A stretch of DNA of 64,000 bases from an uncultured Gammaproteobacteria bacterium (GCA_963764725.1 CAVXTM010000011.1:224001-288000), one strand, 5' to 3'; shown: positions 1 through 64,000, counted from the first letter of the stretch. Translations and numbers: made by a program. The notes: a model not told the origin generated them from the letters alone.

Positions 1-544
1 TGTCCCAACCCGGCGCCTGGATCAGGCCACCGATGGCGTCGAAGCACTGTCGGCGGTAAATCTTCGTCGGGCCCCGCACATGGAACGCTGGCTCGCCCTC
101 GAATTCCGTTACCGGTCTACCGTTGACCACCCTGCAGCAAGTTCCGCCAGCAATCCCCAAGTTTACGTCGGCCTGAAACTCCCGCAGGCAGCTCTCGAAG
201 TAGTCTGCTCCAAAGGACAAATCGCCGTCGAATTTCGCGATGAAATCCCAATGATCATCAGCCACAAGATCGTAACCGTCGTAGAAGGCTTCAATTACCC
301 CACTCCCAGCTTGGCGGGATCCGCGGTCTTTCCTGTGAACGGCGACGATCCACGGGTGTTGACTTGCCGCTTCGTCGATTAGCGCACCAGTGCGGTCGCT
401 CGATCCGTCGTCAACCAGCACCCATTTCCATGGTTTTACGGTTTGCGCACACATGCAAGCAATGGTCAGGGGGAGATATTCCTCCTCGTTCCGGATTGGT
501 GAGACTACTACATACTTGGGACTTGAGGGTTTGGCTATCGACAT
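1..544 (-). CDS. Glycosyltransferase family 2 (GT-A), runs off the window edge
   Basis: Not in ORF track. Manual translation from ATG 544: MSIAKPSSPKYVVVSPIRNEEEYL...VLVDDGSSDRT...FIAKFDGD, with GT2 motifs and DxD. Confidence 0.85.
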   Translation of the reverse strand, partial: MSIAKPSSPKYVVVSPIRNEEEYLPLTIACMCAQTVKPWKWVLVDDGSSDRTGALIDEAASQHPWIVAVHRKDRGSRQAGSGVIEAFYDGYDLVADDHWDFIAKFDGDLSFGADYFESCLREFQADVNLGIAGGTCCRVVNGRPVTEFEGEPAFHVRGPTKIYRRQCFDAIGGLIQAPGWD

Positions 545-630
545 AGGTTTGGCTCCAGACGTTGGGCAGCGATCCATCGTTATGGCTTACAGCCGCGTTT
601 CCGCAAGCGCGGCATTCGGGACTCTATGGG

Positions 631-1473
631 TCAATGCGGTTTGGCGGCAAAATAGATCGGCTCGCGGTCCAAGCCGTAGCGCGAAATATCGATCTCCGGG
701 AAAAGCTCCTTAACGCTAACCGTCAACACTTGGAAGCCGTTGTTGGCCAAGCAGCGGGTAAAGCCCGTCTCGGAGTAGCGTCGCACGTGGCCGGTTTCCC
801 GCGGGTTGGGTCGGCCATATTCAAGGGTGTCCGCCAACGAGTGGTCGATCGGTACCTGAAACACCGCCTGACCACCCGGCCGCAACACGCGAAAGACCTC
901 ACGAACGGCCGCGACATCGGCCGGGACATGTTCCAAGACGTGGAAGCAAAGGAAATAGTCGCAGGAGTTGCTTTCGAAGCGCGTGGCGGCTAGGTCGCCC
1001 TTTTCCATCGCGAAGTTCTTCAGGTCGAAACTCAAGTAGTTCTTCTGTTGCTTGCGCCACAAGCAGTAGGCTTGAAAAGTGCGCACCGGAGCGACCTCGA
1101 TCACGGCCTTGTTGGGAGAGAAGAAATCGGTGCGAGTATCGAGCACGGCGGCGAGAGACCGGTAGCGATGGGTGCAGCTGCAACGGGGGCAATTTGAATC
1201 GAGATCGAAATACCCGGAACCAACATTTGGATAGAAACGGGACCCTTGCCATCCGCAGATGTTGCACTGCGCACGTTGGCGGCGGGTGAAGACATCGGCG
1301 GGCAGGAGCACCCCAATGCAAACAAGCCCACGAAGGGCGTCGCACATACCTTGCGGATGACCGTGGATAGCGCTCCATAGAAAGTAGCGCGACCAACGAT
1401 AGGCGAGGCGTAGATGACCCATGCGAAACGGGACCGTCGGAAGGGGGGGGTGAGGATGATAGGGTGTTTGCAC
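631..1473 (-). CDS. Class I SAM-dependent methyltransferase with N-terminal CxxC pairs
   Basis: CNIC...CPRC; FLCFHVLEHVPAD...FRVLRPGG methyltransferase motifs. Confidence 0.8.
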   Translation of the reverse strand: MQTPYHPHPPLPTVPFRMGHLRLAYRWSRYFLWSAIHGHPQGMCDALRGLVCIGVLLPADVFTRRQRAQCNICGWQGSRFYPNVGSGYFDLDSNCPRCSCTHRYRSLAAVLDTRTDFFSPNKAVIEVAPVRTFQAYCLWRKQQKNYLSFDLKNFAMEKGDLAATRFESNSCDYFLCFHVLEHVPADVAAVREVFRVLRPGGQAVFQVPIDHSLADTLEYGRPNPRETGHVRRYSETGFTRCLANNGFQVLTVSVKELFPEIDISRYGLDREPIYFAAKPH

Positions 1474-1653
1474 GATGGAAAATCAAACCCGGATGCTATG
1501 AGATACGGACGGGAGGCGCTGACAATATTTGGGCGCCGGGCTTTCTACTCCGGACATCAGCCAGATGGATCATTTGACGAAGGACACCCAAACCAATAGG
1601 CTTCTGCCGAGCAAAATTCATTTTTTCCGCAGGATTCCTCACATTGCTACCGT

Positions 1654-2703
1654 TCAGAGACGGACAACCTCTTCAGGTTGATCATGTTTTCTTACCCAAA
1701 TCTCCAGCCCGATCCCCCAGCGAAGTACGCTGACCCATTTGACGACGGCTGCGCCCCATTCGCTTGTTCTGCGCCTGATCAACGCAATGGGGAAAAAGAC
1801 CACTAGGACTCCCAAACGAACGACTGCAGCACCCGTGAGCCCGAGGCGATAGCCCAGGCTGTAAAGATTACCGTGGGTTTTCCTTAACAGCCGAGTTACG
1901 GACTCGCGCACCATGACATTAGAGAAGCAGCTATAGCTGTGCTGCGTGCTTCCGCCGCCGTGGTGAACAATCTCCACTTCGGGAACGTGGTAGTTCGTAT
2001 ACCCCGCCGCGCGGGTTTTGTAACACAGGTCCACGTCTTCAGCGTACATGAAATAATCAGGACTAAATCCCCCAACGACGTCGAACACCTCCCGCTTAAT
2101 CATCATGCAGGCTCCTGAGAGGACCTCTACCGGCGCTGGTGAAATTGCGTCCTTGAAGGTCGCAGCTGACATCCATAAGCTGAACTTCGGGAAACAGCGT
2201 AGCAAGATCTCGGCATTGAGAACCTGGTTTAAAATTGTGGGGAAGGGCTGTACACAGCTCGTCTGCAGTGATCCATCACTGTTGAGTAAACGACAGCCGA
2301 CGATACCTGCATGCGACAGTTCACGAAGGCGAGCGTAAAGGTGTTTGATGGCATGACCCCGAACCTCGGTGTCGGGGTTCAGAAGCAACAGGACGGTTCC
2401 GTGAGCGTACTTCGCGCCAAGGTTGTTGGCGCGCGCGAATCCTACGTTGCGCTCACTCTGGACGAAGCGAACCTGGGGATACAGGAGTTGCAGCATTTCC
2501 CCACAGCCGTCGAAGGAAGCAGAATCTACCACGATGATTTCGTATTCGATGCCGAAAGTGTTATATAAAATTGAAGCGACGCAATTTCGGACATAGTCCT
2601 TCGAGTTCCAGTTAACGATAATGATAGAAAGGTCGACCGGCGTTTGAGTCATTTCTTGCCTCTGAGGCAGCGAGAGCGAATTGTTATCAGGATCCGATGG
2701 CAT
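1654..2703 (-). CDS. Glycosyltransferase family 2 (WbbL-like, possible rhamnosyltransferase)
   Basis: LSIIIVNWNS, VVDSASFDG, NVGFARANN, LLLNPDT, SGACMM, YFMYAEDVD. Start may be the ATG of MTQTP. Confidence 0.9.
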   Translation of the reverse strand: MPSDPDNNSLSLPQRQEMTQTPVDLSIIIVNWNSKDYVRNCVASILYNTFGIEYEIIVVDSASFDGCGEMLQLLYPQVRFVQSERNVGFARANNLGAKYAHGTVLLLLNPDTEVRGHAIKHLYARLRELSHAGIVGCRLLNSDGSLQTSCVQPFPTILNQVLNAEILLRCFPKFSLWMSAATFKDAISPAPVEVLSGACMMIKREVFDVVGGFSPDYFMYAEDVDLCYKTRAAGYTNYHVPEVEIVHHGGGSTQHSYSCFSNVMVRESVTRLLRKTHGNLYSLGYRLGLTGAAVVRLGVLVVFFPIALIRRRTSEWGAAVVKWVSVLRWGIGLEIWVRKHDQPEEVVRL

Positions 2704-2709
2704 ACGCCT

Positions 2710-2786
2710 ACTATGAAGACTCCATGCGACGCAACTGTTTCATTGCGTTCCCCTCATCCTAACCTTCTCCCGAAAGGAGAAGGGAC
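2710..2786. repeat. REP/MITE-like palindromic element, related to the copy at 51139-51223
   Basis: CCCCTCATCCTAACCTTCTCCCGAAAGGAGAAGGGA with hairpin CCTTCTCC/GGAGAAGG, preceded by ACTATGAA as in the other copy. Confidence 0.65.
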
Positions 2787-2833
2787 TGTAAGCGGCAGGA
2801 GACGTACCGCTGTTCGCAAGCTAGCCTTTCAGG

Positions 2834-2845
2834 CACGCTACCGCC
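2834..2845 (-). promoter_or_regulatory. ops element (RfaH loading site) #2
   Basis: Minus strand GGCGGTAGCGTG, an exact match to the ops consensus. Intergenic, 100 nt downstream of rfaH paralog 2. Confidence 0.9.
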
Positions 2846-2944
2846 ATGCGAAGCACTTACGCGTTTCGCGAAAACGGTACTCGATTTGTAGCTTAACCCT
2901 CACTACATCTGCAGCGTGTCGCGGGTAACTGCCCCGCTGACGTC

Positions 2945-3445
2945 CTACGCCCTGTGTAGCAGATCGCGGTCGACGCTGATGTAGTTTTTCCTGCCGAGCA
3001 AATTAAGTAAAATAACCACGCGTTCAGGGCCGGTTTCGGCTTCGAAGATAGCGTCCACGCCAGACATGGGCCCAGCATCAATCACGACCTCTTCTCCAGG
3101 CGCAATTGCAGGCGCCTTGTCAATATGTCGGCCGTCAGCGCGGTCGGCGCTATGCCTCAGCGACTCGACGATGTGATCATCCACCAGGGCCAACTCGTCC
3201 GCGAAGCGCACGAGCTTGGAAACGCCGGTTGTGTACCGGATCGGACCCGTATTATCACAGCCAAGAATCAAGCTCAAAAACAAGTAACGCGGAAACAGCG
3301 GTTCAATGCACTGCCTCCGCCGTCCCCGCTGCCGCCGGGGCTCGGCAATAAGAGGCAGATACACGTCGTAGCTTTGGCGTTCCAGGTTCTCTTCCGCGAC
3401 TCTTTCTTGTCGCGGTTTCGTACAAACAGCGTACCACTGCTTCAT
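2945..3445 (-). CDS. rfaH: Transcription antiterminator RfaH (NusG paralog), copy 2
   Basis: MKQWYAVCTKPRQERVAEENLERQSYDVYLP...EPLFPRYLF...KOW domain. Its ATG overlaps the upstream stop (ATGA). Confidence 0.9.
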   Translation of the reverse strand: MKQWYAVCTKPRQERVAEENLERQSYDVYLPLIAEPRRQRGRRRQCIEPLFPRYLFLSLILGCDNTGPIRYTTGVSKLVRFADELALVDDHIVESLRHSADRADGRHIDKAPAIAPGEEVVIDAGPMSGVDAIFEAETGPERVVILLNLLGRKNYISVDRDLLHRA

Positions 3446-4437
3446 GCGCACGACCGCATACCCTTTTGTGACAGTCTCGTCTGCCCTGCACGCTCGTTTG
3501 ACCACCAGGTCACCAGCCTGCGCAGACCTTCTTCCAACGAGACCTGCGTTCTAAAGCCGAGCAAGTGCTCCGCCTTGCTAACACCAGCCAGCCTCCTCGA
3601 GACAGTGTTAACTTTTCGAGCAGGACCGTATTCTGGGGCGAGGGTCACGCCCATCACGCAGCCAAGGGTTTCGGCTAGCTCGTTCAGACTCGTTTCGGTT
3701 CCGCTGGCAACATTGATGACATCGTCGGTGATGGACGACTTGGCCGCCTCTAAGTTCGCCCTCGCCACGTCGTCCACAAACACAAAGTCCATGGTCTGCG
3801 TACCGTCGCCGAGAATCAAACAGGGTTGGCCTTTCGCCAAACGCTCCATCCATCGAATCATTACCTCGGTGTATACCCCAAACGCATCCATCCGAGGGCC
3901 ATACACGTTGAAGTAGCGTAGCGCCACATAATTCAACCCATACATCTCGTAAAAGCTGCGCAGAAGGCCCTCGCTATACAACTTGATAGCCCCATAGATC
4001 GTCCTATTATCGTAACCATGATGTGTTTCAAATGTCGGGAATTCCTCGGCCTGTCCATAGATGGAAGCCGAGGAGGCAGCAACAACACGCTTGACCTTGG
4101 CTGCGACCGCAGCCTCGAGAATATTTAATGTACCCGTGGCCAGGACATCATGCGCCAGCCGCGGGTCTTCCGCGCACTGGGTGATACGGATCGCGGCTTC
4201 GTGGAAAACAATGTCAATGCCTTCCATGACCTTCCGCACCAGACTCGTGTCGCGAATATCTCCCTCCACAATGGTCACCCTGCCGCTGGCCATAGCCGGT
4301 GCGATATTCTGCCGCCTGCCGCGAGTGAAGTTATCCAGGACGACAATTTCCTGAACACCGTCGGCGACCAGTTGGTCGGCAATATGAGACCCAATCAGTC
4401 CTGCACCACCCGTTATCAATGCTCGTCTATGGTCCAC
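3442..4437 (-). CDS. NAD-dependent epimerase/dehydratase (extended SDR)
   Basis: ITGGAGLIGSH, YGAIK (YxxxK), LRYFNVYGP. Confidence 0.92.
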   Translation of the reverse strand: MDHRRALITGGAGLIGSHIADQLVADGVQEIVVLDNFTRGRRQNIAPAMASGRVTIVEGDIRDTSLVRKVMEGIDIVFHEAAIRITQCAEDPRLAHDVLATGTLNILEAAVAAKVKRVVAASSASIYGQAEEFPTFETHHGYDNRTIYGAIKLYSEGLLRSFYEMYGLNYVALRYFNVYGPRMDAFGVYTEVMIRWMERLAKGQPCLILGDGTQTMDFVFVDDVARANLEAAKSSITDDVINVASGTETSLNELAETLGCVMGVTLAPEYGPARKVNTVSRRLAGVSKAEHLLGFRTQVSLEEGLRRLVTWWSNERAGQTRLSQKGMRSCA

Positions 4438-4606
4438 GCTACCTCTCCTTTCTAGGGCTTATTTCTGTCGTTCTCCCGCACATTACGCCATCCGTGGCAC
4501 TAAACCGGGCTGGCACATCAGCGATGTTCTGGCTTTTGCCCTGGTCACCTGGCGTGCGGTTCTAAAGGATGGCCTCAAGATCGGCGTTCTAATCATGCGT
4601 CCAGTC

Positions 4607-6199
4607 TTAAGGGACCGAAGATGAGAAACCGAATGGCGCGAGCAGCCGCTGTATAGGGCGCGGAATGCGGTCCGGGGAGATGAGAGTGAGCAGAACTCGA
4701 ATCGAATAAACACTACTCAGAATCACCGCCAATGTTCCGACGCCGGTCGCCAACAACGAGGGTAGCGCATAGAAGCCGCAGAACACCACCGTGATCAAGG
4801 TGAGGCAAAGCAGGCCCGTTTTTCTGTTCGCGGCCGACCAGCGAAACCCGCTGAGTCGCCGAACGATCGGGTAGATCAGAAGTCCGTGGAAAACATAAGA
4901 TCCAAAGAAAGCAATGCCGGCGCCGTTCAAACCGAACGATGTCACACATATCCACGCGAGACCGACGTTGACGACCGTCCAAGCCAGTTCGGTCCAGAAA
5001 AAGAGTTTTTGCGCGCCTTTTGCCAGGATAATGAAGCCCATCGGCCAGGTAATCACGCGGAGCGTCATTCCAAGGCATATCCAACGCAGGATTCCCACCG
5101 CCGGATCGAATTCGGCGGTATAGAACAAAGCGATTACCACGGGTGCAAATGTGAGGGTGGCTATCACACCCGGACCCGCCAACAGCAGGCTGACTCTGCG
5201 CCTGTTCGTTCACCAATCGGTTGCACTCGGTATTGTCCTTGGCGACGGCGGTCAAGCGGGGATAAAAGTCCGCTCCCATTGCCTGCAGAATGAACCCAAC
5301 ATACAGCCCGCCCAGAGTCCACGCCGATTGATAGAATCCGGCTGCTTCGAAACCGACCATGCGGAGCACAATGATGCGGACCGCGTAGGCGGCCCCCATC
5401 GTCAGAAGCCCACTTGCCATGAATGCGAAGCCGAGCTTCAACAGTGCGGCTGCTTCCTGCCCTGACTTGGGACGCCGTCATTGAAGGCGTCTGGATCTGT
5501 ACCTTCCGGCTGTACCACCATGAGGTGATGATCGTCATCGCGGCAACCGCTACGAGCGATGGCACCACCCCCTCTTCGCGCAAGGAAATACACCAGGGGG
5601 ATGCTGATGATCGTGCCGAAGAGTGTACCCAGTACCCCCATCTTGGCGAGATCAGAGATGCGCCGCATTCCTTGGATCAACGCCCCTTGACCGGCGGATA
5701 CACAACGGAAAAACACAGCGACTGACAGCAGGGCTACGGCCGCGGCGTGTTGATCGCTGCCAAACGTCACGCTGGACACCTGTCTGGAAAACACGACCAG
5801 TAAAACAGCGCCCAATATTCCGAGGACGATCGATGTTCGTCGCAGCACCATGGCGGTTCGCGCGATCCTCTCTGTGTCGCCCGAACCGACTGCTTCGGCA
5901 ATCTGGCGCACGCCACTGCTGTTGATGCCCATTCCGGCAATGCTCTGAGCAAGGTCGACGATCGATCCGTACAGGCCCATCAATCCGACCCCGGCCGGAC
6001 CCAGCAACACCGCCATAGCCTTGGTACGAACGATTCCAATTGCGACGTTCAGCACCGACGAGCCGCCGATCAATGCCGAGGACTTCAGAATCTGGCCGTA
6101 GGTATGCCTCTCAGCCGTGGCCACCTCTGCCGCCTGAGGCATATCTCGTAGCGAGGGAGCCGAAACCGGATTGGCCACGCTAGGCGGCGTCACTCCCAC
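4607..6199 (-). pseudogene. wzx: Wzx O-antigen/polysaccharide flippase broken by three +1 frameshifts
   Basis: One continuous flippase sequence split over ORFs 5438-6199, 5164-5583, 4713-5441 and 4607-5182. Single extra bases near 5584, 5464 and 5196. Confidence 0.85.
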
Positions 6200-7442
6200 G
6201 CTTCAGTCGCCTTCCACACGTACGCCGTGGCTCCACAGCGAAATCATCAATTGCCTGCTCATGCTTGGAAAAATTCCTACCGCACGCATCGATTCTGTTA
6301 GGTCCTAGGACCGTTTGGTAATCACCACGCTTCCCGTTTGTATACTGAGCTTCGATCCAGCCATGATAACTGCCATCCATCACGCCTCGCCACCACGCCT
6401 CATTGCCGAGGTACCAGTCGACGGTCTTCTTGAGCCCAGTCTCAAAGGCCTCTTGTGGCTGGAAGCCGAGTTGCTTTTGGATCCTTTCCGCATTGATCGC
6501 ATAGCGGCGGTCATGGCCCGGACGGTCTTTGACAAACTTGATCAATGACTGCGCGCCAATGCCCTTTCCCGCCGGCGAGTCGGGGAAACGTTGGTGCAAG
6601 CTGCCGTCACGGACAAAGGCCTCGTCTAATAAACGGCATATCGCGCTTACCGAAGCAATATTCGTACCCTCGTTCTGCCCGCCTATGTTATAGGTTTCCC
6701 CACCTACACCCCGCTCCAGTATGCATTCGATTCCCCGGCAATGGTCTTCGACGTACAGCCAGTCGCGTACGTTCATACCATCGCCGTATACGCAGATTGG
6801 TTGGCCGTCAAGAACATTGATGATGGTCAGCGGGACGAGTTTCTCTGGGAAATGATAGGGCCCATAGTTATTCGAGCAGTTGCTAATGGTGACTTCAAGA
6901 CCATAAGTTCGGTGATAGGCACGGACCAGGTGATCCGAGGCGGCCTTGCTGGCCGAATAAGGGGAGCTCGGATCATAGGGAGTAGTCTCCTTGAACGCGG
7001 GCGCAGTTGCAGACAAAGAGCCATACACCTCATCTGTGGACACGTGATGAAAACGATGCCTTACCGGTCTGCTAACGCCGTCTAACCAAACTCCCTTGGC
7101 CGCTTTCAAGAGGGTGTGAGTCCCAACGATGTTGGTTTCGATAAATGTATCGGGGCCGAGGATGGAGCGATCGACATGCGACTCGGCGGCGAAATGCACG
7201 ATAGTATCGATACGCGCTTCGCGTAGCAGACGCTCGACCAGGGTCTGGTCACCTATGTCGCCGCGTACGAATTCGTAATTATGGTTCGAGGCGATGGGTT
7301 TCAGGCTCTCAAGATTGCCCGCGTAGGTCAGCGCATCGACAACGATAATGCGGTTTTCGGGGTAGCGCTTTATCCAGTAGTGGACGAAATTCGCGCCGAT
7401 AAAACCCGCGCCACCGGTGACTAACAGTTTGCGATTATTCAT
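6180..7442 (-). CDS. rmlB: dTDP-glucose 4,6-dehydratase
   Basis: VTGGAGFIGAN, HFAAESHVDRSI, HVSTDEVYG, YSASKA, DRPGHDRRY. Confidence 0.96.
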   Translation of the reverse strand: MNNRKLLVTGGAGFIGANFVHYWIKRYPENRIIVVDALTYAGNLESLKPIASNHNYEFVRGDIGDQTLVERLLREARIDTIVHFAAESHVDRSILGPDTFIETNIVGTHTLLKAAKGVWLDGVSRPVRHRFHHVSTDEVYGSLSATAPAFKETTPYDPSSPYSASKAASDHLVRAYHRTYGLEVTISNCSNNYGPYHFPEKLVPLTIINVLDGQPICVYGDGMNVRDWLYVEDHCRGIECILERGVGGETYNIGGQNEGTNIASVSAICRLLDEAFVRDGSLHQRFPDSPAGKGIGAQSLIKFVKDRPGHDRRYAINAERIQKQLGFQPQEAFETGLKKTVDWYLGNEAWWRGVMDGSYHGWIEAQYTNGKRGDYQTVLGPNRIDACGRNFSKHEQAIDDFAVEPRRTCGRRLKRGSDAA

Positions 7443-7529
7443 GGTTTAATCGAAGGTGAGAGTTCGGCAGAAGCTTGCTCTCACGTTGAGGGACAGGCTA
7501 AGACAGCCAGTGACCGAGCTTCCCTAATT

Positions 7530-8414
7530 TTAATCCTCAATCTCATTAAGATCCGCCAGCATCTTCCTCAATGAGGCGCGCCAGTGCGGCGGAATCGAGC
7601 CTAAGAGTCTCCGCGTTGAGGCATTATCCAACACACTATAGGCAGGACGGCGCGCGGCCGTGGGATAGTCGTCTGTGGCGATCGGTATGACTGGGATAGA
7701 ACGCGATAACAGGCCCAATTGCCGCCCCTCTTCCTGGATCGCTACGGCAAAATCGTACCAGCTGACCACACCCGCATCGGTCCAATGATGAAGGCCCGTG
7801 ATCTCTGGCTTAGTCGCTATAGCCCAGATACACTGGGCCAACCCTCTCGCCCAGGTCGGTGTTCCGATCTGGTCCGCAACGACCCTAATCTCGTCGCGCT
7901 CGCGCATCAAACGCAGCATCGTCTTGACGAAGTTGGTGCCATGACTCGAGTAAACCCATGCAGTGCGCAGGACCACTGCTTGCCCATTGCAGATTTCCAT
8001 CACCGCTCGCTCGCCACTGAGTTTACTCGCGCCGTACACCCCAAGGGGGTTTGGCGGATCATTCGGCTTGTACGGCGCGGAGCCATGACCATCGAACACG
8101 AAATCGGTAGAGATTTGTACGAGCCGAGCACGCGCTGCCCCGGCTGCAGTTGCCACATGAGCGGCACCGGTGGAGTTCACGGCATAGGCCCGCTCCGATT
8201 CTTGTTCGGCCTTATCCACCGCGGTATAAGCGGCGGCGTTGATAATGAGATTTGGGCTGATGGAACGTACCGAATGTCGCATGGCATCCGGGTCGCAAAC
8301 GTCAAGCTCCGCTCTCGTTAAGGCGGTAACCTGCCACTGCGGCGGAGCGGTCCTCACAAGCTCCCAGGTTAATTGTCCACCCCCGCCAGTGATGAGGACC
8401 TTCACGGGAAACAC
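7530..8414 (-). CDS. rmlD: dTDP-4-dehydrorhamnose reductase
   Basis: ITGGGGQL, NAAAYTAVDKAE, STDFVFDG, YGASK, DQIGTPT. Confidence 0.95.
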   Translation of the reverse strand: MFPVKVLITGGGGQLTWELVRTAPPQWQVTALTRAELDVCDPDAMRHSVRSISPNLIINAAAYTAVDKAEQESERAYAVNSTGAAHVATAAGAARARLVQISTDFVFDGHGSAPYKPNDPPNPLGVYGASKLSGERAVMEICNGQAVVLRTAWVYSSHGTNFVKTMLRLMRERDEIRVVADQIGTPTWARGLAQCIWAIATKPEITGLHHWTDAGVVSWYDFAVAIQEEGRQLGLLSRSIPVIPIATDDYPTAARRPAYSVLDNASTRRLLGSIPPHWRASLRKMLADLNEIED

Positions 8415-8950
8415 TCGGCGTCTCTAAACAATAGTCCCGCTGCATCCTTCGCCGAGAGGTGCGGCAACCCGATACCGATTAGCGGCCAAGCAACTCCCAA
8501 CTCAGAATCATTCCAGCGTAAGCACCGCTCGTGCTGCGGTGCGTAGAAGTCGGTACACTTATAGAATACCTCGGCGCTAGCACTCGTCACATAAAAGCCG
8601 TGCGCAAATCCGGCCGGTGCCCATAGCATTTTTTTATTGTCAGCCGAGAGCCATTCGCCCACCCATTGCCCGAACGTCGGGGAGCGCTTACGCAGATCAA
8701 CGACGACATCGTAGATTTCACCAGCGACAACGCGAACAAGCTTGCCCTGTGTCTGTTGGATCTGATAATGAAGCCCGCGCAGCGTGCCTTGTACCGACTT
8801 ACTGTGATTATCCTGGACGAAATTCACCTCGATTGCGTGCTCGGCGAATTTCCGTGCATGCCAGGTCTCCATGAAGAATCCCCGGTGATCGCCGAAGACC
8901 TCGGGCTCAATGATGACGACATCGGGTATGCGTGCAGGCCCGAATTTCAT
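8402..8950 (-). CDS. rmlC: dTDP-4-dehydrorhamnose 3,5-epimerase
   Basis: [30 protein letters not shown]. Confidence 0.96.
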
Positions 8951-9837
8951 GAAAGCGCGCTCTCGTCCAGCACTTGCAGGAGATACTGGCCGTAACCGCT
9001 GTTGCGTAGCGGCTCTGCGAGCCGCCTCAGCTGCCCAGCATCAATGTAATTGAGGCGGTAAGCAATCTCTTCTGGGCACGCGATCTTGAGTCCTTGACGC
9101 TGCTCGATCGTCTCGATGAACTGCGCCGCGGTAAGCAGGCTCTCATGCGTTCCGGTATCCAACCACGCTGTCCCGCGCCCGAGGATCTCGACCTGCAGCT
9201 TGCCGCGTTCCAAGTAACGCGCGTTCACATCGGTTATCTCAAGCTCCCCGCGCGCTGAGGGCTTAAGCTCACGCGCGACGTTGACGACCGCATTATCGTA
9301 AAAATAGAGCCCGGTGACGGCGTAATTCGAGCGTGGATTGGCTGGCTTCTCCTGCAGTCCCATCGCACAGCCACGGTCGTCGAACTCCACCACCCCGTAG
9401 GCCTTTGGGTTTTGCACTCGATAGGCGAAAATCGTGCCTCCGGCTGGGCGATCGTTGGCCTGGCGCAAGGTCTCGGTGAGATCATGGCCGTAGAAGATGT
9501 TGTCCCCCAAGATCAGCGCGCAGGGATCGCCGCCGATGAAATGCCGGCCGATGATGAAGGCCTGGGCCAGCCCATCGGGCGAGGGCTGTTCTGCATAGGA
9601 AAAGCTCATGCCCCACTGGTTGCCATCGCCGAGTAGATGGGCATAAGCCGGCAGGTCGCGCGGTGTCGAAATGATCAAAACGTGACGGATACCCGCGAGC
9701 ATGAGGGTCGATAACGGATAATATACCATCGGCTTGTCGTAGATTGGCATGAGCTGCTTGCTGACTGCATACGTCAGCGGATAGAGCCGGGTGCCCGATC
9801 CTCCAGCGAGCACGATTCCCTTTCGACGTCCGTTCAT
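8947..9837 (-). CDS. rmlA: Glucose-1-phosphate thymidylyltransferase
   Basis: [40 protein letters not shown]. Confidence 0.97.
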
Positions 9838-9865
9838 CTAAGCCCGCTCGCATTCACAAGAGTTA

Positions 9866-10146
9866 CTAGGACCTATCTCAAATTTGCCTACGCAGGATTG
9901 CTATTGTTGCAAGCTGAACAAAGCCTAAGAGATTCTCGGCATAATATTCCCATCGAACGAGGAGACGCCTTTGCCACTGAATCCAGGCGAAGAACCGTTC
10001 AACGAGCTAGCGTCGCAAACGGCGGGGTTTTGCGATTTCGAGCGGTGCTGCGCAATCATCTCGATGCCGTCTTTTTGGAGTCTCTCGTCGAGTTTATCAC
10101 TGTCATAGGCACGGTCGCCTATCAGGTTCTCGGGCTTCGCTGCACT
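9866..10146 (-). mobile_element. IS5-family transposase 3' remnant with one terminal IR and CTAG
   Basis: Minus strand encodes KPENLIGDRAYDSDKLDERL and, in a shifted frame, VERFFAWIQWQRRLLVRWEYYAENLLGFVQLA. Ends TTTGAGATAGGTC-CTAG. Confidence 0.8.
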
Positions 10147-10249
10147 TAAAATGGTTGAATGTTTCGTTTCCCAATTCCTTTTGTTGAAAACTCGGAGATG
10201 CCCAGTGCAGCCTCAACGCCACGTTAAGAAACCGGTCTTGCGGCGGGCG

Positions 10250-11338
10250 TTAATGGGCGCCGATGGACTGGATCACCACCTTAACCGTCTTGATTAGGAT
10301 TTTTACGTCAAGCAAAAACGAGCAGCTTCGAATATATTGAAGATCGAGCCTCACCATGTCATCAAAGGACGTCTTACTTCGCCCCTCCACCTGCCAAAGA
10401 CCGGTGATACCGGGTTTTATCTCTAGAATTCGCCTGAGATGCCATGATTGGTATTGCTCAGCTTCGTAAGGAAGGGGTGGCCGCGGTCCAACCAGACTCA
10501 TGTCTCCCCTTAGCACATTGAAAAGCTGTGGAAGCTCATCAATGCTTTTTTTGCGAATGATTCTACCAATCCGGGTAACCCGTGGGTCAGATTGTATCTT
10601 GTACAATGGGTTTATCATGTCCCCTTGATTGATCTCTTCAAGCTTGCCGTTGATAAACTTTGTGATGTACTCTCGGTGGATTCGGTCATCCCCGCTGGAA
10701 TGCATGGATCGAAATTTGTAGAAGGTAAAAGGAACTCCCTTTCTACCCAAACGGATTTGCTTGAACAAAACGGGTCCTGGAGAAGTGGTTGTAATAAGCA
10801 ATGCCGTAATCAATATTACTGGCGACAATATTAGTATTGCAAGCAGAGAACCTACGATGTCAACGCCTCGTTTCAATAGATTCCGAAGCGAGATAGATTC
10901 TGTAGCATCCTCAAGAAAGAAAGGAGAAAGCGTTTCTGGATCCTGTTGTTCTGCTGAGAACCTATGAAAGATCTGATCAGGAAAAGTCGCGGTGACGATT
11001 GAGAAAGGAGGCTTTTCATGTCCGTTAAACAGCTTGCTAACACATTGTTCCGCCCCCTTCTCGGTGGTATCTGGAAAAATTACGCCTATGACATTGTCAT
11101 CGACGTATCCAATGATATCGGTTTCCCGTAGGTATTCCGGAAGCGGGGTTATAAATTCCTCAAAGTTATTCAGCTCATTACTCGTCTTGTTCTCAAAGTT
11201 GATAAGCGCAATAGTCAAAGGGGCCTTGGAGCGCTCTGCCCGGCGCCTCTCAATTCGCAAATGCTTCAGGAAGTAAGGCTTCGGAAGCAGCTTGGTCTGC
11301 AAGGAGCTTATCCTGTTATGTACGCTACGATGCGTCAT
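10250..11338 (-). CDS. Initiating phosphoglycosyl transferase (bacterial sugar transferase) with a degenerate GGDEF-like N-terminus
   Basis: [51 protein letters not shown]. Confidence 0.92.
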
Positions 11339-11464
11339 AGTGTGGTCGTCACGGCGTCACCATCGCGGCTGGAAGCGCGCGTCAAGTCCGAAACTGAAGA
11401 GTCGAGAAGCCCTTGGATTTGGAACTTATTACGATTCCGGCAATGTTGTATAATCCAGTTGAAG

Positions 11465-11479
11465 GCATGGAATGTACCA
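11465..11479 (-). promoter_or_regulatory. Putative sigma54 -24/-12 promoter of the sugar transferase gene
   Basis: TGGTACA-TTCC-ATGC (GG-N10-GC), intergenic, ~127 nt upstream of the ATG. Confidence 0.55.
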
Positions 11480-11492
11480 ATGGCTTGGGTTT

Positions 11493-12677
11493 TCATGCAT
11501 GCAAGGCGTCACGCAACGCTTGCGCTACTCGCTCCTGCTGTTCAAAGCTCATTCCTGGGAATAAGGGCAAGATGATACATGTGTCCTGCGATTCTTCGCT
11601 GTGTCGCAGTCGCTGACAGGATCCTCCAGGGCAGTCACAATGTTTCGACTTACCGCTACAAGACCAGCTACCGGGTGGATAGGCAGCTTCTCGGTGCGAA
11701 CACATCACCCCACGGCGTGTCGCCACACCGGCATCTAACATCGACTGCATCACTTGCCGCTGATTCGATTCCTCCGGGAGACGAACACAAAAGCTTTGCC
11801 AAGTGCTTCGCGCCCAATCAGGCTCCGCTGGTAACCCCATTCCTGGTATCTCGGAAAGGAGGGATCTGTAACGGGAAGCCAGATCCCGACGCCTGTTAAT
11901 AAGTCCAGGTAAACGTCTCAACTGCTCACAGCCAATCGCTGCCTGAATATCAGTCATCCGGAAATTAAAACCAAGGTCAGGGTAGGCCTCTACAATCACC
12001 TCAGAAGAATTATGCCGTGTGGTATCCGGGACGCTCATGCAGTGCTGCCGTAAGAGCCTAAAGCGGTGATCCCAATCGGCATTGTTAGTGGTGAGCATTC
12101 CGCCCTCGCCGGTCGAAATGACCTTACGCGGGTGAAAGGAAAAACACGCGATATCCCCATGTGGCTTGCCTATCCGTTCCCAGCTGTCTCTGATACGGAT
12201 TTCGCTACCAATGGCGCAGGCCGCATCCTCGATAACAGGTAAGCCGTAGTGTGAAGCAATATCCAGAATCCTTGGAAGATCGCACGGCATACCCACTTGG
12301 TGTACGCAAAGAATCGCTTTAGTCCGTTCAGAGATAGCGGATTCGATCAGCGTAGGATCGATGTTAAAAGTTTCTGGGCAGATATCCACGAATACAGGTA
12401 TGGCGCCGCAATAGCGGATACTGTTGGCCGTCGCGATGAATGAATGGCTGACGGTAATAACTTCGTCTCCTGGCCTTACGCCAATAGCGACCAGTGCCAT
12501 ATATAAGGCAGTCGTACAGCTTGAAACAGCGCAGGCGTGCTTCCCTCCAACGTAGTCGGCAAAGGCTTGCTCGAACTTCGTTACGTAAGGGCCTTGGCTA
12601 ATCCAGCCAGATTGCAGCACCTTTGTAGCCGCTAAGATTTCCTCCTCACCAATCCAAGGCTTCGTTATTGGTATCAT
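11493..12677 (-). CDS. DegT/DnrJ/EryC1/StrS PLP-dependent sugar aminotransferase
   Basis: SSCTTAL, VIEDAACAIG, FSFHPRKVISTGEGGM. Confidence 0.93.
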   Translation of the reverse strand: MIPITKPWIGEEEILAATKVLQSGWISQGPYVTKFEQAFADYVGGKHACAVSSCTTALYMALVAIGVRPGDEVITVSHSFIATANSIRYCGAIPVFVDICPETFNIDPTLIESAISERTKAILCVHQVGMPCDLPRILDIASHYGLPVIEDAACAIGSEIRIRDSWERIGKPHGDIACFSFHPRKVISTGEGGMLTTNNADWDHRFRLLRQHCMSVPDTTRHNSSEVIVEAYPDLGFNFRMTDIQAAIGCEQLRRLPGLINRRRDLASRYRSLLSEIPGMGLPAEPDWARSTWQSFCVRLPEESNQRQVMQSMLDAGVATRRGVMCSHREAAYPPGSWSCSGKSKHCDCPGGSCQRLRHSEESQDTCIILPLFPGMSFEQQERVAQALRDALHA

Positions 12678-12717
12678 TATCGATAAGTTATCCCTAAATC
12701 CTTTGCGCTCTGGATAA

Positions 12718-13431
12718 TTAGCGTGTACGGTGCGAGGTCTGCCCGACTTCGTGTGCGCCGCGCCACCCTATCACTATGGCTGGAACTCCAGCCACCTTGG
12801 CGTAGTCCGGGACATCGTGCACCACGACAGCTCCGGCACCGACGATAGCACCTTTCCCGATTGTCACACCCGGCAAAATCACCGCGTTAGTGCCAATATC
12901 CGCCCATTCTTTTACCCGAACCGGCTTAATCACCAAGTCGGTATGAATAATAGGCACGTCAAGAGGCAACCCCGTATGAGCCGACCCTAACACTTTTGCA
13001 CCCGGGCCCCAACCAACATAATTCTCGAGGATAAGATCACGAGCGTCGAAGAAACTCTGTGGTCCAATCCAGACGTAGTCGCCTAGCTTACAACTGCCGT
13101 CATACCGTCCTTGAATGTAGGCTTGGCTGCCGATAAATACGCCGCTACCAAGCTCAAATGTTTCAGGATGTTTAAAGCCAACTCCCGGTTCAACGCGCAA
13201 TCCATCGCCGCATACACGGATAAGCGCGCGCCACAATACACGCCGCATGAGGGAGTCAAAGTTACCGTAACCTTGCGAAAACCGGCTGTATAAATTGAGC
13301 AAATCTTCGCGAGTATATTGTTCACGCAATTCACGAGCTAACTCGCAAGCGTACATTGGATCGGGTGCTAGCTTCTGGAGGCCATGGACGGCTTTTACTA
13401 GGCGAGTTCCGACCGAATTATCGCTCGCCAT
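12718..13431 (-). CDS. Hexapeptide-repeat (left-handed beta-helix) acyltransferase
   Basis: IGTNAVILPGVTIGKGAIVGAGAVV...GVPA. Confidence 0.9.
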   Translation of the reverse strand: MASDNSVGTRLVKAVHGLQKLAPDPMYACELARELREQYTREDLLNLYSRFSQGYGNFDSLMRRVLWRALIRVCGDGLRVEPGVGFKHPETFELGSGVFIGSQAYIQGRYDGSCKLGDYVWIGPQSFFDARDLILENYVGWGPGAKVLGSAHTGLPLDVPIIHTDLVIKPVRVKEWADIGTNAVILPGVTIGKGAIVGAGAVVVHDVPDYAKVAGVPAIVIGWRGAHEVGQTSHRTR

Positions 13432-14524
13432 GCTGGGCCTCGTGCACCGCATTGGAAACGGCCTGAATTTGCTTTTCTCGTAACTCGGGAAACATCGGAA
13501 GAGATAACAACTCGGCCGCTGCTTTTTCTGTTACTGGAAGATCCCCTGCTCGATAACCATATTCCTGATAGGCTTTTTGCATGTGGACCGGTACCGGATA
13601 ATGAATTCCAGTCTGAACTCCCTTGGCCTGCAGCGTTTCTTGTAAACCGCTGCGCTTTGGCGTGCGCACGGCATAGACGTGGTAAACATGGCGGGCGAAA
13701 GGATGTTCCACTGGCAGCTGTACACCTGCATCTGCCAATCGCTCATTGTAAAAAGTAGCATGGTGGCGCCGCGCTTCGGTCCACGCCTCTAAATAGCGAA
13801 GCTTCACCCGCAGTATCGCCCCCTGGATCCCCTCCATGCGGTAGTTATAGCCCTTTAAGACATGATTGTACTTGGACTCCTGGCCCCAATCGCGGAGGAG
13901 GCGTATCACCCGCGCATACGCCTCGTTGTTCGTTACTACCATCCCCCCTTCACCACAAGCCCCTAAATTCTTACCGGGGTAGAAACTAAAACAGCCCAGA
14001 TCGCCGATAGAACCGATTCGCCGGCCATTGTATTCCGCGCCGTGGGCCTGCGCGGCGTCTTCGATAACGACTAGACCATGGCGTCGGGCGATCTTCAGGA
14101 TGGGGTCGAGATCTGCTGGATGACCGTGCAAATGTACTGGAATAATCGCTTTAGTCCTATTGGTAATGGCGCTCTCGACCTGAGTAACGTCCATACAAAG
14201 AGTTTCGGCATCAACATCGACGAAGATTGGTCGTGCCCCTGTATAGTCGATAGCCGCGACTGTCGCGACAAAAGTACAAGAAACCGTTATGACTTCGTCA
14301 CCAGGGCCGATTCCCGCTGCCAGCAACGCTAAATGGAGGGCGCTCGTACCACTGTTAACACCGACGCCATATTTCCCGCCGCTAAAGGCAGCAAATTCTT
14401 CTTCAAAGACCGCCACCTCACGCCCCAGCACGTATTGCGTGCTTGCTAAGGTAGCGTTGACTGCTGCTTGGATTTCGTTTTTAATACTCTCGTACTGCGC
14501 CTTAAGATCAATAAATGGAATCAC
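13418..14524 (-). CDS. DegT-family aminotransferase (WbpE/FdtB-like)
   Basis: MIPFIDLKAQY, NSGTSAL, IEDAAQAHGA, FSFYPGKNLG. Confidence 0.93.
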   Translation of the reverse strand: MIPFIDLKAQYESIKNEIQAAVNATLASTQYVLGREVAVFEEEFAAFSGGKYGVGVNSGTSALHLALLAAGIGPGDEVITVSCTFVATVAAIDYTGARPIFVDVDAETLCMDVTQVESAITNRTKAIIPVHLHGHPADLDPILKIARRHGLVVIEDAAQAHGAEYNGRRIGSIGDLGCFSFYPGKNLGACGEGGMVVTNNEAYARVIRLLRDWGQESKYNHVLKGYNYRMEGIQGAILRVKLRYLEAWTEARRHHATFYNERLADAGVQLPVEHPFARHVYHVYAVRTPKRSGLQETLQAKGVQTGIHYPVPVHMQKAYQEYGYRAGDLPVTEKAAAELLSLPMFPELREKQIQAVSNAVHEAQHGER

Positions 14525-14642
14525 GCGTTTAACCCTTCTTTAAAATTCATTTCGCATCTCGCCAGTACCTAGGCTGTAAACCCATCCAGCGACCGCAGAG
14601 GAGATCAATACAACCGTAACTTCCGCTCCTTCGACAGTAATT

Positions 14643-15713
14643 TTATGCAGCCTGGGTTCTGAAACTCGTTGACACGGTCTGCCGCCGCAAAACCCCGGGG
14701 ATTCCACCTACTTCCACCGGGCGGCCGCGTTCATTCATGGAACGAGTTGCCGCTTCCAAGACGCGTACGACCCTAACCCCTGCGTGCCCATCGCTGATCG
14801 AGGTTTCGCCTCGACTGATACAACGAACGAAGTGCTGCCCTTCGACTCGGAGTGCCTCAGTGATCTCTAGCTGAGGCGCCCACATGTCGCCCGTCCGATA
14901 CCCTACCATCGTGTTATAGAGCGCTTCCTTACTGCCGTTGACGGTAATCCCTTTGTCGTACACTTTTATCTTCTCACTGGGCTCCAGATCATCGTAAACG
15001 ATCATCTTTTGGCTTCCACCGATAAGTGTTCGACGCACTTTCACCGGTGCCAGCCAATTGACGTGTATATGAGCGATCGCATTTCCGTCAAAAAACAAGG
15101 TCAAGTAAGCGGTATTCGCGAGCGTTCCCGGAACGTGGTTCATTCCAGTTGCCGAGACTGCAATTGGTTTCAAAGGACATATGTAATCCATGATTGAAAG
15201 GTCATGAACTGCCAGGTCCCAGATCACATCAACATCGGGCCGAAACAAGCCGAGGTTAATTCTGGTCGAATCGTAATAATACAGGTCTCCGAGTTCACCA
15301 TTCGTGACAAGTTGGTGAATCTTTTGGACCGCGCTTGTGTAAACAAATGTATGATCGACATGCAGCAGCAGATTGCGCTTTTTGGCCTCCGCGACAAGGC
15401 TGGCCCCCTGTTCAGCGGTTTCCGTAAGCGGCTTTTCGATGAAGACGTGTTTTCCAGCGTTCAGCGCCCGTGAGGCCAACTCAAAATGACTGGATACCGG
15501 TGTCGCAATAACAATCGCATCGATTTCAGGATTCGATAACAGATCTCGATAGTCAGGGGTGATATGAACAGTTGGATATCGCGCTTTCACCAACTGTAGT
15601 CTTTGCTCCTCGAGATCACTAACGGCAACAACTTTGGCATCCGATACTTCCATGAAGTTGCGAACTAGGTTCGGACCCCAATACCCATATCCAATGAATC
15701 CCATCTTAATCAT
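14643..15713 (-). CDS. Gfo/Idh/MocA oxidoreductase (nucleotide-sugar 3-dehydrogenase-like)
   Basis: IGYGYWGPNL, HVFIEKP, WDLAVHD. Confidence 0.9.
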   Translation of the reverse strand: MIKMGFIGYGYWGPNLVRNFMEVSDAKVVAVSDLEEQRLQLVKARYPTVHITPDYRDLLSNPEIDAIVIATPVSSHFELASRALNAGKHVFIEKPLTETAEQGASLVAEAKKRNLLLHVDHTFVYTSAVQKIHQLVTNGELGDLYYYDSTRINLGLFRPDVDVIWDLAVHDLSIMDYICPLKPIAVSATGMNHVPGTLANTAYLTLFFDGNAIAHIHVNWLAPVKVRRTLIGGSQKMIVYDDLEPSEKIKVYDKGITVNGSKEALYNTMVGYRTGDMWAPQLEITEALRVEGQHFVRCISRGETSISDGHAGVRVVRVLEAATRSMNERGRPVEVGGIPGVLRRQTVSTSFRTQAA

Positions 15714-15807
15714 AAGTAATTCCTTTTAATTAACAAAAATCGTTACCGGATCTTGTGTATCCTCACTCTTTCACTGCGCATTCCGACGATCATGAGTTCC
15801 AGCTAAG

Positions 15808-15822
15808 GCATTATTCATGCCG
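15808..15822 (-). promoter_or_regulatory. Putative sigma54 -24/-12 promoter
   Basis: CGGCATG-AATA-ATGC (GG-N10-GC), 95 nt upstream of the oxidoreductase ATG. Confidence 0.55.
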
Positions 15823-16134
15823 TTATTTTCTGCGCCTAAGGACCTCGAAAGCTGCTGCCTATTTCTAATTCACCGAAAACAAATACCGCGGGTCGAGAGA
15901 CCGGAAGGTCGCGCGAAGCGGGCGCAAGGGGGATTCATAGCTCTCTAAAACCTCGTGGAACAGCGACGAATGATCCGTGCCGCTCGGTTAGCACAAACTG
16001 GCTAAAAACTAACGGATCGAAAATTACCTACCAGTAAAGACGCGACACGAGGTATTCCGTGTTGTACTGGCCGACCTCGATATTACATATGTCGTTAAAC
16101 GGCAACGCGAAAACCATCGACGAACTCATGCGAG

Positions 16135-16611
16135 TTACTCGGTTTTTCGAGTATCGCCAATGACCTTCGCGGGTACACCGGCTACGATGGCATAATCTGG
16201 CACATCGCGGGTGACGACTGCGCCGGCGCCCACAAGAGATCCTTCTCCTATTGTAACTCCAGCCAGAATAGTGGCATTGCTACCTATCGCAGCACGTGTC
16301 TTTATTCGTGTACGAATCACTTCCCAATCGGCTTCCGTTAGTAGGCCACCCGCGGGATTAACAGCTTGTGGATAGATATCATTGGTAAACATGACACCAT
16401 GGCCAATAAATACCCCGTCTTCGATATCTACGCCAGCGCAAATGAATGTATGACTAGATATCTTGCACCTCGCGCCGACGGACGCGCCTTTTTGTATCTC
16501 GACAAAACTGCCGATCTTCGTGCCCGCGCCTACTATACAACCATACAAATTTACTAAGTCAGGGTGATGAATTACTACGCCTTCTCCAAGGCAAACATCT
16601 TTTGCAATCAT
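16135..16611 (-). CDS. Hexapeptide-repeat N-acetyltransferase (WbpD-like)
   Basis: LVNLYGC, FVEIQK, SSHTFIC, GHGVMFTND, IGSNATIL. Start adjusted to MIAKD. Confidence 0.9.
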   Translation of the reverse strand: MIAKDVCLGEGVVIHHPDLVNLYGCIVGAGTKIGSFVEIQKGASVGARCKISSHTFICAGVDIEDGVFIGHGVMFTNDIYPQAVNPAGGLLTEADWEVIRTRIKTRAAIGSNATILAGVTIGEGSLVGAGAVVTRDVPDYAIVAGVPAKVIGDTRKTE

Positions 16612-16807
16612 GGTATTGTTTAACCGTCCGCTACTCTTTTGGTAAAATTTCGAGACCAGATCAACGCAAGTTGCTCTTAGATACAAATCCTTCTTATTGC
16701 ACGCTGCTCAAAATATCCTGCCGTCCACCGGACTGCGCATTGAAGGCGGCGGATAATATTCCAAGCGGCGCGCGTTGTGTGTACCTGGTCAACGACTCAC
16801 ACCTTCC

Positions 16808-19800
16808 TTACTGATAGGTCACTTGAACCGCAACGCTGTCCAACGAAAAGTCGCGGGCCGTAGAGGAAGCCACGTCGATGATGCGAACCCTGAAATTGGC
16901 GTTGGAAAAATCACCCGCAGTCCAAGTTCGCCCCCAAGTATTCGTCGCACCGCCCAAGGTATATACAACGTTCGTCGTAGTCAGGTTTGTCGTACTCAGG
17001 GCCGTGGTCCACGTTGTGCCGCCGTCCGAGGAGAGCTGCACACACATCCTCGGGGCGTTCGCAGTGCTATCGACCCTCGCGTGTAGGCGGACCTCAATGC
17101 CCCTGATCGATGCCCCGCCCGGCACATTGAAGTTGTAGTTGAAGTAGTTGTGCTTGTCCTTGCCTGCGTTGGTACATGACGTATTCGTGTTCGTACCGCT
17201 GTTGGTGTCGATAGCAAACTGGTCATCTGCGATGTAGGCGTTAGTAGGAGCGGTCTGGAACCCGTTGTTGTCGCCACCGCTAACCGCTGCGTTAGCACTC
17301 GGGGCTAAGAAGCCCGTACTTGTAATCGGCGGAGCGGGCTGCACGGTCAGCGTAGTGTTCCCCGAGACGGCGCCCGAGGTCGCCGAGATAGTCGTGGTGC
17401 CAGCGCCCGTGCCCGCCGTTGCCAATCCCGCGCTATTGATGGTGGCCACCGCCGTGTTCGACGAGGCCCAGGTTACCTGAGTAGTTATGTTCTGGGTGCT
17501 GCTGTCGGAGTAAGTGCCTGTGGCCGTAAACTGCTGCGTTGCCGACGTTTGGATCGTCGGATTTGCGGGCGTCACCGCAATCGACGCGAGTGTCGGGGCG
17601 GTCCCTGGAATGAATACCACGTCCACCCAGTAATTGCTGGAGGCGAAGGTGTTGGTCGGGAATCCCCCCGCCCCGTACAGGTACACCCCGTTGCCCCCAC
17701 TCACGCCGTTCTGCAGCGCATGCAGCGGGGGGGTGTCAACACCGGTGGTGGTGAAGCCCCCTTCATTGAGCGCGTAGTGCCCGTTAGGGGCGTGGTACGA
17801 AACCACATAGACCGTGTTGGCCGTGATCGCCACCGGGCTCGAGAAGTTCACCTGCTGCCAGCCCGAGGCGGTCTCGTTCGTAAAGGTCGCCTGCGCTAGC
17901 AATGTCCCACCGCTGCTCCATAACTTACCTACATGCGTGCCGGTGTTCGTACTGCCCTTGTAGAACCGCACCCCGCACGCCGTGCCGTTGACATCCGAGC
18001 GGAACTTGACCCCCAACTCCACCGCCGAGGTGTCCGGATCTGCAGCCACCGCCGGAACCGCCGTCGCCGGCCAGATCGTGTTGCCGGTACAGGTGGCGGC
18101 GGTCGCGGTAGTAAACGACCACGTGTGGTTGGCGGCGAGCGCATTGCCAGCCACATCCTTCACCCGCGGATCGGTCGCTCCGCCCTTGACGGTGGCGGTA
18201 TAGGCCGTGGAGGCGGCTAATGCACTGGTCGGCGTCAGCGTCGCCGTGTTGGCATTGTAGCTGACCGTAGCCGGTACCAAGGCGTTGACTGAGTCCCGCA
18301 GCTCGAAGGTCGAGCCAGTGATGGTCAACTGGTCCATTGCCTCGCTGAAGGTAGCCGTGACGGTTGTCCCGGTACTCACACCTGTGGTGCCATTTCCGGG
18401 GGAGGTCAACGTCACGGTCGGCGCCGTCGTATCAGTTGTCTGCGTAGTGGCCGAAGCCGTGTTGGAGTAGCCACTGAAATTAGGCACCGCATCGGCCGCA
18501 CGTACCCTATACCGGTAGATCGTGCCCGCCGTAAGCCCAGTATCCGAAAAGGCCGTACCAGTCGGCGTCCCTATTCGGACAAAATTGGCGCACCCCGTGC
18601 CTTGACAACGCTCGACCTCATAACCGGTCACGCCCACGTTGTCCGTCGCGGCCGTCCACGTCAGATTGATCTGCGTAGTCCCTACCGCCGTTGCGGTAAA
18701 ATTCGTCGGATCCGTCGGCGGCATCGTGTCCGGTGGCGGAGGCGCACCCACCGGTGTATTCATGTCGGTTTGGATCTCGGCCGCCGTCAGCACGCGGCTG
18801 TAGATCCGGACTTCGTCGATTAGGCCCGCGAAATATTCACCCCAAATGGAATTCCCGCCGACGCGGAGCGGTGAGGTCGAACTGATTATCGAACCGCCAG
18901 CGGCTTGGCTACCGGCTTGCGCCCCATTGACAAAGAGCCGCAGCGTCGTGCCATCGTAAGTGACTGCGAGGTGTGTCCAGGTGTTGAGCGGAAGGCCGGT
19001 AGCACCGATCGCCTGGGCGTCTCCGCTGCCGGTATTTATATACGCTGAGGGACGCGGCGCGTTATCGTGAGCATATAACGTATAGGCGAGCCCACCGGGA
19101 CGCTCTTTCATGATTACGGTCTGCCAGCCACTAAGCGCACTGGGGTTTACCCAGGCCTCAAGCGTCATGGTGGTCGTGAAGTCAAGCGTCGCTCCATCGG
19201 CCACGGTGACCCAGTCGTTGGTTCCATCGAAGCTCAGCGCGTTATTAAAACGCCCCGACGTGCTCCAGGTCGCTCCGCTGATTGTGCCCGTATGCCCATT
19301 GCCGGTCGCGTCGCTTGCCGACGTACCGGAACCTTCAGCAAACGCATAGGCCGCCACGAGCTGGCCCGAACCCCCGCCGCCACCGCCCACGGTGACGTTT
19401 ACACCCGCCCCAGGCGTTCCGAGATTCCCGCTGTCGTCCACCGCACGGCTCCGAATCGTCACATTCCCCGATGCGCTTGGGAGCCAGGTAAAGCTCCAGT
19501 TGGAGCGGCCGTTGGCTGGAAACCAAGTTGATCCGCTATCGACCGAGACCTCGACACCACCGACCACACCGCCGCCCGCATCGGCCGCGGTACCGCTGAT
19601 CGTCGTCGGACTGCCCGCCGGAAGGTTCGAGCCGCTGGTTGGCGAGGAGATCGCGGAGCTAGGAGCGGTCGTATCGCTCGATGCGGTCGCGGGAACCAAG
19701 TCTGACTGCCGTGTGGCGGGCTGCACGCCCATGTCGGCAAATAGGTTTAGGGTCGCCTGGCGCATGCGGACGTCGGCTGCCGTATTGCCTCGATCGTGGT

Positions 19801-21256
19801 TGCTGTCCAGCCCCCAGGACCATTGAACAGTACCGGAGCCGAAAACCAGGGCGCCGCTATTATGGCGGTACAGAGTCAGATGATGCGTCGCCGTCCCCGA
19901 TCCGAAGGTAGACCCGAAGTCCAACAGCACCGGCGCATTCGGGACCACAGCGGTCGACATGTGGAACAGGCCAGCCGGCCGGAATCCGTTATCAATGTCT
20001 TCATCCCACTCGTAGCCCAATGTGCCGAACGGCAATGTGGCCGTGGCCCCTGCCGCGAGGTTTGCGATGCTGGTGTTGCGCCAGAAGCGCATCTTGCCGT
20101 CTTCCGCCGGCACCTGAATGGAGGTCGTGGCTCCGGCGTTTACCGTGAAAAGTGTTCCGGTCATGGCATTTTCCGGACGGCCGCCGTCCGCAGGCGGGCT
20201 GAAACGCGGGTCGCGCCACGTACCGGTCCAGGTGGGCGGATCCTGGGGATCGATCATAGCGTTGGCATGGGTCTCCTTGTAGCACACCAGCGTGCGATAC
20301 GGCGTCCCCGAACCATCGATGCTGTTTTCCCAGCGGGTCTTCCAGAACACCTCGTTTCCGCTGAAAAAACCTAAGTCTACGCCCGCGTTCCGAGCCGCTT
20401 CAACGTTCGTGCGCTGTGCATTAGACCAGTATTCGTCGTGGCCTACCGACAGGAAGAGCTTATGGTTGCGTATCAACGCGCCGCGACGATCGCTGTCGAC
20501 TCCGGTAGAGTAGCTGACGTCGTAACCATTGGCCTCCAGCCACCGGACCATCGGGTATTCGGCGTTGAATACCCAATCCTGGCCGTTATCGACGGCACGG
20601 GTGCTGAACGGCCGATTGTAGCTGACCTTGTAAGCGCGCCCGGCCGGCGATCCGGTATAGAGGCTATTACCGCCGTAATTGTTATATGCCTGCCAGGTCG
20701 TATCCGCGGTCTGGAACAGCACATCCGAGGTACTCGCATCATCGCGCACGATAAAGACGATGTGACTGGCTCCCCCGGTGCTCGTACGCACGGCCCTCGC
20801 AAAGTAGATCCCGGACGTAGCGTTAGCCGGCACGGCCCATGAAGCGGAGACCGCCCAATTACCGCAATCGATGAGTCCTGTGGTCGCATTCGTGAGACAG
20901 TTCGGTTGGTTTTGCGCCAAAGTAACTGAATCTGGCACGGTGGCGACCTTGCGAGCTCCCCTCCCACCGTAGTAGCCCATGCGGTAGATGTCGAGACGGT
21001 AAGCACCGGTCGTATTCGCATCGATCTTGAAGAACACGGTCTGGCCTCGATTGACACTGATCTCAGTAGCAAAACCCTGGATATTCGGATCACCGACACC
21101 GCTGATGTCCCACTCGCTCGACAGGTTGCCAACCTGGCAGTTTTCGGCCTCGATCGGGTTTGCCGGGACTGCACAACTCGCTGCTACCCGTGGTCCATAG
21201 GTACTCAGCAAGGAAGCGCAGAACAGCATTGCAAGATGGGCAAATCTACGGGGCAT
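16808..21256 (-). CDS. Large secreted modular protein: N,N-dimethylformamidase-beta-like head, Ig, LamG, FN3, Ig, DUF4082, Big_2 and C-terminal domain
   Basis: Signal peptide after a GGAG RBS. WQAYNNYGGNSLY, VSYNRP, EYPMVRWLEANGYDV, GHDEYWS; LamG (TLEAWV...GLIDEVRIY); DUF4082 (VELGVKF...NYWVDVVF). Confidence 0.85.
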   Translation of the reverse strand: MPRRFAHLAMLFCASLLSTYGPRVAASCAVPANPIEAENCQVGNLSSEWDISGVGDPNIQGFATEISVNRGQTVFFKIDANTTGAYRLDIYRMGYYGGRGARKVATVPDSVTLAQNQPNCLTNATTGLIDCGNWAVSASWAVPANATSGIYFARAVRTSTGGASHIVFIVRDDASTSDVLFQTADTTWQAYNNYGGNSLYTGSPAGRAYKVSYNRPFSTRAVDNGQDWVFNAEYPMVRWLEANGYDVSYSTGVDSDRRGALIRNHKLFLSVGHDEYWSNAQRTNVEAARNAGVDLGFFSGNEVFWKTRWENSIDGSGTPYRTLVCYKETHANAMIDPQDPPTWTGTWRDPRFSPPADGGRPENAMTGTLFTVNAGATTSIQVPAEDGKMRFWRNTSIANLAAGATATLPFGTLGYEWDEDIDNGFRPAGLFHMSTAVVPNAPVLLDFGSTFGSGTATHHLTLYRHNSGALVFGSGTVQWSWGLDSNHDRGNTAADVRMRQATLNLFADMGVQPATRQSDLVPATASSDTTAPSSAISSPTSGSNLPAGSPTTISGTAADAGGGVVGGVEVSVDSGSTWFPANGRSNWSFTWLPSASGNVTIRSRAVDDSGNLGTPGAGVNVTVGGGGGGSGQLVAAYAFAEGSGTSASDATGNGHTGTISGATWSTSGRFNNALSFDGTNDWVTVADGATLDFTTTMTLEAWVNPSALSGWQTVIMKERPGGLAYTLYAHDNAPRPSAYINTGSGDAQAIGATGLPLNTWTHLAVTYDGTTLRLFVNGAQAGSQAAGGSIISSTSPLRVGGNSIWGEYFAGLIDEVRIYSRVLTAAEIQTDMNTPVGAPPPPDTMPPTDPTNFTATAVGTTQINLTWTAATDNVGVTGYEVERCQGTGCANFVRIGTPTGTAFSDTGLTAGTIYRYRVRAADAVPNFSGYSNTASATTQTTDTTAPTVTLTSPGNGTTGVSTGTTVTATFSEAMDQLTITGSTFELRDSVNALVPATVSYNANTATLTPTSALAASTAYTATVKGGATDPRVKDVAGNALAANHTWSFTTATAATCTGNTIWPATAVPAVAADPDTSAVELGVKFRSDVNGTACGVRFYKGSTNTGTHVGKLWSSGGTLLAQATFTNETASGWQQVNFSSPVAITANTVYVVSYHAPNGHYALNEGGFTTTGVDTPPLHALQNGVSGGNGVYLYGAGGFPTNTFASSNYWVDVVFIPGTAPTLASIAVTPANPTIQTSATQQFTATGTYSDSSTQNITTQVTWASSNTAVATINSAGLATAGTGAGTTTISATSGAVSGNTTLTVQPAPPITSTGFLAPSANAAVSGGDNNGFQTAPTNAYIADDQFAIDTNSGTNTNTSCTNAGKDKHNYFNYNFNVPGGASIRGIEVRLHARVDSTANAPRMCVQLSSDGGTTWTTALSTTNLTTTNVVYTLGGATNTWGRTWTAGDFSNANFRVRIIDVASSTARDFSLDSVAVQVTYQ
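17339..18112. repeat. Direct repeat copy A (~774 bp; DUF4082 + Big_2 coding block)
   Basis: Matches 22150-22923 at offset 4811. One substitution seen (17738/22549). Confidence 0.9.
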
Positions 21257-21618
21257 TTTGTTCTCCATTTCGTGCTCCAATCCTATCGCCGGTCTTAGGC
21301 GTTGTTGTTTTTCCATAAGCGCTTGCAGTCCTACCACAGGCGCTATCGATGCCTAGTCGTCGTCTCCGTCAGCCACTCCGCTTAACGGAAGCCGAAGTCA
21401 TTAACGTAGGCGGTGGCGTCGAGGCTACTGACCACCATCTGCACCTCTACGCTTCGGTCATTCTGTTGTGCCGTACTACGGCACCTCTCCTTGTGCGGAA
21501 ACATGACGCTATTCCCTTTCTCCGAAATATAAAGCCCTCTGCTAGGGCGCGCACCGAAGGCAGCGGACAATGCTCCAAGCGGCGCGCTGTGCGTACCTGG
21601 TCACCACTCACACCTTCC

Positions 21619-24600
21619 TTACTGATAGGTCACTCGAACCGCTACTCTGTCCAACGAAAAGTCGCGGTCTATAGAGGAAGCCACGTTGATGATGCGAACC
21701 CTGAAATTGGCGTTGGAAAAATCACCCACAGTCCAGGTTCGCCCCCAAGTATTCGTCGCACTACCCAGGAAATATGCAAGCGTCGTCGTAGTCAGGGTTG
21801 TCGTACTCAAGGCAGTCGTCCACGTTGTGCCGCCATTCCAGGAGAGCTGCGCGCACATCCTCGGCGCGCCCGCAGCGCTGTCGACCCTTGCGGCCAGGCG
21901 GACTTCGATACCCCGGATGGCTACGCCACTCGGCACAATGAAGTCGTAGTTGTAGTAGTTGTGCTTGTCCTTGCCCGCGCCGGTACAAGACGTGCCTGTG
22001 CCCGTGCCACTATCGGTGTCGATAGCAAACTGGCTATCCTCGACATAGGCGTTAGCAGGAGCGGCGAACCCGTTGTTGTCGCCGGCACTGCTCGTAACCG
22101 CTGCGTTGGCACTCGGGGACCGGAAGCCGGTATTGATCGGGGGAGCGGTCTGCACGGTCAGCGTAGTGTTCCCCGAGACGGCGCCCGAGGTCGCCGAGAT
22201 AGTCGTGGTGCCAGCGCCCGTGCCCGCCGTTGCCAATCCCGCGCTATTGATGGTGGCCACCGCCGTGTTCGACGAGGCCCAGGTTACCTGAGTAGTTATG
22301 TTCTGGGTGCTGCTGTCGGAGTAAGTGCCTGTGGCCGTAAACTGCTGCGTTGCCGACGTTTGGATCGTCGGATTTGCGGGCGTCACCGCAATCGACGCGA
22401 GTGTCGGGGCGGTCCCTGGAATGAATACCACGTCCACCCAGTAATTGCTGGAGGCGAAGGTGTTGGTCGGGAATCCCCCCGCCCCGTACAGGTACACCCC
22501 GTTGCCCCCACTCACGCCGTTCTGCAGCGCATGCAGCGGGGGGGTGTCGACACCGGTGGTGGTGAAGCCCCCTTCATTGAGCGCGTAGTGCCCGTTAGGG
22601 GCGTGGTACGAAACCACATAGACCGTGTTGGCCGTGATCGCCACCGGGCTCGAGAAGTTCACCTGCTGCCAGCCCGAGGCGGTCTCGTTCGTAAAGGTCG
22701 CCTGCGCTAGCAATGTCCCACCGCTGCTCCATAACTTACCTACATGCGTGCCGGTGTTCGTACTGCCCTTGTAGAACCGCACCCCGCACGCCGTGCCGTT
22801 GACATCCGAGCGGAACTTGACCCCCAACTCCACCGCCGAGGTGTCCGGATCTGCAGCCACCGCCGGAACCGCCGTCGCCGGCCAGATCGTGTTGCCGGTA
22901 CAGGTGGCGGCGGTCGCGGTAGTCGCCGTCGCTATGTTCGAGTAGCCGCTGAAATTAGGCACCGCGTCGGCCGCACGCACTCGATACCGATAGGTCGTGC
23001 CCGGCGTCAGCCCACTGTCCGGATGGCTCGTACCGGCCGGGGTCGCCACTTCGACAAAATTGGTACATCCCGCACCTTGACACCGCTCTACTCGATAACC
23101 ACTGACTCCCACGTTATCGGTTGAGCCCGTCCACGTCAGATCGATCTGCGAGGTCCCTACCGCCGTCGCACTGAGATTGGTCGGATCCGTCGGAGGTGTG
23201 GTGTCCGGAGGGGTCCCACCGCTGGTCGTGAATACCACATCCACCCAATAGTTAGTGGCATTGAACGTGTTGGTCGGGAAACCACCCGCCCCATAGACGT
23301 ACACACCGTTACCCCCGCTCTCCCCGTCTCTCAGGAAATACAAGGGGCCGTTCTGAAAACCGCTGCTCGCGAAATAGTTACTGTCAAAAGCGTAACCTCC
23401 GTTCGGAGCATGGTACGAAGCGACGTAAACCGTATTGGGCGTGATCGCCACCGGCGCGCCGAAGCTCACCTGCTGCCAACCCGAGGCGGTTTCGCTGCTG
23501 AAGGTCGCCGTCGCTAGCTGTGTCCCGGACGCTGTCCACAATTTACCGATATGCGTACCGGTGTTACCGCTGCCCTTATAAAACCGGATGCCGGTGATGA
23601 AACCGCCCAAATCTGACCGGAACTTGACGCCGAGCTCGACGGCATTGGGATCGGACGCCGATGGATTCGCCGGCGTCGAACTGCTAAAGCCGCTACAGGG
23701 GCTAGTAGAGCAAGGTGCCGCTTCGGTCGTGAAAGACCAGGTAAAGTCAGAGACCATCGCATTCCCGCCAGCATCTTTCACTCCTGCCGCTTCACCTTTC
23801 ACGGTAGCCGTATAGATCGTTGACGCTAGTAAATTAGAGCTCGGGTCCAAGGTCGCAATACGAGATGCGCCGTTGTACGTTACCGTAGCGGCAACTAAGG
23901 TGCTTCCGGGTCCGCGTAACTCGAACGTACCGGTTCCGACTGTTCCAGAGTTCATGTCCTCGCTAAAGGTAGCGGTAACGGAATCTGCCTGGCTAACGCC
24001 GCTGGCACCGGCACTCGGAGAATGAGACACCACCGTGGGGGGCGTCGTATCTTGCGCGAAGCTTGCCGCGTAGGCCCCCGACAACGCGGAAACCACCGCA
24101 TAGCTCACGCCCTTGATGACCTCGGTCGTGAACGTAATTGAGCTGCCGTTACGCGTGATTCCTGTGAGAACGCCGGCGGTCAACACGCGAGGCACCAACG
24201 CTTGCAGCCCATTGGCCGCACTGTCCTGGGCGACGCTAAAGCTCAGGGTGTTCCCGCTCCAGGCGAACGTTCCGAACGAGGAGTTGTTGCGGCCATCCAG
24301 CCATGCCAGCATCTGCCGGCTCGACACGATTGGTACACCACGGGTGAGTGCCGAGGCGACCACCGCGTCCGCTACCGGCGATGTATTTAAGTCCGTATGC
24401 GCATTGACGGTATAGGCCCCATAGTAGCCTTCCGGACCCAGCGCCCGGTCCAATAGCGTATCGATCGTAAACGGATATTGCTGGTCCGACTCGTCCGTCA
24501 TCTGCGTGGTGGCATTGTAGACATCGACCAAGGTACCGTTGAGCTGGGCGAACCGCATGGGCATAGCCGAGCCGGTGAACAACCCCGGGCGGTTGAGGAC

Positions 24601-27600
24601 CCAGCCCGGAGGCCAAAAATAATAGTTCGTGTCGAGGCGGATCCCATGATTGAACTGAACGATCGCCCCGGTTACCCAGTCGCTCCACATGATACAGTGG
24701 TGGCGCTGCGTTATCGGCGGAGGAATACTTGGGTAATTACTAGTCCAGTCACTGATTTGTTGGGTATAATCATTCTCAAGCGATGCAGGTGTATAGTTGG
24801 TCGGGCAGTTGGCATTAATGTGCAGACCCACTTCAAAGCCGGCCGCGTTGAAGCCCGCCGCTTCTGCATTAGTCAAGGTCGGCGTATTCGGATATACATA
24901 CGAGGTGCCCCTTACACACTCCCAGTTGGCCACGGAGCAACCGGGCGGGCTTAACGAAATAAACTGATTGAATCGACCTTCGGTCCCCCCATTGCCGTGA
25001 TCGTCACCGGTCATGATGACCACCGCCTTCTCACCACGGGGGAAATACCAAAATCGCGGCAAGGGCTTCCGATCCAGATTCATGTGCAGGATCAGGTTTG
25101 CAAGCAGCCGCTGTTGCTCGTCCGCCTGCGGAATAGCGACCTTGTTCAGGTCTACCCAGTCCGGCTGCGGATCTCCATTGGCGTCACCGAAGAACTTGTC
25201 GTCCGAGCGGATAGGGTCGCTTCCGTCGCGTTCCTGCGCTGCCCACGCGGGGTTGCCCTGCCGCGTGTACACGATGGATGTTGCTAGATCATACGTGAAA
25301 GCCGCCGCCTGGCCGCCATTCGCCCCGATGCTACGCATCGTTACCGCAGGATTCGAGGTGGTTGTCGTCGCGTTAACATAGAGCGTCGCAAGGCTTGAGG
25401 CGCTGTTCAGCGTGTACCGATCCGCCGTACCGTGGAACTGGATGGTCTGGCCGACGATTCCGCTGCCGGGCGATTGGCTCGTATCGACAAGGAGGTAAGC
25501 ATTGGACAATGTAGCGCCTGCAGGGGAGATACCGAGCAGGCCCGAGAGCTGCGGATCGGGTCGCATCGCAATCAAATTGCCACCCGCGTTCACCCAGTCA
25601 GTGAACATCCCCACTTGAGCGACCGAAAGGGGCAAGGGCGCCAGGATGACCGCGTCGTAGCTTGCTAGGGTCGCGGCATTCACTGATGAGATATCGCTCA
25701 CGGAGAATAAATTGAGCCCCTCACTGCGCAGTATCTCCGCGTAGTACTTTCCGAAGGTGGAAGAGGCACCGGTGACAACCAATATGGGCCCGCCCGGTCC
25801 CTGGTTCGGATCGGGCAACTGCGCAGCAGCGCCAGGCACCAACCACTCTAAAACCGCGCCAAAGACCCCTTGCAACGAGAGAGTAGCGTTTCGCCTGGTG
25901 TCTGAATAGGTGCCCCGGCTAGAATCGGAGGGAATGAACAAGCCCAGAGTTTGTGATGCAGCGGAGGGTGCGGCTGAGGAGGACCTATTCTGTTGCAGAC
26001 GTTTAAGCGCTCTTCTTACCCTCAGCTTCTTGCCGGCGGAAACGTCCCACTCCGTAAGATCCTCATCCTCATCTCCCACAAATAAGCGGCCAGTCGGATC
26101 GAATGCAAGCGCATTGATGAATCGGTTGTGTCTCGGAAGGTCCCTACGCAGTTGGCCGCTTGCTACATCCCAGACCAGGATGCGCATGTCTTCTCCCGCA
26201 CTCACCACCGTCTGCCCATTGGGACTGATGGCGACCGCCCTAACGGGCGCCTGATGTCCTAGAAGACTTCGGATCTGTTGTCCGGTCGCTGCATTCCATA
26301 CCTTTACCTGAGTATCTTCGCCGGCACTCACGAGGACACTACCGTTTCGGCTAAAAGCGAGCGCATTCACCTCCTCCGAGTGGCCAAGGAGGGTCTTTAC
26401 AAGCTTGCCCGTCACCATATCCCACAGCAGCACACGGGCATCTGCATCACCGCTGGCCAATTGCTTTCCATCCCCGCTAAAAGCGAGGCTATTGACGAAA
26501 TTGGTATGCCCCAACAGGATCCCAGTTAGTTTTTCGGTAGCCGCGTCCCACAACAGGATCCTGGTGTCTTCGCCCGCGGCTGCGAGGATCTTGCCGTCCG
26601 GACTAGCGGCAATCGTTCTGATGGGATGCTCAGAACCTTGCAACACCTTGCTCTGTGTACCAGTTGTGACGTCCCAGAGCTGGACTTCCGTGTCCCGGCC
26701 GGCACTCACTAAACGGGTTCCACCTGCACCGAAAGCAATCCCAGTGACCCCGGCACCATGATGTGCGGCCAGCGCAAACCGTTCTGATCCGGTGGCATCC
26801 CATAGGCGAACCGCACTGTCTTCTCCGGCACTACCTACAAGCGCCCCGTCCGGGCTTACAGCGAGGGCGGTGATACCTTTCCAATTGCGTGCCCGGGCTC
26901 TCTTACGAGTGCCCCGTAGAGCCAAGTCAGCGACAGCGCGTGTCTGGCTTGCGCTGCTTTGATTTTGGAGTCCTGGATCAATAACAGGGGCCACTTCGGC
27001 AGCAGATGAACTGTTGACGGTATTAAGAGTTTTGCTACTGAAATCGGTAGTCTGGAAAGCCAACGGGTCGGATCCAAAACCCGAAATTTGGTGGGCAATC
27101 CGTTCCACCCCGCCTGCGAGGTCCCAGACTATAACCTGCCCATCGTTACTTACGCTCGCTAAAACTTGTCGATTGGGATTAAAAGCAATCTCGGCAACTA
27201 TGTCCTTATGCCCGACAAAGCGTTGGCGTAGCTTGCCACTTGCCACCTCCCATAATAGGATCTCGCTGTTATCACTCACTCCGGCTAACGTCCTACCGTC
27301 CGGGCTGAATGCAAAACCATGCAAAGCGGCATCGCCCCGGCTCAAGAGGGATAAGCGTTCTTCGCCAGATGTTACATCCAAGAGCTTGACTCGTGCGTCG
27401 ATTCCGCCAGTTGCGAGAATGGTCCCGTCGGGGCTAAAAGCAAGTCCGTTAATGGGGGCACGCTGACCGGTTAGAATTTGTTTATCATCACCGGACTCTA
27501 AGTCCCACACGCTGACGTTAGCCTCCTGGTCTACGCTGGCCAGTGTCATACTAACTGGACTAAACGCAAAACCGGTTACTGCGGTACGGCTAGTAAGAGT

Positions 27601-28245
27601 TACGAGTTCTTGACCTGATGTTGGATCCCATAGCCTGATTCTCTCGTCCTCACCACTACTGGCTAAGATAGTCGCATCCCGGGCAAAGGCGATTCGACTG
27701 ACGGCGTCGCCGCTAGACAATGTCCATCGCTGCGAGCGTGACTTTACATCCCAAATCAAAATCTGTTTGCCATCGGCAACACCGGCCAGGGATTCGCCAT
27801 CAGGGCTAAAGAGGAGGTGAGTAACGATACCGTTAGAGGCACCGCTTAGAATCCCGCGTACCTGTCCGGACGGCATGTCCCACAGTGTGATCGTATCTTC
27901 AAGCACGCAAGCCAGGGTTTTGCCATCTGGGCTAAACGCAAGGTCCGCAACGACCGAACCAAGCGGACCCGGTCCAATCAAACGTTGCTTACCCGACAGC
28001 AAATTCAGCAAAACGATTTGCCCATCATCTGTCGCGCTTGCTAAGGAATTACCATCAGGGCTAAACGCAAAGCGGTCGTGATTCGACCGCGTCACGCTTG
28101 TTGACGATACTGGAAGGATTGTGTTGGGATTTGCCGAGGCAACGTTGACTTCGGATACGAGTGCTAAAACGTAAATTAGCACCACTGTAAACACGAACAC
28201 CGTACCCGTGAGGCTAATTAGCCGGACTATGTGATTCCTTGTCAT
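21619..28245 (-). CDS. Giant exported modular protein: two WD40 propeller blocks, deacetylase-like domain, Ig, 2x DUF4082, FN3, Big_2 and C-terminal domain
   Basis: AGGAGG RBS then an N-terminal hydrophobic segment. Many AFSPDG...LWD repeats; MTGDDHG/EVGLH/TQRHHC; two VELGVKF...NYWVDVVF modules. Confidence 0.85.
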   Translation of the reverse strand: MTRNHIVRLISLTGTVFVFTVVLIYVLALVSEVNVASANPNTILPVSSTSVTRSNHDRFAFSPDGNSLASATDDGQIVLLNLLSGKQRLIGPGPLGSVVADLAFSPDGKTLACVLEDTITLWDMPSGQVRGILSGASNGIVTHLLFSPDGESLAGVADGKQILIWDVKSRSQRWTLSSGDAVSRIAFARDATILASSGEDERIRLWDPTSGQELVTLTSRTAVTGFAFSPVSMTLASVDQEANVSVWDLESGDDKQILTGQRAPINGLAFSPDGTILATGGIDARVKLLDVTSGEERLSLLSRGDAALHGFAFSPDGRTLAGVSDNSEILLWEVASGKLRQRFVGHKDIVAEIAFNPNRQVLASVSNDGQVIVWDLAGGVERIAHQISGFGSDPLAFQTTDFSSKTLNTVNSSSAAEVAPVIDPGLQNQSSASQTRAVADLALRGTRKRARARNWKGITALAVSPDGALVGSAGEDSAVRLWDATGSERFALAAHHGAGVTGIAFGAGGTRLVSAGRDTEVQLWDVTTGTQSKVLQGSEHPIRTIAASPDGKILAAAGEDTRILLWDAATEKLTGILLGHTNFVNSLAFSGDGKQLASGDADARVLLWDMVTGKLVKTLLGHSEEVNALAFSRNGSVLVSAGEDTQVKVWNAATGQQIRSLLGHQAPVRAVAISPNGQTVVSAGEDMRILVWDVASGQLRRDLPRHNRFINALAFDPTGRLFVGDEDEDLTEWDVSAGKKLRVRRALKRLQQNRSSSAAPSAASQTLGLFIPSDSSRGTYSDTRRNATLSLQGVFGAVLEWLVPGAAAQLPDPNQGPGGPILVVTGASSTFGKYYAEILRSEGLNLFSVSDISSVNAATLASYDAVILAPLPLSVAQVGMFTDWVNAGGNLIAMRPDPQLSGLLGISPAGATLSNAYLLVDTSQSPGSGIVGQTIQFHGTADRYTLNSASSLATLYVNATTTTSNPAVTMRSIGANGGQAAAFTYDLATSIVYTRQGNPAWAAQERDGSDPIRSDDKFFGDANGDPQPDWVDLNKVAIPQADEQQRLLANLILHMNLDRKPLPRFWYFPRGEKAVVIMTGDDHGNGGTEGRFNQFISLSPPGCSVANWECVRGTSYVYPNTPTLTNAEAAGFNAAGFEVGLHINANCPTNYTPASLENDYTQQISDWTSNYPSIPPPITQRHHCIMWSDWVTGAIVQFNHGIRLDTNYYFWPPGWVLNRPGLFTGSAMPMRFAQLNGTLVDVYNATTQMTDESDQQYPFTIDTLLDRALGPEGYYGAYTVNAHTDLNTSPVADAVVASALTRGVPIVSSRQMLAWLDGRNNSSFGTFAWSGNTLSFSVAQDSAANGLQALVPRVLTAGVLTGITRNGSSITFTTEVIKGVSYAVVSALSGAYAASFAQDTTPPTVVSHSPSAGASGVSQADSVTATFSEDMNSGTVGTGTFELRGPGSTLVAATVTYNGASRIATLDPSSNLLASTIYTATVKGEAAGVKDAGGNAMVSDFTWSFTTEAAPCSTSPCSGFSSSTPANPSASDPNAVELGVKFRSDLGGFITGIRFYKGSGNTGTHIGKLWTASGTQLATATFSSETASGWQQVSFGAPVAITPNTVYVASYHAPNGGYAFDSNYFASSGFQNGPLYFLRDGESGGNGVYVYGAGGFPTNTFNATNYWVDVVFTTSGGTPPDTTPPTDPTNLSATAVGTSQIDLTWTGSTDNVGVSGYRVERCQGAGCTNFVEVATPAGTSHPDSGLTPGTTYRYRVRAADAVPNFSGYSNIATATTATAATCTGNTIWPATAVPAVAADPDTSAVELGVKFRSDVNGTACGVRFYKGSTNTGTHVGKLWSSGGTLLAQATFTNETASGWQQVNFSSPVAITANTVYVVSYHAPNGHYALNEGGFTTTGVDTPPLHALQNGVSGGNGVYLYGAGGFPTNTFASSNYWVDVVFIPGTAPTLASIAVTPANPTIQTSATQQFTATGTYSDSSTQNITTQVTWASSNTAVATINSAGLATAGTGAGTTTISATSGAVSGNTTLTVQTAPPINTGFRSPSANAAVTSSAGDNNGFAAPANAYVEDSQFAIDTDSGTGTGTSCTGAGKDKHNYYNYDFIVPSGVAIRGIEVRLAARVDSAAGAPRMCAQLSWNGGTTWTTALSTTTLTTTTLAYFLGSATNTWGRTWTVGDFSNANFRVRIINVASSIDRDFSLDRVAVRVTYQ
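22150..22923. repeat. Direct repeat copy B (~774 bp)
   Basis: Matches 17339-18112. Confidence 0.9.
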
Positions 28246-28723
28246 TTTCTTGTTCCTCCTAGGAAGCGGAATGTGTCCATAGTTTTGCGACACCCTTCTG
28301 CTAAATTTAGAGAGCTGATCATTAGGTTGGAAGTTTATTTTGAGGCGGATTGATCCAGACTGCTTCTGGCGGGTGCGGCGCCTTGGGTGGTTTTCTCACA
28401 AAACGCTCCGGATGCGCCGCGTATGCTGCCAATAGCACTGCGCGCCGCGCCCGGATTAGAAACTGTCCTAGTGGCCGCTCAGCGGGAATCTCAGCTTAAT
28501 AGAGACAAATGGAGCATTGCCTCATTATGCGGAGATGCACCCGCAAGCATTGCGTGCTAGCGACAGTTAAAGGTCAACGGGAAAAATTTCTACCGTATGC
28601 CTGCCAGGCCGGGAGGATTAATCAAACGGCGTGCTAAGGAACCTAACCGTCTCTCAAAGCTGCCGGGCGAGACTCGATTGAAAGCAAAACCGTGAACGAT
28701 TTTGAACGAATTCGGTGCGAAAC

Positions 28724-28735
28724 AACGCTACCGCC
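28724..28735 (-). promoter_or_regulatory. ops element #1
   Basis: Minus strand (G)GGCGGTAGCGTT, ~114 nt downstream of rfaH paralog 1, in the long leader of the giant gene. Confidence 0.85.
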
Positions 28736-28848
28736 CTACAAAACGCCTCCGTGTTTCGTATAGCAGGTCCTTCTATAGGTTGTCGACGCTTCTTAGCTAC
28801 TCCGTCGACGGTTGAGGCGGAAAGAAAACGCCTCAGGTACACCTTAAA

Positions 28849-29358
28849 CTAAGCCAAGTCTAGCAGGTTCCGCGAGACCGTCGCAACAGTTTCCCGCCCC
28901 AACATCTTAAGCAGGATCATCACGCGCCCTTCTGCCGATTCACCCCATACGGTCGCCTGCAGATTAGCGAGCGGCCCCTTTTCAATCATCACGGTGTCGC
29001 CCCTCTGGAACGCCAGTCGCTTTTGGTTATGCAGACCGGTACGCGGATCGGCGGTGCTCTTTATAGAGTCAACAACTACGCCGGGAACAATAGCCGGCTC
29101 CTCTGTGAAACGCACGAAATTCTGTACACCGCTTGTATAGCGAACCGGCCCCATGTTGTCATAGCCGGGCCGGAGGCGTATGAACAGATAACGAGGGAAC
29201 AATGGCTCGATGATCTGTACCCAGCGTTCATATCGTCGGCGTTGTTGATAGATTAAAGGCAAATAGACTTCGTAGCCTTGGCGTTCGAGGTTTTCCTCGG
29301 CAACCGTTTCTTTTCTCGGTTTGGTGTGAACAAGGTACCAATTTTTTACGATATCCAT
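28849..29358 (-). CDS. rfaH: Transcription antiterminator RfaH, copy 1 (head of the locus)
   Basis: WYLVHTKPRKETVAEENLERQGYEVYLP...IEPLFPRYLFI...GDTVMIEKGP. Confidence 0.92.
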   Translation of the reverse strand: MDIVKNWYLVHTKPRKETVAEENLERQGYEVYLPLIYQQRRRYERWVQIIEPLFPRYLFIRLRPGYDNMGPVRYTSGVQNFVRFTEEPAIVPGVVVDSIKSTADPRTGLHNQKRLAFQRGDTVMIEKGPLANLQATVWGESAEGRVMILLKMLGRETVATVSRNLLDLA

Positions 29359-29415
29359 ATCTGCCGAATAGCGTTATCCAAAATACTACGGTCGCGTAGC
29401 TTGGCCGTATGCTAG

Positions 29416-29430
29416 GCAAGCGGTATACCA
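29416..29430 (-). promoter_or_regulatory. Putative sigma54 promoter of rfaH copy 1
   Basis: TGGTATA-CCGC-TTGC (GG-N10-GC), 58 nt upstream of the ATG. Confidence 0.65.
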
Positions 29431-30517
29431 TGTCATCTAACTGCGCGTACCAGTAAGGCACCGGGATATAAACGGCACTCGTTGGTCGGCGGGGAGTGGC
29501 AGTTTACTGTCGGACCATAACGACAGAATGCTTAATTTTTCCAAATTTCGCTCCTCGCGAGCGCTAACCCTTGCGTACCGTTGGATTTGGAACCTTCGAC
29601 GCGTTATCAGCACATTGTCGCGACTCGACAACGACTCCTAACGCGGTCACCTGTATATGAAAGGAGTAATTTCCGAGCCTCTAGGTTGCAAGCCTTGCCC
29701 CATCTCATGAGCCCAATTCCGCTGTCGCCGACTATGCGGGGGCATCACCGGGTTGTTGCTTCTGGCCGGGCTTGGCGTGCACACATGCCATTGCTCTTCG
29801 CTTGCTAGATCATGGACGGCGGCCCGAAGCTCGTCTGCTGCTGCGACACGGAAGTGACGGCTATGAGAGCGGCGGCGGTTGTGTCACGCACGCCGCGGGC
29901 ACGGCGGGAGGTTGTTGCGAGATTACACTGCCGCCCGCGGCGGATCTCGCGCCAATGACTCCTTTACCGCAGGGTCAGATCCTCACGCCGCTCGCCGCGG
30001 CGCAGATGCCGCCCATTGCGCCATCCGCGGCGATCTCTCCGCACCCGCATGACCGGTATCGGTGCCGGACTCGCGCTCGCCTAACGGCACTCTGGCTACC
30101 AGGCGTACAGACCTACCTCCACACAAACCGCTTCAGGACCTAAGACTCCTTCGTTGCTGACTTTGTCGGTGCGCGGCCGCGCTACTCAGGGTCGCGCGTC
30201 TACCAACCTGCTGAAGCAGGATGTGAAGTGGTCCACGATTTCTGTCGTTGGCCGGGTTCGCTGACCCTGGTCTTTTATGGCCTATCGCGGCCACTCCTGG
30301 GCGCGGTTGACGCGCCGTTTATCGGGCTCAGGGAAGCCTCCGCGGAGCAATTCGTGGCAGCGACCAGGACCAGTTGCGGTGTCCATCACCACGAAGGGCC
30401 CGGCATAAATCTGCCAGGAGAGGGTAGGGGAATCTCACCACTCGCGATCTTCCCCGGGGTTCGGGCATGTTATTCTCCGCAAGCTTAAAAACGTTAGCGC
30501 TCGGCGGAGGTGGCGGC

Positions 30518-30545
30518 GTCTCCGGTTCCGACTTGAACCGGAGAC
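30518..30545 (-). terminator. Strong hairpin downstream of the basic small ORF
   Basis: 11-bp stem GTCTCCGGTTC/GAACCGGAGAC. The U-tract is not immediately adjacent. Confidence 0.5.
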
Positions 30546-30559
30546 ACCTGACTGGACTC

Positions 30560-30718
30560 TTATTTCTTAGATTTAGCGGAAGCGCGCTTGGCTGGAGCCT
30601 TTCTGCTGGCGGAGACCGGACGCTTGGCGCTTGTTGCGACCGCTTTCCTGCGGGCGGGGGCGGGTCGCTTGACCATCTTAGAAGCCGCCTTTGCCATCTT
30701 TTTCACTATCGTTGCCAT
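30560..30718 (-). CDS. 52-aa Lys/Arg/Ala/Pro-rich histone-H1-like small protein
   Basis: Below the ORF-track cutoff. MATIVKKMAKAASKMVKRPAPARRKAVATSAKRPVSASRKAPAKRASAKSKK; upstream GGGAG and downstream hairpin. Confidence 0.75.
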   Translation of the reverse strand: MATIVKKMAKAASKMVKRPAPARRKAVATSAKRPVSASRKAPAKRASAKSKK

Positions 30719-30931
30719 TGTCTATATATCACTCCCATGGACTCGTGTTAGGAATACCCCGCCGCGTAACCTGTGCGGCAGGCCCAAGTGCAGGAACAGG
30801 TCCCGCGTTTGCGTTCCCAATGGAAACGTGAATGGTTATCGTAGGTTACATCAATTTCTTGAATGCCGATGAAATAACAAGCGGTTAAGCTCGCTGAATC
30901 GGAGCGGGATCTTTCCATATCGCGCGTCGGA

Positions 30932-31678
30932 TCACGCGCTAGCTTCGTTGATCAAGAGGTCTTTTGCTTGATTGATCTTGGCGGCCAAATAGTCGGACCC
31001 GCCGCGGTCGGGGTGGAAGCGCAGAATAAGCCGCCGATGCGCGGCGATGACTTGAGCTTTGCTCGCCCCGGGCGCTAGGGCCAGGACCGCGTAGGCCTCC
31101 TCGGGTGTCATGGAAGCGCGGCCGGGCGGCGATTCGCGGCCAGCCTCGGCGTTCGCCGTGGTCTTCCATTCCTCGCCATAGACCCGCTCGAGGTAGCTTT
31201 GCAGTAACGCGGCCGAGTCCGCATCGTTGGCCCGGCAATGGTGGTAAATCTCCACGAGGTCCGCGAGGCTCAATGCGCTCAGCCTTGCGCCTGCGAAAGG
31301 GCCTGCCAAGACCTCGCCGTCGATTTCACCGCTACCGTGCTCCAGCCACATGCGCACGTAGTGGGCATCGACCGTCGATCGGCGGGCGTCGCCGCGAGCA
31401 CTACCTTGGGGGTGGATCTGCCGCCACAGGCGCTGTAATAGCGGGGCGAAGTGTAGCAAGGGGAGTAGCCGGATGGCCGCTGCCAGTAACGCGGCGAGTA
31501 GCGCCAACAGCCAATTCAGGTGCCCGGTGCCCGCCAAGAATAATAACACCACGGCCCCGAGGGCGAGGAGGACTTGCCGCAAATGCTGCGCGATGACCGC
31601 GGGCGGGGTGCGAAGAAACCAACGCCAACCGACAATCCCAACGAGGATCGCGACGAGCGCGAGGAGCACAAGACGCAC
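30932..31678 (-). CDS. Membrane-anchored protein with a C-terminal DnaJ (J) domain
   Basis: N-terminal TM helices; EAYAVLAL...HPDRGGSDYLAAKINQAKD. Confidence 0.88.
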   Translation of the reverse strand: MRLVLLALVAILVGIVGWRWFLRTPPAVIAQHLRQVLLALGAVVLLFLAGTGHLNWLLALLAALLAAAIRLLPLLHFAPLLQRLWRQIHPQGSARGDARRSTVDAHYVRMWLEHGSGEIDGEVLAGPFAGARLSALSLADLVEIYHHCRANDADSAALLQSYLERVYGEEWKTTANAEAGRESPPGRASMTPEEAYAVLALAPGASKAQVIAAHRRLILRFHPDRGGSDYLAAKINQAKDLLINEASA

Positions 31679-31683
31679 GGGCG

Positions 31684-32400
31684 CTAACCTTTGCGAACTT
31701 GGTGGGACAGTTGCAGGACGATGCCGCCGCGCTGCCGGCTAAAATCCTCCAGCGCGGCGCGCCCGCCGGCGGCATACACGGCGACGGCGCTCAGCAGGTC
31801 GCGCAGTTGCCGTGGACTGCTCGAGTCGAAACGGCAGTAGGCTCCGTTCGATAGGCGCGCGATATGCCGGAAGGCGCGCTCCGCGACCGGATCGTCGCCC
31901 TCTTGAAATACGAATGCGGGAATGCCGAGGATCCCCAGCTCTCCGGCGCGGTGGCACAGGCGGTCGCTGTCTTCCTCCATGCAATCGCCTACGAAGACCA
32001 GGGCATGCACGCGGTTGCCGCGGCTTGCCTCGACAGCGTGGTTTAGAACCTTGTCGATCTGGGTGTAACCCCCCAGGCAATGTACGGCCGTCATTTGCCG
32101 CGATAAAGCATTCGGCTCATGCAGCCAGGCCGTTGCCTCGAACTGCTGAAAGCCGCGGTAATAGCATAATTGGATTTCCAACCCGCCGAGAGAGGCGGTT
32201 TCGGCGAACATCTGTGCCTGGATCCGGCAGGCTTGATTCCAGGTCGGTTCCCGGCTCGCGGTGGCATCCATGGCGAAGATCAGTCGTCCGCGCTGCCCGC
32301 CAGGTTTGAGCGTCGAGAGACCCGAAACTTGGCGCAGAAAGTTGTCGATGTGTCCGCGCGAGGATTTTTCCGGGAGCCGGGAGGAATCTCTATCTTTCAT
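31684..32400 (-). CDS. VWA-domain protein
   Basis: LIFAMDATASR (MIDAS-like), GGYTQI, LVFVGD. Confidence 0.85.
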   Translation of the reverse strand: MKDRDSSRLPEKSSRGHIDNFLRQVSGLSTLKPGGQRGRLIFAMDATASREPTWNQACRIQAQMFAETASLGGLEIQLCYYRGFQQFEATAWLHEPNALSRQMTAVHCLGGYTQIDKVLNHAVEASRGNRVHALVFVGDCMEEDSDRLCHRAGELGILGIPAFVFQEGDDPVAERAFRHIARLSNGAYCRFDSSSPRQLRDLLSAVAVYAAGGRAALEDFSRQRGGIVLQLSHQVRKG

Positions 32401-32601
32401 TGGTTCACTGATAACCCGCAGTCATAACCGATCGCCGATGATCGTCCTATGCGACCTTATATGCGCGATCTCGGTTCCAATTTCAACCCGTAGGGCGTCC
32501 CGGCAAGCGTTGCGCGGGCCGCGGAATATAGTATTTTATGGAGTTGCTACGCGCGGCCAACCGAATGGGCGCCGTGGCTCGGCTCGAACTGAGGTGGGAT
32601 C

Positions 32602-34758
32602 GTGAACACTAAGCTATTCAAATCGGTTCTGCGCCCGATTTTGCGGCGGGTCGTCGGGCTGCTGTTTCGGGTCGAAGTAACAGGAAAGATCAGCGCTCTA
32701 GGCGCACAGCGACTGCTTATCATCGCCAACCATCAATCGTTTTTGGACGGCTTGATCTTGGCGTTGTTTCTGCCTTTGGATCCGGTGTTCGTCATACACA
32801 CCCACGTGGCGGAGAATCCGTGGTTCCGGCTGGCGCTAAACCTCGTCGACTTTCTCACCGTGGATCCGACCAGCCCCTTGGCCATGAAAAGGGTGGTGAG
32901 ACTGCTGGAAGCGGGCCGGCCGGTGCTCATCTTTCCGGAGGGCAGGATCACCATCACCGGGAGCCTGATGAAAGTCTACGACGGTCCGGCCTTCGCCGCC
33001 GCGCGTAGCGGCGCCACGATTATTCCGGTGCGCTTGGACGGCCCGGCCCGCTCCTATTTCAGCCGCGTCTCCGGGCGTCATCCGAGGCAGCTCCTACCGC
33101 GGGTCACGGTGTCGATCCTCGATCCGGTGCGCCTCGAGGTTCCCGAAGGCGCCAGCGCCAAACAGCGGCGCCGCAAGGCGGGCGAGGGTATGCGCAAGCT
33201 CATGCAAGGAATGATATTCAGATCGCATCCCATTCAGACGCTCTACGCCGGGCTCATTGACGCCGTCGAGATCTTCGGCCGGCGTCACTTGATCGCGGAA
33301 GACATTAAGGGCATCGAATACAACTACGGCAAGTTCTTGATGCATACGCTCACGCTCGGCCGCTTGTGCGCCCGCATCACGGCTGCGGGAGAAAACATCG
33401 GCATCCTGTTGCCGAATGTCGTCTCTACCGTCGCCCTGGTGTTCGGCATGAGCGCGTTTCGCCGCGTCCCCGCGATGCTCAACTATACTGCCGGCGCCGA
33501 GGGGCTAAAAAACGCGTGCGAGATTGCCGCTATCCGAACGGTCTTGACCTCAAGAGCCTTTATCGAGACGTCGCGCCTCGGAGGTGTCGTCGAGGCGCTG
33601 CGGCATGTGCAGGTGGTCTATCTCGAGGATCTCCGGCGAGAGTTCAGTCTCGCGGATCGTTTGTGGCTCGTTGGCTATGCGCTATGGTTCCCGCGTTGGG
33701 TGGGCGCCGTCGCCGGCGCCGAGGATCCCGCCGTCGTCTTGTTTACCTCGGGGTCCGAGGCCAAACCCAAGGGCGTCGTGCTTTCTAATCGCGCCCTGCT
33801 ATCGAATATTGCTCAGGTCCGGGCCGTCATCGATCTGGGAGGCGACGATAAGATATTCAATGCTCTGCCCATGTTCCATTCCTTTGGATTAACGATGGGC
33901 GCGTTGTTGCCGCTGCTAACCGGCACGCGCATCTTTATCTATCCGACCCCGCTCCACTACCGCGTGATCCCTGAGCTTATCTACGACCGCGCTTGCACGG
34001 TCTTGTTCGGGACTCCGACTTTTTTAAGTCACTATGCCCGCTTTGCCCATCCTTACGATTTCTTCCGGCTGCGCTATGTGATCGCCGGGGCCGAGCGGCT
34101 CAGCGAGCCGGTGCGGATGGCCTGGTTCGAGAAATTCGGGATCCGGATTTTGGAAGGCTATGGCGCCACGGAAACCGCGCCGGTTCTGGCGCTGAACACC
34201 CTCATGGCGTATCGCACCGGCACGGTCGGCCAACTCTTGCCCGGTATCGACGCCGTCCTCCAACCGGTGCCCGGAATCGAGCGCGGTGGCCAACTCCACG
34301 TGCGGGGCCCGAACCTGATGAGCGGTTACAACCGTGATCCGAGACCGGGGATCATCGAGCCGCCCCGATCGGAGGCCGGAGAAGGTTGGTATGACACCGG
34401 TGACATCGTCGAGATCGACGCCGACGGTTTCGTGAAAATCACCGGGCGTTTAAAGCGTTTCGCCAAGGTGGCGGGCGAGATGGTCTCGCTCGAGGTGGTC
34501 GAGAGAATCGCGGCGACGGCGTCTCCGCAGAGCCAGCACGCGGCCGCAGTGCAACCCGATGCTAAGCGCGGGGAGGTGATCGTACTGTTCTCCACGGATG
34601 GGGCGCTTACGCGCGAGCGCCTGCAGGAAGAGGCGCGCCGTAGCGGGCAGCCCGAGCTGGCGGTGCCGCGACGCGTCGTGCATCTCGAGGCCGTGCCGTT
34701 GCTCGGTAGCGGCAAGATCGACCATGTAAGCCTACGGCGTATGGCCGAATCCGCGTGA
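32602..34758 (+). CDS. aas: Bifunctional 2-acyl-GPE acyltransferase / acyl-ACP synthetase
   Basis: ANHQSFLD, IFPEGR; LFTSGSEAKPKG, EGYGATE, YDTGD. Confidence 0.93.
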   Translation: MNTKLFKSVLRPILRRVVGLLFRVEVTGKISALGAQRLLIIANHQSFLDGLILALFLPLDPVFVIHTHVAENPWFRLALNLVDFLTVDPTSPLAMKRVVRLLEAGRPVLIFPEGRITITGSLMKVYDGPAFAAARSGATIIPVRLDGPARSYFSRVSGRHPRQLLPRVTVSILDPVRLEVPEGASAKQRRRKAGEGMRKLMQGMIFRSHPIQTLYAGLIDAVEIFGRRHLIAEDIKGIEYNYGKFLMHTLTLGRLCARITAAGENIGILLPNVVSTVALVFGMSAFRRVPAMLNYTAGAEGLKNACEIAAIRTVLTSRAFIETSRLGGVVEALRHVQVVYLEDLRREFSLADRLWLVGYALWFPRWVGAVAGAEDPAVVLFTSGSEAKPKGVVLSNRALLSNIAQVRAVIDLGGDDKIFNALPMFHSFGLTMGALLPLLTGTRIFIYPTPLHYRVIPELIYDRACTVLFGTPTFLSHYARFAHPYDFFRLRYVIAGAERLSEPVRMAWFEKFGIRILEGYGATETAPVLALNTLMAYRTGTVGQLLPGIDAVLQPVPGIERGGQLHVRGPNLMSGYNRDPRPGIIEPPRSEAGEGWYDTGDIVEIDADGFVKITGRLKRFAKVAGEMVSLEVVERIAATASPQSQHAAAVQPDAKRGEVIVLFSTDGALTRERLQEEARRSGQPELAVPRRVVHLEAVPLLGSGKIDHVSLRRMAESA

Positions 34759-34842
34759 TGCTTGCGCAATCGATTCATGGAACTCGATTCCTGCTCATAC
34801 GCCCGCGGCGCATGCGGAGCCCGGAGTTACTATAAAGTAACC

Positions 34843-36240
34843 TTATTCCATCCCTAGTTCTTGAATCTTCCGCGTCAGGGTATTGCGCCCCCAGCCCAGG
34901 AGCTTGGCCGCGTCCTGCCGCCGTCCGGCGGTTTTGGATAAAGCCGTCTCAATCATCGCCCGTTCGAACGTCTCCAAGGCTTTCGGGACTAAATTGTATT
35001 CGCCCATGGCCAAATGGCGTTCGGCCCAGCGACGTAGCGTGGCTTCCCAGTCCTCTGCGCCGCCCTCCAGGCCGGACTCCTTGAGTTCGGGCGGCAGATC
35101 GTCCACATGGATTTCCTGGGCTGCGGCCATGACCGTGAGCCAGCGGCAGACGTTCTCGAGCTGGCGGACGTTTCCCGGCCAAGAATACGCGCTCATCACG
35201 GACAGGGTATCGGGGTGTAACGCCTTGGGATCGACATCCAAATCGTGGGCGGCCGTGGTGAGGAAGTGGTTCGCCAGTATTGCGATATCGGTCCGGCGCT
35301 CTCGCAACGGCGGGACCCGTAAGCGTATGACGTTGAGCCGATGAAACAGGTCCTCGCGAAACGTGCCTTCCTTGACCCGCTGCTCCAGGTCCTGATGCGT
35401 TGCGGCGATGACGCGTACATCGACCTTGATGGACTCGTGACCACCCAGGCGATAAAATTGCCCATCCGCCAGCACCCGCAAAAAGCGCGTTTGCAACTCG
35501 GCCGGCATGTCCCCGATCTCGTCGAGGAACAGGGTGCCGCCATGCGCTTGTTCAAAGCGGCCTTGCCGGTGGGTCGCGGCGCCTGTAAACGCCCCCCGTT
35601 CATGCCCGAAGAGATCGGACTCCAGGAGCTCTCTTGGAATGGCGGCCGTGTTGAGCGCGATAAAAGTCTTATCTGCCCGTGGGCTATGGCGGTGCAACGC
35701 GCACGCGATGAGCTCCTTGCCGGTGCCCGATTCGCCCGTTAGGAGGACGGTGATATTCGAGCGTGACAAGCGGCCGATGGCGCGAAAAACCTCCTGCATC
35801 GCCGGGGCCGAGCCAATGATCTCCGAGGCCTGGACCGGCTCGAACCCGACATCCTCGCGTAATTTATTGGCCCGTCCGCGCACCGCGCGGCGAATAATCG
35901 CGACCGCTTCCTCGACGTCGAAGGGTTTCGCGAGGTATTCAAAGGCGCCGCCCTGGAAGGCCGCCACGGCGCGGTCGAGATCGGCGTAGGCGGTCATGAC
36001 GATGACCGGCAGGCTGGGATAATCGTGGCGGACTCTTGCCAACAAACTGAAGCCATCCGTCCCCGGCATGCGGATATCCGAGACGATGGCATCGGGAACC
36101 TCGCGTTGGAGACTGTGCAAGGCAGTGTCGGCGTTATCGAAACACCGAATCCGCATACTGGCTCGGGTGAGCGCCTTTTCCAATACCCAACGGATGGCGC
36201 GGTCGTCATCCACCACCCAAATATATTCTTGTTCGCTCAT
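34843..36240 (-). CDS. ntrC: Nitrogen regulation response regulator NtrC (GlnG)
   Basis: REC domain, GESGTGKE, GAFTGA, HTH LGWGRNTLTRK. Confidence 0.96.
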   Translation of the reverse strand: MSEQEYIWVVDDDRAIRWVLEKALTRASMRIRCFDNADTALHSLQREVPDAIVSDIRMPGTDGFSLLARVRHDYPSLPVIVMTAYADLDRAVAAFQGGAFEYLAKPFDVEEAVAIIRRAVRGRANKLREDVGFEPVQASEIIGSAPAMQEVFRAIGRLSRSNITVLLTGESGTGKELIACALHRHSPRADKTFIALNTAAIPRELLESDLFGHERGAFTGAATHRQGRFEQAHGGTLFLDEIGDMPAELQTRFLRVLADGQFYRLGGHESIKVDVRVIAATHQDLEQRVKEGTFREDLFHRLNVIRLRVPPLRERRTDIAILANHFLTTAAHDLDVDPKALHPDTLSVMSAYSWPGNVRQLENVCRWLTVMAAAQEIHVDDLPPELKESGLEGGAEDWEATLRRWAERHLAMGEYNLVPKALETFERAMIETALSKTAGRRQDAAKLLGWGRNTLTRKIQELGME

Positions 36241-37320
36241 GTTCCGTTCTCAACCGGTAACCAAACGCTGAATACGGTTTCACCCGGTTTGGAGGAATAA
36301 ATAATTTGCCCGCCGTGGCCATGCACCAGCGAACGGGCTATCGAGAGTCCCAGGCCGGTCCCGTTCGAGCGGCCGCTGATCATCGGGAAAAAAATGTCTT
36401 CGGCGATCTCCGCGGGCACACCCGGACCGTCATCGATAATATCCACGCGAATAACCAAACGGTGGCGTTTGAGCCCGATGGCGCATTGCCGTTGCGCGCG
36501 CGTACGAAAGCTGACCGTCCCCTGATAGGAGACCGCTTGTGCGGCATTCTGGGCGATATTCAAGAAGGCTTGGATCAAATAGTCGCGATCGGCGAGAAGA
36601 TCGGGCAGGCTCGGGTCGTAATCGCGAACGATGGTCAGCGCAGGTTCCGCGCCCGCCTCCAAGAGCGAGCCCACGTGCTCCAACACCTCGTGAATATTGA
36701 CCGCCGTCACGCGCGGGTCCGCGTTCGGCACCAGCATCCGGTCCATCAGCTTACGCAGCCGGTCCACCTCACCGACGATGAGCCGAGTGTATTCCTTGTG
36801 GGCCGGTGAGGCCAATTCGCATTCAAGGAGCTGCGCCGCGCCGCGGATCCCGCCCAGCGGGTTCTTAATTTCGTGCGCCATCTCTTTCAATAGCGTGCGC
36901 AAGACATTCTGCAGCCCAAGCGCCGCTTCACCGCGAAGCATGCGGCGTAGTCCGTCGCTGCTTGACATCTCGACGAGAAGCGCCGGTCTCCCCATGGCCA
37001 TTACCGCACGGGGTCAGCGTGCAATCAACACATTGCGATACGCGGTTGGCGGATACAATTTCGAGATCCCATTCGGTGACCACCTGGCCGGCTTTGAGCG
37101 TATGTTTCAGCGCCTTGGGTAACGCGTCGTTACCGAATATCTTGTCAACGCGTTGGCCCGCCATTTTCTTAACGCTTGCGGATAAAAGGTTTTCGCCCGC
37201 CGAGTTGACAAGCTGCAGTCGCAGCTTGCTGTCAAACAGCAGTATCGCGGTGGATAGGTTTTCTACGATCCAACCGGCAGTCACGGATGTCAACGGCGAT
37301 CCCGCGTGACTACGCACCAT
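36237..37320 (-). pseudogene. ntrB: Sensor kinase NtrB (GlnL), split by one frameshift near 36985-37000 (real or sequencing error)
   Basis: PAS half in 36928-37320; kinase half (AHEIKNPLGGIRGAAQLL, DYDPSLP, GTGLGL) in 36237-37001. Lies between glnA and ntrC. Confidence 0.85.
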
Positions 37321-37329
37321 TATGGTGCA
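37313..37329. promoter_or_regulatory. NtrC-binding site at the ntrB 5' end
   Basis: TGCACCATAATGGTGCG, close to the TGCACC-N5-GGTGCA consensus. Confidence 0.85.
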
Positions 37330-37472
37330 CCCCCACTGCTAAAGTCGCGAGCTTAACAACATATCTCCGAGAATCTACGACAGATCCGATTAAACGAGAC
37401 AGGTTTCTGAGCCGACGATAGAAGCCCGGCAACTTCCAGACCAATTTCTAAAGGACCGGCGCGGCGCGCCTC

Positions 37473-38021
37473 TTAATTGTTGGGCAAGGACGGGTCGCGC
37501 AAGGACGGGCCGAGCAGGACGGAGTGCTTCCTTAAATGAAAGGTCACCGTGGGCGAGGCCGACAGTTTGGCTCCGCTCTTATCGACGACGGTCGCCTGAA
37601 TGCTGTGCGTTCCACGATCCATGTTCGGGATTGTGAAGTCAGTCGCCGCAGCCCCCTCAGAGGGACTTCCATCAACCGACAGCACGACTTTATGCCCGAG
37701 AGCGACTTGCAGATCGGGCACCAGTCCCACTTTGACACTGATAGTGCCAATATTGTCCCAAATCGTCTCGTCATTGGCCGGCGCGAGTATTTCTACGTTT
37801 TTGTAACCGGCGAACTCCTTTTGCGGCGCTTCCTTAGGCGATTCGGACTCCTTCGTTGGAGGGGTTTCATAGGTCTGCAGCTTGAGCCCTTTGACCTCTT
37901 CTGCGCCCGGATGGGGTTTATCGGAAAATTGCACGTTCCCATCCGCGTCGGTCCATTTATAGACCGCCGCGTGGGCCACGCTGGTGAGAACAAGCAGGCA
38001 ATAGAGGATAAGCACGCGCAT
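37473..38021 (-). CDS. DUF4124-domain exported protein
   Basis: Signal peptide then VYKWTDADGNVQFSDKP. Usual position between glnA and ntrB. Confidence 0.85.
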   Translation of the reverse strand: MRVLILYCLLVLTSVAHAAVYKWTDADGNVQFSDKPHPGAEEVKGLKLQTYETPPTKESESPKEAPQKEFAGYKNVEILAPANDETIWDNIGTISVKVGLVPDLQVALGHKVVLSVDGSPSEGAAATDFTIPNMDRGTHSIQATVVDKSGAKLSASPTVTFHLRKHSVLLGPSLRDPSLPNN

Positions 38022-38070
38022 GCTTACAGGGTAGCCAACTTGTCGCCAAGCCGCAAGTCGGCTTAAATGC

Positions 38071-38100
38071 AAGAAGAAGGGACCGATTAAGCCCCTTCTT
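38071..38100 (-). terminator. Probable intrinsic terminator of glnA
   Basis: Stem AAGAAGGG/CCCTTCTT with a pyrimidine-rich tail just after the glnA stop. Confidence 0.6.
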
Positions 38101-38123
38101 GCGCCATCGTAGCAGTGGCTCGC

Positions 38124-39533
38124 TTAGACGCTATAGTACATATCGAACTCGACGGGATGGGTGGTCATGCGCAGGCGCGTCACCTCGTCCATTTTGAGGT
38201 TAATGTATGCATCAATCACATCGTCGGTGAACACGCCTCCGGCCTTTAAGAACCCGCGATCGTTGTCGAGCGCCGCCAGTGCCTGGTCAAACGCATGGCA
38301 AACCTTCGGGATCTCGGCCTCTTCCTCGGGCGGGAGATCGTAGAGGTCCTTGTCCATCGGTTCTCCGGGGTGGATTTTATTGGCGATACCGTCCAAGCCG
38401 GCCATGAGCATTGCCGTAAACGCCAGATAGGGGTTGGCGGTGGAATCCGGAAAGCGTATCTCGAGACGCCTGCCCTTAGGGCTGACGTCGTAAGGGATGC
38501 GTATCGAAGCCGACCGGTTTCGGGCCGAATAGGCGAGCATGACCGGCGCCTCGAAGCCGGGAACGAGCCGTTTGTAACTGTTGGTCGAAGCATTGGTGAT
38601 CGCATTCAGCGCATGAGCGTGTTTGATGATCCCGCCGATATAGAAAAGCGCTGCCTCCGAGAGGCCGGCATACCCGTCGCCCGCAAAGAGATTCTTGCCG
38701 CCTTTCGCTAGGGATTGGTGCACGTGCATGCCATTACCGTTGTCACCGACTAAGGGTTTCGGCATAAACGTCGCGGTTTTTCCATAACCATGCGCAACGT
38801 TGTGGACCACGTATTTCAGAATCTGCAACTCGTCGGCGCGCCGCACCAGCGTATTGAAGCGCGTGCCGATCTCGCACTGACCGGCAGTCGCCACCTCGTG
38901 GTGATGCACCTCGGGCGTGACTCCCATCTTTTCCAGCATGAGGCACATCGATGAGCGTACATCCTGTAAAGAATCGACGGGCGGCACCGGGAAGTAACCG
39001 CCCTTGACGCCCGGGCGATGACCGATGTTGCCCTCAGAGAAGACCTTCTCCGAATTCCAGGAAGACTCTTCCGAATCGATCTTATAGAAAGCGCCGGAAA
39101 TATCCGCCCCCCAGCGCACATCATCGAACACGAAGAACTCCGGTTCCGGTCCAAAATAGGCGGCATCCGCGATCCCGATCGACTTCATGTAAACTTCGGC
39201 GCGTTTGGCCAGAGAGCGCGGGCAGCGCGCGTAACCCTGTCCGGTCAAGGGCTCGATGACATCGCAACGGATAATGAGCGTGGTTTCATCGAAGAATGGA
39301 TCGATGACCGCCGTCTCTGCCTCGGGCATCAACGTCATGTCTGATTCGTTAATGCCCTTCCAACCGGCGATCGATGATCCGTCAAACATCTTACCGTCCT
39401 GGAAAAAACCAGCATCGATAAGCTTCGCGGGTATGGATACATGCTGTTCCTTACCGCGGGTATCGGTAAAACGCAGGTCGACGAATTTGACCTCTTGTTC
39501 TTTTATGAGTGTTAACACCTTATCTGCGGACAT
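38124..39533 (-). CDS. glnA: Glutamine synthetase type I
   Basis: [37 protein letters not shown]. Confidence 0.98.
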
Positions 39534-39606
39534 GGGCTCTCCTTATAAAAGAAAATCTCTCGCCGGGCTGAAACTTGGTCATTCGCAGCCTTAATTGTAT
39601 GTGGAG

Positions 39607-39621
39607 GCAGTTTGTGCGCCA
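39607..39621 (-). promoter_or_regulatory. sigma54 promoter of glnA
   Basis: TGGCGCA-CAAA-CTGC (GG-N10-GC) with an upstream NtrC box. Confidence 0.8.
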
Positions 39622-39760
39622 TCCAGTCACTCGCGCGTGCATTATTTTCACACACGCTCGGCCAACGACCGAAGACTACTGCGGTGCGCATTATGACATG
39701 GTATTCGTTCCTCACCGACATCTCTCGGTTCGAGCAGAAGGCTCGGCGCCTATAGACCTC

Positions 39761-39785
39761 AGAACGCACCGGAGTAGTGCGTTCT
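39761..39785. promoter_or_regulatory. NtrC enhancer upstream of glnA
   Basis: AGAACGCAC-CGGAGTA-GTGCGTTCT (GCAC-N7-GTGC in an extended palindrome). Confidence 0.75.
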
Positions 39786-39828
39786 TGAAACATCATGTTC
39801 CGCGAGGAAGCAAATGACTTCATAGCCC

Positions 39829-40491
39829 TCAGCGCCAGCCATAGGCGATCCAGTGTCTATCGGAAACGGGTTCAACGGTGAAGCCACGCAAGCCGGTGCG
39901 GTGGATGTGGGCGCGCACTTCCTCCGGTTCGTAGGCGGCTAAGAGCGAATTGAGAAAATCGCGTTGCAGGATGGGTGGCTCTCCCGCCGCGTATTGATCG
40001 ACGAGGCCCTCGGCCCGTGCGCGGTTCTCGGGCCTGGCAAGGTCCATCGCAAACACACGCCCGCCGCTGCGAGTTAGAGTTTTGGCCGCTTCCCATAGAA
40101 TCAGCGGGTCGCTTAAGTGGTGCAACAAGCTATTCGAAATAACGACGTCATAGGCGGCGCGCAGTCCTGCCCGGTCCGGCAGCCGCTGATGCACCAGACG
40201 TACGCGACCGGTCAAGCCGTCTTGCCGCAAGCGCGCCTGCCCATACTTGAGCATCACCTTGGAGCCATCGACGCCGTCGATCGTCAATTGCGGAAAGGCG
40301 CACGCAAAGCGAGCGGTGACGTCCGCCGGACCACATCCCAAATCGACCGCCGTGCCGTCCGTGGAGCTATGCGGAAACGCAAGCTTGAAATAATCCACGA
40401 AGCGCGAGTGCGGCTCGGAGAAATCGGCCTCCGCATAGGCGCGCGCCTGTGCCTCGTCATCCATAAGCTCGGGTTCCGGGATCCGGTCCAT
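39829..40491 (-). CDS. Class I SAM-dependent methyltransferase
   Basis: VDLGCGPAD, GVDGS, ISNSLLHH. Confidence 0.88.
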   Translation of the reverse strand: MDRIPEPELMDDEAQARAYAEADFSEPHSRFVDYFKLAFPHSSTDGTAVDLGCGPADVTARFACAFPQLTIDGVDGSKVMLKYGQARLRQDGLTGRVRLVHQRLPDRAGLRAAYDVVISNSLLHHLSDPLILWEAAKTLTRSGGRVFAMDLARPENRARAEGLVDQYAAGEPPILQRDFLNSLLAAYEPEEVRAHIHRTGLRGFTVEPVSDRHWIAYGWR

Positions 40492-41741
40492 CAGCAAAGC
40501 GGCGCGATGCTCTCACCCGCCATCAAATCAGCGATGAGCTCCCGCTTGCGCGCGAGGTGCGGATGAGCTCCGTCCACCAGGATTTCGGCGGCGCGGGGAC
40601 GCGAGTTGTAGGTCGAGCTCATGCTGAAACCGTAGGCCCCGGCGGTACGGACGGCGAGCAGATCTCCGGGCGCGACGGCGAGCGAACGGTCACGCCCGAG
40701 GAAATCGCCGGTCTCGCACACGGGTCCCACGATGTCGTAGATCGCTTCGGCCCGCGCGTGCTTTTCTACCGGACTGATCTCTTGCCAAGCGTCGTAAAGG
40801 GCCGGCCGAATAAGATCGTTCATGGCCGCATCCACCACAGCAAAGTGCCTATCGCCGACGCGTTTGAGATACTCCACGCGCGTGAGCAACACCCCAGCGG
40901 GGCCGGCTACTGCCCGGCCCGGCTCGATGATCACCGCGTATTTGCGGTCGCGGAGCCGTGAGGCGATCGCCTGCCCATAGTCCGCGGGGCCCGGCGGCGA
41001 TTCATCGCGGTAGCGCACGCCCAACCCGCCGCCGAGGTCCAGATGCTGCAGCGCTATACCCTCACCTACGAGCGCATCAGCGAGAATCAACAGACGTTCC
41101 AAGGCCTGAAGCATGGGTTCCATGGAGGTGATCTGCGATCCGATATGATAAGCGATCCCGCGTATTTCCAGGTGCTCTAGCGCAGCCGCCCGCCGATAGG
41201 CCGCGACGGCCTCATCAGCGGCAACGCCGAATTTGTGAGCACTCTGTCCAGTTGAAATGTAAGGGTGCGTATCGGCGGCTATATCGGGATTGACGCGAAT
41301 CGCGATCGGAGCGCGACGGTTCATGGACGCGGCTACCTGATTCAAGCGTTCAAGCTCCGCGACCGATTCGACGTTAAAACAATGGATCCCTACATCGAGC
41401 GCCCGGCGCATTTCATCCGCGCGTTTACCCACCCCAGCGAACACGATGCGATCGGGATCTCCCCGCGCGCATAACACCCGTTCCAACTCGCCGCCGGAAA
41501 CGATGTCGAATCCCGAGCCCAGGCGCGCCAAGATGTTCAAGATCGCAAGATTGGAATTGGCCTTGACCGCATAGCAGACGAGGTGCGGATGGGGACGGAG
41601 GGAGTGCTCGAATGCGCGCCAGGCGGTTTCGATCGCCGCGCGCGAGTAGATGTAGCATGGAGTACCAAAGCGCGCCGCAATCTCGGCCAGAGGCACGTCC
41701 TCCGCATAAAGTTCATTACCGCGGTAGCTAAATGCGTCCAT
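40491..41741 (-). CDS. lysA: Diaminopimelate decarboxylase
   Basis: YAVKANSN, HIGSQ, DLGGG, IEPGR, GPVCETGD, YNSRPR. Confidence 0.97.
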   Translation of the reverse strand: MDAFSYRGNELYAEDVPLAEIAARFGTPCYIYSRAAIETAWRAFEHSLRPHPHLVCYAVKANSNLAILNILARLGSGFDIVSGGELERVLCARGDPDRIVFAGVGKRADEMRRALDVGIHCFNVESVAELERLNQVAASMNRRAPIAIRVNPDIAADTHPYISTGQSAHKFGVAADEAVAAYRRAAALEHLEIRGIAYHIGSQITSMEPMLQALERLLILADALVGEGIALQHLDLGGGLGVRYRDESPPGPADYGQAIASRLRDRKYAVIIEPGRAVAGPAGVLLTRVEYLKRVGDRHFAVVDAAMNDLIRPALYDAWQEISPVEKHARAEAIYDIVGPVCETGDFLGRDRSLAVAPGDLLAVRTAGAYGFSMSSTYNSRPRAAEILVDGAHPHLARKRELIADLMAGESIAPLC

Positions 41742-41862
41742 GCTGTTCGATCTTTTCCGGTTTATCGGGCAAATACAGGGGACCCTTTTGGCCGCAACCT
41801 GAATTGGTTAAGACGAGCAATAACATGAGTATAAATCCGGCGGTGCGGCTGAAGGATTTCAT
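41728..41862 (-). CDS. lptM: Small lipoprotein LptM (YifL/LppL family), 44 aa
   Basis: Not in ORF track. MKSFSRTAGFILMLLLVLTNSG-CGQKGPLYLP; signature motif and position upstream of lysA. Confidence 0.85.
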   Translation of the reverse strand: MKSFSRTAGFILMLLLVLTNSGCGQKGPLYLPDKPEKIEQHGRI

Positions 41863-41937
41863 ACGGAGCTATTTCCCCATCCGGTTCGAAGCATTACGAT
41901 AGCCGGCCCGAGTGGTTCACTCCGCCGGGCGTGCGTA

Positions 41938-43194
41938 TCAGCGGTTGGTTGGAGCCGTTCGCCGAACCCCTGGAGGGCGGCGCGCCCGCGGGCGCCGGCT
42001 TCGCGGCATTTTGGTCATGGAAGGCGCCAATATCTGGGTGTCGACGCGCACCACCGGGATCTTGTGGCCGATGAAGTCTTCAATCTCGGGTAAGGAATAG
42101 ACATACTCTTCGCAAGCGAAGCTGATCGCATCCCCGCTGGCACCCCCCCGCGCCGTACGCCCGATCCGGTGGACGTAATCCTCGGCATTTTGCGGCAGAT
42201 CGAAATTAATGACATGACTGACGTCGGGAATGTGTAATCCACGCGCAGCCACGTCGGTGGCGATCAATGTCGGTAGCTCGCCGCGCGCGAAGCGGCCAAG
42301 CAACGCTTGGCGCTGTTTCTGCGGTACGTCACCCGATAGAGCCTTTCCCGCAAGCCCGTTGGCATTGAGAGTAATAGACACCATCTCGGCCCCACGCTTG
42401 GTATTGACGAAGACCAAAACGCGCGGCGATTTAATCTGCTGCAATAGACCCAACAGCAACGCTAGCTTGTCCTTGCTCTCGATATGGTAGAGCCGCTGCA
42501 CCACCTGGTCGACGGTGACCTTGTCCGGGTTGATGACCACGATATGAGGGTTGTTCATGTGCTCGTAGGCCAGCTCGTGGACCCGCCACGACAATGTAGC
42601 TGAGAACAGCAGGGTGAGTCGCTCGGGCGGCGGCGGCATGCGCCGCAATAAGAATCTAATATCGCGGATAAAGCCGAGATCAAACATGGCATCGGCCTCA
42701 TCGAGCACCATGACCTCGACGGCGCGAAAATCGACCGCCCGTTGCTTGTGGTAATCTATCAGACGGCCGGGCGTGGCGATGAGCAGATCCGGCTTTTCCC
42801 CGAGCGCTGCTCGCTGCTTTTCGTAATCGACCCCGCCGTAGACCAAGGCGGTGCGGAGTGCGGTAAAGCGGCTGATGAGCAAGGCATCTTGGTGAATTTG
42901 GAGGACCAACTCACGCGTAGGCGCCACAACCACCGCGCGCGGCTGATTCGGCTTGCGATTCGGCGCGGGAGCGACGCATAAAAGCCTGTGCATCGCCGCG
43001 AGCAAGAAAGCGATGGTCTTGCCGGTACCTGTCTGTGCCTGCCCCGCCACATCCTGTCCGTCGAGCGCCAGTGGCAGAGTTTGCGCTTGGATCGGCGTAC
43101 AACATGTGAACCCGGCGTTGTTTAACCCATCGAGCAGGCCCTGGGAAAGCCCAAGTTCGGCGAACGTAAGGTGCGTGAGATGCGTTTTCTCCAT
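41938..43194 (-). CDS. rhlB: DEAD-box RNA helicase RhlB
   Basis: AQTGTGKT, PTREL, DEAD, SAT, HRIGRT. Divergent from trxA; start adjusted to MEKTH. Confidence 0.92.
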   Translation of the reverse strand: MEKTHLTHLTFAELGLSQGLLDGLNNAGFTCCTPIQAQTLPLALDGQDVAGQAQTGTGKTIAFLLAAMHRLLCVAPAPNRKPNQPRAVVVAPTRELVLQIHQDALLISRFTALRTALVYGGVDYEKQRAALGEKPDLLIATPGRLIDYHKQRAVDFRAVEVMVLDEADAMFDLGFIRDIRFLLRRMPPPPERLTLLFSATLSWRVHELAYEHMNNPHIVVINPDKVTVDQVVQRLYHIESKDKLALLLGLLQQIKSPRVLVFVNTKRGAEMVSITLNANGLAGKALSGDVPQKQRQALLGRFARGELPTLIATDVAARGLHIPDVSHVINFDLPQNAEDYVHRIGRTARGGASGDAISFACEEYVYSLPEIEDFIGHKIPVVRVDTQILAPSMTKMPRSRRPRARRPPGVRRTAPTNR

Positions 43195-43291
43195 CGTGCT
43201 AGTAATATTCCTGGCCTTGCAATCAGCGCGTATTAGCCTAAGAATGTCATTGTAGCCCATCGCCTGATGACGCAATATAATAGAGCAACTC

Positions 43292-43618
43292 ATGAGCGTT
43301 AATGTCGTCCATGTAACCGATACGAGCTTCGACGAAGAAGTGTTAAGATCCGATGTGCCAGTATTGGTGGATTATTGGGCACAATGGTGCGCGCCCTGCC
43401 GGATGATCGCCCCGATCCTCGATGAGATCTCCGAAGAGTACAAATCCAAGCTTAAGGTGGCCAAGCTCAATATCGACGAAAATCCGCTGACACCGCCCAA
43501 GTATGGCATTCGCGGAATTCCCACCTTGATGATGTTCAGAGAGGGGAACGTCGAGGCCACGAAGGTCGGTGCGTTATCGAAATCTCAGTTGGCGGCCTTT
43601 ATCAGCAGTTACATTTAG
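43292..43618 (+). CDS. trxA: Thioredoxin
   Basis: WCAPC active site; rhlB-trxA-rho synteny. Confidence 0.95.
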
Positions 43619-43805
43619 CGCCTGTCTTACAACATCTGGCTCTTTTGAGGAATGCCTATGCAAGGCTAGACGGCATATTATCTGCGTGCTAAATTATCAT
43701 TGCAGCTAGGCGCACCTCTAAGCACTCCTTCCTAACGTTAGCTTTTCGTTGTAACACCACCGGGAGGCGATTCACGTTCATCGCTTCCCCCTCACATCAG
43801 GGATT

Positions 43806-45062
43806 ATGAATCTAACAGAGCTTAAGCTAAAACCCGTATCGGAACTCATCGAGATCGGCGAAGGCATGGGTCTCGAAGGCGTGGCGCGCTCGCGCAAGCA
43901 GGACGTCATCTTCGGGATCCTCAAGGCGCACGCTAAGAAAGGCGAGGATATCTCCGGAAACGGCGTGTTGGAGATCCTCCAGGACGGGTTCGGCTTCCTG
44001 CGCTCCGCCGATAGTTCCTACCTCGCGGGTCCCGACGATATTTACGTCTCGCCGAGTCAGATCCGGCGATTCAACCTGCGCACCGGCGACACGATCTCGG
44101 GGAAAATCCGGCCGCCGAAGGACGGCGAACGCTACTTCGCGCTTCTCAAGGTCAACGAGATTAACTTCGAACCCCCGGAGGCGGCCAAGAATAAGGTTCT
44201 GTTCGAAAACCTCACCCCGCTGTTCGCGCACGAACGGCTCAAGCTCGAGATCGGCAACGGCACCACCGAGGACCTGACGCCGCGTGTCATCGATCTCGTT
44301 GCGCCGATCGGACGGGGCCAGCGAGGTCTCATCGTATCACCGCCTAAAGCGGGCAAGACTGTGATGCTGCAAAGCATCGCCCACTCGCTTGCGCTCAATC
44401 ATCCGGACTGCTACCTCATGGTCCTACTGATCGACGAGCGTCCGGAGGAAGTCACGGAGATGGAGCGCTCCGTGAAGGGTGAAGTCATCTCGAGCACCTT
44501 CGATGAACCCGCTACCCGTCACGTGCAAGTGGCGGAAATGGTCATCGAGAAAGCCAAGCGTTTAGTCGAGCACAAAATCGACGTGGTGATTTTGCTCGAC
44601 TCGATCACGCGCCTGGCGCGCGCGTACAATACCGTCGTTCCGGCCTCGGGCAAGGTGTTGACCGGCGGCGTGGACGCCAACGCCTTGCAAAAACCCAAGC
44701 GCTTCTTCGGGGCCGCCAGAAAGATCGAGGAAGGCGGGAGCTTGACGATTATCGCTACTGCCCTGATCGACACCGGCTCGCGTATGGACGATGTGATCTA
44801 CGAGGAATTCAAAGGCACCGGGAATATGGAGATCCATCTCGACCGCAGGATCTACGAGAAACGCATTTTCCCGGCGATCAACATCAACCGCTCGGGGACA
44901 CGCCGAGAAGAATTGCTGACGGACAGTGATGAGCTGCAAAAGATGTGGATCCTGCGCAAGCTCCTCAACCCTATGGACGAGGTGGCGGCTATGGAGTTTC
45001 TATTGGAGCGGCTCAAGGCTACGAAGACCAATCCTGAGTTCTTTGATTCGATGCGGCGGTGA
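43806..45062 (+). CDS. rho: Transcription termination factor Rho
   Basis: [28 protein letters not shown]. Confidence 0.98.
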
Positions 45063-45131
45063 GGCACCGCCGGTTTTAGATTTATCCCCCGCCGCCTTGC
45101 CGCGGGTACCGTAGCAATGAGGTTTCCAAAG

Positions 45132-46328
45132 TTAATCCCGCGACGCTTCGGCTTGATAATAGCGCATTAAAATCGCCGCGACCTCGGGGCGTGCGAACTC
45201 CTGCGGTAGAGCTTGTCCCGCCGCCAGCATCTCCCGCACCTTGGTCCCGGAGAGCTGCACGAAGTCGGCTTCGGTATGGTCAGGGGCATCGCGCATCATG
45301 ACCACGCGGTTCAGTTTCCTGGAATAGGCGGTATTATCGGCGCCGAAGATCTTGATCCGCAGGGCATCCGGAGGAACTTCATCGTCGAAGATCTTTTGCG
45401 CGTCGAAGGGCCCGTAGAACTTGCCGACACCGGCGTGATCGCGTCCGACAATAAGGTGCGAGCAGCCAGCGTTCTGGCGGAAGATTGCGTGCAGCACGGC
45501 TTCGCGCGGTCCCGCATAGAGCATATCGAAGCCGTAGCCCGTAACCATGACGCTGTTCGGCGGGAAGTACAACTCCACCATCTTGCGTATAGCGGCATCG
45601 CGCACGGGGGCCGGGATATCGCCGTCCTTCAGCTTGCCGAGCAGCATGTGGATGAGCACACCATCGGCGGCCACGGCTTCCCGCGCCATCTTGCATAATT
45701 CCTCATGGGCGCGATGCATCGGATTGCGGGTCTGAAACGCCACCACGGTCTGCCAGCCATGTTCCTGGATCTCGTTGCGGATCTCGATCGCGGTGCGGAA
45801 GGTATCGGGAAAATCGGTCTGAAAATAACTGAAATTCAGCACCTCGATGGGACCCGAGACGGCAAAGCGGCCGAGCGCGCCGAACGTGGCGGCGCCGGGA
45901 TGCGAAGGATCCACGGTCCGGAATACTTTCTCGCAGATAAACCGCTGTTGGTCTGGAGTGAGCTCCTCGATGGCGGCGACCTCTTGGATCGCGAGGACCG
46001 GATGGCCATCGACATTGGGGTCGCGCAGGGCAATGCGCCGCGCGCCTTCGATGGAGCTGACGTCGGGTGTGAGATTCAGACAGGGTACTGGCCAAAACAA
46101 CCCCGCGCCCGTATGCATGCGTTCCGCGACACCCATCGCATCGGCTGCGTTCATGTAGCCCGTCAAGGGCGTAAAGTAACCCGCTCCGAGCATGACGGCG
46201 TTGGCGGCCGCCGCCGAATTCAAGAGCAGCGACGGCATGCCTTCGGCCTCGCGTTGCAGTCCGTGATGGCGCGCTACATCGTACACGAACAACGGTGTCA
46301 GGGCTTCAGAGCCATGGGGTCTTATCAT
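45132..46328 (-). CDS. sat: Sulfate adenylyltransferase (ATP sulfurylase), sulfur-oxidiser type
   Basis: AFQTRNPMHRAH, YAGPREA, GRDHAGVG, SGTKVR. Start at MIRPHG. Confidence 0.95.
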   Translation of the reverse strand: MIRPHGSEALTPLFVYDVARHHGLQREAEGMPSLLLNSAAAANAVMLGAGYFTPLTGYMNAADAMGVAERMHTGAGLFWPVPCLNLTPDVSSIEGARRIALRDPNVDGHPVLAIQEVAAIEELTPDQQRFICEKVFRTVDPSHPGAATFGALGRFAVSGPIEVLNFSYFQTDFPDTFRTAIEIRNEIQEHGWQTVVAFQTRNPMHRAHEELCKMAREAVAADGVLIHMLLGKLKDGDIPAPVRDAAIRKMVELYFPPNSVMVTGYGFDMLYAGPREAVLHAIFRQNAGCSHLIVGRDHAGVGKFYGPFDAQKIFDDEVPPDALRIKIFGADNTAYSRKLNRVVMMRDAPDHTEADFVQLSGTKVREMLAAGQALPQEFARPEVAAILMRYYQAEASRD

Positions 46329-46427
46329 CGTGATCTCCCGAAGGTGTATGGGTATGAATGCGGTCGAGCCGGTTCCGCGCCCGCCGGAACGCGAGATTCC
46401 GAGCGCAGCAGATTTTTTCACAAGCTC

Positions 46428-47063
46428 TCAGCGTTCCATGCCGGCGCTCGCGGACGGCCGATCCTCAGCGGCGGCGCCGGGAGCCGGGCGGCGCTGCACG
46501 AACGTAGCCTCGGCTCCGTGTTTGACGATGTCGCCTACGTGAAATCTGAAAACACCGCTGCGCCGGTCTTGATAATAAAAACGCAGCGTGTGCAAAATGG
46601 TGGGGAATGCCAGCCGATCCCAGGGCACGCCGGGCTCATCGAAGAGTTCAACCTCAAGGCTTTCGCTCCCCGGGAAAAAGTCCAGATCGAGCACGCGCGA
46701 GCGGAACATCATGTAGACCTGGTTGGCGTGGGGGAGATTGAAGAGCGCGAATAGACCGAGTACCTCCACCCGCGCGTTGGCTTCTTCGTGCGTCTCCCGG
46801 ATCGCGGCTTCGAGCGAGGTCTCGTCATTTTCCATAAAGCCCGCCGGCAGCGTCCAAAGCCCATAGCGGGGTTCGATGGCGCGGCGGCAGAGCAACACCT
46901 GATTCCCCCATTCGGCGATACATCCCGCGACAATCTTCGGATTCTGGTAATGAATACTACCGCAGGCTTCACACATGTGGCGCGGCCGATTATCACCGAG
47001 CGGGATCTTGCGAGTGAGGCCGGTGCCGCAGTTGCTACAGTACTTCATGGGGGGGCCGGGCAT
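46428..47063 (-). CDS. NUDIX hydrolase with N-terminal Zn ribbon
   Basis: CSNCG...CEACG; PAGFMENDETSLEAAIRETHEEA. Confidence 0.92.
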   Translation of the reverse strand: MPGPPMKYCSNCGTGLTRKIPLGDNRPRHMCEACGSIHYQNPKIVAGCIAEWGNQVLLCRRAIEPRYGLWTLPAGFMENDETSLEAAIRETHEEANARVEVLGLFALFNLPHANQVYMMFRSRVLDLDFFPGSESLEVELFDEPGVPWDRLAFPTILHTLRFYYQDRRSGVFRFHVGDIVKHGAEATFVQRRPAPGAAAEDRPSASAGMER

Positions 47064-47085
47064 GTTGCGTAGCGATGTTGAGCGA

Positions 47086-47709
47086 TTACAGCAGCGGTTG
47101 CAAGCTTGGCCAGATATTATCGAGCATCAAGGCCTGAGCCTCGCGCTTGGGATGTATGCCATCCTCTTGCATGAACCGCGGATTTTCGGCGAACCCCTGC
47201 AGTATAAAGGGGCTAGCCGGCAATGCGTACTCCTTGGCGAGATCCTCGTACACAGCGCGGAACCGCTGAGTAAACACAAGGCCGTAGTTCTCCGGCAGGC
47301 GCATGGGTATCAATAACACCTTGGCATCGTGCGCGCGCGATGTTTCAATGATCGCAGCCAGGTTTTCCCGCAGATGCTCAAGCGCTAATCCGCGCAGACC
47401 GTCGTTGGCGCCGAGCTCGATGATGACGATGGCGGGAGTATGTTGCGTTAATAGCTTATCGAGCCGGGTCAATGCGCCGCCCGTGGTCTCGCCGCTGATA
47501 CTGGCGTTCACTACCCGGTAGGAGTGACCCGCTGCCGTTATGCGTTGCTGCAACTTCGCAACCCAACCCTGGTCAACGTCGATACCATAAGCTGCGCTTA
47601 AGCTATCACCCACAACGAGAATCGCAGGCGCCTTTGCGGGGGCCGCCATGGCCCACAGACACAGCGCAGCCAAAGCCAACCACGGTGCACTATTGAACAA
47701 CGTCATCAT
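47086..47709 (-). CDS. tesA: GDSL/SGNH arylesterase-thioesterase TesA
   Basis: GDSLS, NASISGETT, ELGANDG, DGIHP. Confidence 0.92.
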   Translation of the reverse strand: MMTLFNSAPWLALAALCLWAMAAPAKAPAILVVGDSLSAAYGIDVDQGWVAKLQQRITAAGHSYRVVNASISGETTGGALTRLDKLLTQHTPAIVIIELGANDGLRGLALEHLRENLAAIIETSRAHDAKVLLIPMRLPENYGLVFTQRFRAVYEDLAKEYALPASPFILQGFAENPRFMQEDGIHPKREAQALMLDNIWPSLQPLL

Positions 47710-48376
47710 TCAGGCCGAAGGTCTGTCAAAACAGATTGCGAGCCCCGAAGGGCTGCTTACCATACTCGATGATATCAGTTTTTCCATGCGGCGTTCCGAG
47801 ACCCTCGCGGTGGTCGGCGCTTCGGGGTCCGGCAAGTCGACGCTGCTCGGCTTGCTCGCCGGTCTCGACACGCCGACCGCAGGCAGGGTCGTGCTCGATG
47901 GCACCGACCTCAACACCCTGGACGAAGACGGCCGCTCGCGCTGGCGTGCGCATCGCGTGGGCTTCGTCTTTCAAGCGTTTCACTTGCTGCCGAGCCTCAC
48001 GGCCCTGGAGAATGTGATGTTGCCGCTGGAGCTCGCGCTTCAGCGGGACCCGGCCGGCGCCGCGCGCTCGGCGCTCGATCGCGTTGGACTTGCCCAACGC
48101 TTGGGGCATTATCCGCACCAACTGTCCGGGGGCGAACAGCAGCGGGTCGCGATCGCACGCGCCTTCGCATCGCGGCCGCGCATGCTTTTCGCCGACGAGC
48201 CTACGGGGAATCTCGACCGCAAGACCGGAGCGGTGGTCGGAAATCTCCTCTTCGCGCTCCGCGAGGAAGCCGGGACGACCCTGGTTCTGGTGACGCATGA
48301 GGAGACGCTCGCGGACCATTGCGAACAGCGCTTGACCCTCGAGATGGGCCGGCTGATGAGATCCGAGGAGGTGTAG
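47648..48376 (+). CDS. ybbA: ABC transporter ATP-binding protein YbbA (true start probably ~47693)
   Basis: GASGSGKST, LSGGEQQR, ADEPTGNLD; divergent from tesA. Confidence 0.9.
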   Translation: MAHRHSAAKANHGALLNNVIIQAEGLSKQIASPEGLLTILDDISFSMRRSETLAVVGASGSGKSTLLGLLAGLDTPTAGRVVLDGTDLNTLDEDGRSRWRAHRVGFVFQAFHLLPSLTALENVMLPLELALQRDPAGAARSALDRVGLAQRLGHYPHQLSGGEQQRVAIARAFASRPRMLFADEPTGNLDRKTGAVVGNLLFALREEAGTTLVLVTHEETLADHCEQRLTLEMGRLMRSEEV

Positions 48377-48379
48377 GGT

Positions 48380-50890
48380 ATGTTCAGGACCGCCTGGCGA
48401 CAATTCAAGCGCGATACCCGCTCGGGGGAGTTGCGCCTGGCGACGCTCGCGTTATGCTTCGCCGTCGGAAGCGTGACCACGGTGGGATTTTTTATCGACC
48501 GTGTGCGGCTGTCGATCGAAATCCAGGCGAGCGCGCTCTTGGCGGCGGACCTCGCGGTCGAATCCCCCTATCCCCTGCCGATCGCGGTCGGCCATCGAGC
48601 AGCTGAAATTGGCCTTGCGACCAGTCACACCGTCGTGTTCCGTAGCGTCGTGGCGAAGGGAGACAAGCTGAAGCTGGTCGAAGTCAAGGCCGTCGATGCG
48701 GCCTATCCTTTGCGCGGCCGGATCGAGACCGCCCTCGATCCCTCCGGTTCTTCCTCGCACGCCGAGAGGGGACCGAGCGCGGGGAACGTGTGGGTAGAGG
48801 GCTCGTTGCTGCCGCTCCTAGGTCTCAAGCGCGGCGACACCCTCGCGATTGGAAAATCCGAGCTTGCCGTCGCCGCCATCCTCACGCTCGAGCCGGACCG
48901 CGGCGGCCAGGTTTTCAATATCGCTCCGCGGCTCATGATGCATCTCGACGACGTGGCGGGGACGGGGCTCGTCTCGGCCGGCAGCCGCGTTACCCACCGG
49001 CTATTGGTCGCGGGTGACAAACAGCAACTACGGGCTTGGCGCGACTGGGCCGAACCTCTGGTCGGCGAGCGCGGCCGCTTCATCGCGGTGCGCGATGCCC
49101 GCAGAGAGCTGCGCTCCACCTTGGAGCGCTCCGAGCAGTTCTTGAGCCTTGCCGCGCTCACGAGCGTCATCCTCGCCGGCGTGGCGATCGCGATGTCGGC
49201 GCGCCGCTTCGCAACGCGGCATCTCGACGGCGCCGCGGTGATGCGCTGCCTCGGGGCCACCCAAGGCTTGGTGCTGCGGGTCTTCGCCGTCGAGCTCGGG
49301 ATCCTGGGTATTCTGGCGAGTCTTGCGGGCGGCGCTCTCGGCTATGGGGCCCAAGCGCTGCTTGCCGAGGTCCTGTCATTCTTTGCCCCGGGGCCGCTGC
49401 CTCCACCCTCGCTCTGGCCGTTAGTCTCGGCGGGGCTCACGGGCATCATCGCGCTCCTCGGGTTTGCCCTGCCACCGCTCATCGCGCTCAAGGACGTACC
49501 GCCGGGGCGAGTGTTGCGGCGCGATCTCGGGCGTCTCAGAGCGCCGGGCGCCGGGGTTTACTGCGCCGCAACGCTCGCGGTAGCCGCGCTCGCCCCTTGG
49601 CAGGCGGGGAATGTGAGGCTAACTCTCTACGTCTTAGGAGGCGCGCTCGGAACCGTCGCTGTGCTGGCGGGCGCGGCGTGGTTGCTGGTCCGCGCTCTGG
49701 CGCGGCTGCGCACCCGGGTCGGCATCGCCTGGCGCTTTGGGCTCGCGAATATCACTCGCCGCGCGGGGGGCAGCGTGGTCCAGATCGTCGCCATCGGGCT
49801 TGGGATCATGGTGATGTTACTTCTCTCCCTGGTGCAGTCAGACCTGGTCGCCGATTGGCGCGCCAGCCTCAAACCCCAAGCGCCCAACCACTTCATCGTT
49901 AACATTCAACCGCACGAAGTCGAAGCCTTCAAAGACTTCCTCAAAACAAAGGGACAGGTTGAACCCACGCTCTATCCGATGGTGCGCGGGAGGCTCGCCG
50001 CCATCAACGGCCGGCCGGTGAAAGCGCGCGACTATCGCGATCCGAACGTACGCCGGCTCGCGCAGCGGGATTTCAATCTTTCTTGGGCCGCGGTCCCCAA
50101 AGCCGACAACCGCATCGTCGCCGGCCGTTGGTGGGAGAGCCGTGCCGCGGAGACCGACCAGTTCTCGGTGGAGGAGGGGATCGCGGAAGATCTCGGGATC
50201 CGCCTCGGGGACCGGCTGACCTATCAGATTGCCGATCAACGGGTCAGCGCTAGGGTAAGCAACCTGCGTACCGTGGACTGGGAGTCGTTCACGGCCAATT
50301 TTTTCGTGATCGCACCCCCGGAATTGCTCGATCGGCTCCCCGCCACCTACATGACCAGCTTCTATCTGCCGGCGGGTGAGAAGCGCTTGCTGCACCTCAT
50401 CGTCGAACGCTTCCCCGGCGTTACGGTCATCGACGTCGCCGCGCTCATGGACAATGTGCGCGGGATCATCGACCGCGCCAGCTTGTCGATGCAATCAGTA
50501 TTCATATTCACCGTGATTGCAGCCATACTGGTCCTCATCGCCACCATTCAATCGACCCACGATGAGCGCCGGGCCGAGAGCGCGCTGCTGAAAACCCTCG
50601 GCGCGAGCAGCCTAAGGATCGTGCAGGGGCTCACAGCCGAATTTCTCGCCTTGGGCCTGGTGGCGGGACTGCTCGGCGCCGCCGGCGCCACGCTCGTCGC
50701 CTATATCTTGGCCGTCGCGGTATTCGATTTCGACTACCGCTTCAACCCTTGGCTCGTGCCGATCGGCCTCTTTGCGGGCGGGATATCTGTCGCCCTCGTG
50801 GGCGTCCTGGCCACGCGATCTTCACTTCGCGATCCGCCCATCGCGACCTTGAGGAAGTCTAGGGGATGGCTGATTCATAAGTGGTCGTGA
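48380..50890 (+). CDS. ybbP: ABC permease YbbP (FtsX-like)
   Basis: 836-aa duplicated FtsX architecture, KAVDAAYPLRG, APNHFIVNIQ; follows ybbA. Confidence 0.9.
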   Translation: MFRTAWRQFKRDTRSGELRLATLALCFAVGSVTTVGFFIDRVRLSIEIQASALLAADLAVESPYPLPIAVGHRAAEIGLATSHTVVFRSVVAKGDKLKLVEVKAVDAAYPLRGRIETALDPSGSSSHAERGPSAGNVWVEGSLLPLLGLKRGDTLAIGKSELAVAAILTLEPDRGGQVFNIAPRLMMHLDDVAGTGLVSAGSRVTHRLLVAGDKQQLRAWRDWAEPLVGERGRFIAVRDARRELRSTLERSEQFLSLAALTSVILAGVAIAMSARRFATRHLDGAAVMRCLGATQGLVLRVFAVELGILGILASLAGGALGYGAQALLAEVLSFFAPGPLPPPSLWPLVSAGLTGIIALLGFALPPLIALKDVPPGRVLRRDLGRLRAPGAGVYCAATLAVAALAPWQAGNVRLTLYVLGGALGTVAVLAGAAWLLVRALARLRTRVGIAWRFGLANITRRAGGSVVQIVAIGLGIMVMLLLSLVQSDLVADWRASLKPQAPNHFIVNIQPHEVEAFKDFLKTKGQVEPTLYPMVRGRLAAINGRPVKARDYRDPNVRRLAQRDFNLSWAAVPKADNRIVAGRWWESRAAETDQFSVEEGIAEDLGIRLGDRLTYQIADQRVSARVSNLRTVDWESFTANFFVIAPPELLDRLPATYMTSFYLPAGEKRLLHLIVERFPGVTVIDVAALMDNVRGIIDRASLSMQSVFIFTVIAAILVLIATIQSTHDERRAESALLKTLGASSLRIVQGLTAEFLALGLVAGLLGAAGATLVAYILAVAVFDFDYRFNPWLVPIGLFAGGISVALVGVLATRSSLRDPPIATLRKSRGWLIHKWS

Positions 50891-51090
50891 ACGAAACAGG
50901 ACCGGCCGCGCGGTGGTCTTCACGCGGCGCGGCTGGCGGCCAGGCAACCGCAAGAAGAGCTTTGGAAGCTTCCATGCGAGACGGTAATTAAACTCGGCCT
51001 CGATAGTCGAATCATCCGATTCGTCATGAGCAACCACGCGTGAGGTGGGGTTGATATATCTATAAACGCGCTCGTTAAGGTTACTATGTA
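50864..51090. repeat. Diverged direct repeat copy 1 of the integron platform (attI-upstream) region
   Basis: Shares GTGAACGAAACAGGACCGGCCGCGC, TCCGATTCGTCATGAGCAACCA, GGGGTTGATATATCTATAAACGCGCTCG and TAAGGTTACTATGTA with 51261-51452. Confidence 0.9.
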
Positions 51091-51138
51091 TAACGCTAGT
51101 TAGTATCCTGTCCCGATAGAAGCTTGCATACGTTTTAA

Positions 51139-51223
51139 CCCCTTCTCCCTCCGGGAGAAGGTTGGATGGAATCACGGTGTTAACCCCTTACCCTAGCCCT
51201 GAGGGAGAGGGAATTTTCATAGT
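51139..51223. repeat. REP/MITE-like palindromic element
   Basis: CCCCTTCTCCCTCCGGGAGAAGGTTGGATG...CCCCTTACCCTAGCCCTGAGGGAGAGGGAATTTTCATAGT; related to 2710-2786. Confidence 0.65.
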
Positions 51224-51260
51224 CGCTTTTTATGGAAGTTATTTAGGGGACACTACATTA

Positions 51261-51452
51261 GGATGGGTCGGTTCATAAGCGGCCGTGAACGAAACAGGAC
51301 CGGCCGCGCCTTCACTTCGAATTGCCGTCGGCCGAAGCTCCTTGCGAGACGGTAAACTCGGCCATAATCGAATCTTCCGATTCGTCATGAGCAACCAGGC
51401 GCGAGGGGGGTTGATATATCTATAAACGCGCTCGCGCTAAGGTTACTATGTA
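51261..51452. repeat. Diverged direct repeat copy 2, adjacent to the putative attI
   Basis: Aligns to 50864-51090 with indels. Confidence 0.9.
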
Positions 51453-51520
51453 CATAAAACGAGTTTACAAAAGTATAAACTGTTTCTATACGTATAAACG
51501 AGGTCGAATTCTAGTTGTGC
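51453..51520 (+). mobile_element. Putative attI site (AT-rich, crossover G|TTGTGC at 51514)
   Basis: GTTGTGCGTCAT (51514-51525) is 11/12 complementary to ATGACGCCCAAC at the end of cassette 1. No attC hairpin precedes it. Confidence 0.7.
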
Positions 51521-51527
51521 GTCATAG

Positions 51528-52190
51528 ATGACTACCACCGTTGAGGTCATTTCCGTCGGCGCTGCTGCTGTCAGCGCTATTGGTGGCGCCCTTGCGGCGT
51601 GGGCTGCCCATAGGTCAGCCGTCTCTGCGCAAGAAGCCCAGACAGCAGCCTTTGACGCGGAGAGGCGCGCCGGTCTGCGGCAGATTGGCCAAATAGCCTC
51701 TGAGCTTCTACTTGAGGGCCGCCGCGTAGAGTCAAGGGCGAATGAAACGAAGCTTGCCTATCAAACGCTTTTCGCCTTCTCCGGATCTACCGGCGGTTCA
51801 CGCCAGAAACTGTACATCTCGCAGGTGGATGAGAAGTTGAAGGGTGCCGAAAAGCGCATTGAATACGCCAAGCTTTTCGCACCAGAGCCAGCCAAGCTGA
51901 AAACGATCCCACTTGATGAGATCGATCGGGTGCAGACAAACGTGCTGGCCACGCTCACTGAAGTACGTGCTCTACGGGAGGATTTCGAGCGTGAATATGC
52001 AGGAGTTGAAGCTCAGTGCAACGGAACGTCATTACAGGGCTTCCGCGCTAATGACGCCCAACAAGGCGCTCCACGCGACGCCCTCGCCCTCCGGGCTCGG
52101 TCGGCGCGCGTGAGCGCCAGCGTTAGGGGTTGCGGGACACCGTTATGCGGCATGACGCGAAGATCACTAGCCAAGAACCTGATGGGATGA
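51528..52190 (+). CDS. Cassette 1: hypothetical protein (N-terminal hydrophobic helix plus coiled coil); ORF reads through attC1
   Basis: ATG 14 nt after the crossover. An out-of-frame TAATGA just before attC suggests the original end was near 52053. Confidence 0.65.
   Translation: MTTTVEVISVGAAAVSAIGGALAAWAAHRSAVSAQEAQTAAFDAERRAGLRQIGQIASELLLEGRRVESRANETKLAYQTLFAFSGSTGGSRQKLYISQVDEKLKGAEKRIEYAKLFAPEPAKLKTIPLDEIDRVQTNVLATLTEVRALREDFEREYAGVEAQCNGTSLQGFRANDAQQGAPRDALALRARSARVSASVRGCGTPLCGMTRRSLAKNLMG
52056..52128 (+). mobile_element. attC site 1 (73 bp)
   Basis: R'' GCCCAAC, L'' GGCGCTCCACGCG / L' CGCGTGAGCGCC (one extrahelical base), R' GTTAGGG. Confidence 0.92.
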
Positions 52191-52858
52191 AGGGCAAATA
52201 TAGTTGCCCTGAGTGTCGCCGACAGACCAACCATTCCGTTCTCTCAATCGTGAACTCCAACCACTTTGACGAGAGCGGTTTTGTCCAATTTTGGGACCAC
52301 TACTTGACGGTACGTTGTGACGGGTGCGGGACAGTCAACTTCTGTCACGTCGCAAAGTGCAGCGAAAACGAAGACTACACGGAGCAAGGCACGCCGTTCC
52401 TCGTTCAAGAGAAAAAGCACTATCCGGAGGCGGCTCCCGCGCCAACAGCAACTGTCTACTTCGTTGAGCAAAGCCGCACAGACGGGATTGACAGCCTTCC
52501 GAAAGGCAACTACGACAGTACAAAACTAGGCCAACTTTTAGTTGAGCTTAATCGCGCGTATAACGCGCACTCGTACTTTTCATGTCTGCTTCTGGTACGG
52601 GCTATTGTGGATCACGTGCCTCCAATATTCGGCCAGGCCACTTTCGGCGAGGTCGCAAACAACTACGCGGGTGGCGGCCGGTCTTTCCGCGAGTCTATGC
52701 AACATCTGCACAACTCCTGTCGCAAGTTGGCAGATAGCTCGCTGCACACACAGATTCGCGCGAAGGAATCGGTGCCCACAGTTCAACAGGTAGAGTTTCG
52801 TGCGGACGTTGACGCACTTCTTGGGGAGGTCATTCGTGTTCTACGTGGCAACCCCTAA
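52187..52858 (+). CDS. Cassette 2: Zn-ribbon plus helical HEPN/DUF4145-like protein
   Basis: CPEC...CDGC; ELNRAY...LVRAIVDHVPPIFG...RKLADSSLH. Stop codon lies in the attC R'' (TAAC). Confidence 0.6.
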   Translation: MKGKYSCPECRRQTNHSVLSIVNSNHFDESGFVQFWDHYLTVRCDGCGTVNFCHVAKCSENEDYTEQGTPFLVQEKKHYPEAAPAPTATVYFVEQSRTDGIDSLPKGNYDSTKLGQLLVELNRAYNAHSYFSCLLLVRAIVDHVPPIFGQATFGEVANNYAGGGRSFRESMQHLHNSCRKLADSSLHTQIRAKESVPTVQQVEFRADVDALLGEVIRVLRGNP

Positions 52859-52918
52859 CAAATGCTTTGAGAGGGACGCGGCAACAAAGCGCCGCGCCCC
52901 TCAAGCATACCGTTGGGC
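52853..52918 (+). mobile_element. attC site 2 (66 bp)
   Basis: R'' CCCTAAC, L'' ATGCTTTGAG / L' CTCAAGCAT, R' GTTGGGC. GCAACCCCTAAC is a perfect complement of the cassette start GTTAGGGGTTGC. Confidence 0.92.
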
Positions 52919-52936
52919 AGCGCAGGTTAGGACGAC

Positions 52937-53515
52937 ATGCAACTGAATCCGAGAGCGTTGCATGGGACGTGGGACGACGGCCGCGTTCTGGATCGGCACG
53001 TCAGCAGCAGCGAGTTCATCGGGTACAACGAGTACGGACACCCCCAGTTCGAAAGCACTCGCACGGAGCTCGGCGAGCTGCTCTACAGGCTCAAGTACCG
53101 AGGCGATCAATCGGCTGTCGGGCCAATTGCCAAGGCTGCGAGTGACTTCGTTCGCAGCTGGAACCCCGGGATCGACGTCATCGTTCCTGCATCTCCCAGC
53201 AAGAGCCGGACGGTCCAGCCGCTCTTCCAGATCGCCGATGAACTCGGACGGCTGCTCGAGTTGCCAGTGGACAAGACGAGTGTGCGGAAAACGAAGGCAA
53301 CACCTGAACTAAAGAACGTCGACTACGCGCAACGCGTTGAGTTACTAAAGGAAGCGCACGCACTCGAGGGCGAACGGTTGAGGGGCCGATGCGTTCTACT
53401 CCTCGATGACCTTTACCAGTCTGGCGCGACGATGAATGCGCTGGCTCGTCTTCTCAAGGAATCCGGGGGCGCTTCCGCGGTTTTCGTCCTTGCGTTGACC
53501 AAGACCCGGAGCTGA
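52937..53515 (+). CDS. Cassette 3 gene A: ComF-like type I phosphoribosyltransferase
   Basis: GELLYRLKY; PRPP-binding loop VLLLDDLYQSGAT. Confidence 0.88.
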   Translation: MQLNPRALHGTWDDGRVLDRHVSSSEFIGYNEYGHPQFESTRTELGELLYRLKYRGDQSAVGPIAKAASDFVRSWNPGIDVIVPASPSKSRTVQPLFQIADELGRLLELPVDKTSVRKTKATPELKNVDYAQRVELLKEAHALEGERLRGRCVLLLDDLYQSGATMNALARLLKESGGASAVFVLALTKTRS

Positions 53516-53517
53516 TC

Positions 53518-54135
53518 ATGGAAGCGGTGTTTCTCGGCGGTTCACGACGGATCTCTCGGCTCAACGACGGCATCAGGTCTAAACTTAATGGCCTCATTGA
53601 CCGTGGCCTTTGGTTCTTTGTCGGGGATGCTAATGGAGCCGACCGTGCCCTGCAGCAACATCTAGCAGATCGGGGTTACGAGCGGGTTGTTGTCTACGCG
53701 GTAGCCGGATCACTTCGCAACAACGTCGGACACTGGAAGGTTTGCCTTGTCGACCCGCCGAAGGGAGCCCGTGGGTTTGAATTCTATTCCGCGAAGGACA
53801 AGCAGATGGCCAATGATGCCTCCTATGGCCTCATGCTTTGGGACGGAAAGAGCCGCGGAACGCTTGAAAATGTTCGCAACCTACTCGTGCAGCGGAAGCC
53901 GGTCGCGGTGCACTTTGGCCCGGAGCGTCGCTTCGTCAGTCTCAGGTCGGGAGAAGACCTCCATAAGCTGGGTCTATCGCTGAAGATCGAGTCGCATCCC
54001 CAGCATGACCTTCCATTCTTCGGCACCCCGGGCACTGCCCAACAAGGCGATGCAGCTGACGGCCGTGGGTCTTCGCTGTCCGGTCGGCCCCAGCCAAGGA
54101 CACGGCGTTCTGCCAGCACGCGTAGGATGCGCTGA
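53518..54135 (+). CDS. Cassette 3 gene B: SLOG (Smf/DprA/LOG)-like Rossmann protein
   Basis: VFLGGSR, VGDANGAD, KDKQMA, WDGKSRGT, KPV. The tail after ~54040 is attC read-through. Confidence 0.75.
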   Translation: MEAVFLGGSRRISRLNDGIRSKLNGLIDRGLWFFVGDANGADRALQQHLADRGYERVVVYAVAGSLRNNVGHWKVCLVDPPKGARGFEFYSAKDKQMANDASYGLMLWDGKSRGTLENVRNLLVQRKPVAVHFGPERRFVSLRSGEDLHKLGLSLKIESHPQHDLPFFGTPGTAQQGDAADGRGSSLSGRPQPRTRRSASTRRMR

Positions 54136-54193
54136 GGTACGAAGCGCATCTGTCGAGTGATCCGCGACTGATGCGCCCCTCCTAACGTCGGCA
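54037..54193 (+). mobile_element. Decayed attC site 3 (left arm intact, right arm degenerate)
   Basis: GCCCAAC-AA-GGCGATGCAGCTG. GCACTGCCCAAC is 11/12 complementary to the cassette-3 start GTTGGGCAGCGC. No clean GTTRRRY. Confidence 0.65.
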
Positions 54194-54217
54194 CATTCTA
54201 CGATTATTTACTGCCTC

Positions 54218-54298
54218 TTCACGGAAGAGCTGGACTTCATCATCAACTACGACATCAAATATCGCATGGGCCGCAGCGCGGAGGGCAGGGACGGATGA
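54218..54298 (+). pseudogene. C-terminal scar of a type IIG-like restriction-modification/methyltransferase gene
   Basis: Encodes FTEELDFIINYDIKYRMGRSAEGRDG*, a terminal motif I recall from Eco57I-like R-M proteins. Its stop overlaps the next ATG. Confidence 0.6.
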
Positions 54299-54633
54299 AA
54301 GTGCCGAGCGGCCACATGGCCGTGATCGATCGGGAGAAAATCACCGACTATCTCCTCAACCCCGTGCATCCCGACAATGGTGGCAAGGCCGTTTTCTTCC
54401 AGTCGCTCGGCTTCAGTGGGGAGAACTGGACAACATTATCCGCGGCTTTTCGCAAGCTCGTTGAGATAACGGAGGTCACTAAGAGCGTGGAATCGCCGCA
54501 CGGTTGGAAGTATATTCTGGACGGCCCCATCGACCCCCCGAGCGGCAAGTCGCCATTGGTGCGGACAATATGGATAGTAGATCGGGGACAGAACGCGCCG
54601 CGACTTGTAACGGCCTATCCGTGCGAAGAATGA
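54295..54633 (+). CDS. DUF6883-like protein (putative toxin/nuclease)
   Basis: KITDYLLNPVHP..GGKAVFF..LGF, G.KY, TIWI, PRLVTAYP. Confidence 0.75.
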   Translation: MKVPSGHMAVIDREKITDYLLNPVHPDNGGKAVFFQSLGFSGENWTTLSAAFRKLVEITEVTKSVESPHGWKYILDGPIDPPSGKSPLVRTIWIVDRGQNAPRLVTAYPCEE

Positions 54634-54642
54634 GAGCAAGCC

Positions 54643-54873
54643 ATGATTAAAGAACTTGACCGAGTGGTGCTGACAACGACCGTCCCCGGCGAAGGCCTGG
54701 AAGCAGGTGATGTGGGCACGGTGGTACACGTGTACCGGGACGGAATCGCCTTTGAGGTGGAGTTCACGACGCTCACGGGCGATACCGCCGCTGTCGTGAC
54801 TCTGGAAGCCTCGCAGGTCCGACCCGTGGGCAATCGCGAGATTACGCACGCCCGCGGCTTAGCTGCCGTTTAA
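54643..54873 (+). CDS. DUF4926-like protein (putative antitoxin/immunity)
   Basis: IKELDRVVL, GLEAGDVGTVVHVY, FEVEF. Confidence 0.8.
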   Translation: MIKELDRVVLTTTVPGEGLEAGDVGTVVHVYRDGIAFEVEFTTLTGDTAAVVTLEASQVRPVGNREITHARGLAAV

Positions 54874-55051
54874 GCGGCGCCGCCCGGGAATGTGGAGTCC
54901 CACGCCATGCAGGTGGTAACTGCGTTGACACCACTATACCTGGATCACAGGCTTTGATAGCCGCGATCGAGACGGCGCTAAGCGCGTCAAACAACGGAGC
55001 GCGTTAGGTCGCGGAGAGACGACAAAATGAAATAAAAGGAGATATTAAGTT

Positions 55052-55636
55052 ATGTCTGATCCATTGATCCGGACAGCTACAGCCGTCGATGCGGAGCAGT
55101 GCGTGGCCGTTCTGACCCTCGCTTTCAGCAGTGATCCTCCTTGCCGCTGGGCATGGCCTGATCCGCAACAGTACTTGGAGGCGTTCCCCCGCTTTGCTCG
55201 AGCATTCGGCGGCGGCGCCATTGATCTTGGAACTGCCCACTATTATACCAGTTTTTCTGGCGTCGCCTTGTGGCTGCCGCCGGCTGCAGTGCCAGATGAG
55301 GAATCCCTGGTGAGGGTCATTCAGGATACGGTAGCCGCTGCACGGAAGGACGCGATGTTCGCGATGTTCGAACAAATGGATTCCTACCACCCTGGTGAAC
55401 CTCACTGGCATCTCCCACTCATCGGGGTCGATCCAGCGTGCCAGGGTCGGGGAATCGGTGCAGCGCTCCAGCGTCACGTCTTGGAGCAGTGCGATCGCAA
55501 ACAGGTGTTGGCCTACCTTGAAGCGACAAGCCCGCGCAACGTTCCCTTATACGAGCGGCTCGGATTTAAGGCGCTAGGCAGTATTCAAGTGGCGGATGCG
55601 CCACCGATTGTTCCGATGGTGCGCAAACCACGCTAA
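55052..55636 (+). CDS. GNAT N-acetyltransferase (puromycin-acetyltransferase-like)
   Basis: HWHLPLIGVDPACQGRGIG, AYLEATSPRNVPLYERLGF; AAGGAG RBS. Confidence 0.9.
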   Translation: MSDPLIRTATAVDAEQCVAVLTLAFSSDPPCRWAWPDPQQYLEAFPRFARAFGGGAIDLGTAHYYTSFSGVALWLPPAAVPDEESLVRVIQDTVAAARKDAMFAMFEQMDSYHPGEPHWHLPLIGVDPACQGRGIGAALQRHVLEQCDRKQVLAYLEATSPRNVPLYERLGFKALGSIQVADAPPIVPMVRKPR

Positions 55637-55699
55637 GGAACCTCTGCAAAAGCGGATCTAGGTCGACTTGCAACCCCGGGGATGATAGGTGGCCGGCGG

Positions 55700-56503
55700 C
55701 TAGGGCAGGTCTGTCCCCGATTGTCCGCCAAATGCAAAGAAGCGCGTGGCTTGCGCCAGCCAGATGCAGGTGGCCATGCGGCCGGTGAGGCCATCGCGCC
55801 GGTGCGAGAAGAAGCGGTTCGGCTCGTTGTAGGTGCAATGCTCACCTCCGTAAACGCGGGTTACTCCGTACTGTTCGAGGAGCATACGCGCGGCCGCTGT
55901 CAGGTCCAGATACCAATGGCCGGCGCTCGTCGGTTGGAAAGCAGCCGCGAGCGGCTCGGCCAGATCGGTAAACGCCTCGCGCACCTCCTCACCGACTTCG
56001 TAGACCGTGGGACCGATCGCGGGTCCGAGCCAAGCTAGGAGGCGCGACGACGGTCGTTGCATGGCTGCGATGCCGGCGGAAATGATCCCGCGCGCCATCC
56101 CGCGCCACCCGCAATGTAGCGCCGCCACGCGCGTACCGTCACGGTCGCAAAGCAACACCGGCAGGCAATCGGCCGTGAGCACAGCGCACACTATGCCCAC
56201 CGCCGAGGTACAGGTGCCGTCGGCCTGCGGGCCGGCATTCGGGTCGACTGGGTCTATCACCCGGGCGCCATGTTGCTGTTCCAACCAACGCGGTGGAGCG
56301 CCGGTACCCAAAGCCGCATAAAGCGCATTGCGGTTGGCGCGTACCGCCACAGGATCATCCCCCGTGTGCTCGGCGAGGTTGAACGAATCATAGGGCGCCA
56401 GGCTCAAGCCGCCCGCGCGCGTCGTCGCACAGGCGCGAACGCCACGCGGCGCTGGCCAAGCGGGCGTAATCGTAATCGGACTTATCGCCGGAGCGTCCTG
56501 CAC
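55700..56503 (-). CDS. pgeF: Peptidoglycan editing factor PgeF (YfiH)
   Basis: TTRAGG, LEQQHG, LTADCLPVL, HCGWRG, FFSHRR. Confidence 0.92.
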   Translation of the reverse strand: MQDAPAISPITITPAWPAPRGVRACATTRAGGLSLAPYDSFNLAEHTGDDPVAVRANRNALYAALGTGAPPRWLEQQHGARVIDPVDPNAGPQADGTCTSAVGIVCAVLTADCLPVLLCDRDGTRVAALHCGWRGMARGIISAGIAAMQRPSSRLLAWLGPAIGPTVYEVGEEVREAFTDLAEPLAAAFQPTSAGHWYLDLTAAARMLLEQYGVTRVYGGEHCTYNEPNRFFSHRRDGLTGRMATCIWLAQATRFFAFGGQSGTDLP

Positions 56504-57468
56504 GGCCGCCCATCCTCGCTTAAGGCCTCCAAGAGGAGGGCCATATCCGGGGGGAGAGGAGATTGCCATTCCAGCTCGTGTCCGGTCGAGGGGTGCAGCA
56601 GCCGCAGCCGCGATGCGTGCAGCGCCTGGCGTTTGAATTCTTGCAGGGCGCGTGTCAGCGCTGCCGTCGCACCCGACGGCAGCATTAGCCGGCCGCCGTA
56701 GACAGGATCCCCCACGATGGGCATGCGCAGGTGCGCCATATGTACGCGGATCTGATGGGTCCTTCCGGTTTCAAGCTGTAGCCCCAGATGCGTATGCGCG
56801 GGAAACCGGCGCAGCACGCAATAGTGGGTCACGGCTTCCCGTCCTCCCGCGACGACCGCCATGCGCATGCGCTGAACGGGATGCCGGCCGAGCGGTGCGG
56901 ACACCGTGCCACCGGCGACTAACGCACCCCGAACTACCGCATCGTATTCGCGCATGATCCGACGTGCTTTAAGCTCTTTTACCAGGTAAGCGTGCGCGCG
57001 CGGCGAACGCGCGATCACGAGTAAACCGGAGGTCTCTTTGTCGAGCCTATGTACGATACCGGCACGCGGTAGAAGCGCCAGCCCCGGATCGAAATGCAGC
57101 AGCGCGTTGAGCAAGGTGCCTTCACGATTCCCAGCCCCGGGATGCACGACCAATCCCGCGGGTTTGTCGATCACGATGAGGTCGTCATCTTCATGGATTA
57201 TCGCGAGCGCGATCGGCTGCGGTTGCGACCTAACGCACGGCTCGACACTCGGCCAGAGCTCCACCGATTCCCCTCCGCGGAGGATTTCCCGCGGTTTCAC
57301 ACGCCGGTGGTTTACCAGCAGCTTGCCATCGAGGATCCAGCCCTTAAGCGTGGTTCTCGAATAATCGGCGAACAGGCGACTCGCGGCTTGATCGACGCGC
57401 ATGCCGGTGAATTCGCCCGGGATCACCGAGGTGAGGCGCTCCCCGTTCATGCGCTCATCGTTTCGCAT
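56482..57468 (-). CDS. rluD: 23S rRNA pseudouridine synthase RluD
   Basis: S4 domain, KPAGLVVHPG, HRLDKETSG, TGRTHQIRVH. Confidence 0.96.
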   Translation of the reverse strand: MRNDERMNGERLTSVIPGEFTGMRVDQAASRLFADYSRTTLKGWILDGKLLVNHRRVKPREILRGGESVELWPSVEPCVRSQPQPIALAIIHEDDDLIVIDKPAGLVVHPGAGNREGTLLNALLHFDPGLALLPRAGIVHRLDKETSGLLVIARSPRAHAYLVKELKARRIMREYDAVVRGALVAGGTVSAPLGRHPVQRMRMAVVAGGREAVTHYCVLRRFPAHTHLGLQLETGRTHQIRVHMAHLRMPIVGDPVYGGRLMLPSGATAALTRALQEFKRQALHASRLRLLHPSTGHELEWQSPLPPDMALLLEALSEDGRPCRTLRR

Positions 57469-57552
57469 CCACCCATTGGATCACTGAAACTCGCCCTGGG
57501 ATTTGAATACCAATAGAATGAATGATACGCCCACGCGCTCGCATTGACCCCT

Positions 57553-58329
57553 ATGCGCATCTTGTATCTTCTGATCATCCTCGCGGCGCTCGCCGGTTGT
57601 GCCATCTTCGGTGACGATAAAGAAGATGAAACGGCCGATTGGTCCGCCGAGAAATTATACGCCGAGGGAAAAGAGTCGTTGGAGTCCGAGTACTACACCA
57701 AGGCCGTCGAGTACTACGAGAAGTTGCTCGCCCGGTACCCTTTCGGTGTGCATGCCCAGCAAGCCCAACTCGACCTTGCCTACGCCTACTATAAAAACGA
57801 CGAATCTGCCTCGGCCGTTGCCGCCTGCGACCGATTCATCAAGCTCTACCCGGGCCACTCCCATGTGGATTACGCGTACTATCTGAAGGGATTGGCCAAT
57901 TTTAGTCAGGGCAAGGGACTGACGGAACGCTATTTGCCGGTCGATCCTTCGCAGCGCGATCAAGCCACGGCATTGAAATCGTTTCAAGATTTTTCGGAGC
58001 TTGTTAAACGCTTTCCGAAGAGCCGCTATGTCAAGGATGCGCAGTTACGCATGACGTATCTACGCAACCTGCTGGCGCAGCACGAGATCAATACCGCCCA
58101 TTACTATATGCGCCGCGGAGCCTATGTCGCGGCGGCCAATCGCGCGCGTTACGTAGTCGAGAACTACCAGCGCGCACCGGCCATGCCCGAGGCGCTCTTC
58201 ATGATGGCGAAGGCTTACCGCGTTCTACAGCTCGATGATCTGGCCAAGGATGCGATCCGCGTCCTCGAGATCAATTACCCGAACTACCCGGGCATCAACG
58301 AGCTCAAATCTCTACGGATCAGCGACTAG
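57553..58329 (+). CDS. bamD: Outer membrane assembly lipoprotein BamD
   Basis: Lipobox LAGC, TPRs, AAANRA; divergent from rluD. Confidence 0.95.
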   Translation: MRILYLLIILAALAGCAIFGDDKEDETADWSAEKLYAEGKESLESEYYTKAVEYYEKLLARYPFGVHAQQAQLDLAYAYYKNDESASAVAACDRFIKLYPGHSHVDYAYYLKGLANFSQGKGLTERYLPVDPSQRDQATALKSFQDFSELVKRFPKSRYVKDAQLRMTYLRNLLAQHEINTAHYYMRRGAYVAAANRARYVVENYQRAPAMPEALFMMAKAYRVLQLDDLAKDAIRVLEINYPNYPGINELKSLRISD

Positions 58330-59953
58330 CGTCGATCTCGGTGTAACCGGAAGTAATCGGATAGCGTCGATCGCGCCCGAACGCCCGCTGGCTGATGCGC
58401 ACCCCGGGCGCCGCTTGACGCCGCTTGTATTCGTTGCGATCCACCATGCGTACCACTTTGGCGACCGTCGCGGCATCGAAGCCGGCCCGGACGATCTCCT
58501 CGGGTGTCTGATCGTCCTCAATATAGCGTTCGAGGATCGGGTCAAGGACCGCGTAGGCTGGGAGGCTATCCTCGTCCTTTTGGCCGGGCGCTAGCTCCGC
58601 CGAGGGCGGCCGATCGAAGACTCGCTGGGGAATGACGGGGGCGATGCGATTGCGCCACGCGGCGAGGCGATAGACGAGCGTCTTCGGCACGTCCTTCAGA
58701 GGGGCAAAGCCTCCGGCCATGTCCCCGTAGAGCGTCGCGTAGCCGACCGCCATCTCGCTCTTATTGCCGGTGGTCAGCACCAGCTTGCCGGTCTTATTCG
58801 AGAAGGCCATCAAAATCACCCCGCGGCACCGCGCTTGAATATTCTCCTCGGTGGTGTCGCGCGGGCGCCCGGCGAACACGGCGCCGAGGCTCTCCTCGAA
58901 GGCCCTCACCGCCGGCTCGATGGAAATCGTATGGTAAGCGACGCCGAGCCGCCGCGCCTCCTCGGCGGCGTCGGTGAGGCTCATCTCGGCGCTAAAGCGC
59001 GAGGGCATCAAGACCGCTTCCACGGCGTCCTTGCTCAAGGCATCCACCGCAATCGCCAGGGTCAAGGCCGAATCGATCCCGCCAGAAAGCCCCAGCACCG
59101 CGCCGCGAAACCCGTTCTTGCGGGCATAATCGCGGGCCCCGAGCACCAGTGCTTGATAGATTCCTTCTTCGTCTTCGCCCGGCGGAACGACCTCGCCCGT
59201 GCGCGGACTCACCGGCCGGCCAGGATCCAGGTCCAGCGGGTAAATGCCTTCGGTGAAATCGGGCACGCGTAGGCAAACGCTGCCATCCGCGTCAAGGACT
59301 GTCGAGCCGCCGTCGAACACCAACTCATCCTGGCCGCCGACTAGATTGACGTAGATGATCGGCAGACCACTCTCATGGCAGGCGTGCTTCAATACCTCCT
59401 CGCGTTCCGCAGCCTTGCCGAGATGGAAGGGCGAGGCGTTGATGTTGAGGATTGCCTGAGCGCCGGCATCGCGCGCCTGCAAGGCGGTGCCGGCGATCCA
59501 GATGTCCTCGCAAATGCTGAGGGCAAACGCGATGCCCTTGATCTCGACGACCTGTGCGCCAGCACCGGGCACGAAGTAACGCTTCTCGTCGAAGACGCCG
59601 TAATTGGGAAGGTGTTGCTTATGATAGGTGGCCCTAATGCGGCCTGTTGCGATCAGAGAACAGGCGTTATAAAGCCGCCCCTCATGCCGCCTCGGGTAGC
59701 CCACCACCAGTTCCACGCCTCGGACTCTCTGGGAGATCTCCGCAAGCGCGCTCTGTACCTGCCGCCAGAGGCTCGGGCGCAGGACGAGGTCTTCGGGCGG
59801 ATAACCGGTGAGCGATAATTCCGGGAATACGACCAGATCGGCCTTCAGCCGGTCACGGGCTTCTTCGGCGGCGGCCAGGATCCGCCGTGCGTTCCCCTGG
59901 ATATCGCCAACCGTGAGGTTCAACTGGGCGAGGGCGATGCGCAGCGATCCCAT
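58319..59953 (-). CDS. nadE: Glutamine-dependent NAD+ synthetase
   Basis: FPEL, FDEKRYF, ICEDIW; GLSGGIDS, NIQAR, TGNKSE. Confidence 0.96.
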   Translation of the reverse strand: MGSLRIALAQLNLTVGDIQGNARRILAAAEEARDRLKADLVVFPELSLTGYPPEDLVLRPSLWRQVQSALAEISQRVRGVELVVGYPRRHEGRLYNACSLIATGRIRATYHKQHLPNYGVFDEKRYFVPGAGAQVVEIKGIAFALSICEDIWIAGTALQARDAGAQAILNINASPFHLGKAAEREEVLKHACHESGLPIIYVNLVGGQDELVFDGGSTVLDADGSVCLRVPDFTEGIYPLDLDPGRPVSPRTGEVVPPGEDEEGIYQALVLGARDYARKNGFRGAVLGLSGGIDSALTLAIAVDALSKDAVEAVLMPSRFSAEMSLTDAAEEARRLGVAYHTISIEPAVRAFEESLGAVFAGRPRDTTEENIQARCRGVILMAFSNKTGKLVLTTGNKSEMAVGYATLYGDMAGGFAPLKDVPKTLVYRLAAWRNRIAPVIPQRVFDRPPSAELAPGQKDEDSLPAYAVLDPILERYIEDDQTPEEIVRAGFDAATVAKVVRMVDRNEYKRRQAAPGVRISQRAFGRDRRYPITSGYTEIDASR

Positions 59954-59998
59954 CGCTCTATGCGCTTCCACCTGCGACGCTGCGCGGGCGTTACGAAG

Positions 59999-60874
59999 CT
60001 ACCTCTTCAAGCACGCGGCCAGCGCCGAGCCAATTTCGGCCGGGGAGCGTACGGTCACCACCCCGGCGGCTTTCAGGGACCGGTATTTCGCTTCCGCCGT
60101 ACCTCCCCCGCGCGAGATGATAGCACCCGCGTGCCCCATGCGTTTGCCGGGCGGCGCGGTGACGCCAGCGACGTAAGCGACGACCGGTTTGGTGACATGC
60201 GCCTGGATATATTCCGCCGCCTCTTCTTCTTCCGTGCCTCCGATCTCGCCGACCAAAATGATGCCCCGAGTCTCCGGATCTTGTTCAAATAACTGCAAAC
60301 ACTCGACGAAATCCATCCCATGAATCGGGTCGCCGCCATTCCCTATACAGGTGCTTTGTCCTAGGCCGAGTTGCGTGGTCTGATGCACGGCCTCGTAGTT
60401 CAGGGTTCCGGAGCGGGACATGATGCCCGCGCATCCCGGCCGGTGAATGCTCGCCGGCATGATACCAATCTTGCACTGCCCGGGGGTGATGATGCCGGGA
60501 GAGTTGGGGCCGATGAGCTGCGTTTTGGGATATTGGCGCAGGCTCGCCCGGACCTTGAGCATGTCAAGGACGGGGATCCCTTCCGTGATACAGACGATGA
60601 GCCGGATCCCGGCATCGGCCGCTTCCGCGATCGCCTCCGCGGCATAAGGCCCCGGCACGAAGATCATGCTCGCCTCGGCCCCGGTCTCGTGCACGGCTTC
60701 GTAGACGGTGTCAAACACCGGCAAGCCGAGATGAGTCTCCCCGCCGCGCCCAGGCGTGACCCCCCCCACGATCCGGGTGCCGTACTCGAGCGCCTGTTGT
60801 GAATGGAACGCACCCTGCCGGCCGGTAATTCCTTGGCAGATCACCCTGGTATTCTTGTCAACGAGTATTGCCAT
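59999..60874 (-). CDS. sucD: Succinyl-CoA synthetase alpha subunit
   Basis: Starts [15 protein letters not shown]; [14 protein letters not shown]. Confidence 0.96.
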
Positions 60875-62037
60875 TAGGCTCCCCCTACGGCAGCCGCCGC
60901 CTTGCGAGCGGCATCGCCCAGGTCCTCGGCGGCAGTGATTGAAAACGCTGTCTCGGCCAGAATTTTCCGGCCCCGCTCCGCATTGGTCCCTTCGATCCGC
61001 ACGACCACGGGCACATTGACGCCGACTTCCTTGACGGCTTGGATGATTCCCTCGGCGATGAGATCGCAGCGCACGATGCCGCCGAAAATATTGACCAGGA
61101 TGGCTTTGACCTTGGTGTCGGACACCAAGAGCTTGAACGCTTCGGCCACCTTGTCCGCGGTCGTATTGCCCCCGACATCGAGGAAATTGGCCGGCTGGCC
61201 GCCGTGCAGCTTGATGACATCCATGGTCGCCATCGCCAATCCCGCTCCGTTCACCATGCAACCGATGTTGCCGTCGAGGCTCACATAGTTCAGATCGTAA
61301 CGCCGGGCGACATTCTCCTTCGCGTCCTCTTGGGTTGGATCGCGCCATTCGGCAAGCGCCGCTTGGCGGTACAAGGCGTTATCGTCGATCGATATCTTGG
61401 CATCCAGGGCTTGGAGCTCGCCCGCATCGGTAATGATCAAGGGGTTGATCTCGATGAGGCTCAGGTCCTTCTCAAGGAAGAGCCGGAACATGGCCGGTAG
61501 AATCGCGGACAGTTGCTTGTTCTGAGTCGCATCGAGCCCCAATGCTTGAGAGATGCGGCGGCTCTGGAATGATTGCAACCCAAGGATTGGATCGATGGTG
61601 AGGCTCAGGATCTTCTCCGGCTCCGTAGCGGCCACCTCTTCGATGTCCATACCGCCGGCCCGCGAGGTGATGATGGCGAGGCGTTTGGTCCTGCGATCAA
61701 CCACCATCGCGAGATAAATCTCAGCCACGAAATTCGATGCGCGCTGCACCAGAACGCAATTGACGGGTTGTCCGGTCGGCGCCGATTGCTTGGTAATCAA
61801 CTGCATACCCAGCATGTCGCGCACGATGCTTTCGACCTTTTCGATGCTGTCGGCGAACTTTACCCCCCCGGCTTTGCCGCGTCCGCCGGCATGAACTTGA
61901 GCTTTGATGACCCAGGGTCCGTGCAATTCCGCCGCATGGCGCAAGGCTTCCTTGATCGAGTGCGCGGGCTTGCCGGGGGGCACCGCGATCCCATATTCCT
62001 CAAACAGTTTCTTGGCTTGATATTCGTGAAGATTCAT
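60874..62037 (-). CDS. sucC: Succinyl-CoA synthetase beta subunit
   Basis: [45 protein letters not shown]. Confidence 0.97.
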
Positions 62038-62133
62038 CGCACTTTGGCCGCTAACAACCGACGGAGTGAATTCTAACAACAACTAACGCCGATAATACAT
62101 GGGAAGTTTTTCTCGCGAGCCGTTTTTCCAACG

Positions 62134-63789
62134 TTGAGCAATATAACGGTCACAGAGCGTCTGCAACCCGATCGTCATGCCTTTCGGCAAGCCATCGGCG
62201 TGCCTAACGATCGGCCATCACCGGCCTGGACCGCCCTCCGCTACTTCGGCCTCTACCGCTTGATCCTATCCGGGTTCTTTACGGTGATCGTCTGGACACG
62301 GCAGTTACCATCGCCACTCGGCGAGCACGATCCCGGCGTTTTCGCCACTGCGGTTTGCGCATATCTGCTGTTGGCGATCTTGGCTCAAGTCGGCGTGGAG
62401 ATTAGGCCGCACCGTTTCGGCGCACACGTGTTGGGCCAGGTCTTGACGGACACCGTGATGCTCACCGCCATGATGTATGCGAGCGGCGGGGTGACGAGCG
62501 GCATGGGGATGTTGCTTCTCGTCAGCATCGCGCTTGGGAGCATGCTGACCGAGGGCCGCACCGCTTTCTTGTTCGCGGGCGCCGCTTCGATCGCGGTGTT
62601 GTGCGAGGAAGCCTATTTTTGGTTATACGGTAACGCGCTCACGGCGAACTACACCCAGGCCGGCTTTCTCGGTTCGACGTTTTTTGCGACCGCTCTGTTA
62701 GGCCACGCGCTCGCCGAGCGGCTCCGCGCCAGCGAAGACCTGGCAGCGCGGCGCGGGGCCGATGTCGCACATCTCGAACGCCTCAACGAGCAGATCGTAC
62801 AGCGCCTGCGCTCGGGGATCGTGGTTCTCGATGCCATGGGCCGAGTGCGCTTGGTCAACCAGTCGGCACAGGTGCTACTCGGGCTCGCACAGCCCGTTTC
62901 GTCCCAGCCCTTGGCCATGCTCGCCTGGGATCTGGCGCAGCAGCTCGATAGTTGGCCGACTCATGCGCCTCCTTCACAAATCCTGCGTACGCCATCGCGC
63001 GGTACCGATCTCCTCGTATCGCGAGCGGAGCTAGGATCCGGGCCCGCGGCGGCAACCTTGGTATTCATCGAAGACGCCGCGGCGATGCGGCAACGCGCAC
63101 AGCGGCTCAAGCTCGCCTCGCTCGGGAGGCTGACCGCGAGTATTGCCCATGAGATCCGGAATCCCCTCGGGGCGATCAGCCATGCCGCGCAATTGCTCTC
63201 GGAGTCAACCGGGCACACCGAGGAAGACCGCTACGTCACGCGCATCATCAAAGGCCATTCCGAGCGGGTGAATCGCATCATAGAAAACGTACTGACCATC
63301 GGCCGCCGGGACCGCTCCGCGCCGGAGGTCTTTGCGATTAAGCCCTGGTTGGACGGGTTCGTGAGCGAGTTTTCCGCGCGCATGCAAATCTCGAGTGAGC
63401 GCGTGCTCGTCCATACGCAGCCGGAGGACATCGAGATCGTCATGGATCGCAGTCAACTTCACCAAGTCCTTTGGAACCTCTGCGAGAACGGCTTGCGTTA
63501 CAGCCAGGGTACGCCCGCGCTGGAATTGAGGTGCGGTATAAAAGCTACAGCCGAGACGCCCTTTCTCGATGTCATCGACCACGGAACGGGGATCCCCGGG
63601 GATATCGTGGATTCGATCTTCGAGCCCTTCGTGAGCAAGAACTCCCCCGGAAGCGGGCTTGGCCTCTACCTGGCGAGCGAGTTATGCGAGTGCAACCAAG
63701 CCTCGTTGAGCCTGCATGAGAATAGCGCCAAGGGCTGTTGCTTCCGGATCAGCTTTGCGCACCCTCAACGCCAACAGTGGATCGCCTAA
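62134..63789 (+). CDS. pilS: Type IV pilus sensor kinase PilS
   Basis: Six-TM N-terminus, PAS, KLASLGRLTASIAHEIRNPL, GLGLYLA.ELCE.NQA. Confidence 0.9.
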   Translation: MSNITVTERLQPDRHAFRQAIGVPNDRPSPAWTALRYFGLYRLILSGFFTVIVWTRQLPSPLGEHDPGVFATAVCAYLLLAILAQVGVEIRPHRFGAHVLGQVLTDTVMLTAMMYASGGVTSGMGMLLLVSIALGSMLTEGRTAFLFAGAASIAVLCEEAYFWLYGNALTANYTQAGFLGSTFFATALLGHALAERLRASEDLAARRGADVAHLERLNEQIVQRLRSGIVVLDAMGRVRLVNQSAQVLLGLAQPVSSQPLAMLAWDLAQQLDSWPTHAPPSQILRTPSRGTDLLVSRAELGSGPAAATLVFIEDAAAMRQRAQRLKLASLGRLTASIAHEIRNPLGAISHAAQLLSESTGHTEEDRYVTRIIKGHSERVNRIIENVLTIGRRDRSAPEVFAIKPWLDGFVSEFSARMQISSERVLVHTQPEDIEIVMDRSQLHQVLWNLCENGLRYSQGTPALELRCGIKATAETPFLDVIDHGTGIPGDIVDSIFEPFVSKNSPGSGLGLYLASELCECNQASLSLHENSAKGCCFRISFAHPQRQQWIA

Positions 63790-64000
63790 GTGGCTAGGCC
63801 GCTGACCCTCATCGTAGATGACGAACCGGACATTCGCGAGCTCCTGAACATCACGCTCAAGCGCATGGACATCGCCTGCCGGAGCGCCGTCAATCTCGGC
63901 GAGGCTCGCGAGATGCTGAAGCAGCAGACCTTCGACCTTTGCCTCACGGACATGCATTTACCCGATGGCGATGGGATCGATCTAGTCTCTTACATGCAAC
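63790..64000 (+). CDS. pilR: Response regulator PilR (partial)
   Basis: GTG directly after the pilS stop: LIVDDEPDIRELL...DLCLTDMHLPDGDG. Confidence 0.88.
   Translation, partial: MARPLTLIVDDEPDIRELLNITLKRMDIACRSAVNLGEAREMLKQQTFDLCLTDMHLPDGDGIDLVSYMQ

Follow-up and report, generated by a model that had tools for sequence, protein, structure and literature searches.

An uncultured gammaproteobacterium has, in a 43-kb cluster of cell-surface genes, two examples of a compact cassette in which a gene for an RfaH-like NusG paralogue is followed, on the same strand, by a hairpin and a canonical ops site. This rfaH-hairpin-ops order is widespread. It arranges a known anti-termination system in a way that is apparently undescribed, and the new parts are the hairpin and the recurrence of the cassette. 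The anatomy of the cassettes, their conservation, the covariation of the hairpin and the separate ancestry of the two copies were observed directly. It is probable that the window (the whole stretch of 64,000 nucleotides analysed here) holds two separately derived, locus-linked anti-termination cassettes, each heading a long co-directional block, with pausing, loading, co-transcription and cis-delivery as the presumed parts of this reading.

Organization of the cluster

All main open reading frames (ORFs) from position 29358 to the window start, and for 13.5 kb further, lie on a single strand (Table 1). Cassette 1 occupies a chromosomal site conserved within the genus and is followed by the genes of two giant proteins of surface type and by genes for sugar nucleotides; the ~16 kb downstream of cassette 2 consist of glycosyltransferase genes and related ones. 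A canonical ops precedes blocks of ~25 kb (ops1) and ~16 kb (ops2). Giant gene 1 begins with an ATG at 28245 behind the ribosome-binding site AGGAGG, and its counterpart in a public MAG locus (L022) also lies 3' of an ops; the orthologue of giant gene 2 is next in order in the unpublished congener G005. Outside the window, the ~13.5 kb that complete the post-ops2 block (L012 = G000:C11:204001-224000) encode AsnB-like, GT1 and FemAB-like proteins, a methyltransferase and unknown genes. The cluster is a G+C mosaic, and the first 11.4 kb after ops1 encode two giant WD40/DUF4082/Ig-domain proteins, so that its description in the first-pass annotation as one giant polysaccharide locus is not supported.

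Table 1. Features of the two cassettes and the blocks that they head (window positions).
Feature	Position	Strand	Evidence or remark
Conserved non-coding block 5' of rfaH1	29381..29650	-	80-87% identity in three congeners (unpublished G001, G005, G008)
Sigma-70-like match ATGACA-16-TAGCAT	29436..29409	-	Sole such match in the area, inside block 29381..29650
rfaH1, 169 aa, RfaH-like NusG paralogue	28849..29358	-	NusG/NGN, TIGR01955, E. coli RfaH chains
Post-rfaH1 spacer, two stem-loops without U-tract	28780..28848	-	-23 kcal/mol, z -2.08
Hairpin 1, 10 pairs, one base 5' of ops1	28737..28760	-	Covariation; -12.7 kcal/mol, z -2.2
ops1 GGCGGTAGCGTT	28724..28735	-	T replaces G at position 12
Leader from ops1 to giant gene 1, 478 nt	28246..28723	-	~217 + 41 nt extra relative to congener G005 (unpublished; alignment)
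Giant gene 1, 2208 aa	21619..28245	-	N-terminal hydrophobic segment, many WD40 repeats, two DUF4082
Giant gene 2, 1509 aa	16808..21337	-	DMFA2_C, Big_7, Laminin_G_3, fn3, Big_5, DUF4082, Big_2
Sugar-modification block, low G+C (47-53%)	10250..16686	-	Hexapeptide transferase, GFO oxidoreductase, two DegT aminotransferases, second hexapeptide transferase, polyprenyl glycosylphosphotransferase
rmlA, rmlC, rmlD, rmlB, flippase (two ORFs), NAD-dependent epimerase	3442..9837	-	Epimerase stop overlaps rfaH2 start
rfaH2, 166 aa, RfaH-like NusG paralogue	2945..3445	-	NusG/NGN, TIGR01955, E. coli RfaH chains
Hairpin 2, one base 5' of ops2	2847..2870	-	Covariation; hairpin+ops model
ops2 GGCGGTAGCGTG	2834..2845	-	Followed by CCTGAA, the clade's consensus
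First part of post-ops2 block: GT2, methyltransferase, GT2	1..2703	-	Continues beyond the window

The RfaH paralogues

Both rfaH genes were found as minus-strand ORFs where the first-pass annotation had placed them. The proteins matched Pfam NusG/NGN (73.6 bits for RfaH1, 71.9 for RfaH2), and the NCBIfam RfaH model TIGR01955 was the best model for both, with RfaH1 at 141.2 bits, ~3 below the cut-off of 144.5, and RfaH2 at 150.7, above it. The models for UpxY (NF033644; 86.2 and 71.5 bits, cut-off 100) and LoaP (NF033641; 37.6 and 48.4 bits, cut-off 125) stayed under their thresholds. RfaH1 and RfaH2 share 51% identity (83/163), and the 4.2-Mb genome holds two rfaH genes and one nusG in total, with no third rfaH. 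The best PDB sequence matches of both were E. coli RfaH chains (RfaH1: E 1e-18), the top full-length match of the RfaH1 AF2 model was recruited RfaH (8phk_P), and the AF2 models, with an NGN and a KOW-type C-terminal domain, superposed on 8phk_P over 163 columns with a TM of 0.70.

E. coli RfaH contacts ops through the side chains K10, H20, R23 and R73, which belong to a list of 11 contact positions (PMC5995543). K10 and R23 are retained here, while H20 is replaced by N and R73 by S or T in both paralogues, so neither keeps the full set (2/4 changed). Q24, T72, G74 and V75 are retained in both, 82 sequences of the clade all have an arginine at E. coli position 70, and RfaH1 equals RfaH2 at 10/11 contact positions. 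For both paralogues AF2 predicted a C-terminal domain with beta strands (pLDDT blocks 78-87 and 69-77), and for neither the autoinhibited alpha-hairpin state, a prediction for which AF2 is unreliable in fold-switching proteins; the equivalents of E48 and R138 are conserved. A 2026 preprint associates the beta state of this domain with ops-independent action (PMC13015549), and the predicted beta state fits poorly with the strictly kept ops of the present cassettes.

The ops sites and the adjoining hairpin

Each rfaH is followed by a same-strand ops (GGCGGTAGCGT), as first noticed, and the gap from stop codon to ops G1 is 113 nt in cassette 1 and 99 nt in cassette 2 (earlier given as ~114 and ~100). 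The first 11 bases are identical in ops1, ops2 and the E. coli ops. The word itself is at chance frequency: with at most one mismatch allowed, the window contains 6 copies where 5.33 are expected, and the exact 11-mer has 5 copies in the 4.2-Mb assembly against ~4.3 expected. It is the position that is non-random, ops1 and ops2 being the sole intergenic copies in 4.2 Mb and the remaining three lying within ORFs of 357-567 aa. Rfam JUMPstart (RF01707) gave no match at its gathering score of 35 anywhere in the window; ops1 scored 18.6 and ops2 19.4 bits, in alignments that covered the 5' box and ops and skipped the model's central hairpin. The flanks had been thought possibly paralogue-specific. 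This idea is not supported by the identical 11 ops bases and near-identical contact residues, nor by the congeners, in which RfaH1-type orthologues precede the consensus flank that cassette 2 has.

A 10-bp covarying hairpin, which RNAalifold recovered unprompted, ends one base 5' of ops G1; relative to the E. coli pause position this end is ~12 nt upstream. Over the 40 sites assessed, 76.7% of cells were paired compared to 63.1% in shuffles (0/500 reached 76.7%) and 31-53% when slid, and the covariation score was 0.437, against at most 0.264 in controls. At one position G-U is the commonest pair, consistent with RNA, and a covarying stem without fixed sequence favours a structural role over one in which the sequence is read. 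The folding energy of hairpin 2 was at shuffle level (z 0.05). A covariance model of hairpin plus ops (R2), from whose training the window sites and their closest relatives were left out, scored the cassette 2 site at 51.7 bits and the cassette 1 site at 36.8, with the genome's next best at 15.8. With another model, R1, no locus gave more than one site and every site was on the strand of rfaH (54 matches, 88 sources); ~15 matches were in sequences outside its training set.

Recurrence in related genomes

The order of factor gene first and then loading site on the same strand proved to be a real, recurrent layout. In loci chosen by likeness to RfaH1 (80 in all, and akin, so that counts overstate independence), a same-strand ops lay within 312 nt past rfaH in 27/72 assessable Gamma- or Betaproteobacterial loci and an opposite-strand ops in 0/72; the reversed word gave 1 and 1 of 72, the upstream window 1/75, and the background was 0.02 per 312 nt. 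Eleven loci have a stop-to-ops distance of just 47-64 nt, leaving 20-37 nt before the hairpin. In 13 more loci ops lies 371-943 nt downstream, and in 10 of these a same-strand ORF of 202-226 aa lies between rfaH and ops; all four such ORFs scanned encode winged-helix proteins. A further sample took the 30 best loci from 400 genomes drawn evenly across the class; of the 28 assessable, 12 had a same-strand ops within 1.05 kb downstream (1 within 300 nt) and none an opposite-strand one downstream. Forty-one relatives had 0-2 hairpin-ops sites per genome, largely tracking the presence of rfaH. Six related loci have the opposite order, with hairpin-ops 5' of rfaH. Downstream cargo consisted of surface-polymer genes in 9/9 loci scanned.

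Ancestry of the two cassettes

Sequence comparison indicates that the two cassettes are of separate ancestry and that RfaH2 is no local duplicate. The nearest relative of RfaH2 is a Methylococcales MAG gene (L028, 72% identity), to which it is sister in the paralogue tree (SH-aLRT 98), and homology to this MAG is confined to rfaH and the hairpin-ops. A single RfaH1-type cassette is present in 4/8 congeners, and RfaH2 was absent from all eight searched. Among 81 RfaH-bearing genomes, four have two RfaH genes, this one included, and in none of the other three are both in one locus. The first-pass annotation had named a separately acquired second operon as what would count against its proposal of a mid-operon re-loading; the RfaH2 tree, the MAG homology and the absence from congeners come close to that, and the notion of a designed relay was not borne out. 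Its genes, ops sites and gene-then-site order stand, while the single polysaccharide locus, the designed relay and the paralogue-specific flanks are not supported.

Transcription and possible mechanism

It is likely that rfaH shares a transcript with its own ops. The start of rfaH2 overlaps the epimerase stop (ATGA, 3445-3442), so that the sequence reasonably bears the term "translationally coupled", as first proposed. rfaH adjoins the upstream operon gene in cassette 2 and in two congeners; in the unpublished genomes G001 and G008 a Bac_transf gene adjoins rfaH, and the conserved promoter-bearing block lies 5' of this pair and not 3' of rfaH. Scans by crude consensus matching called terminator-like sites between rfaH stop and ops in just 2/27 loci and none in the rfaH1-ops1 spacer (28780..28848), and promoter-like sites from the last 100 nt of rfaH to the hairpin in 1/29 segments, compared to 1.6 in shuffles. 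The short spacers, the ATGA overlap, the scarcity of terminators and promoters and the Bac_transf-rfaH arrangement favour read-through from rfaH into ops. Contigs from RNA libraries are short, come mostly from relatives and are no sign of transcription; this includes one (run X19) that spans part of the rfaH1-ops1 spacer (28769-28825).

By analogy with E. coli RfaH, RNA polymerase would pause at ops, at the position equivalent to U11, and the nascent hairpin, its base ~12 nt upstream, would lengthen the pause. RfaH would then bind both the polymerase and the ops hairpin exposed on the non-template strand, exclude NusG and hence Rho, and take polymerase and ribosome through the long block. As the genome has exactly two hairpin-ops sites and two factors, each factor is effectively dedicated to its own locus, and with rfaH most probably on the same RNA as ops, the factor would be made beside the polymerase that needs it. 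The cassette might go further and be an obligate cis-delivery device, in which the hairpin stabilises the ops pause 58-125 nt past the stop codon and holds the polymerase fresh from rfaH only until the ribosome behind it hands newly made, non-autoinhibited beta-state RfaH to that same polymerase, the two cassettes forming a true relay over 43 kb. This is unlikely; if true, the "ancestral in-cis RfaH" postulated in the field would survive here in an ops-dependent version.

A related proposal, the relay first suggested, is that one ~43-kb transcript starts 5' of rfaH1, RfaH loaded at ops1 is lost progressively, and coupled rfaH2 with ops2 re-loads polymerases mid-operon. The single strand of the main ORFs, the coupling of rfaH2 to its preceding gene and the fact that no strong terminator was called in most cluster gaps agree with this, as does a single-molecule preprint in which E. 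coli RfaH leaves polymerase after ~0.9 kbp in vitro and requires ops for re-loading (PMC13596475), so that a second ops would be of use. However, the same preprint's discussion has RfaH bound across operons in vivo (PMC13596475), a terminator-like hairpin lies past giant gene 1 (21548..21534), and several intergenic gaps, of 280-420 nt, are long enough for promoters. The separate ancestry and G+C mosaic likewise speak against such a relay, congeners make do with one cassette, linkage of two RfaH genes is seen here only among the four genomes that have two, and two sites were found in 0/80 loci (4 kb viewed per side); we consider it doubtful. Cassette 2 would rather have come with its own cargo than evolved as a relay, and would most simply serve polymerases that start inside the cluster or have lost the factor.

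The rfaH genes might instead be separate units, with the operon promoter in the spacer or the rfaH 3' end, interchangeable action in trans and an adjacency that reflects only co-inheritance. Spacers of 99 and 113 nt are roomy enough for a promoter, the alike ops cores and contact residues lead one to expect cross-action, and the six loci with the opposite order show that the order is not fixed. Set against this are the near absence of promoter-like and terminator-like sites, the 11 loci with 20-37 nt before the hairpin, and the conserved block that precedes Bac_transf-rfaH, which together make such independence improbable. That the sites are chance words or function-less decayed relics would fit the genome-wide frequency of the 11-mer and the two sub-threshold Rfam matches, but it is contradicted by where and on which strand the sites lie, by the covariation of the hairpin and by the dozens of loci in which they recur, and is hardly credible.

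Comparison with known systems

Two locus-linked cassettes, the preferred reading, resemble the RfaH/ops system of E. coli, which shares the protein family and the first 11 ops bases and whose site likewise lies ahead of long blocks of surface-structure genes. A stem-loop beside ops has likewise been noted in JUMPstart RNA (PMC2864571), and the 10-pair hairpin directly upstream of ops is its counterpart here. In contrast to E. coli, each factor has one site, directly 3' of its own gene, H20 and R73 are replaced while the clade's arginine at position 70 is invariant, the AF2 models lack the alpha-hairpin autoinhibited state, and the JUMPstart model matches only below threshold.

In Bacteroides, UpxY is likewise a NusG paralogue that is encoded at the locus it serves and is dedicated to the polysaccharide operon there; its recruitment site, opsX, is described as a pause together with two hairpins, a pause hairpin in the nascent RNA and one in the non-template DNA (PMC11685472). 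There the leader carries the site, ahead of upxY, and an inhibitor, UpxZ, sets a hierarchy across loci (PMC11685472), whereas no UpxZ-like partner was recognised here. LoaP (dfn/mln) is a specialised NusG paralogue that similarly requires a small leader RNA hairpin and a pause, but binds directly to the RNA hairpin and acts on two operons (PMC12691694), in contrast to the stem without fixed sequence seen here. The predicted monomorphic (beta) RfaH homologues likewise have their genes within or next to long LPS or surface operons, and a NusG-like beta C-terminal domain in AF2, but are reported to lack key ops-binding residues and to act without ops (PMC13015549), while the present cassettes strictly keep a canonical ops and hairpin.

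The IncX3 plasmid factor PrfaH is likewise an RfaH-like protein co-transcribed with the long operon that it activates, with an ops-like recruitment site (PMC11880322). As described, that site lies upstream of the prfaH ATG, so that the factor can boost its own synthesis (PMC11880322); with ops 3' of rfaH, as here, dependence would fall on the downstream genes only. It is this gene-before-site order that sets the cassette apart from the cis-encoded precedents UpxY and IncX3 PrfaH, in whose published descriptions the site comes before the gene.

Two rfaH-hairpin-ops cassettes in one gene cluster

The two rfaH-ops units described on this window in the first-pass annotation are real, and they form part of a wider conserved three-part cassette in which an rfaH gene is followed, on the same strand, by a spacer, an RNA hairpin, and ops, the RfaH loading signal. 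The assembly (96.9% complete) contains just these two rfaH genes, plus nusG. The ops word was found at chance frequency, with six matches in the window at up to one mismatch against 5.33 expected, and five copies of the exact 11-mer in 4.2 Mb, where about 4.3 are predicted from composition; the motif count was for this reason rejected as evidence. The other three exact copies all lie within ORFs (357–567 aa). The weight of the ops evidence comes from position, not from the word itself. An independent covariance model of hairpin plus ops (R2), built from 36 sites of other genomes with the window sites and their closest relatives, L022 and L028, excluded, scored the window sites at 51.7 and 36.8 bits in a search of the genome, where the next best match reached 15.8 bits.

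Both cassettes lie in a single long co-directional cluster that continues beyond the window start (see table). In the assembly, about 13.5 kb more follow on the same strand, which brings the whole cluster to about 43 kb, of which about 16 kb are behind ops2. This extension encodes AsnB-like, GT1, FemAB-like, and methyltransferase proteins, and four of its ORFs lack a Pfam match. The two giant proteins (16808–28245) look like surface or secreted proteins, rather than polysaccharide enzymes. The G+C content is a mosaic (58–64% in the giant genes, 47–53% at 10–17 kb, and 53–59% at 1–10 kb, with 59.4% genome-wide), which suggests that the low-G+C hexapeptide/GFO/DegT/Bac_transf block was separately acquired. 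The leader between ops1 and giant gene 1 is longer by about 217 + 41 nt than in the unpublished congener G005, and the part they share ends in a stretch that may resemble the C-terminus of an IS3-type transposase, a conceivable insertion-sequence remnant. The flippase is encoded by two ORFs with a 4-nt overlap, of which one (253 aa) has a Polysacc_synt_3/WzxE-like N-terminus and the other (242 aa) has no match to any family; this may reflect a frameshift, an error in the assembly, or a gene that truly comes in two parts. The first 1.5 kb or so upstream of rfaH1 lacks a convincing gene; beyond it are housekeeping genes (a DnaJ-domain protein, ntrBC-like genes, glnA, and rho). The rho gene is 14 kb from a cluster whose expression would require escape from Rho, a closeness that is probably coincidence.

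Features of the cluster and its flank, in window coordinates
Feature	Position	Strand	Description
rho	43806-45062	+	housekeeping flank
rfaH1	29358..28849	-	heads the cluster
ops1	28735..28724	-	between rfaH1 and the leader
Leader, ops1 to giant gene 1	28246-28723	-	478 nt
Giant gene 1	28245..21619	-	2208 aa; N-terminal hydrophobic segment, many WD40 repeats, two DUF4082
Terminator-like hairpin	21534-21548	-	T-rich tail; 70 nt past giant gene 1 stop
Giant gene 2	21337..16808	-	1509 aa; DMFA2_C, Laminin_G, Ig-like domains, DUF4082
Low-G+C block	10001-17000		hexapeptide/GFO/DegT/Bac_transf
Sugar-modification block	16686..10250	-	last gene polyprenyl glycosylphosphotransferase
rmlA, rmlC, rmlD, rmlB, flippase, epimerase	9837..3442	-	flippase as two ORFs
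Flippase ORFs	4713-6199	-	253 aa and 242 aa
rfaH2	3445..2945	-	ATGA overlap with epimerase stop
ops2	2845..2834	-	downstream of rfaH2
Glycosyltransferase and methyltransferase genes	extend past window edge	-	behind ops2

The RfaH1 and RfaH2 proteins

RfaH1 and RfaH2 are 51% identical and match Pfam NusG (73.6 and 71.9 bits, respectively), TIGR01955 (141.2 and 150.7 bits, with a cut-off of 144.5), and E. coli RfaH chains (E-values of 1e-18 and 5e-20). Residues K10, R23, Q24, E48, T72, G74, V75, and R138 of E. coli RfaH are unchanged in the two paralogues, while in both H20 is replaced by N and R73 by S or T. E. coli positions 68, 70, and 71 are P, R, and Y in both. The arginine at position 70 (RfaH1 R73, alignment A4) is invariant among 82 sequences of the clade, and the ops-contacting R73 of E. 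coli is unconserved in the clade alignment; the invariant arginine could be a shifted DNA contact. Ten of the 11 ops-contact positions listed in PMC5995543 are the same in RfaH1 and RfaH2, and so give no hint of paralogue-specific recognition. AF2 modeling with an 82-row alignment predicted a beta-stranded C-terminal domain for both proteins, at a mean pLDDT of 87.6 for RfaH1 and 81.9 for RfaH2 (the five RfaH2 models span 67.9–81.9). The RfaH1 model aligned with recruited RfaH (8phk_P) over 163 columns with a TM score of 0.70; its match to autoinhibited RfaH was limited to the N-terminal 93–97 columns.

A conserved hairpin precedes ops

The sequences 5' of ops in many loci have TTATGCGAAAC...GTGTTTTGCAG in common. 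An unprompted RNAalifold run on a 40-site alignment found a stem ending one base 5' of ops G1 and also recovered the known small GC..GC ops hairpin. Loci L040 and L042 were left out here (alignments A3 and A9) because their first ops-like words were non-canonical; R1, another hairpin-ops model, placed the true site of L042 at +176. Across the 10-pair stem, 76.7% of 399 cells were paired, compared to 63.1% in shuffles (none of 500 reached the observed value) and 31–53% in slid registers. Nine of the ten pairs vary on both sides in some sequence, and the covariation score was 0.437 against at most 0.264. G-U is the commonest pair at one stem position, consistent with a structure formed in RNA (or the sense strand). 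Individually, hairpin 1 has a folding energy of -12.7 kcal/mol (z -2.2), and hairpin 2 one of -11.8 kcal/mol, no better than shuffles. No Rfam family matched across the window at the gathering threshold; the JUMPstart model scored 18.6 and 19.4 bits at the two sites against a gathering score of 35, with its central hairpin skipped. A stem-loop in JUMPstart elements was noted by Weinberg et al. (PMC2864571).

The base of the stem is 12 nt 5' of ops T11. Pauses stabilised by a hairpin, the his pause among them, place that hairpin 11–12 nt from the RNA 3' end. E. coli polymerase pauses at ops C9 and U11 (PMC5995543), and Bacteroides opsX is reported to have a nascent-RNA pause hairpin enhanced by NusA (PMC11685472). 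Given the 12-nt distance and these pause hairpins, we read the cassette hairpin as a putative pause-prolonging element. Position 12 of ops1 is T, unlike the G12 of E. coli ops, in which a change to C abolishes the U11 pause (PMC5995543); a helper hairpin could therefore matter at ops1.

Recurrence of the cassette in relatives

Four of eight congeners searched have rfaH, each once and of the RfaH1 type. In the unpublished G001, G005, and G008, ops lies 114–116 nt past the rfaH stop, while the contig of G002 ends too early. A scan of related genomes for rfaH-ops units, as envisaged in the first-pass annotation, likewise turned up the arrangement. From 579 RfaH1 relatives in public records, the best 80 (mostly Gamma- and Betaproteobacterial MAGs) were taken as a first sample, in which 72 loci were assessable, having at least 312 nt past the rfaH stop. 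A same-strand GGCGGTAG was found within 312 nt past the stop in 27 of the 72, a proportion that describes the clade rather than independent events, since the loci are kin and this set was picked by likeness to the query. The word was found in none of the 72 on the opposite strand, and in one of 75 equivalent stretches 5' of rfaH; the reversed word occurred in one of 72 on each strand, and the background is 0.02 per 312 nt. Stop-to-ops distances cluster at about 50 nt (11 loci, 47–64 nt), 78–138 nt, and 156–242 nt.

In 13 more first-sample loci ops was found 371–943 nt past rfaH, and in ten of these (L037, L041, L044, L052, L062, L069, L073, L076, L083, L093) a same-strand ORF of 202–226 aa lies between rfaH and hairpin-ops. 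All four such ORFs scanned were winged-helix (HTH_24/MarR-like), and may correspond to the HTH neighbour of cluster CL4 in Wang et al. (2020). For a second sample, 400 genomes were drawn evenly from the class and their 30 best loci taken. Among these loci 28 were assessable; 12 of the 28 had a same-strand ops within 1.05 kb downstream (one within 300 nt), and none had ops on the downstream opposite strand. Cargo behind ops in nine loci scanned included an ABC exporter (two loci), epimerase, nucleotidyltransferase, UDP-glucose dehydrogenase, flippase, GT4, and an AsnB-heptosyltransferase fusion; in one case the protein had no match in Pfam.

Model R1 gave 54 matches in 88 sources, at most one site per locus and on the rfaH strand throughout. 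In six loci (L024, L051, L060, L074, L088, L092) hairpin-ops was about 100–700 nt 5' of rfaH, so both orders, including one like that of UpxY and PrfaH, exist in this clade. Among 41 relatives, genomes had zero to two sites, largely tracking the presence of rfaH; the exceptions were G007 and G009, in which a site is present without an rfaH call, and G023 and G028, in which rfaH is present without a site. Two candidate upstream ops were rejected, one in L028 that lies inside a DegT gene and lacks the T at position 11, and one in L022 that is 2.3 kb before the stop and unmatched by R1. Separately, locus L017 (G034) has a plain GGCGGTAGCGTG 80 nt past the rfaH of a distant family; R1 found no hairpin there, and matched on another contig of the same genome.

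Origins of the two cassettes and the question of a relay

The first-pass annotation proposed a relay, in which rfaH2-ops2 re-loads polymerases mid-operon after ops1. Read-through from each rfaH into its ops is favoured by several features of the loci. Terminator-like sites lie between the rfaH stop and ops in only two of 27 loci by a crude consensus scan; one of 29 segments running from the last 100 nt of rfaH to the hairpin has a sigma-70-like match, compared to 1.6 in shuffles; the gap from stop to hairpin is just 20–37 nt in 11 loci; and rfaH overlaps or abuts a same-strand gene upstream in unit 2, in the unpublished G001 and G008, and in five of 24 assessable loci with a near ops. On the window, consensus promoter and terminator sites were fewer than or about equal to those in shuffles; such scans, being crude consensus matching, are weak hints. 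The stretch from ops1 to rfaH2 has gaps of 280–420 nt. A terminator-like hairpin follows giant gene 1 (see table). No run searched contained half or more of the stretch's words, and the two runs recorded as RNA had shares of 0.12 and 0.09. Contigs of four runs on the window were short and partial in coverage, many were less than 90% alike, and joints fell within the WD40 repeats; none listed spans rfaH1-ops1-giant gene, and they are uninformative either way on transcription or habitat. In a 2026 single-molecule preprint, RfaH was reported to be lost after about 0.9 kbp in vitro, and re-loading needed ops (PMC13596475).

A paralogue tree was a check that the first-pass annotation had named. In a quick maximum-likelihood tree (91 rows, with the NusG of this genome as root, long branches, and SH-aLRT as the sole support measure), RfaH2 grouped with L028 from a Methylococcales MAG (72% identity, SH-aLRT 98), and this pair was sister (SH-aLRT 90) to the genus RfaH1 clade plus a Methylocaldum MAG. 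The gene order of L028 is GFO, DegT, rfaH, hairpin-ops at +92, and Bac_transf. Nucleotide homology between L028 and unit 2 begins about 20 nt before the ATG, spans rfaH, weakens in the spacer, reappears over hairpin-ops, and ends after it. Cassette 1 occupies a chromosomal site that the genus conserves: a 270-nt stretch 5' of rfaH1, which includes a promoter-like ATGACA-16-TAGCAT, is 80–87% identical in the unpublished G001, G005, and G008, with synteny of the housekeeping flank in the last of these. In the unpublished G001 and G008, Bac_transf lies between the conserved block and rfaH, abutting rfaH, and glycosyltransferase or epimerase genes are behind ops. The WD40 giant gene is also behind ops in the unpublished G005, as well as in L022, a public MAG locus in which the genes of both giant proteins are found. 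Congener sequences diverge immediately 3' of ops, so that variable cargo begins at a 5' edge fixed by the cassette. RfaH was present in 81 of 400 genomes of the class, four of them with two matches; in G072 the two rfaH are about 3.0 Mb apart on opposite strands of a single contig, in G331 they are 221 kb apart on opposite strands, and in G115 the second, only partial, match is on a different contig. Of the four, only the present genome has both in one locus. A relay is possible, although unsupported by these comparative data, and two dedicated cassettes of separate origins, placed in series, are the more economical reading.

Relation to known RfaH systems

RfaH is the textbook example of a sequence-targeted, fold-switching elongation factor, and knowledge of its recruitment is almost wholly enterobacterial, where it acts in trans. 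A cassette of factor gene, pause-type hairpin, and canonical ops within about 50–250 nt is a clonable test object for the recruitment question. In the annotation of many uncultured Gamma- and Betaproteobacteria, it flags the 5' edge of variable surface-polymer and giant-protein cargo. Full-text searches (subscription journals and supplements being outside their scope) found no description of ops directly after rfaH, and no paper with the phrase "downstream of rfaH"; gene-neighbourhood figures of PMC7593976 might show ops beside rfaH. That paper reports that RfaH clusters CL2–CL8 neighbour envelope genes, with CL4 associated with an HTH regulator and CL7 inside exopolysaccharide operons, and describes as unknown how RfaH-like proteins encoded in their target loci are recruited (Wang et al., 2020; PMC7593976). 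A 2026 preprint states that direct or indirect evidence for in-cis regulation is absent, and ties RfaH homologues predicted by AF2 to be beta to adjacent long operons and ops-independent activity (PMC13015549). The cassette challenges the idea of ops-free action by such locus-encoded, beta-predicted homologues. Its order of gene, hairpin, and ops also differs from that of IncX3 PrfaH, for which an ops-like site 5' of the gene is described (PMC11880322).
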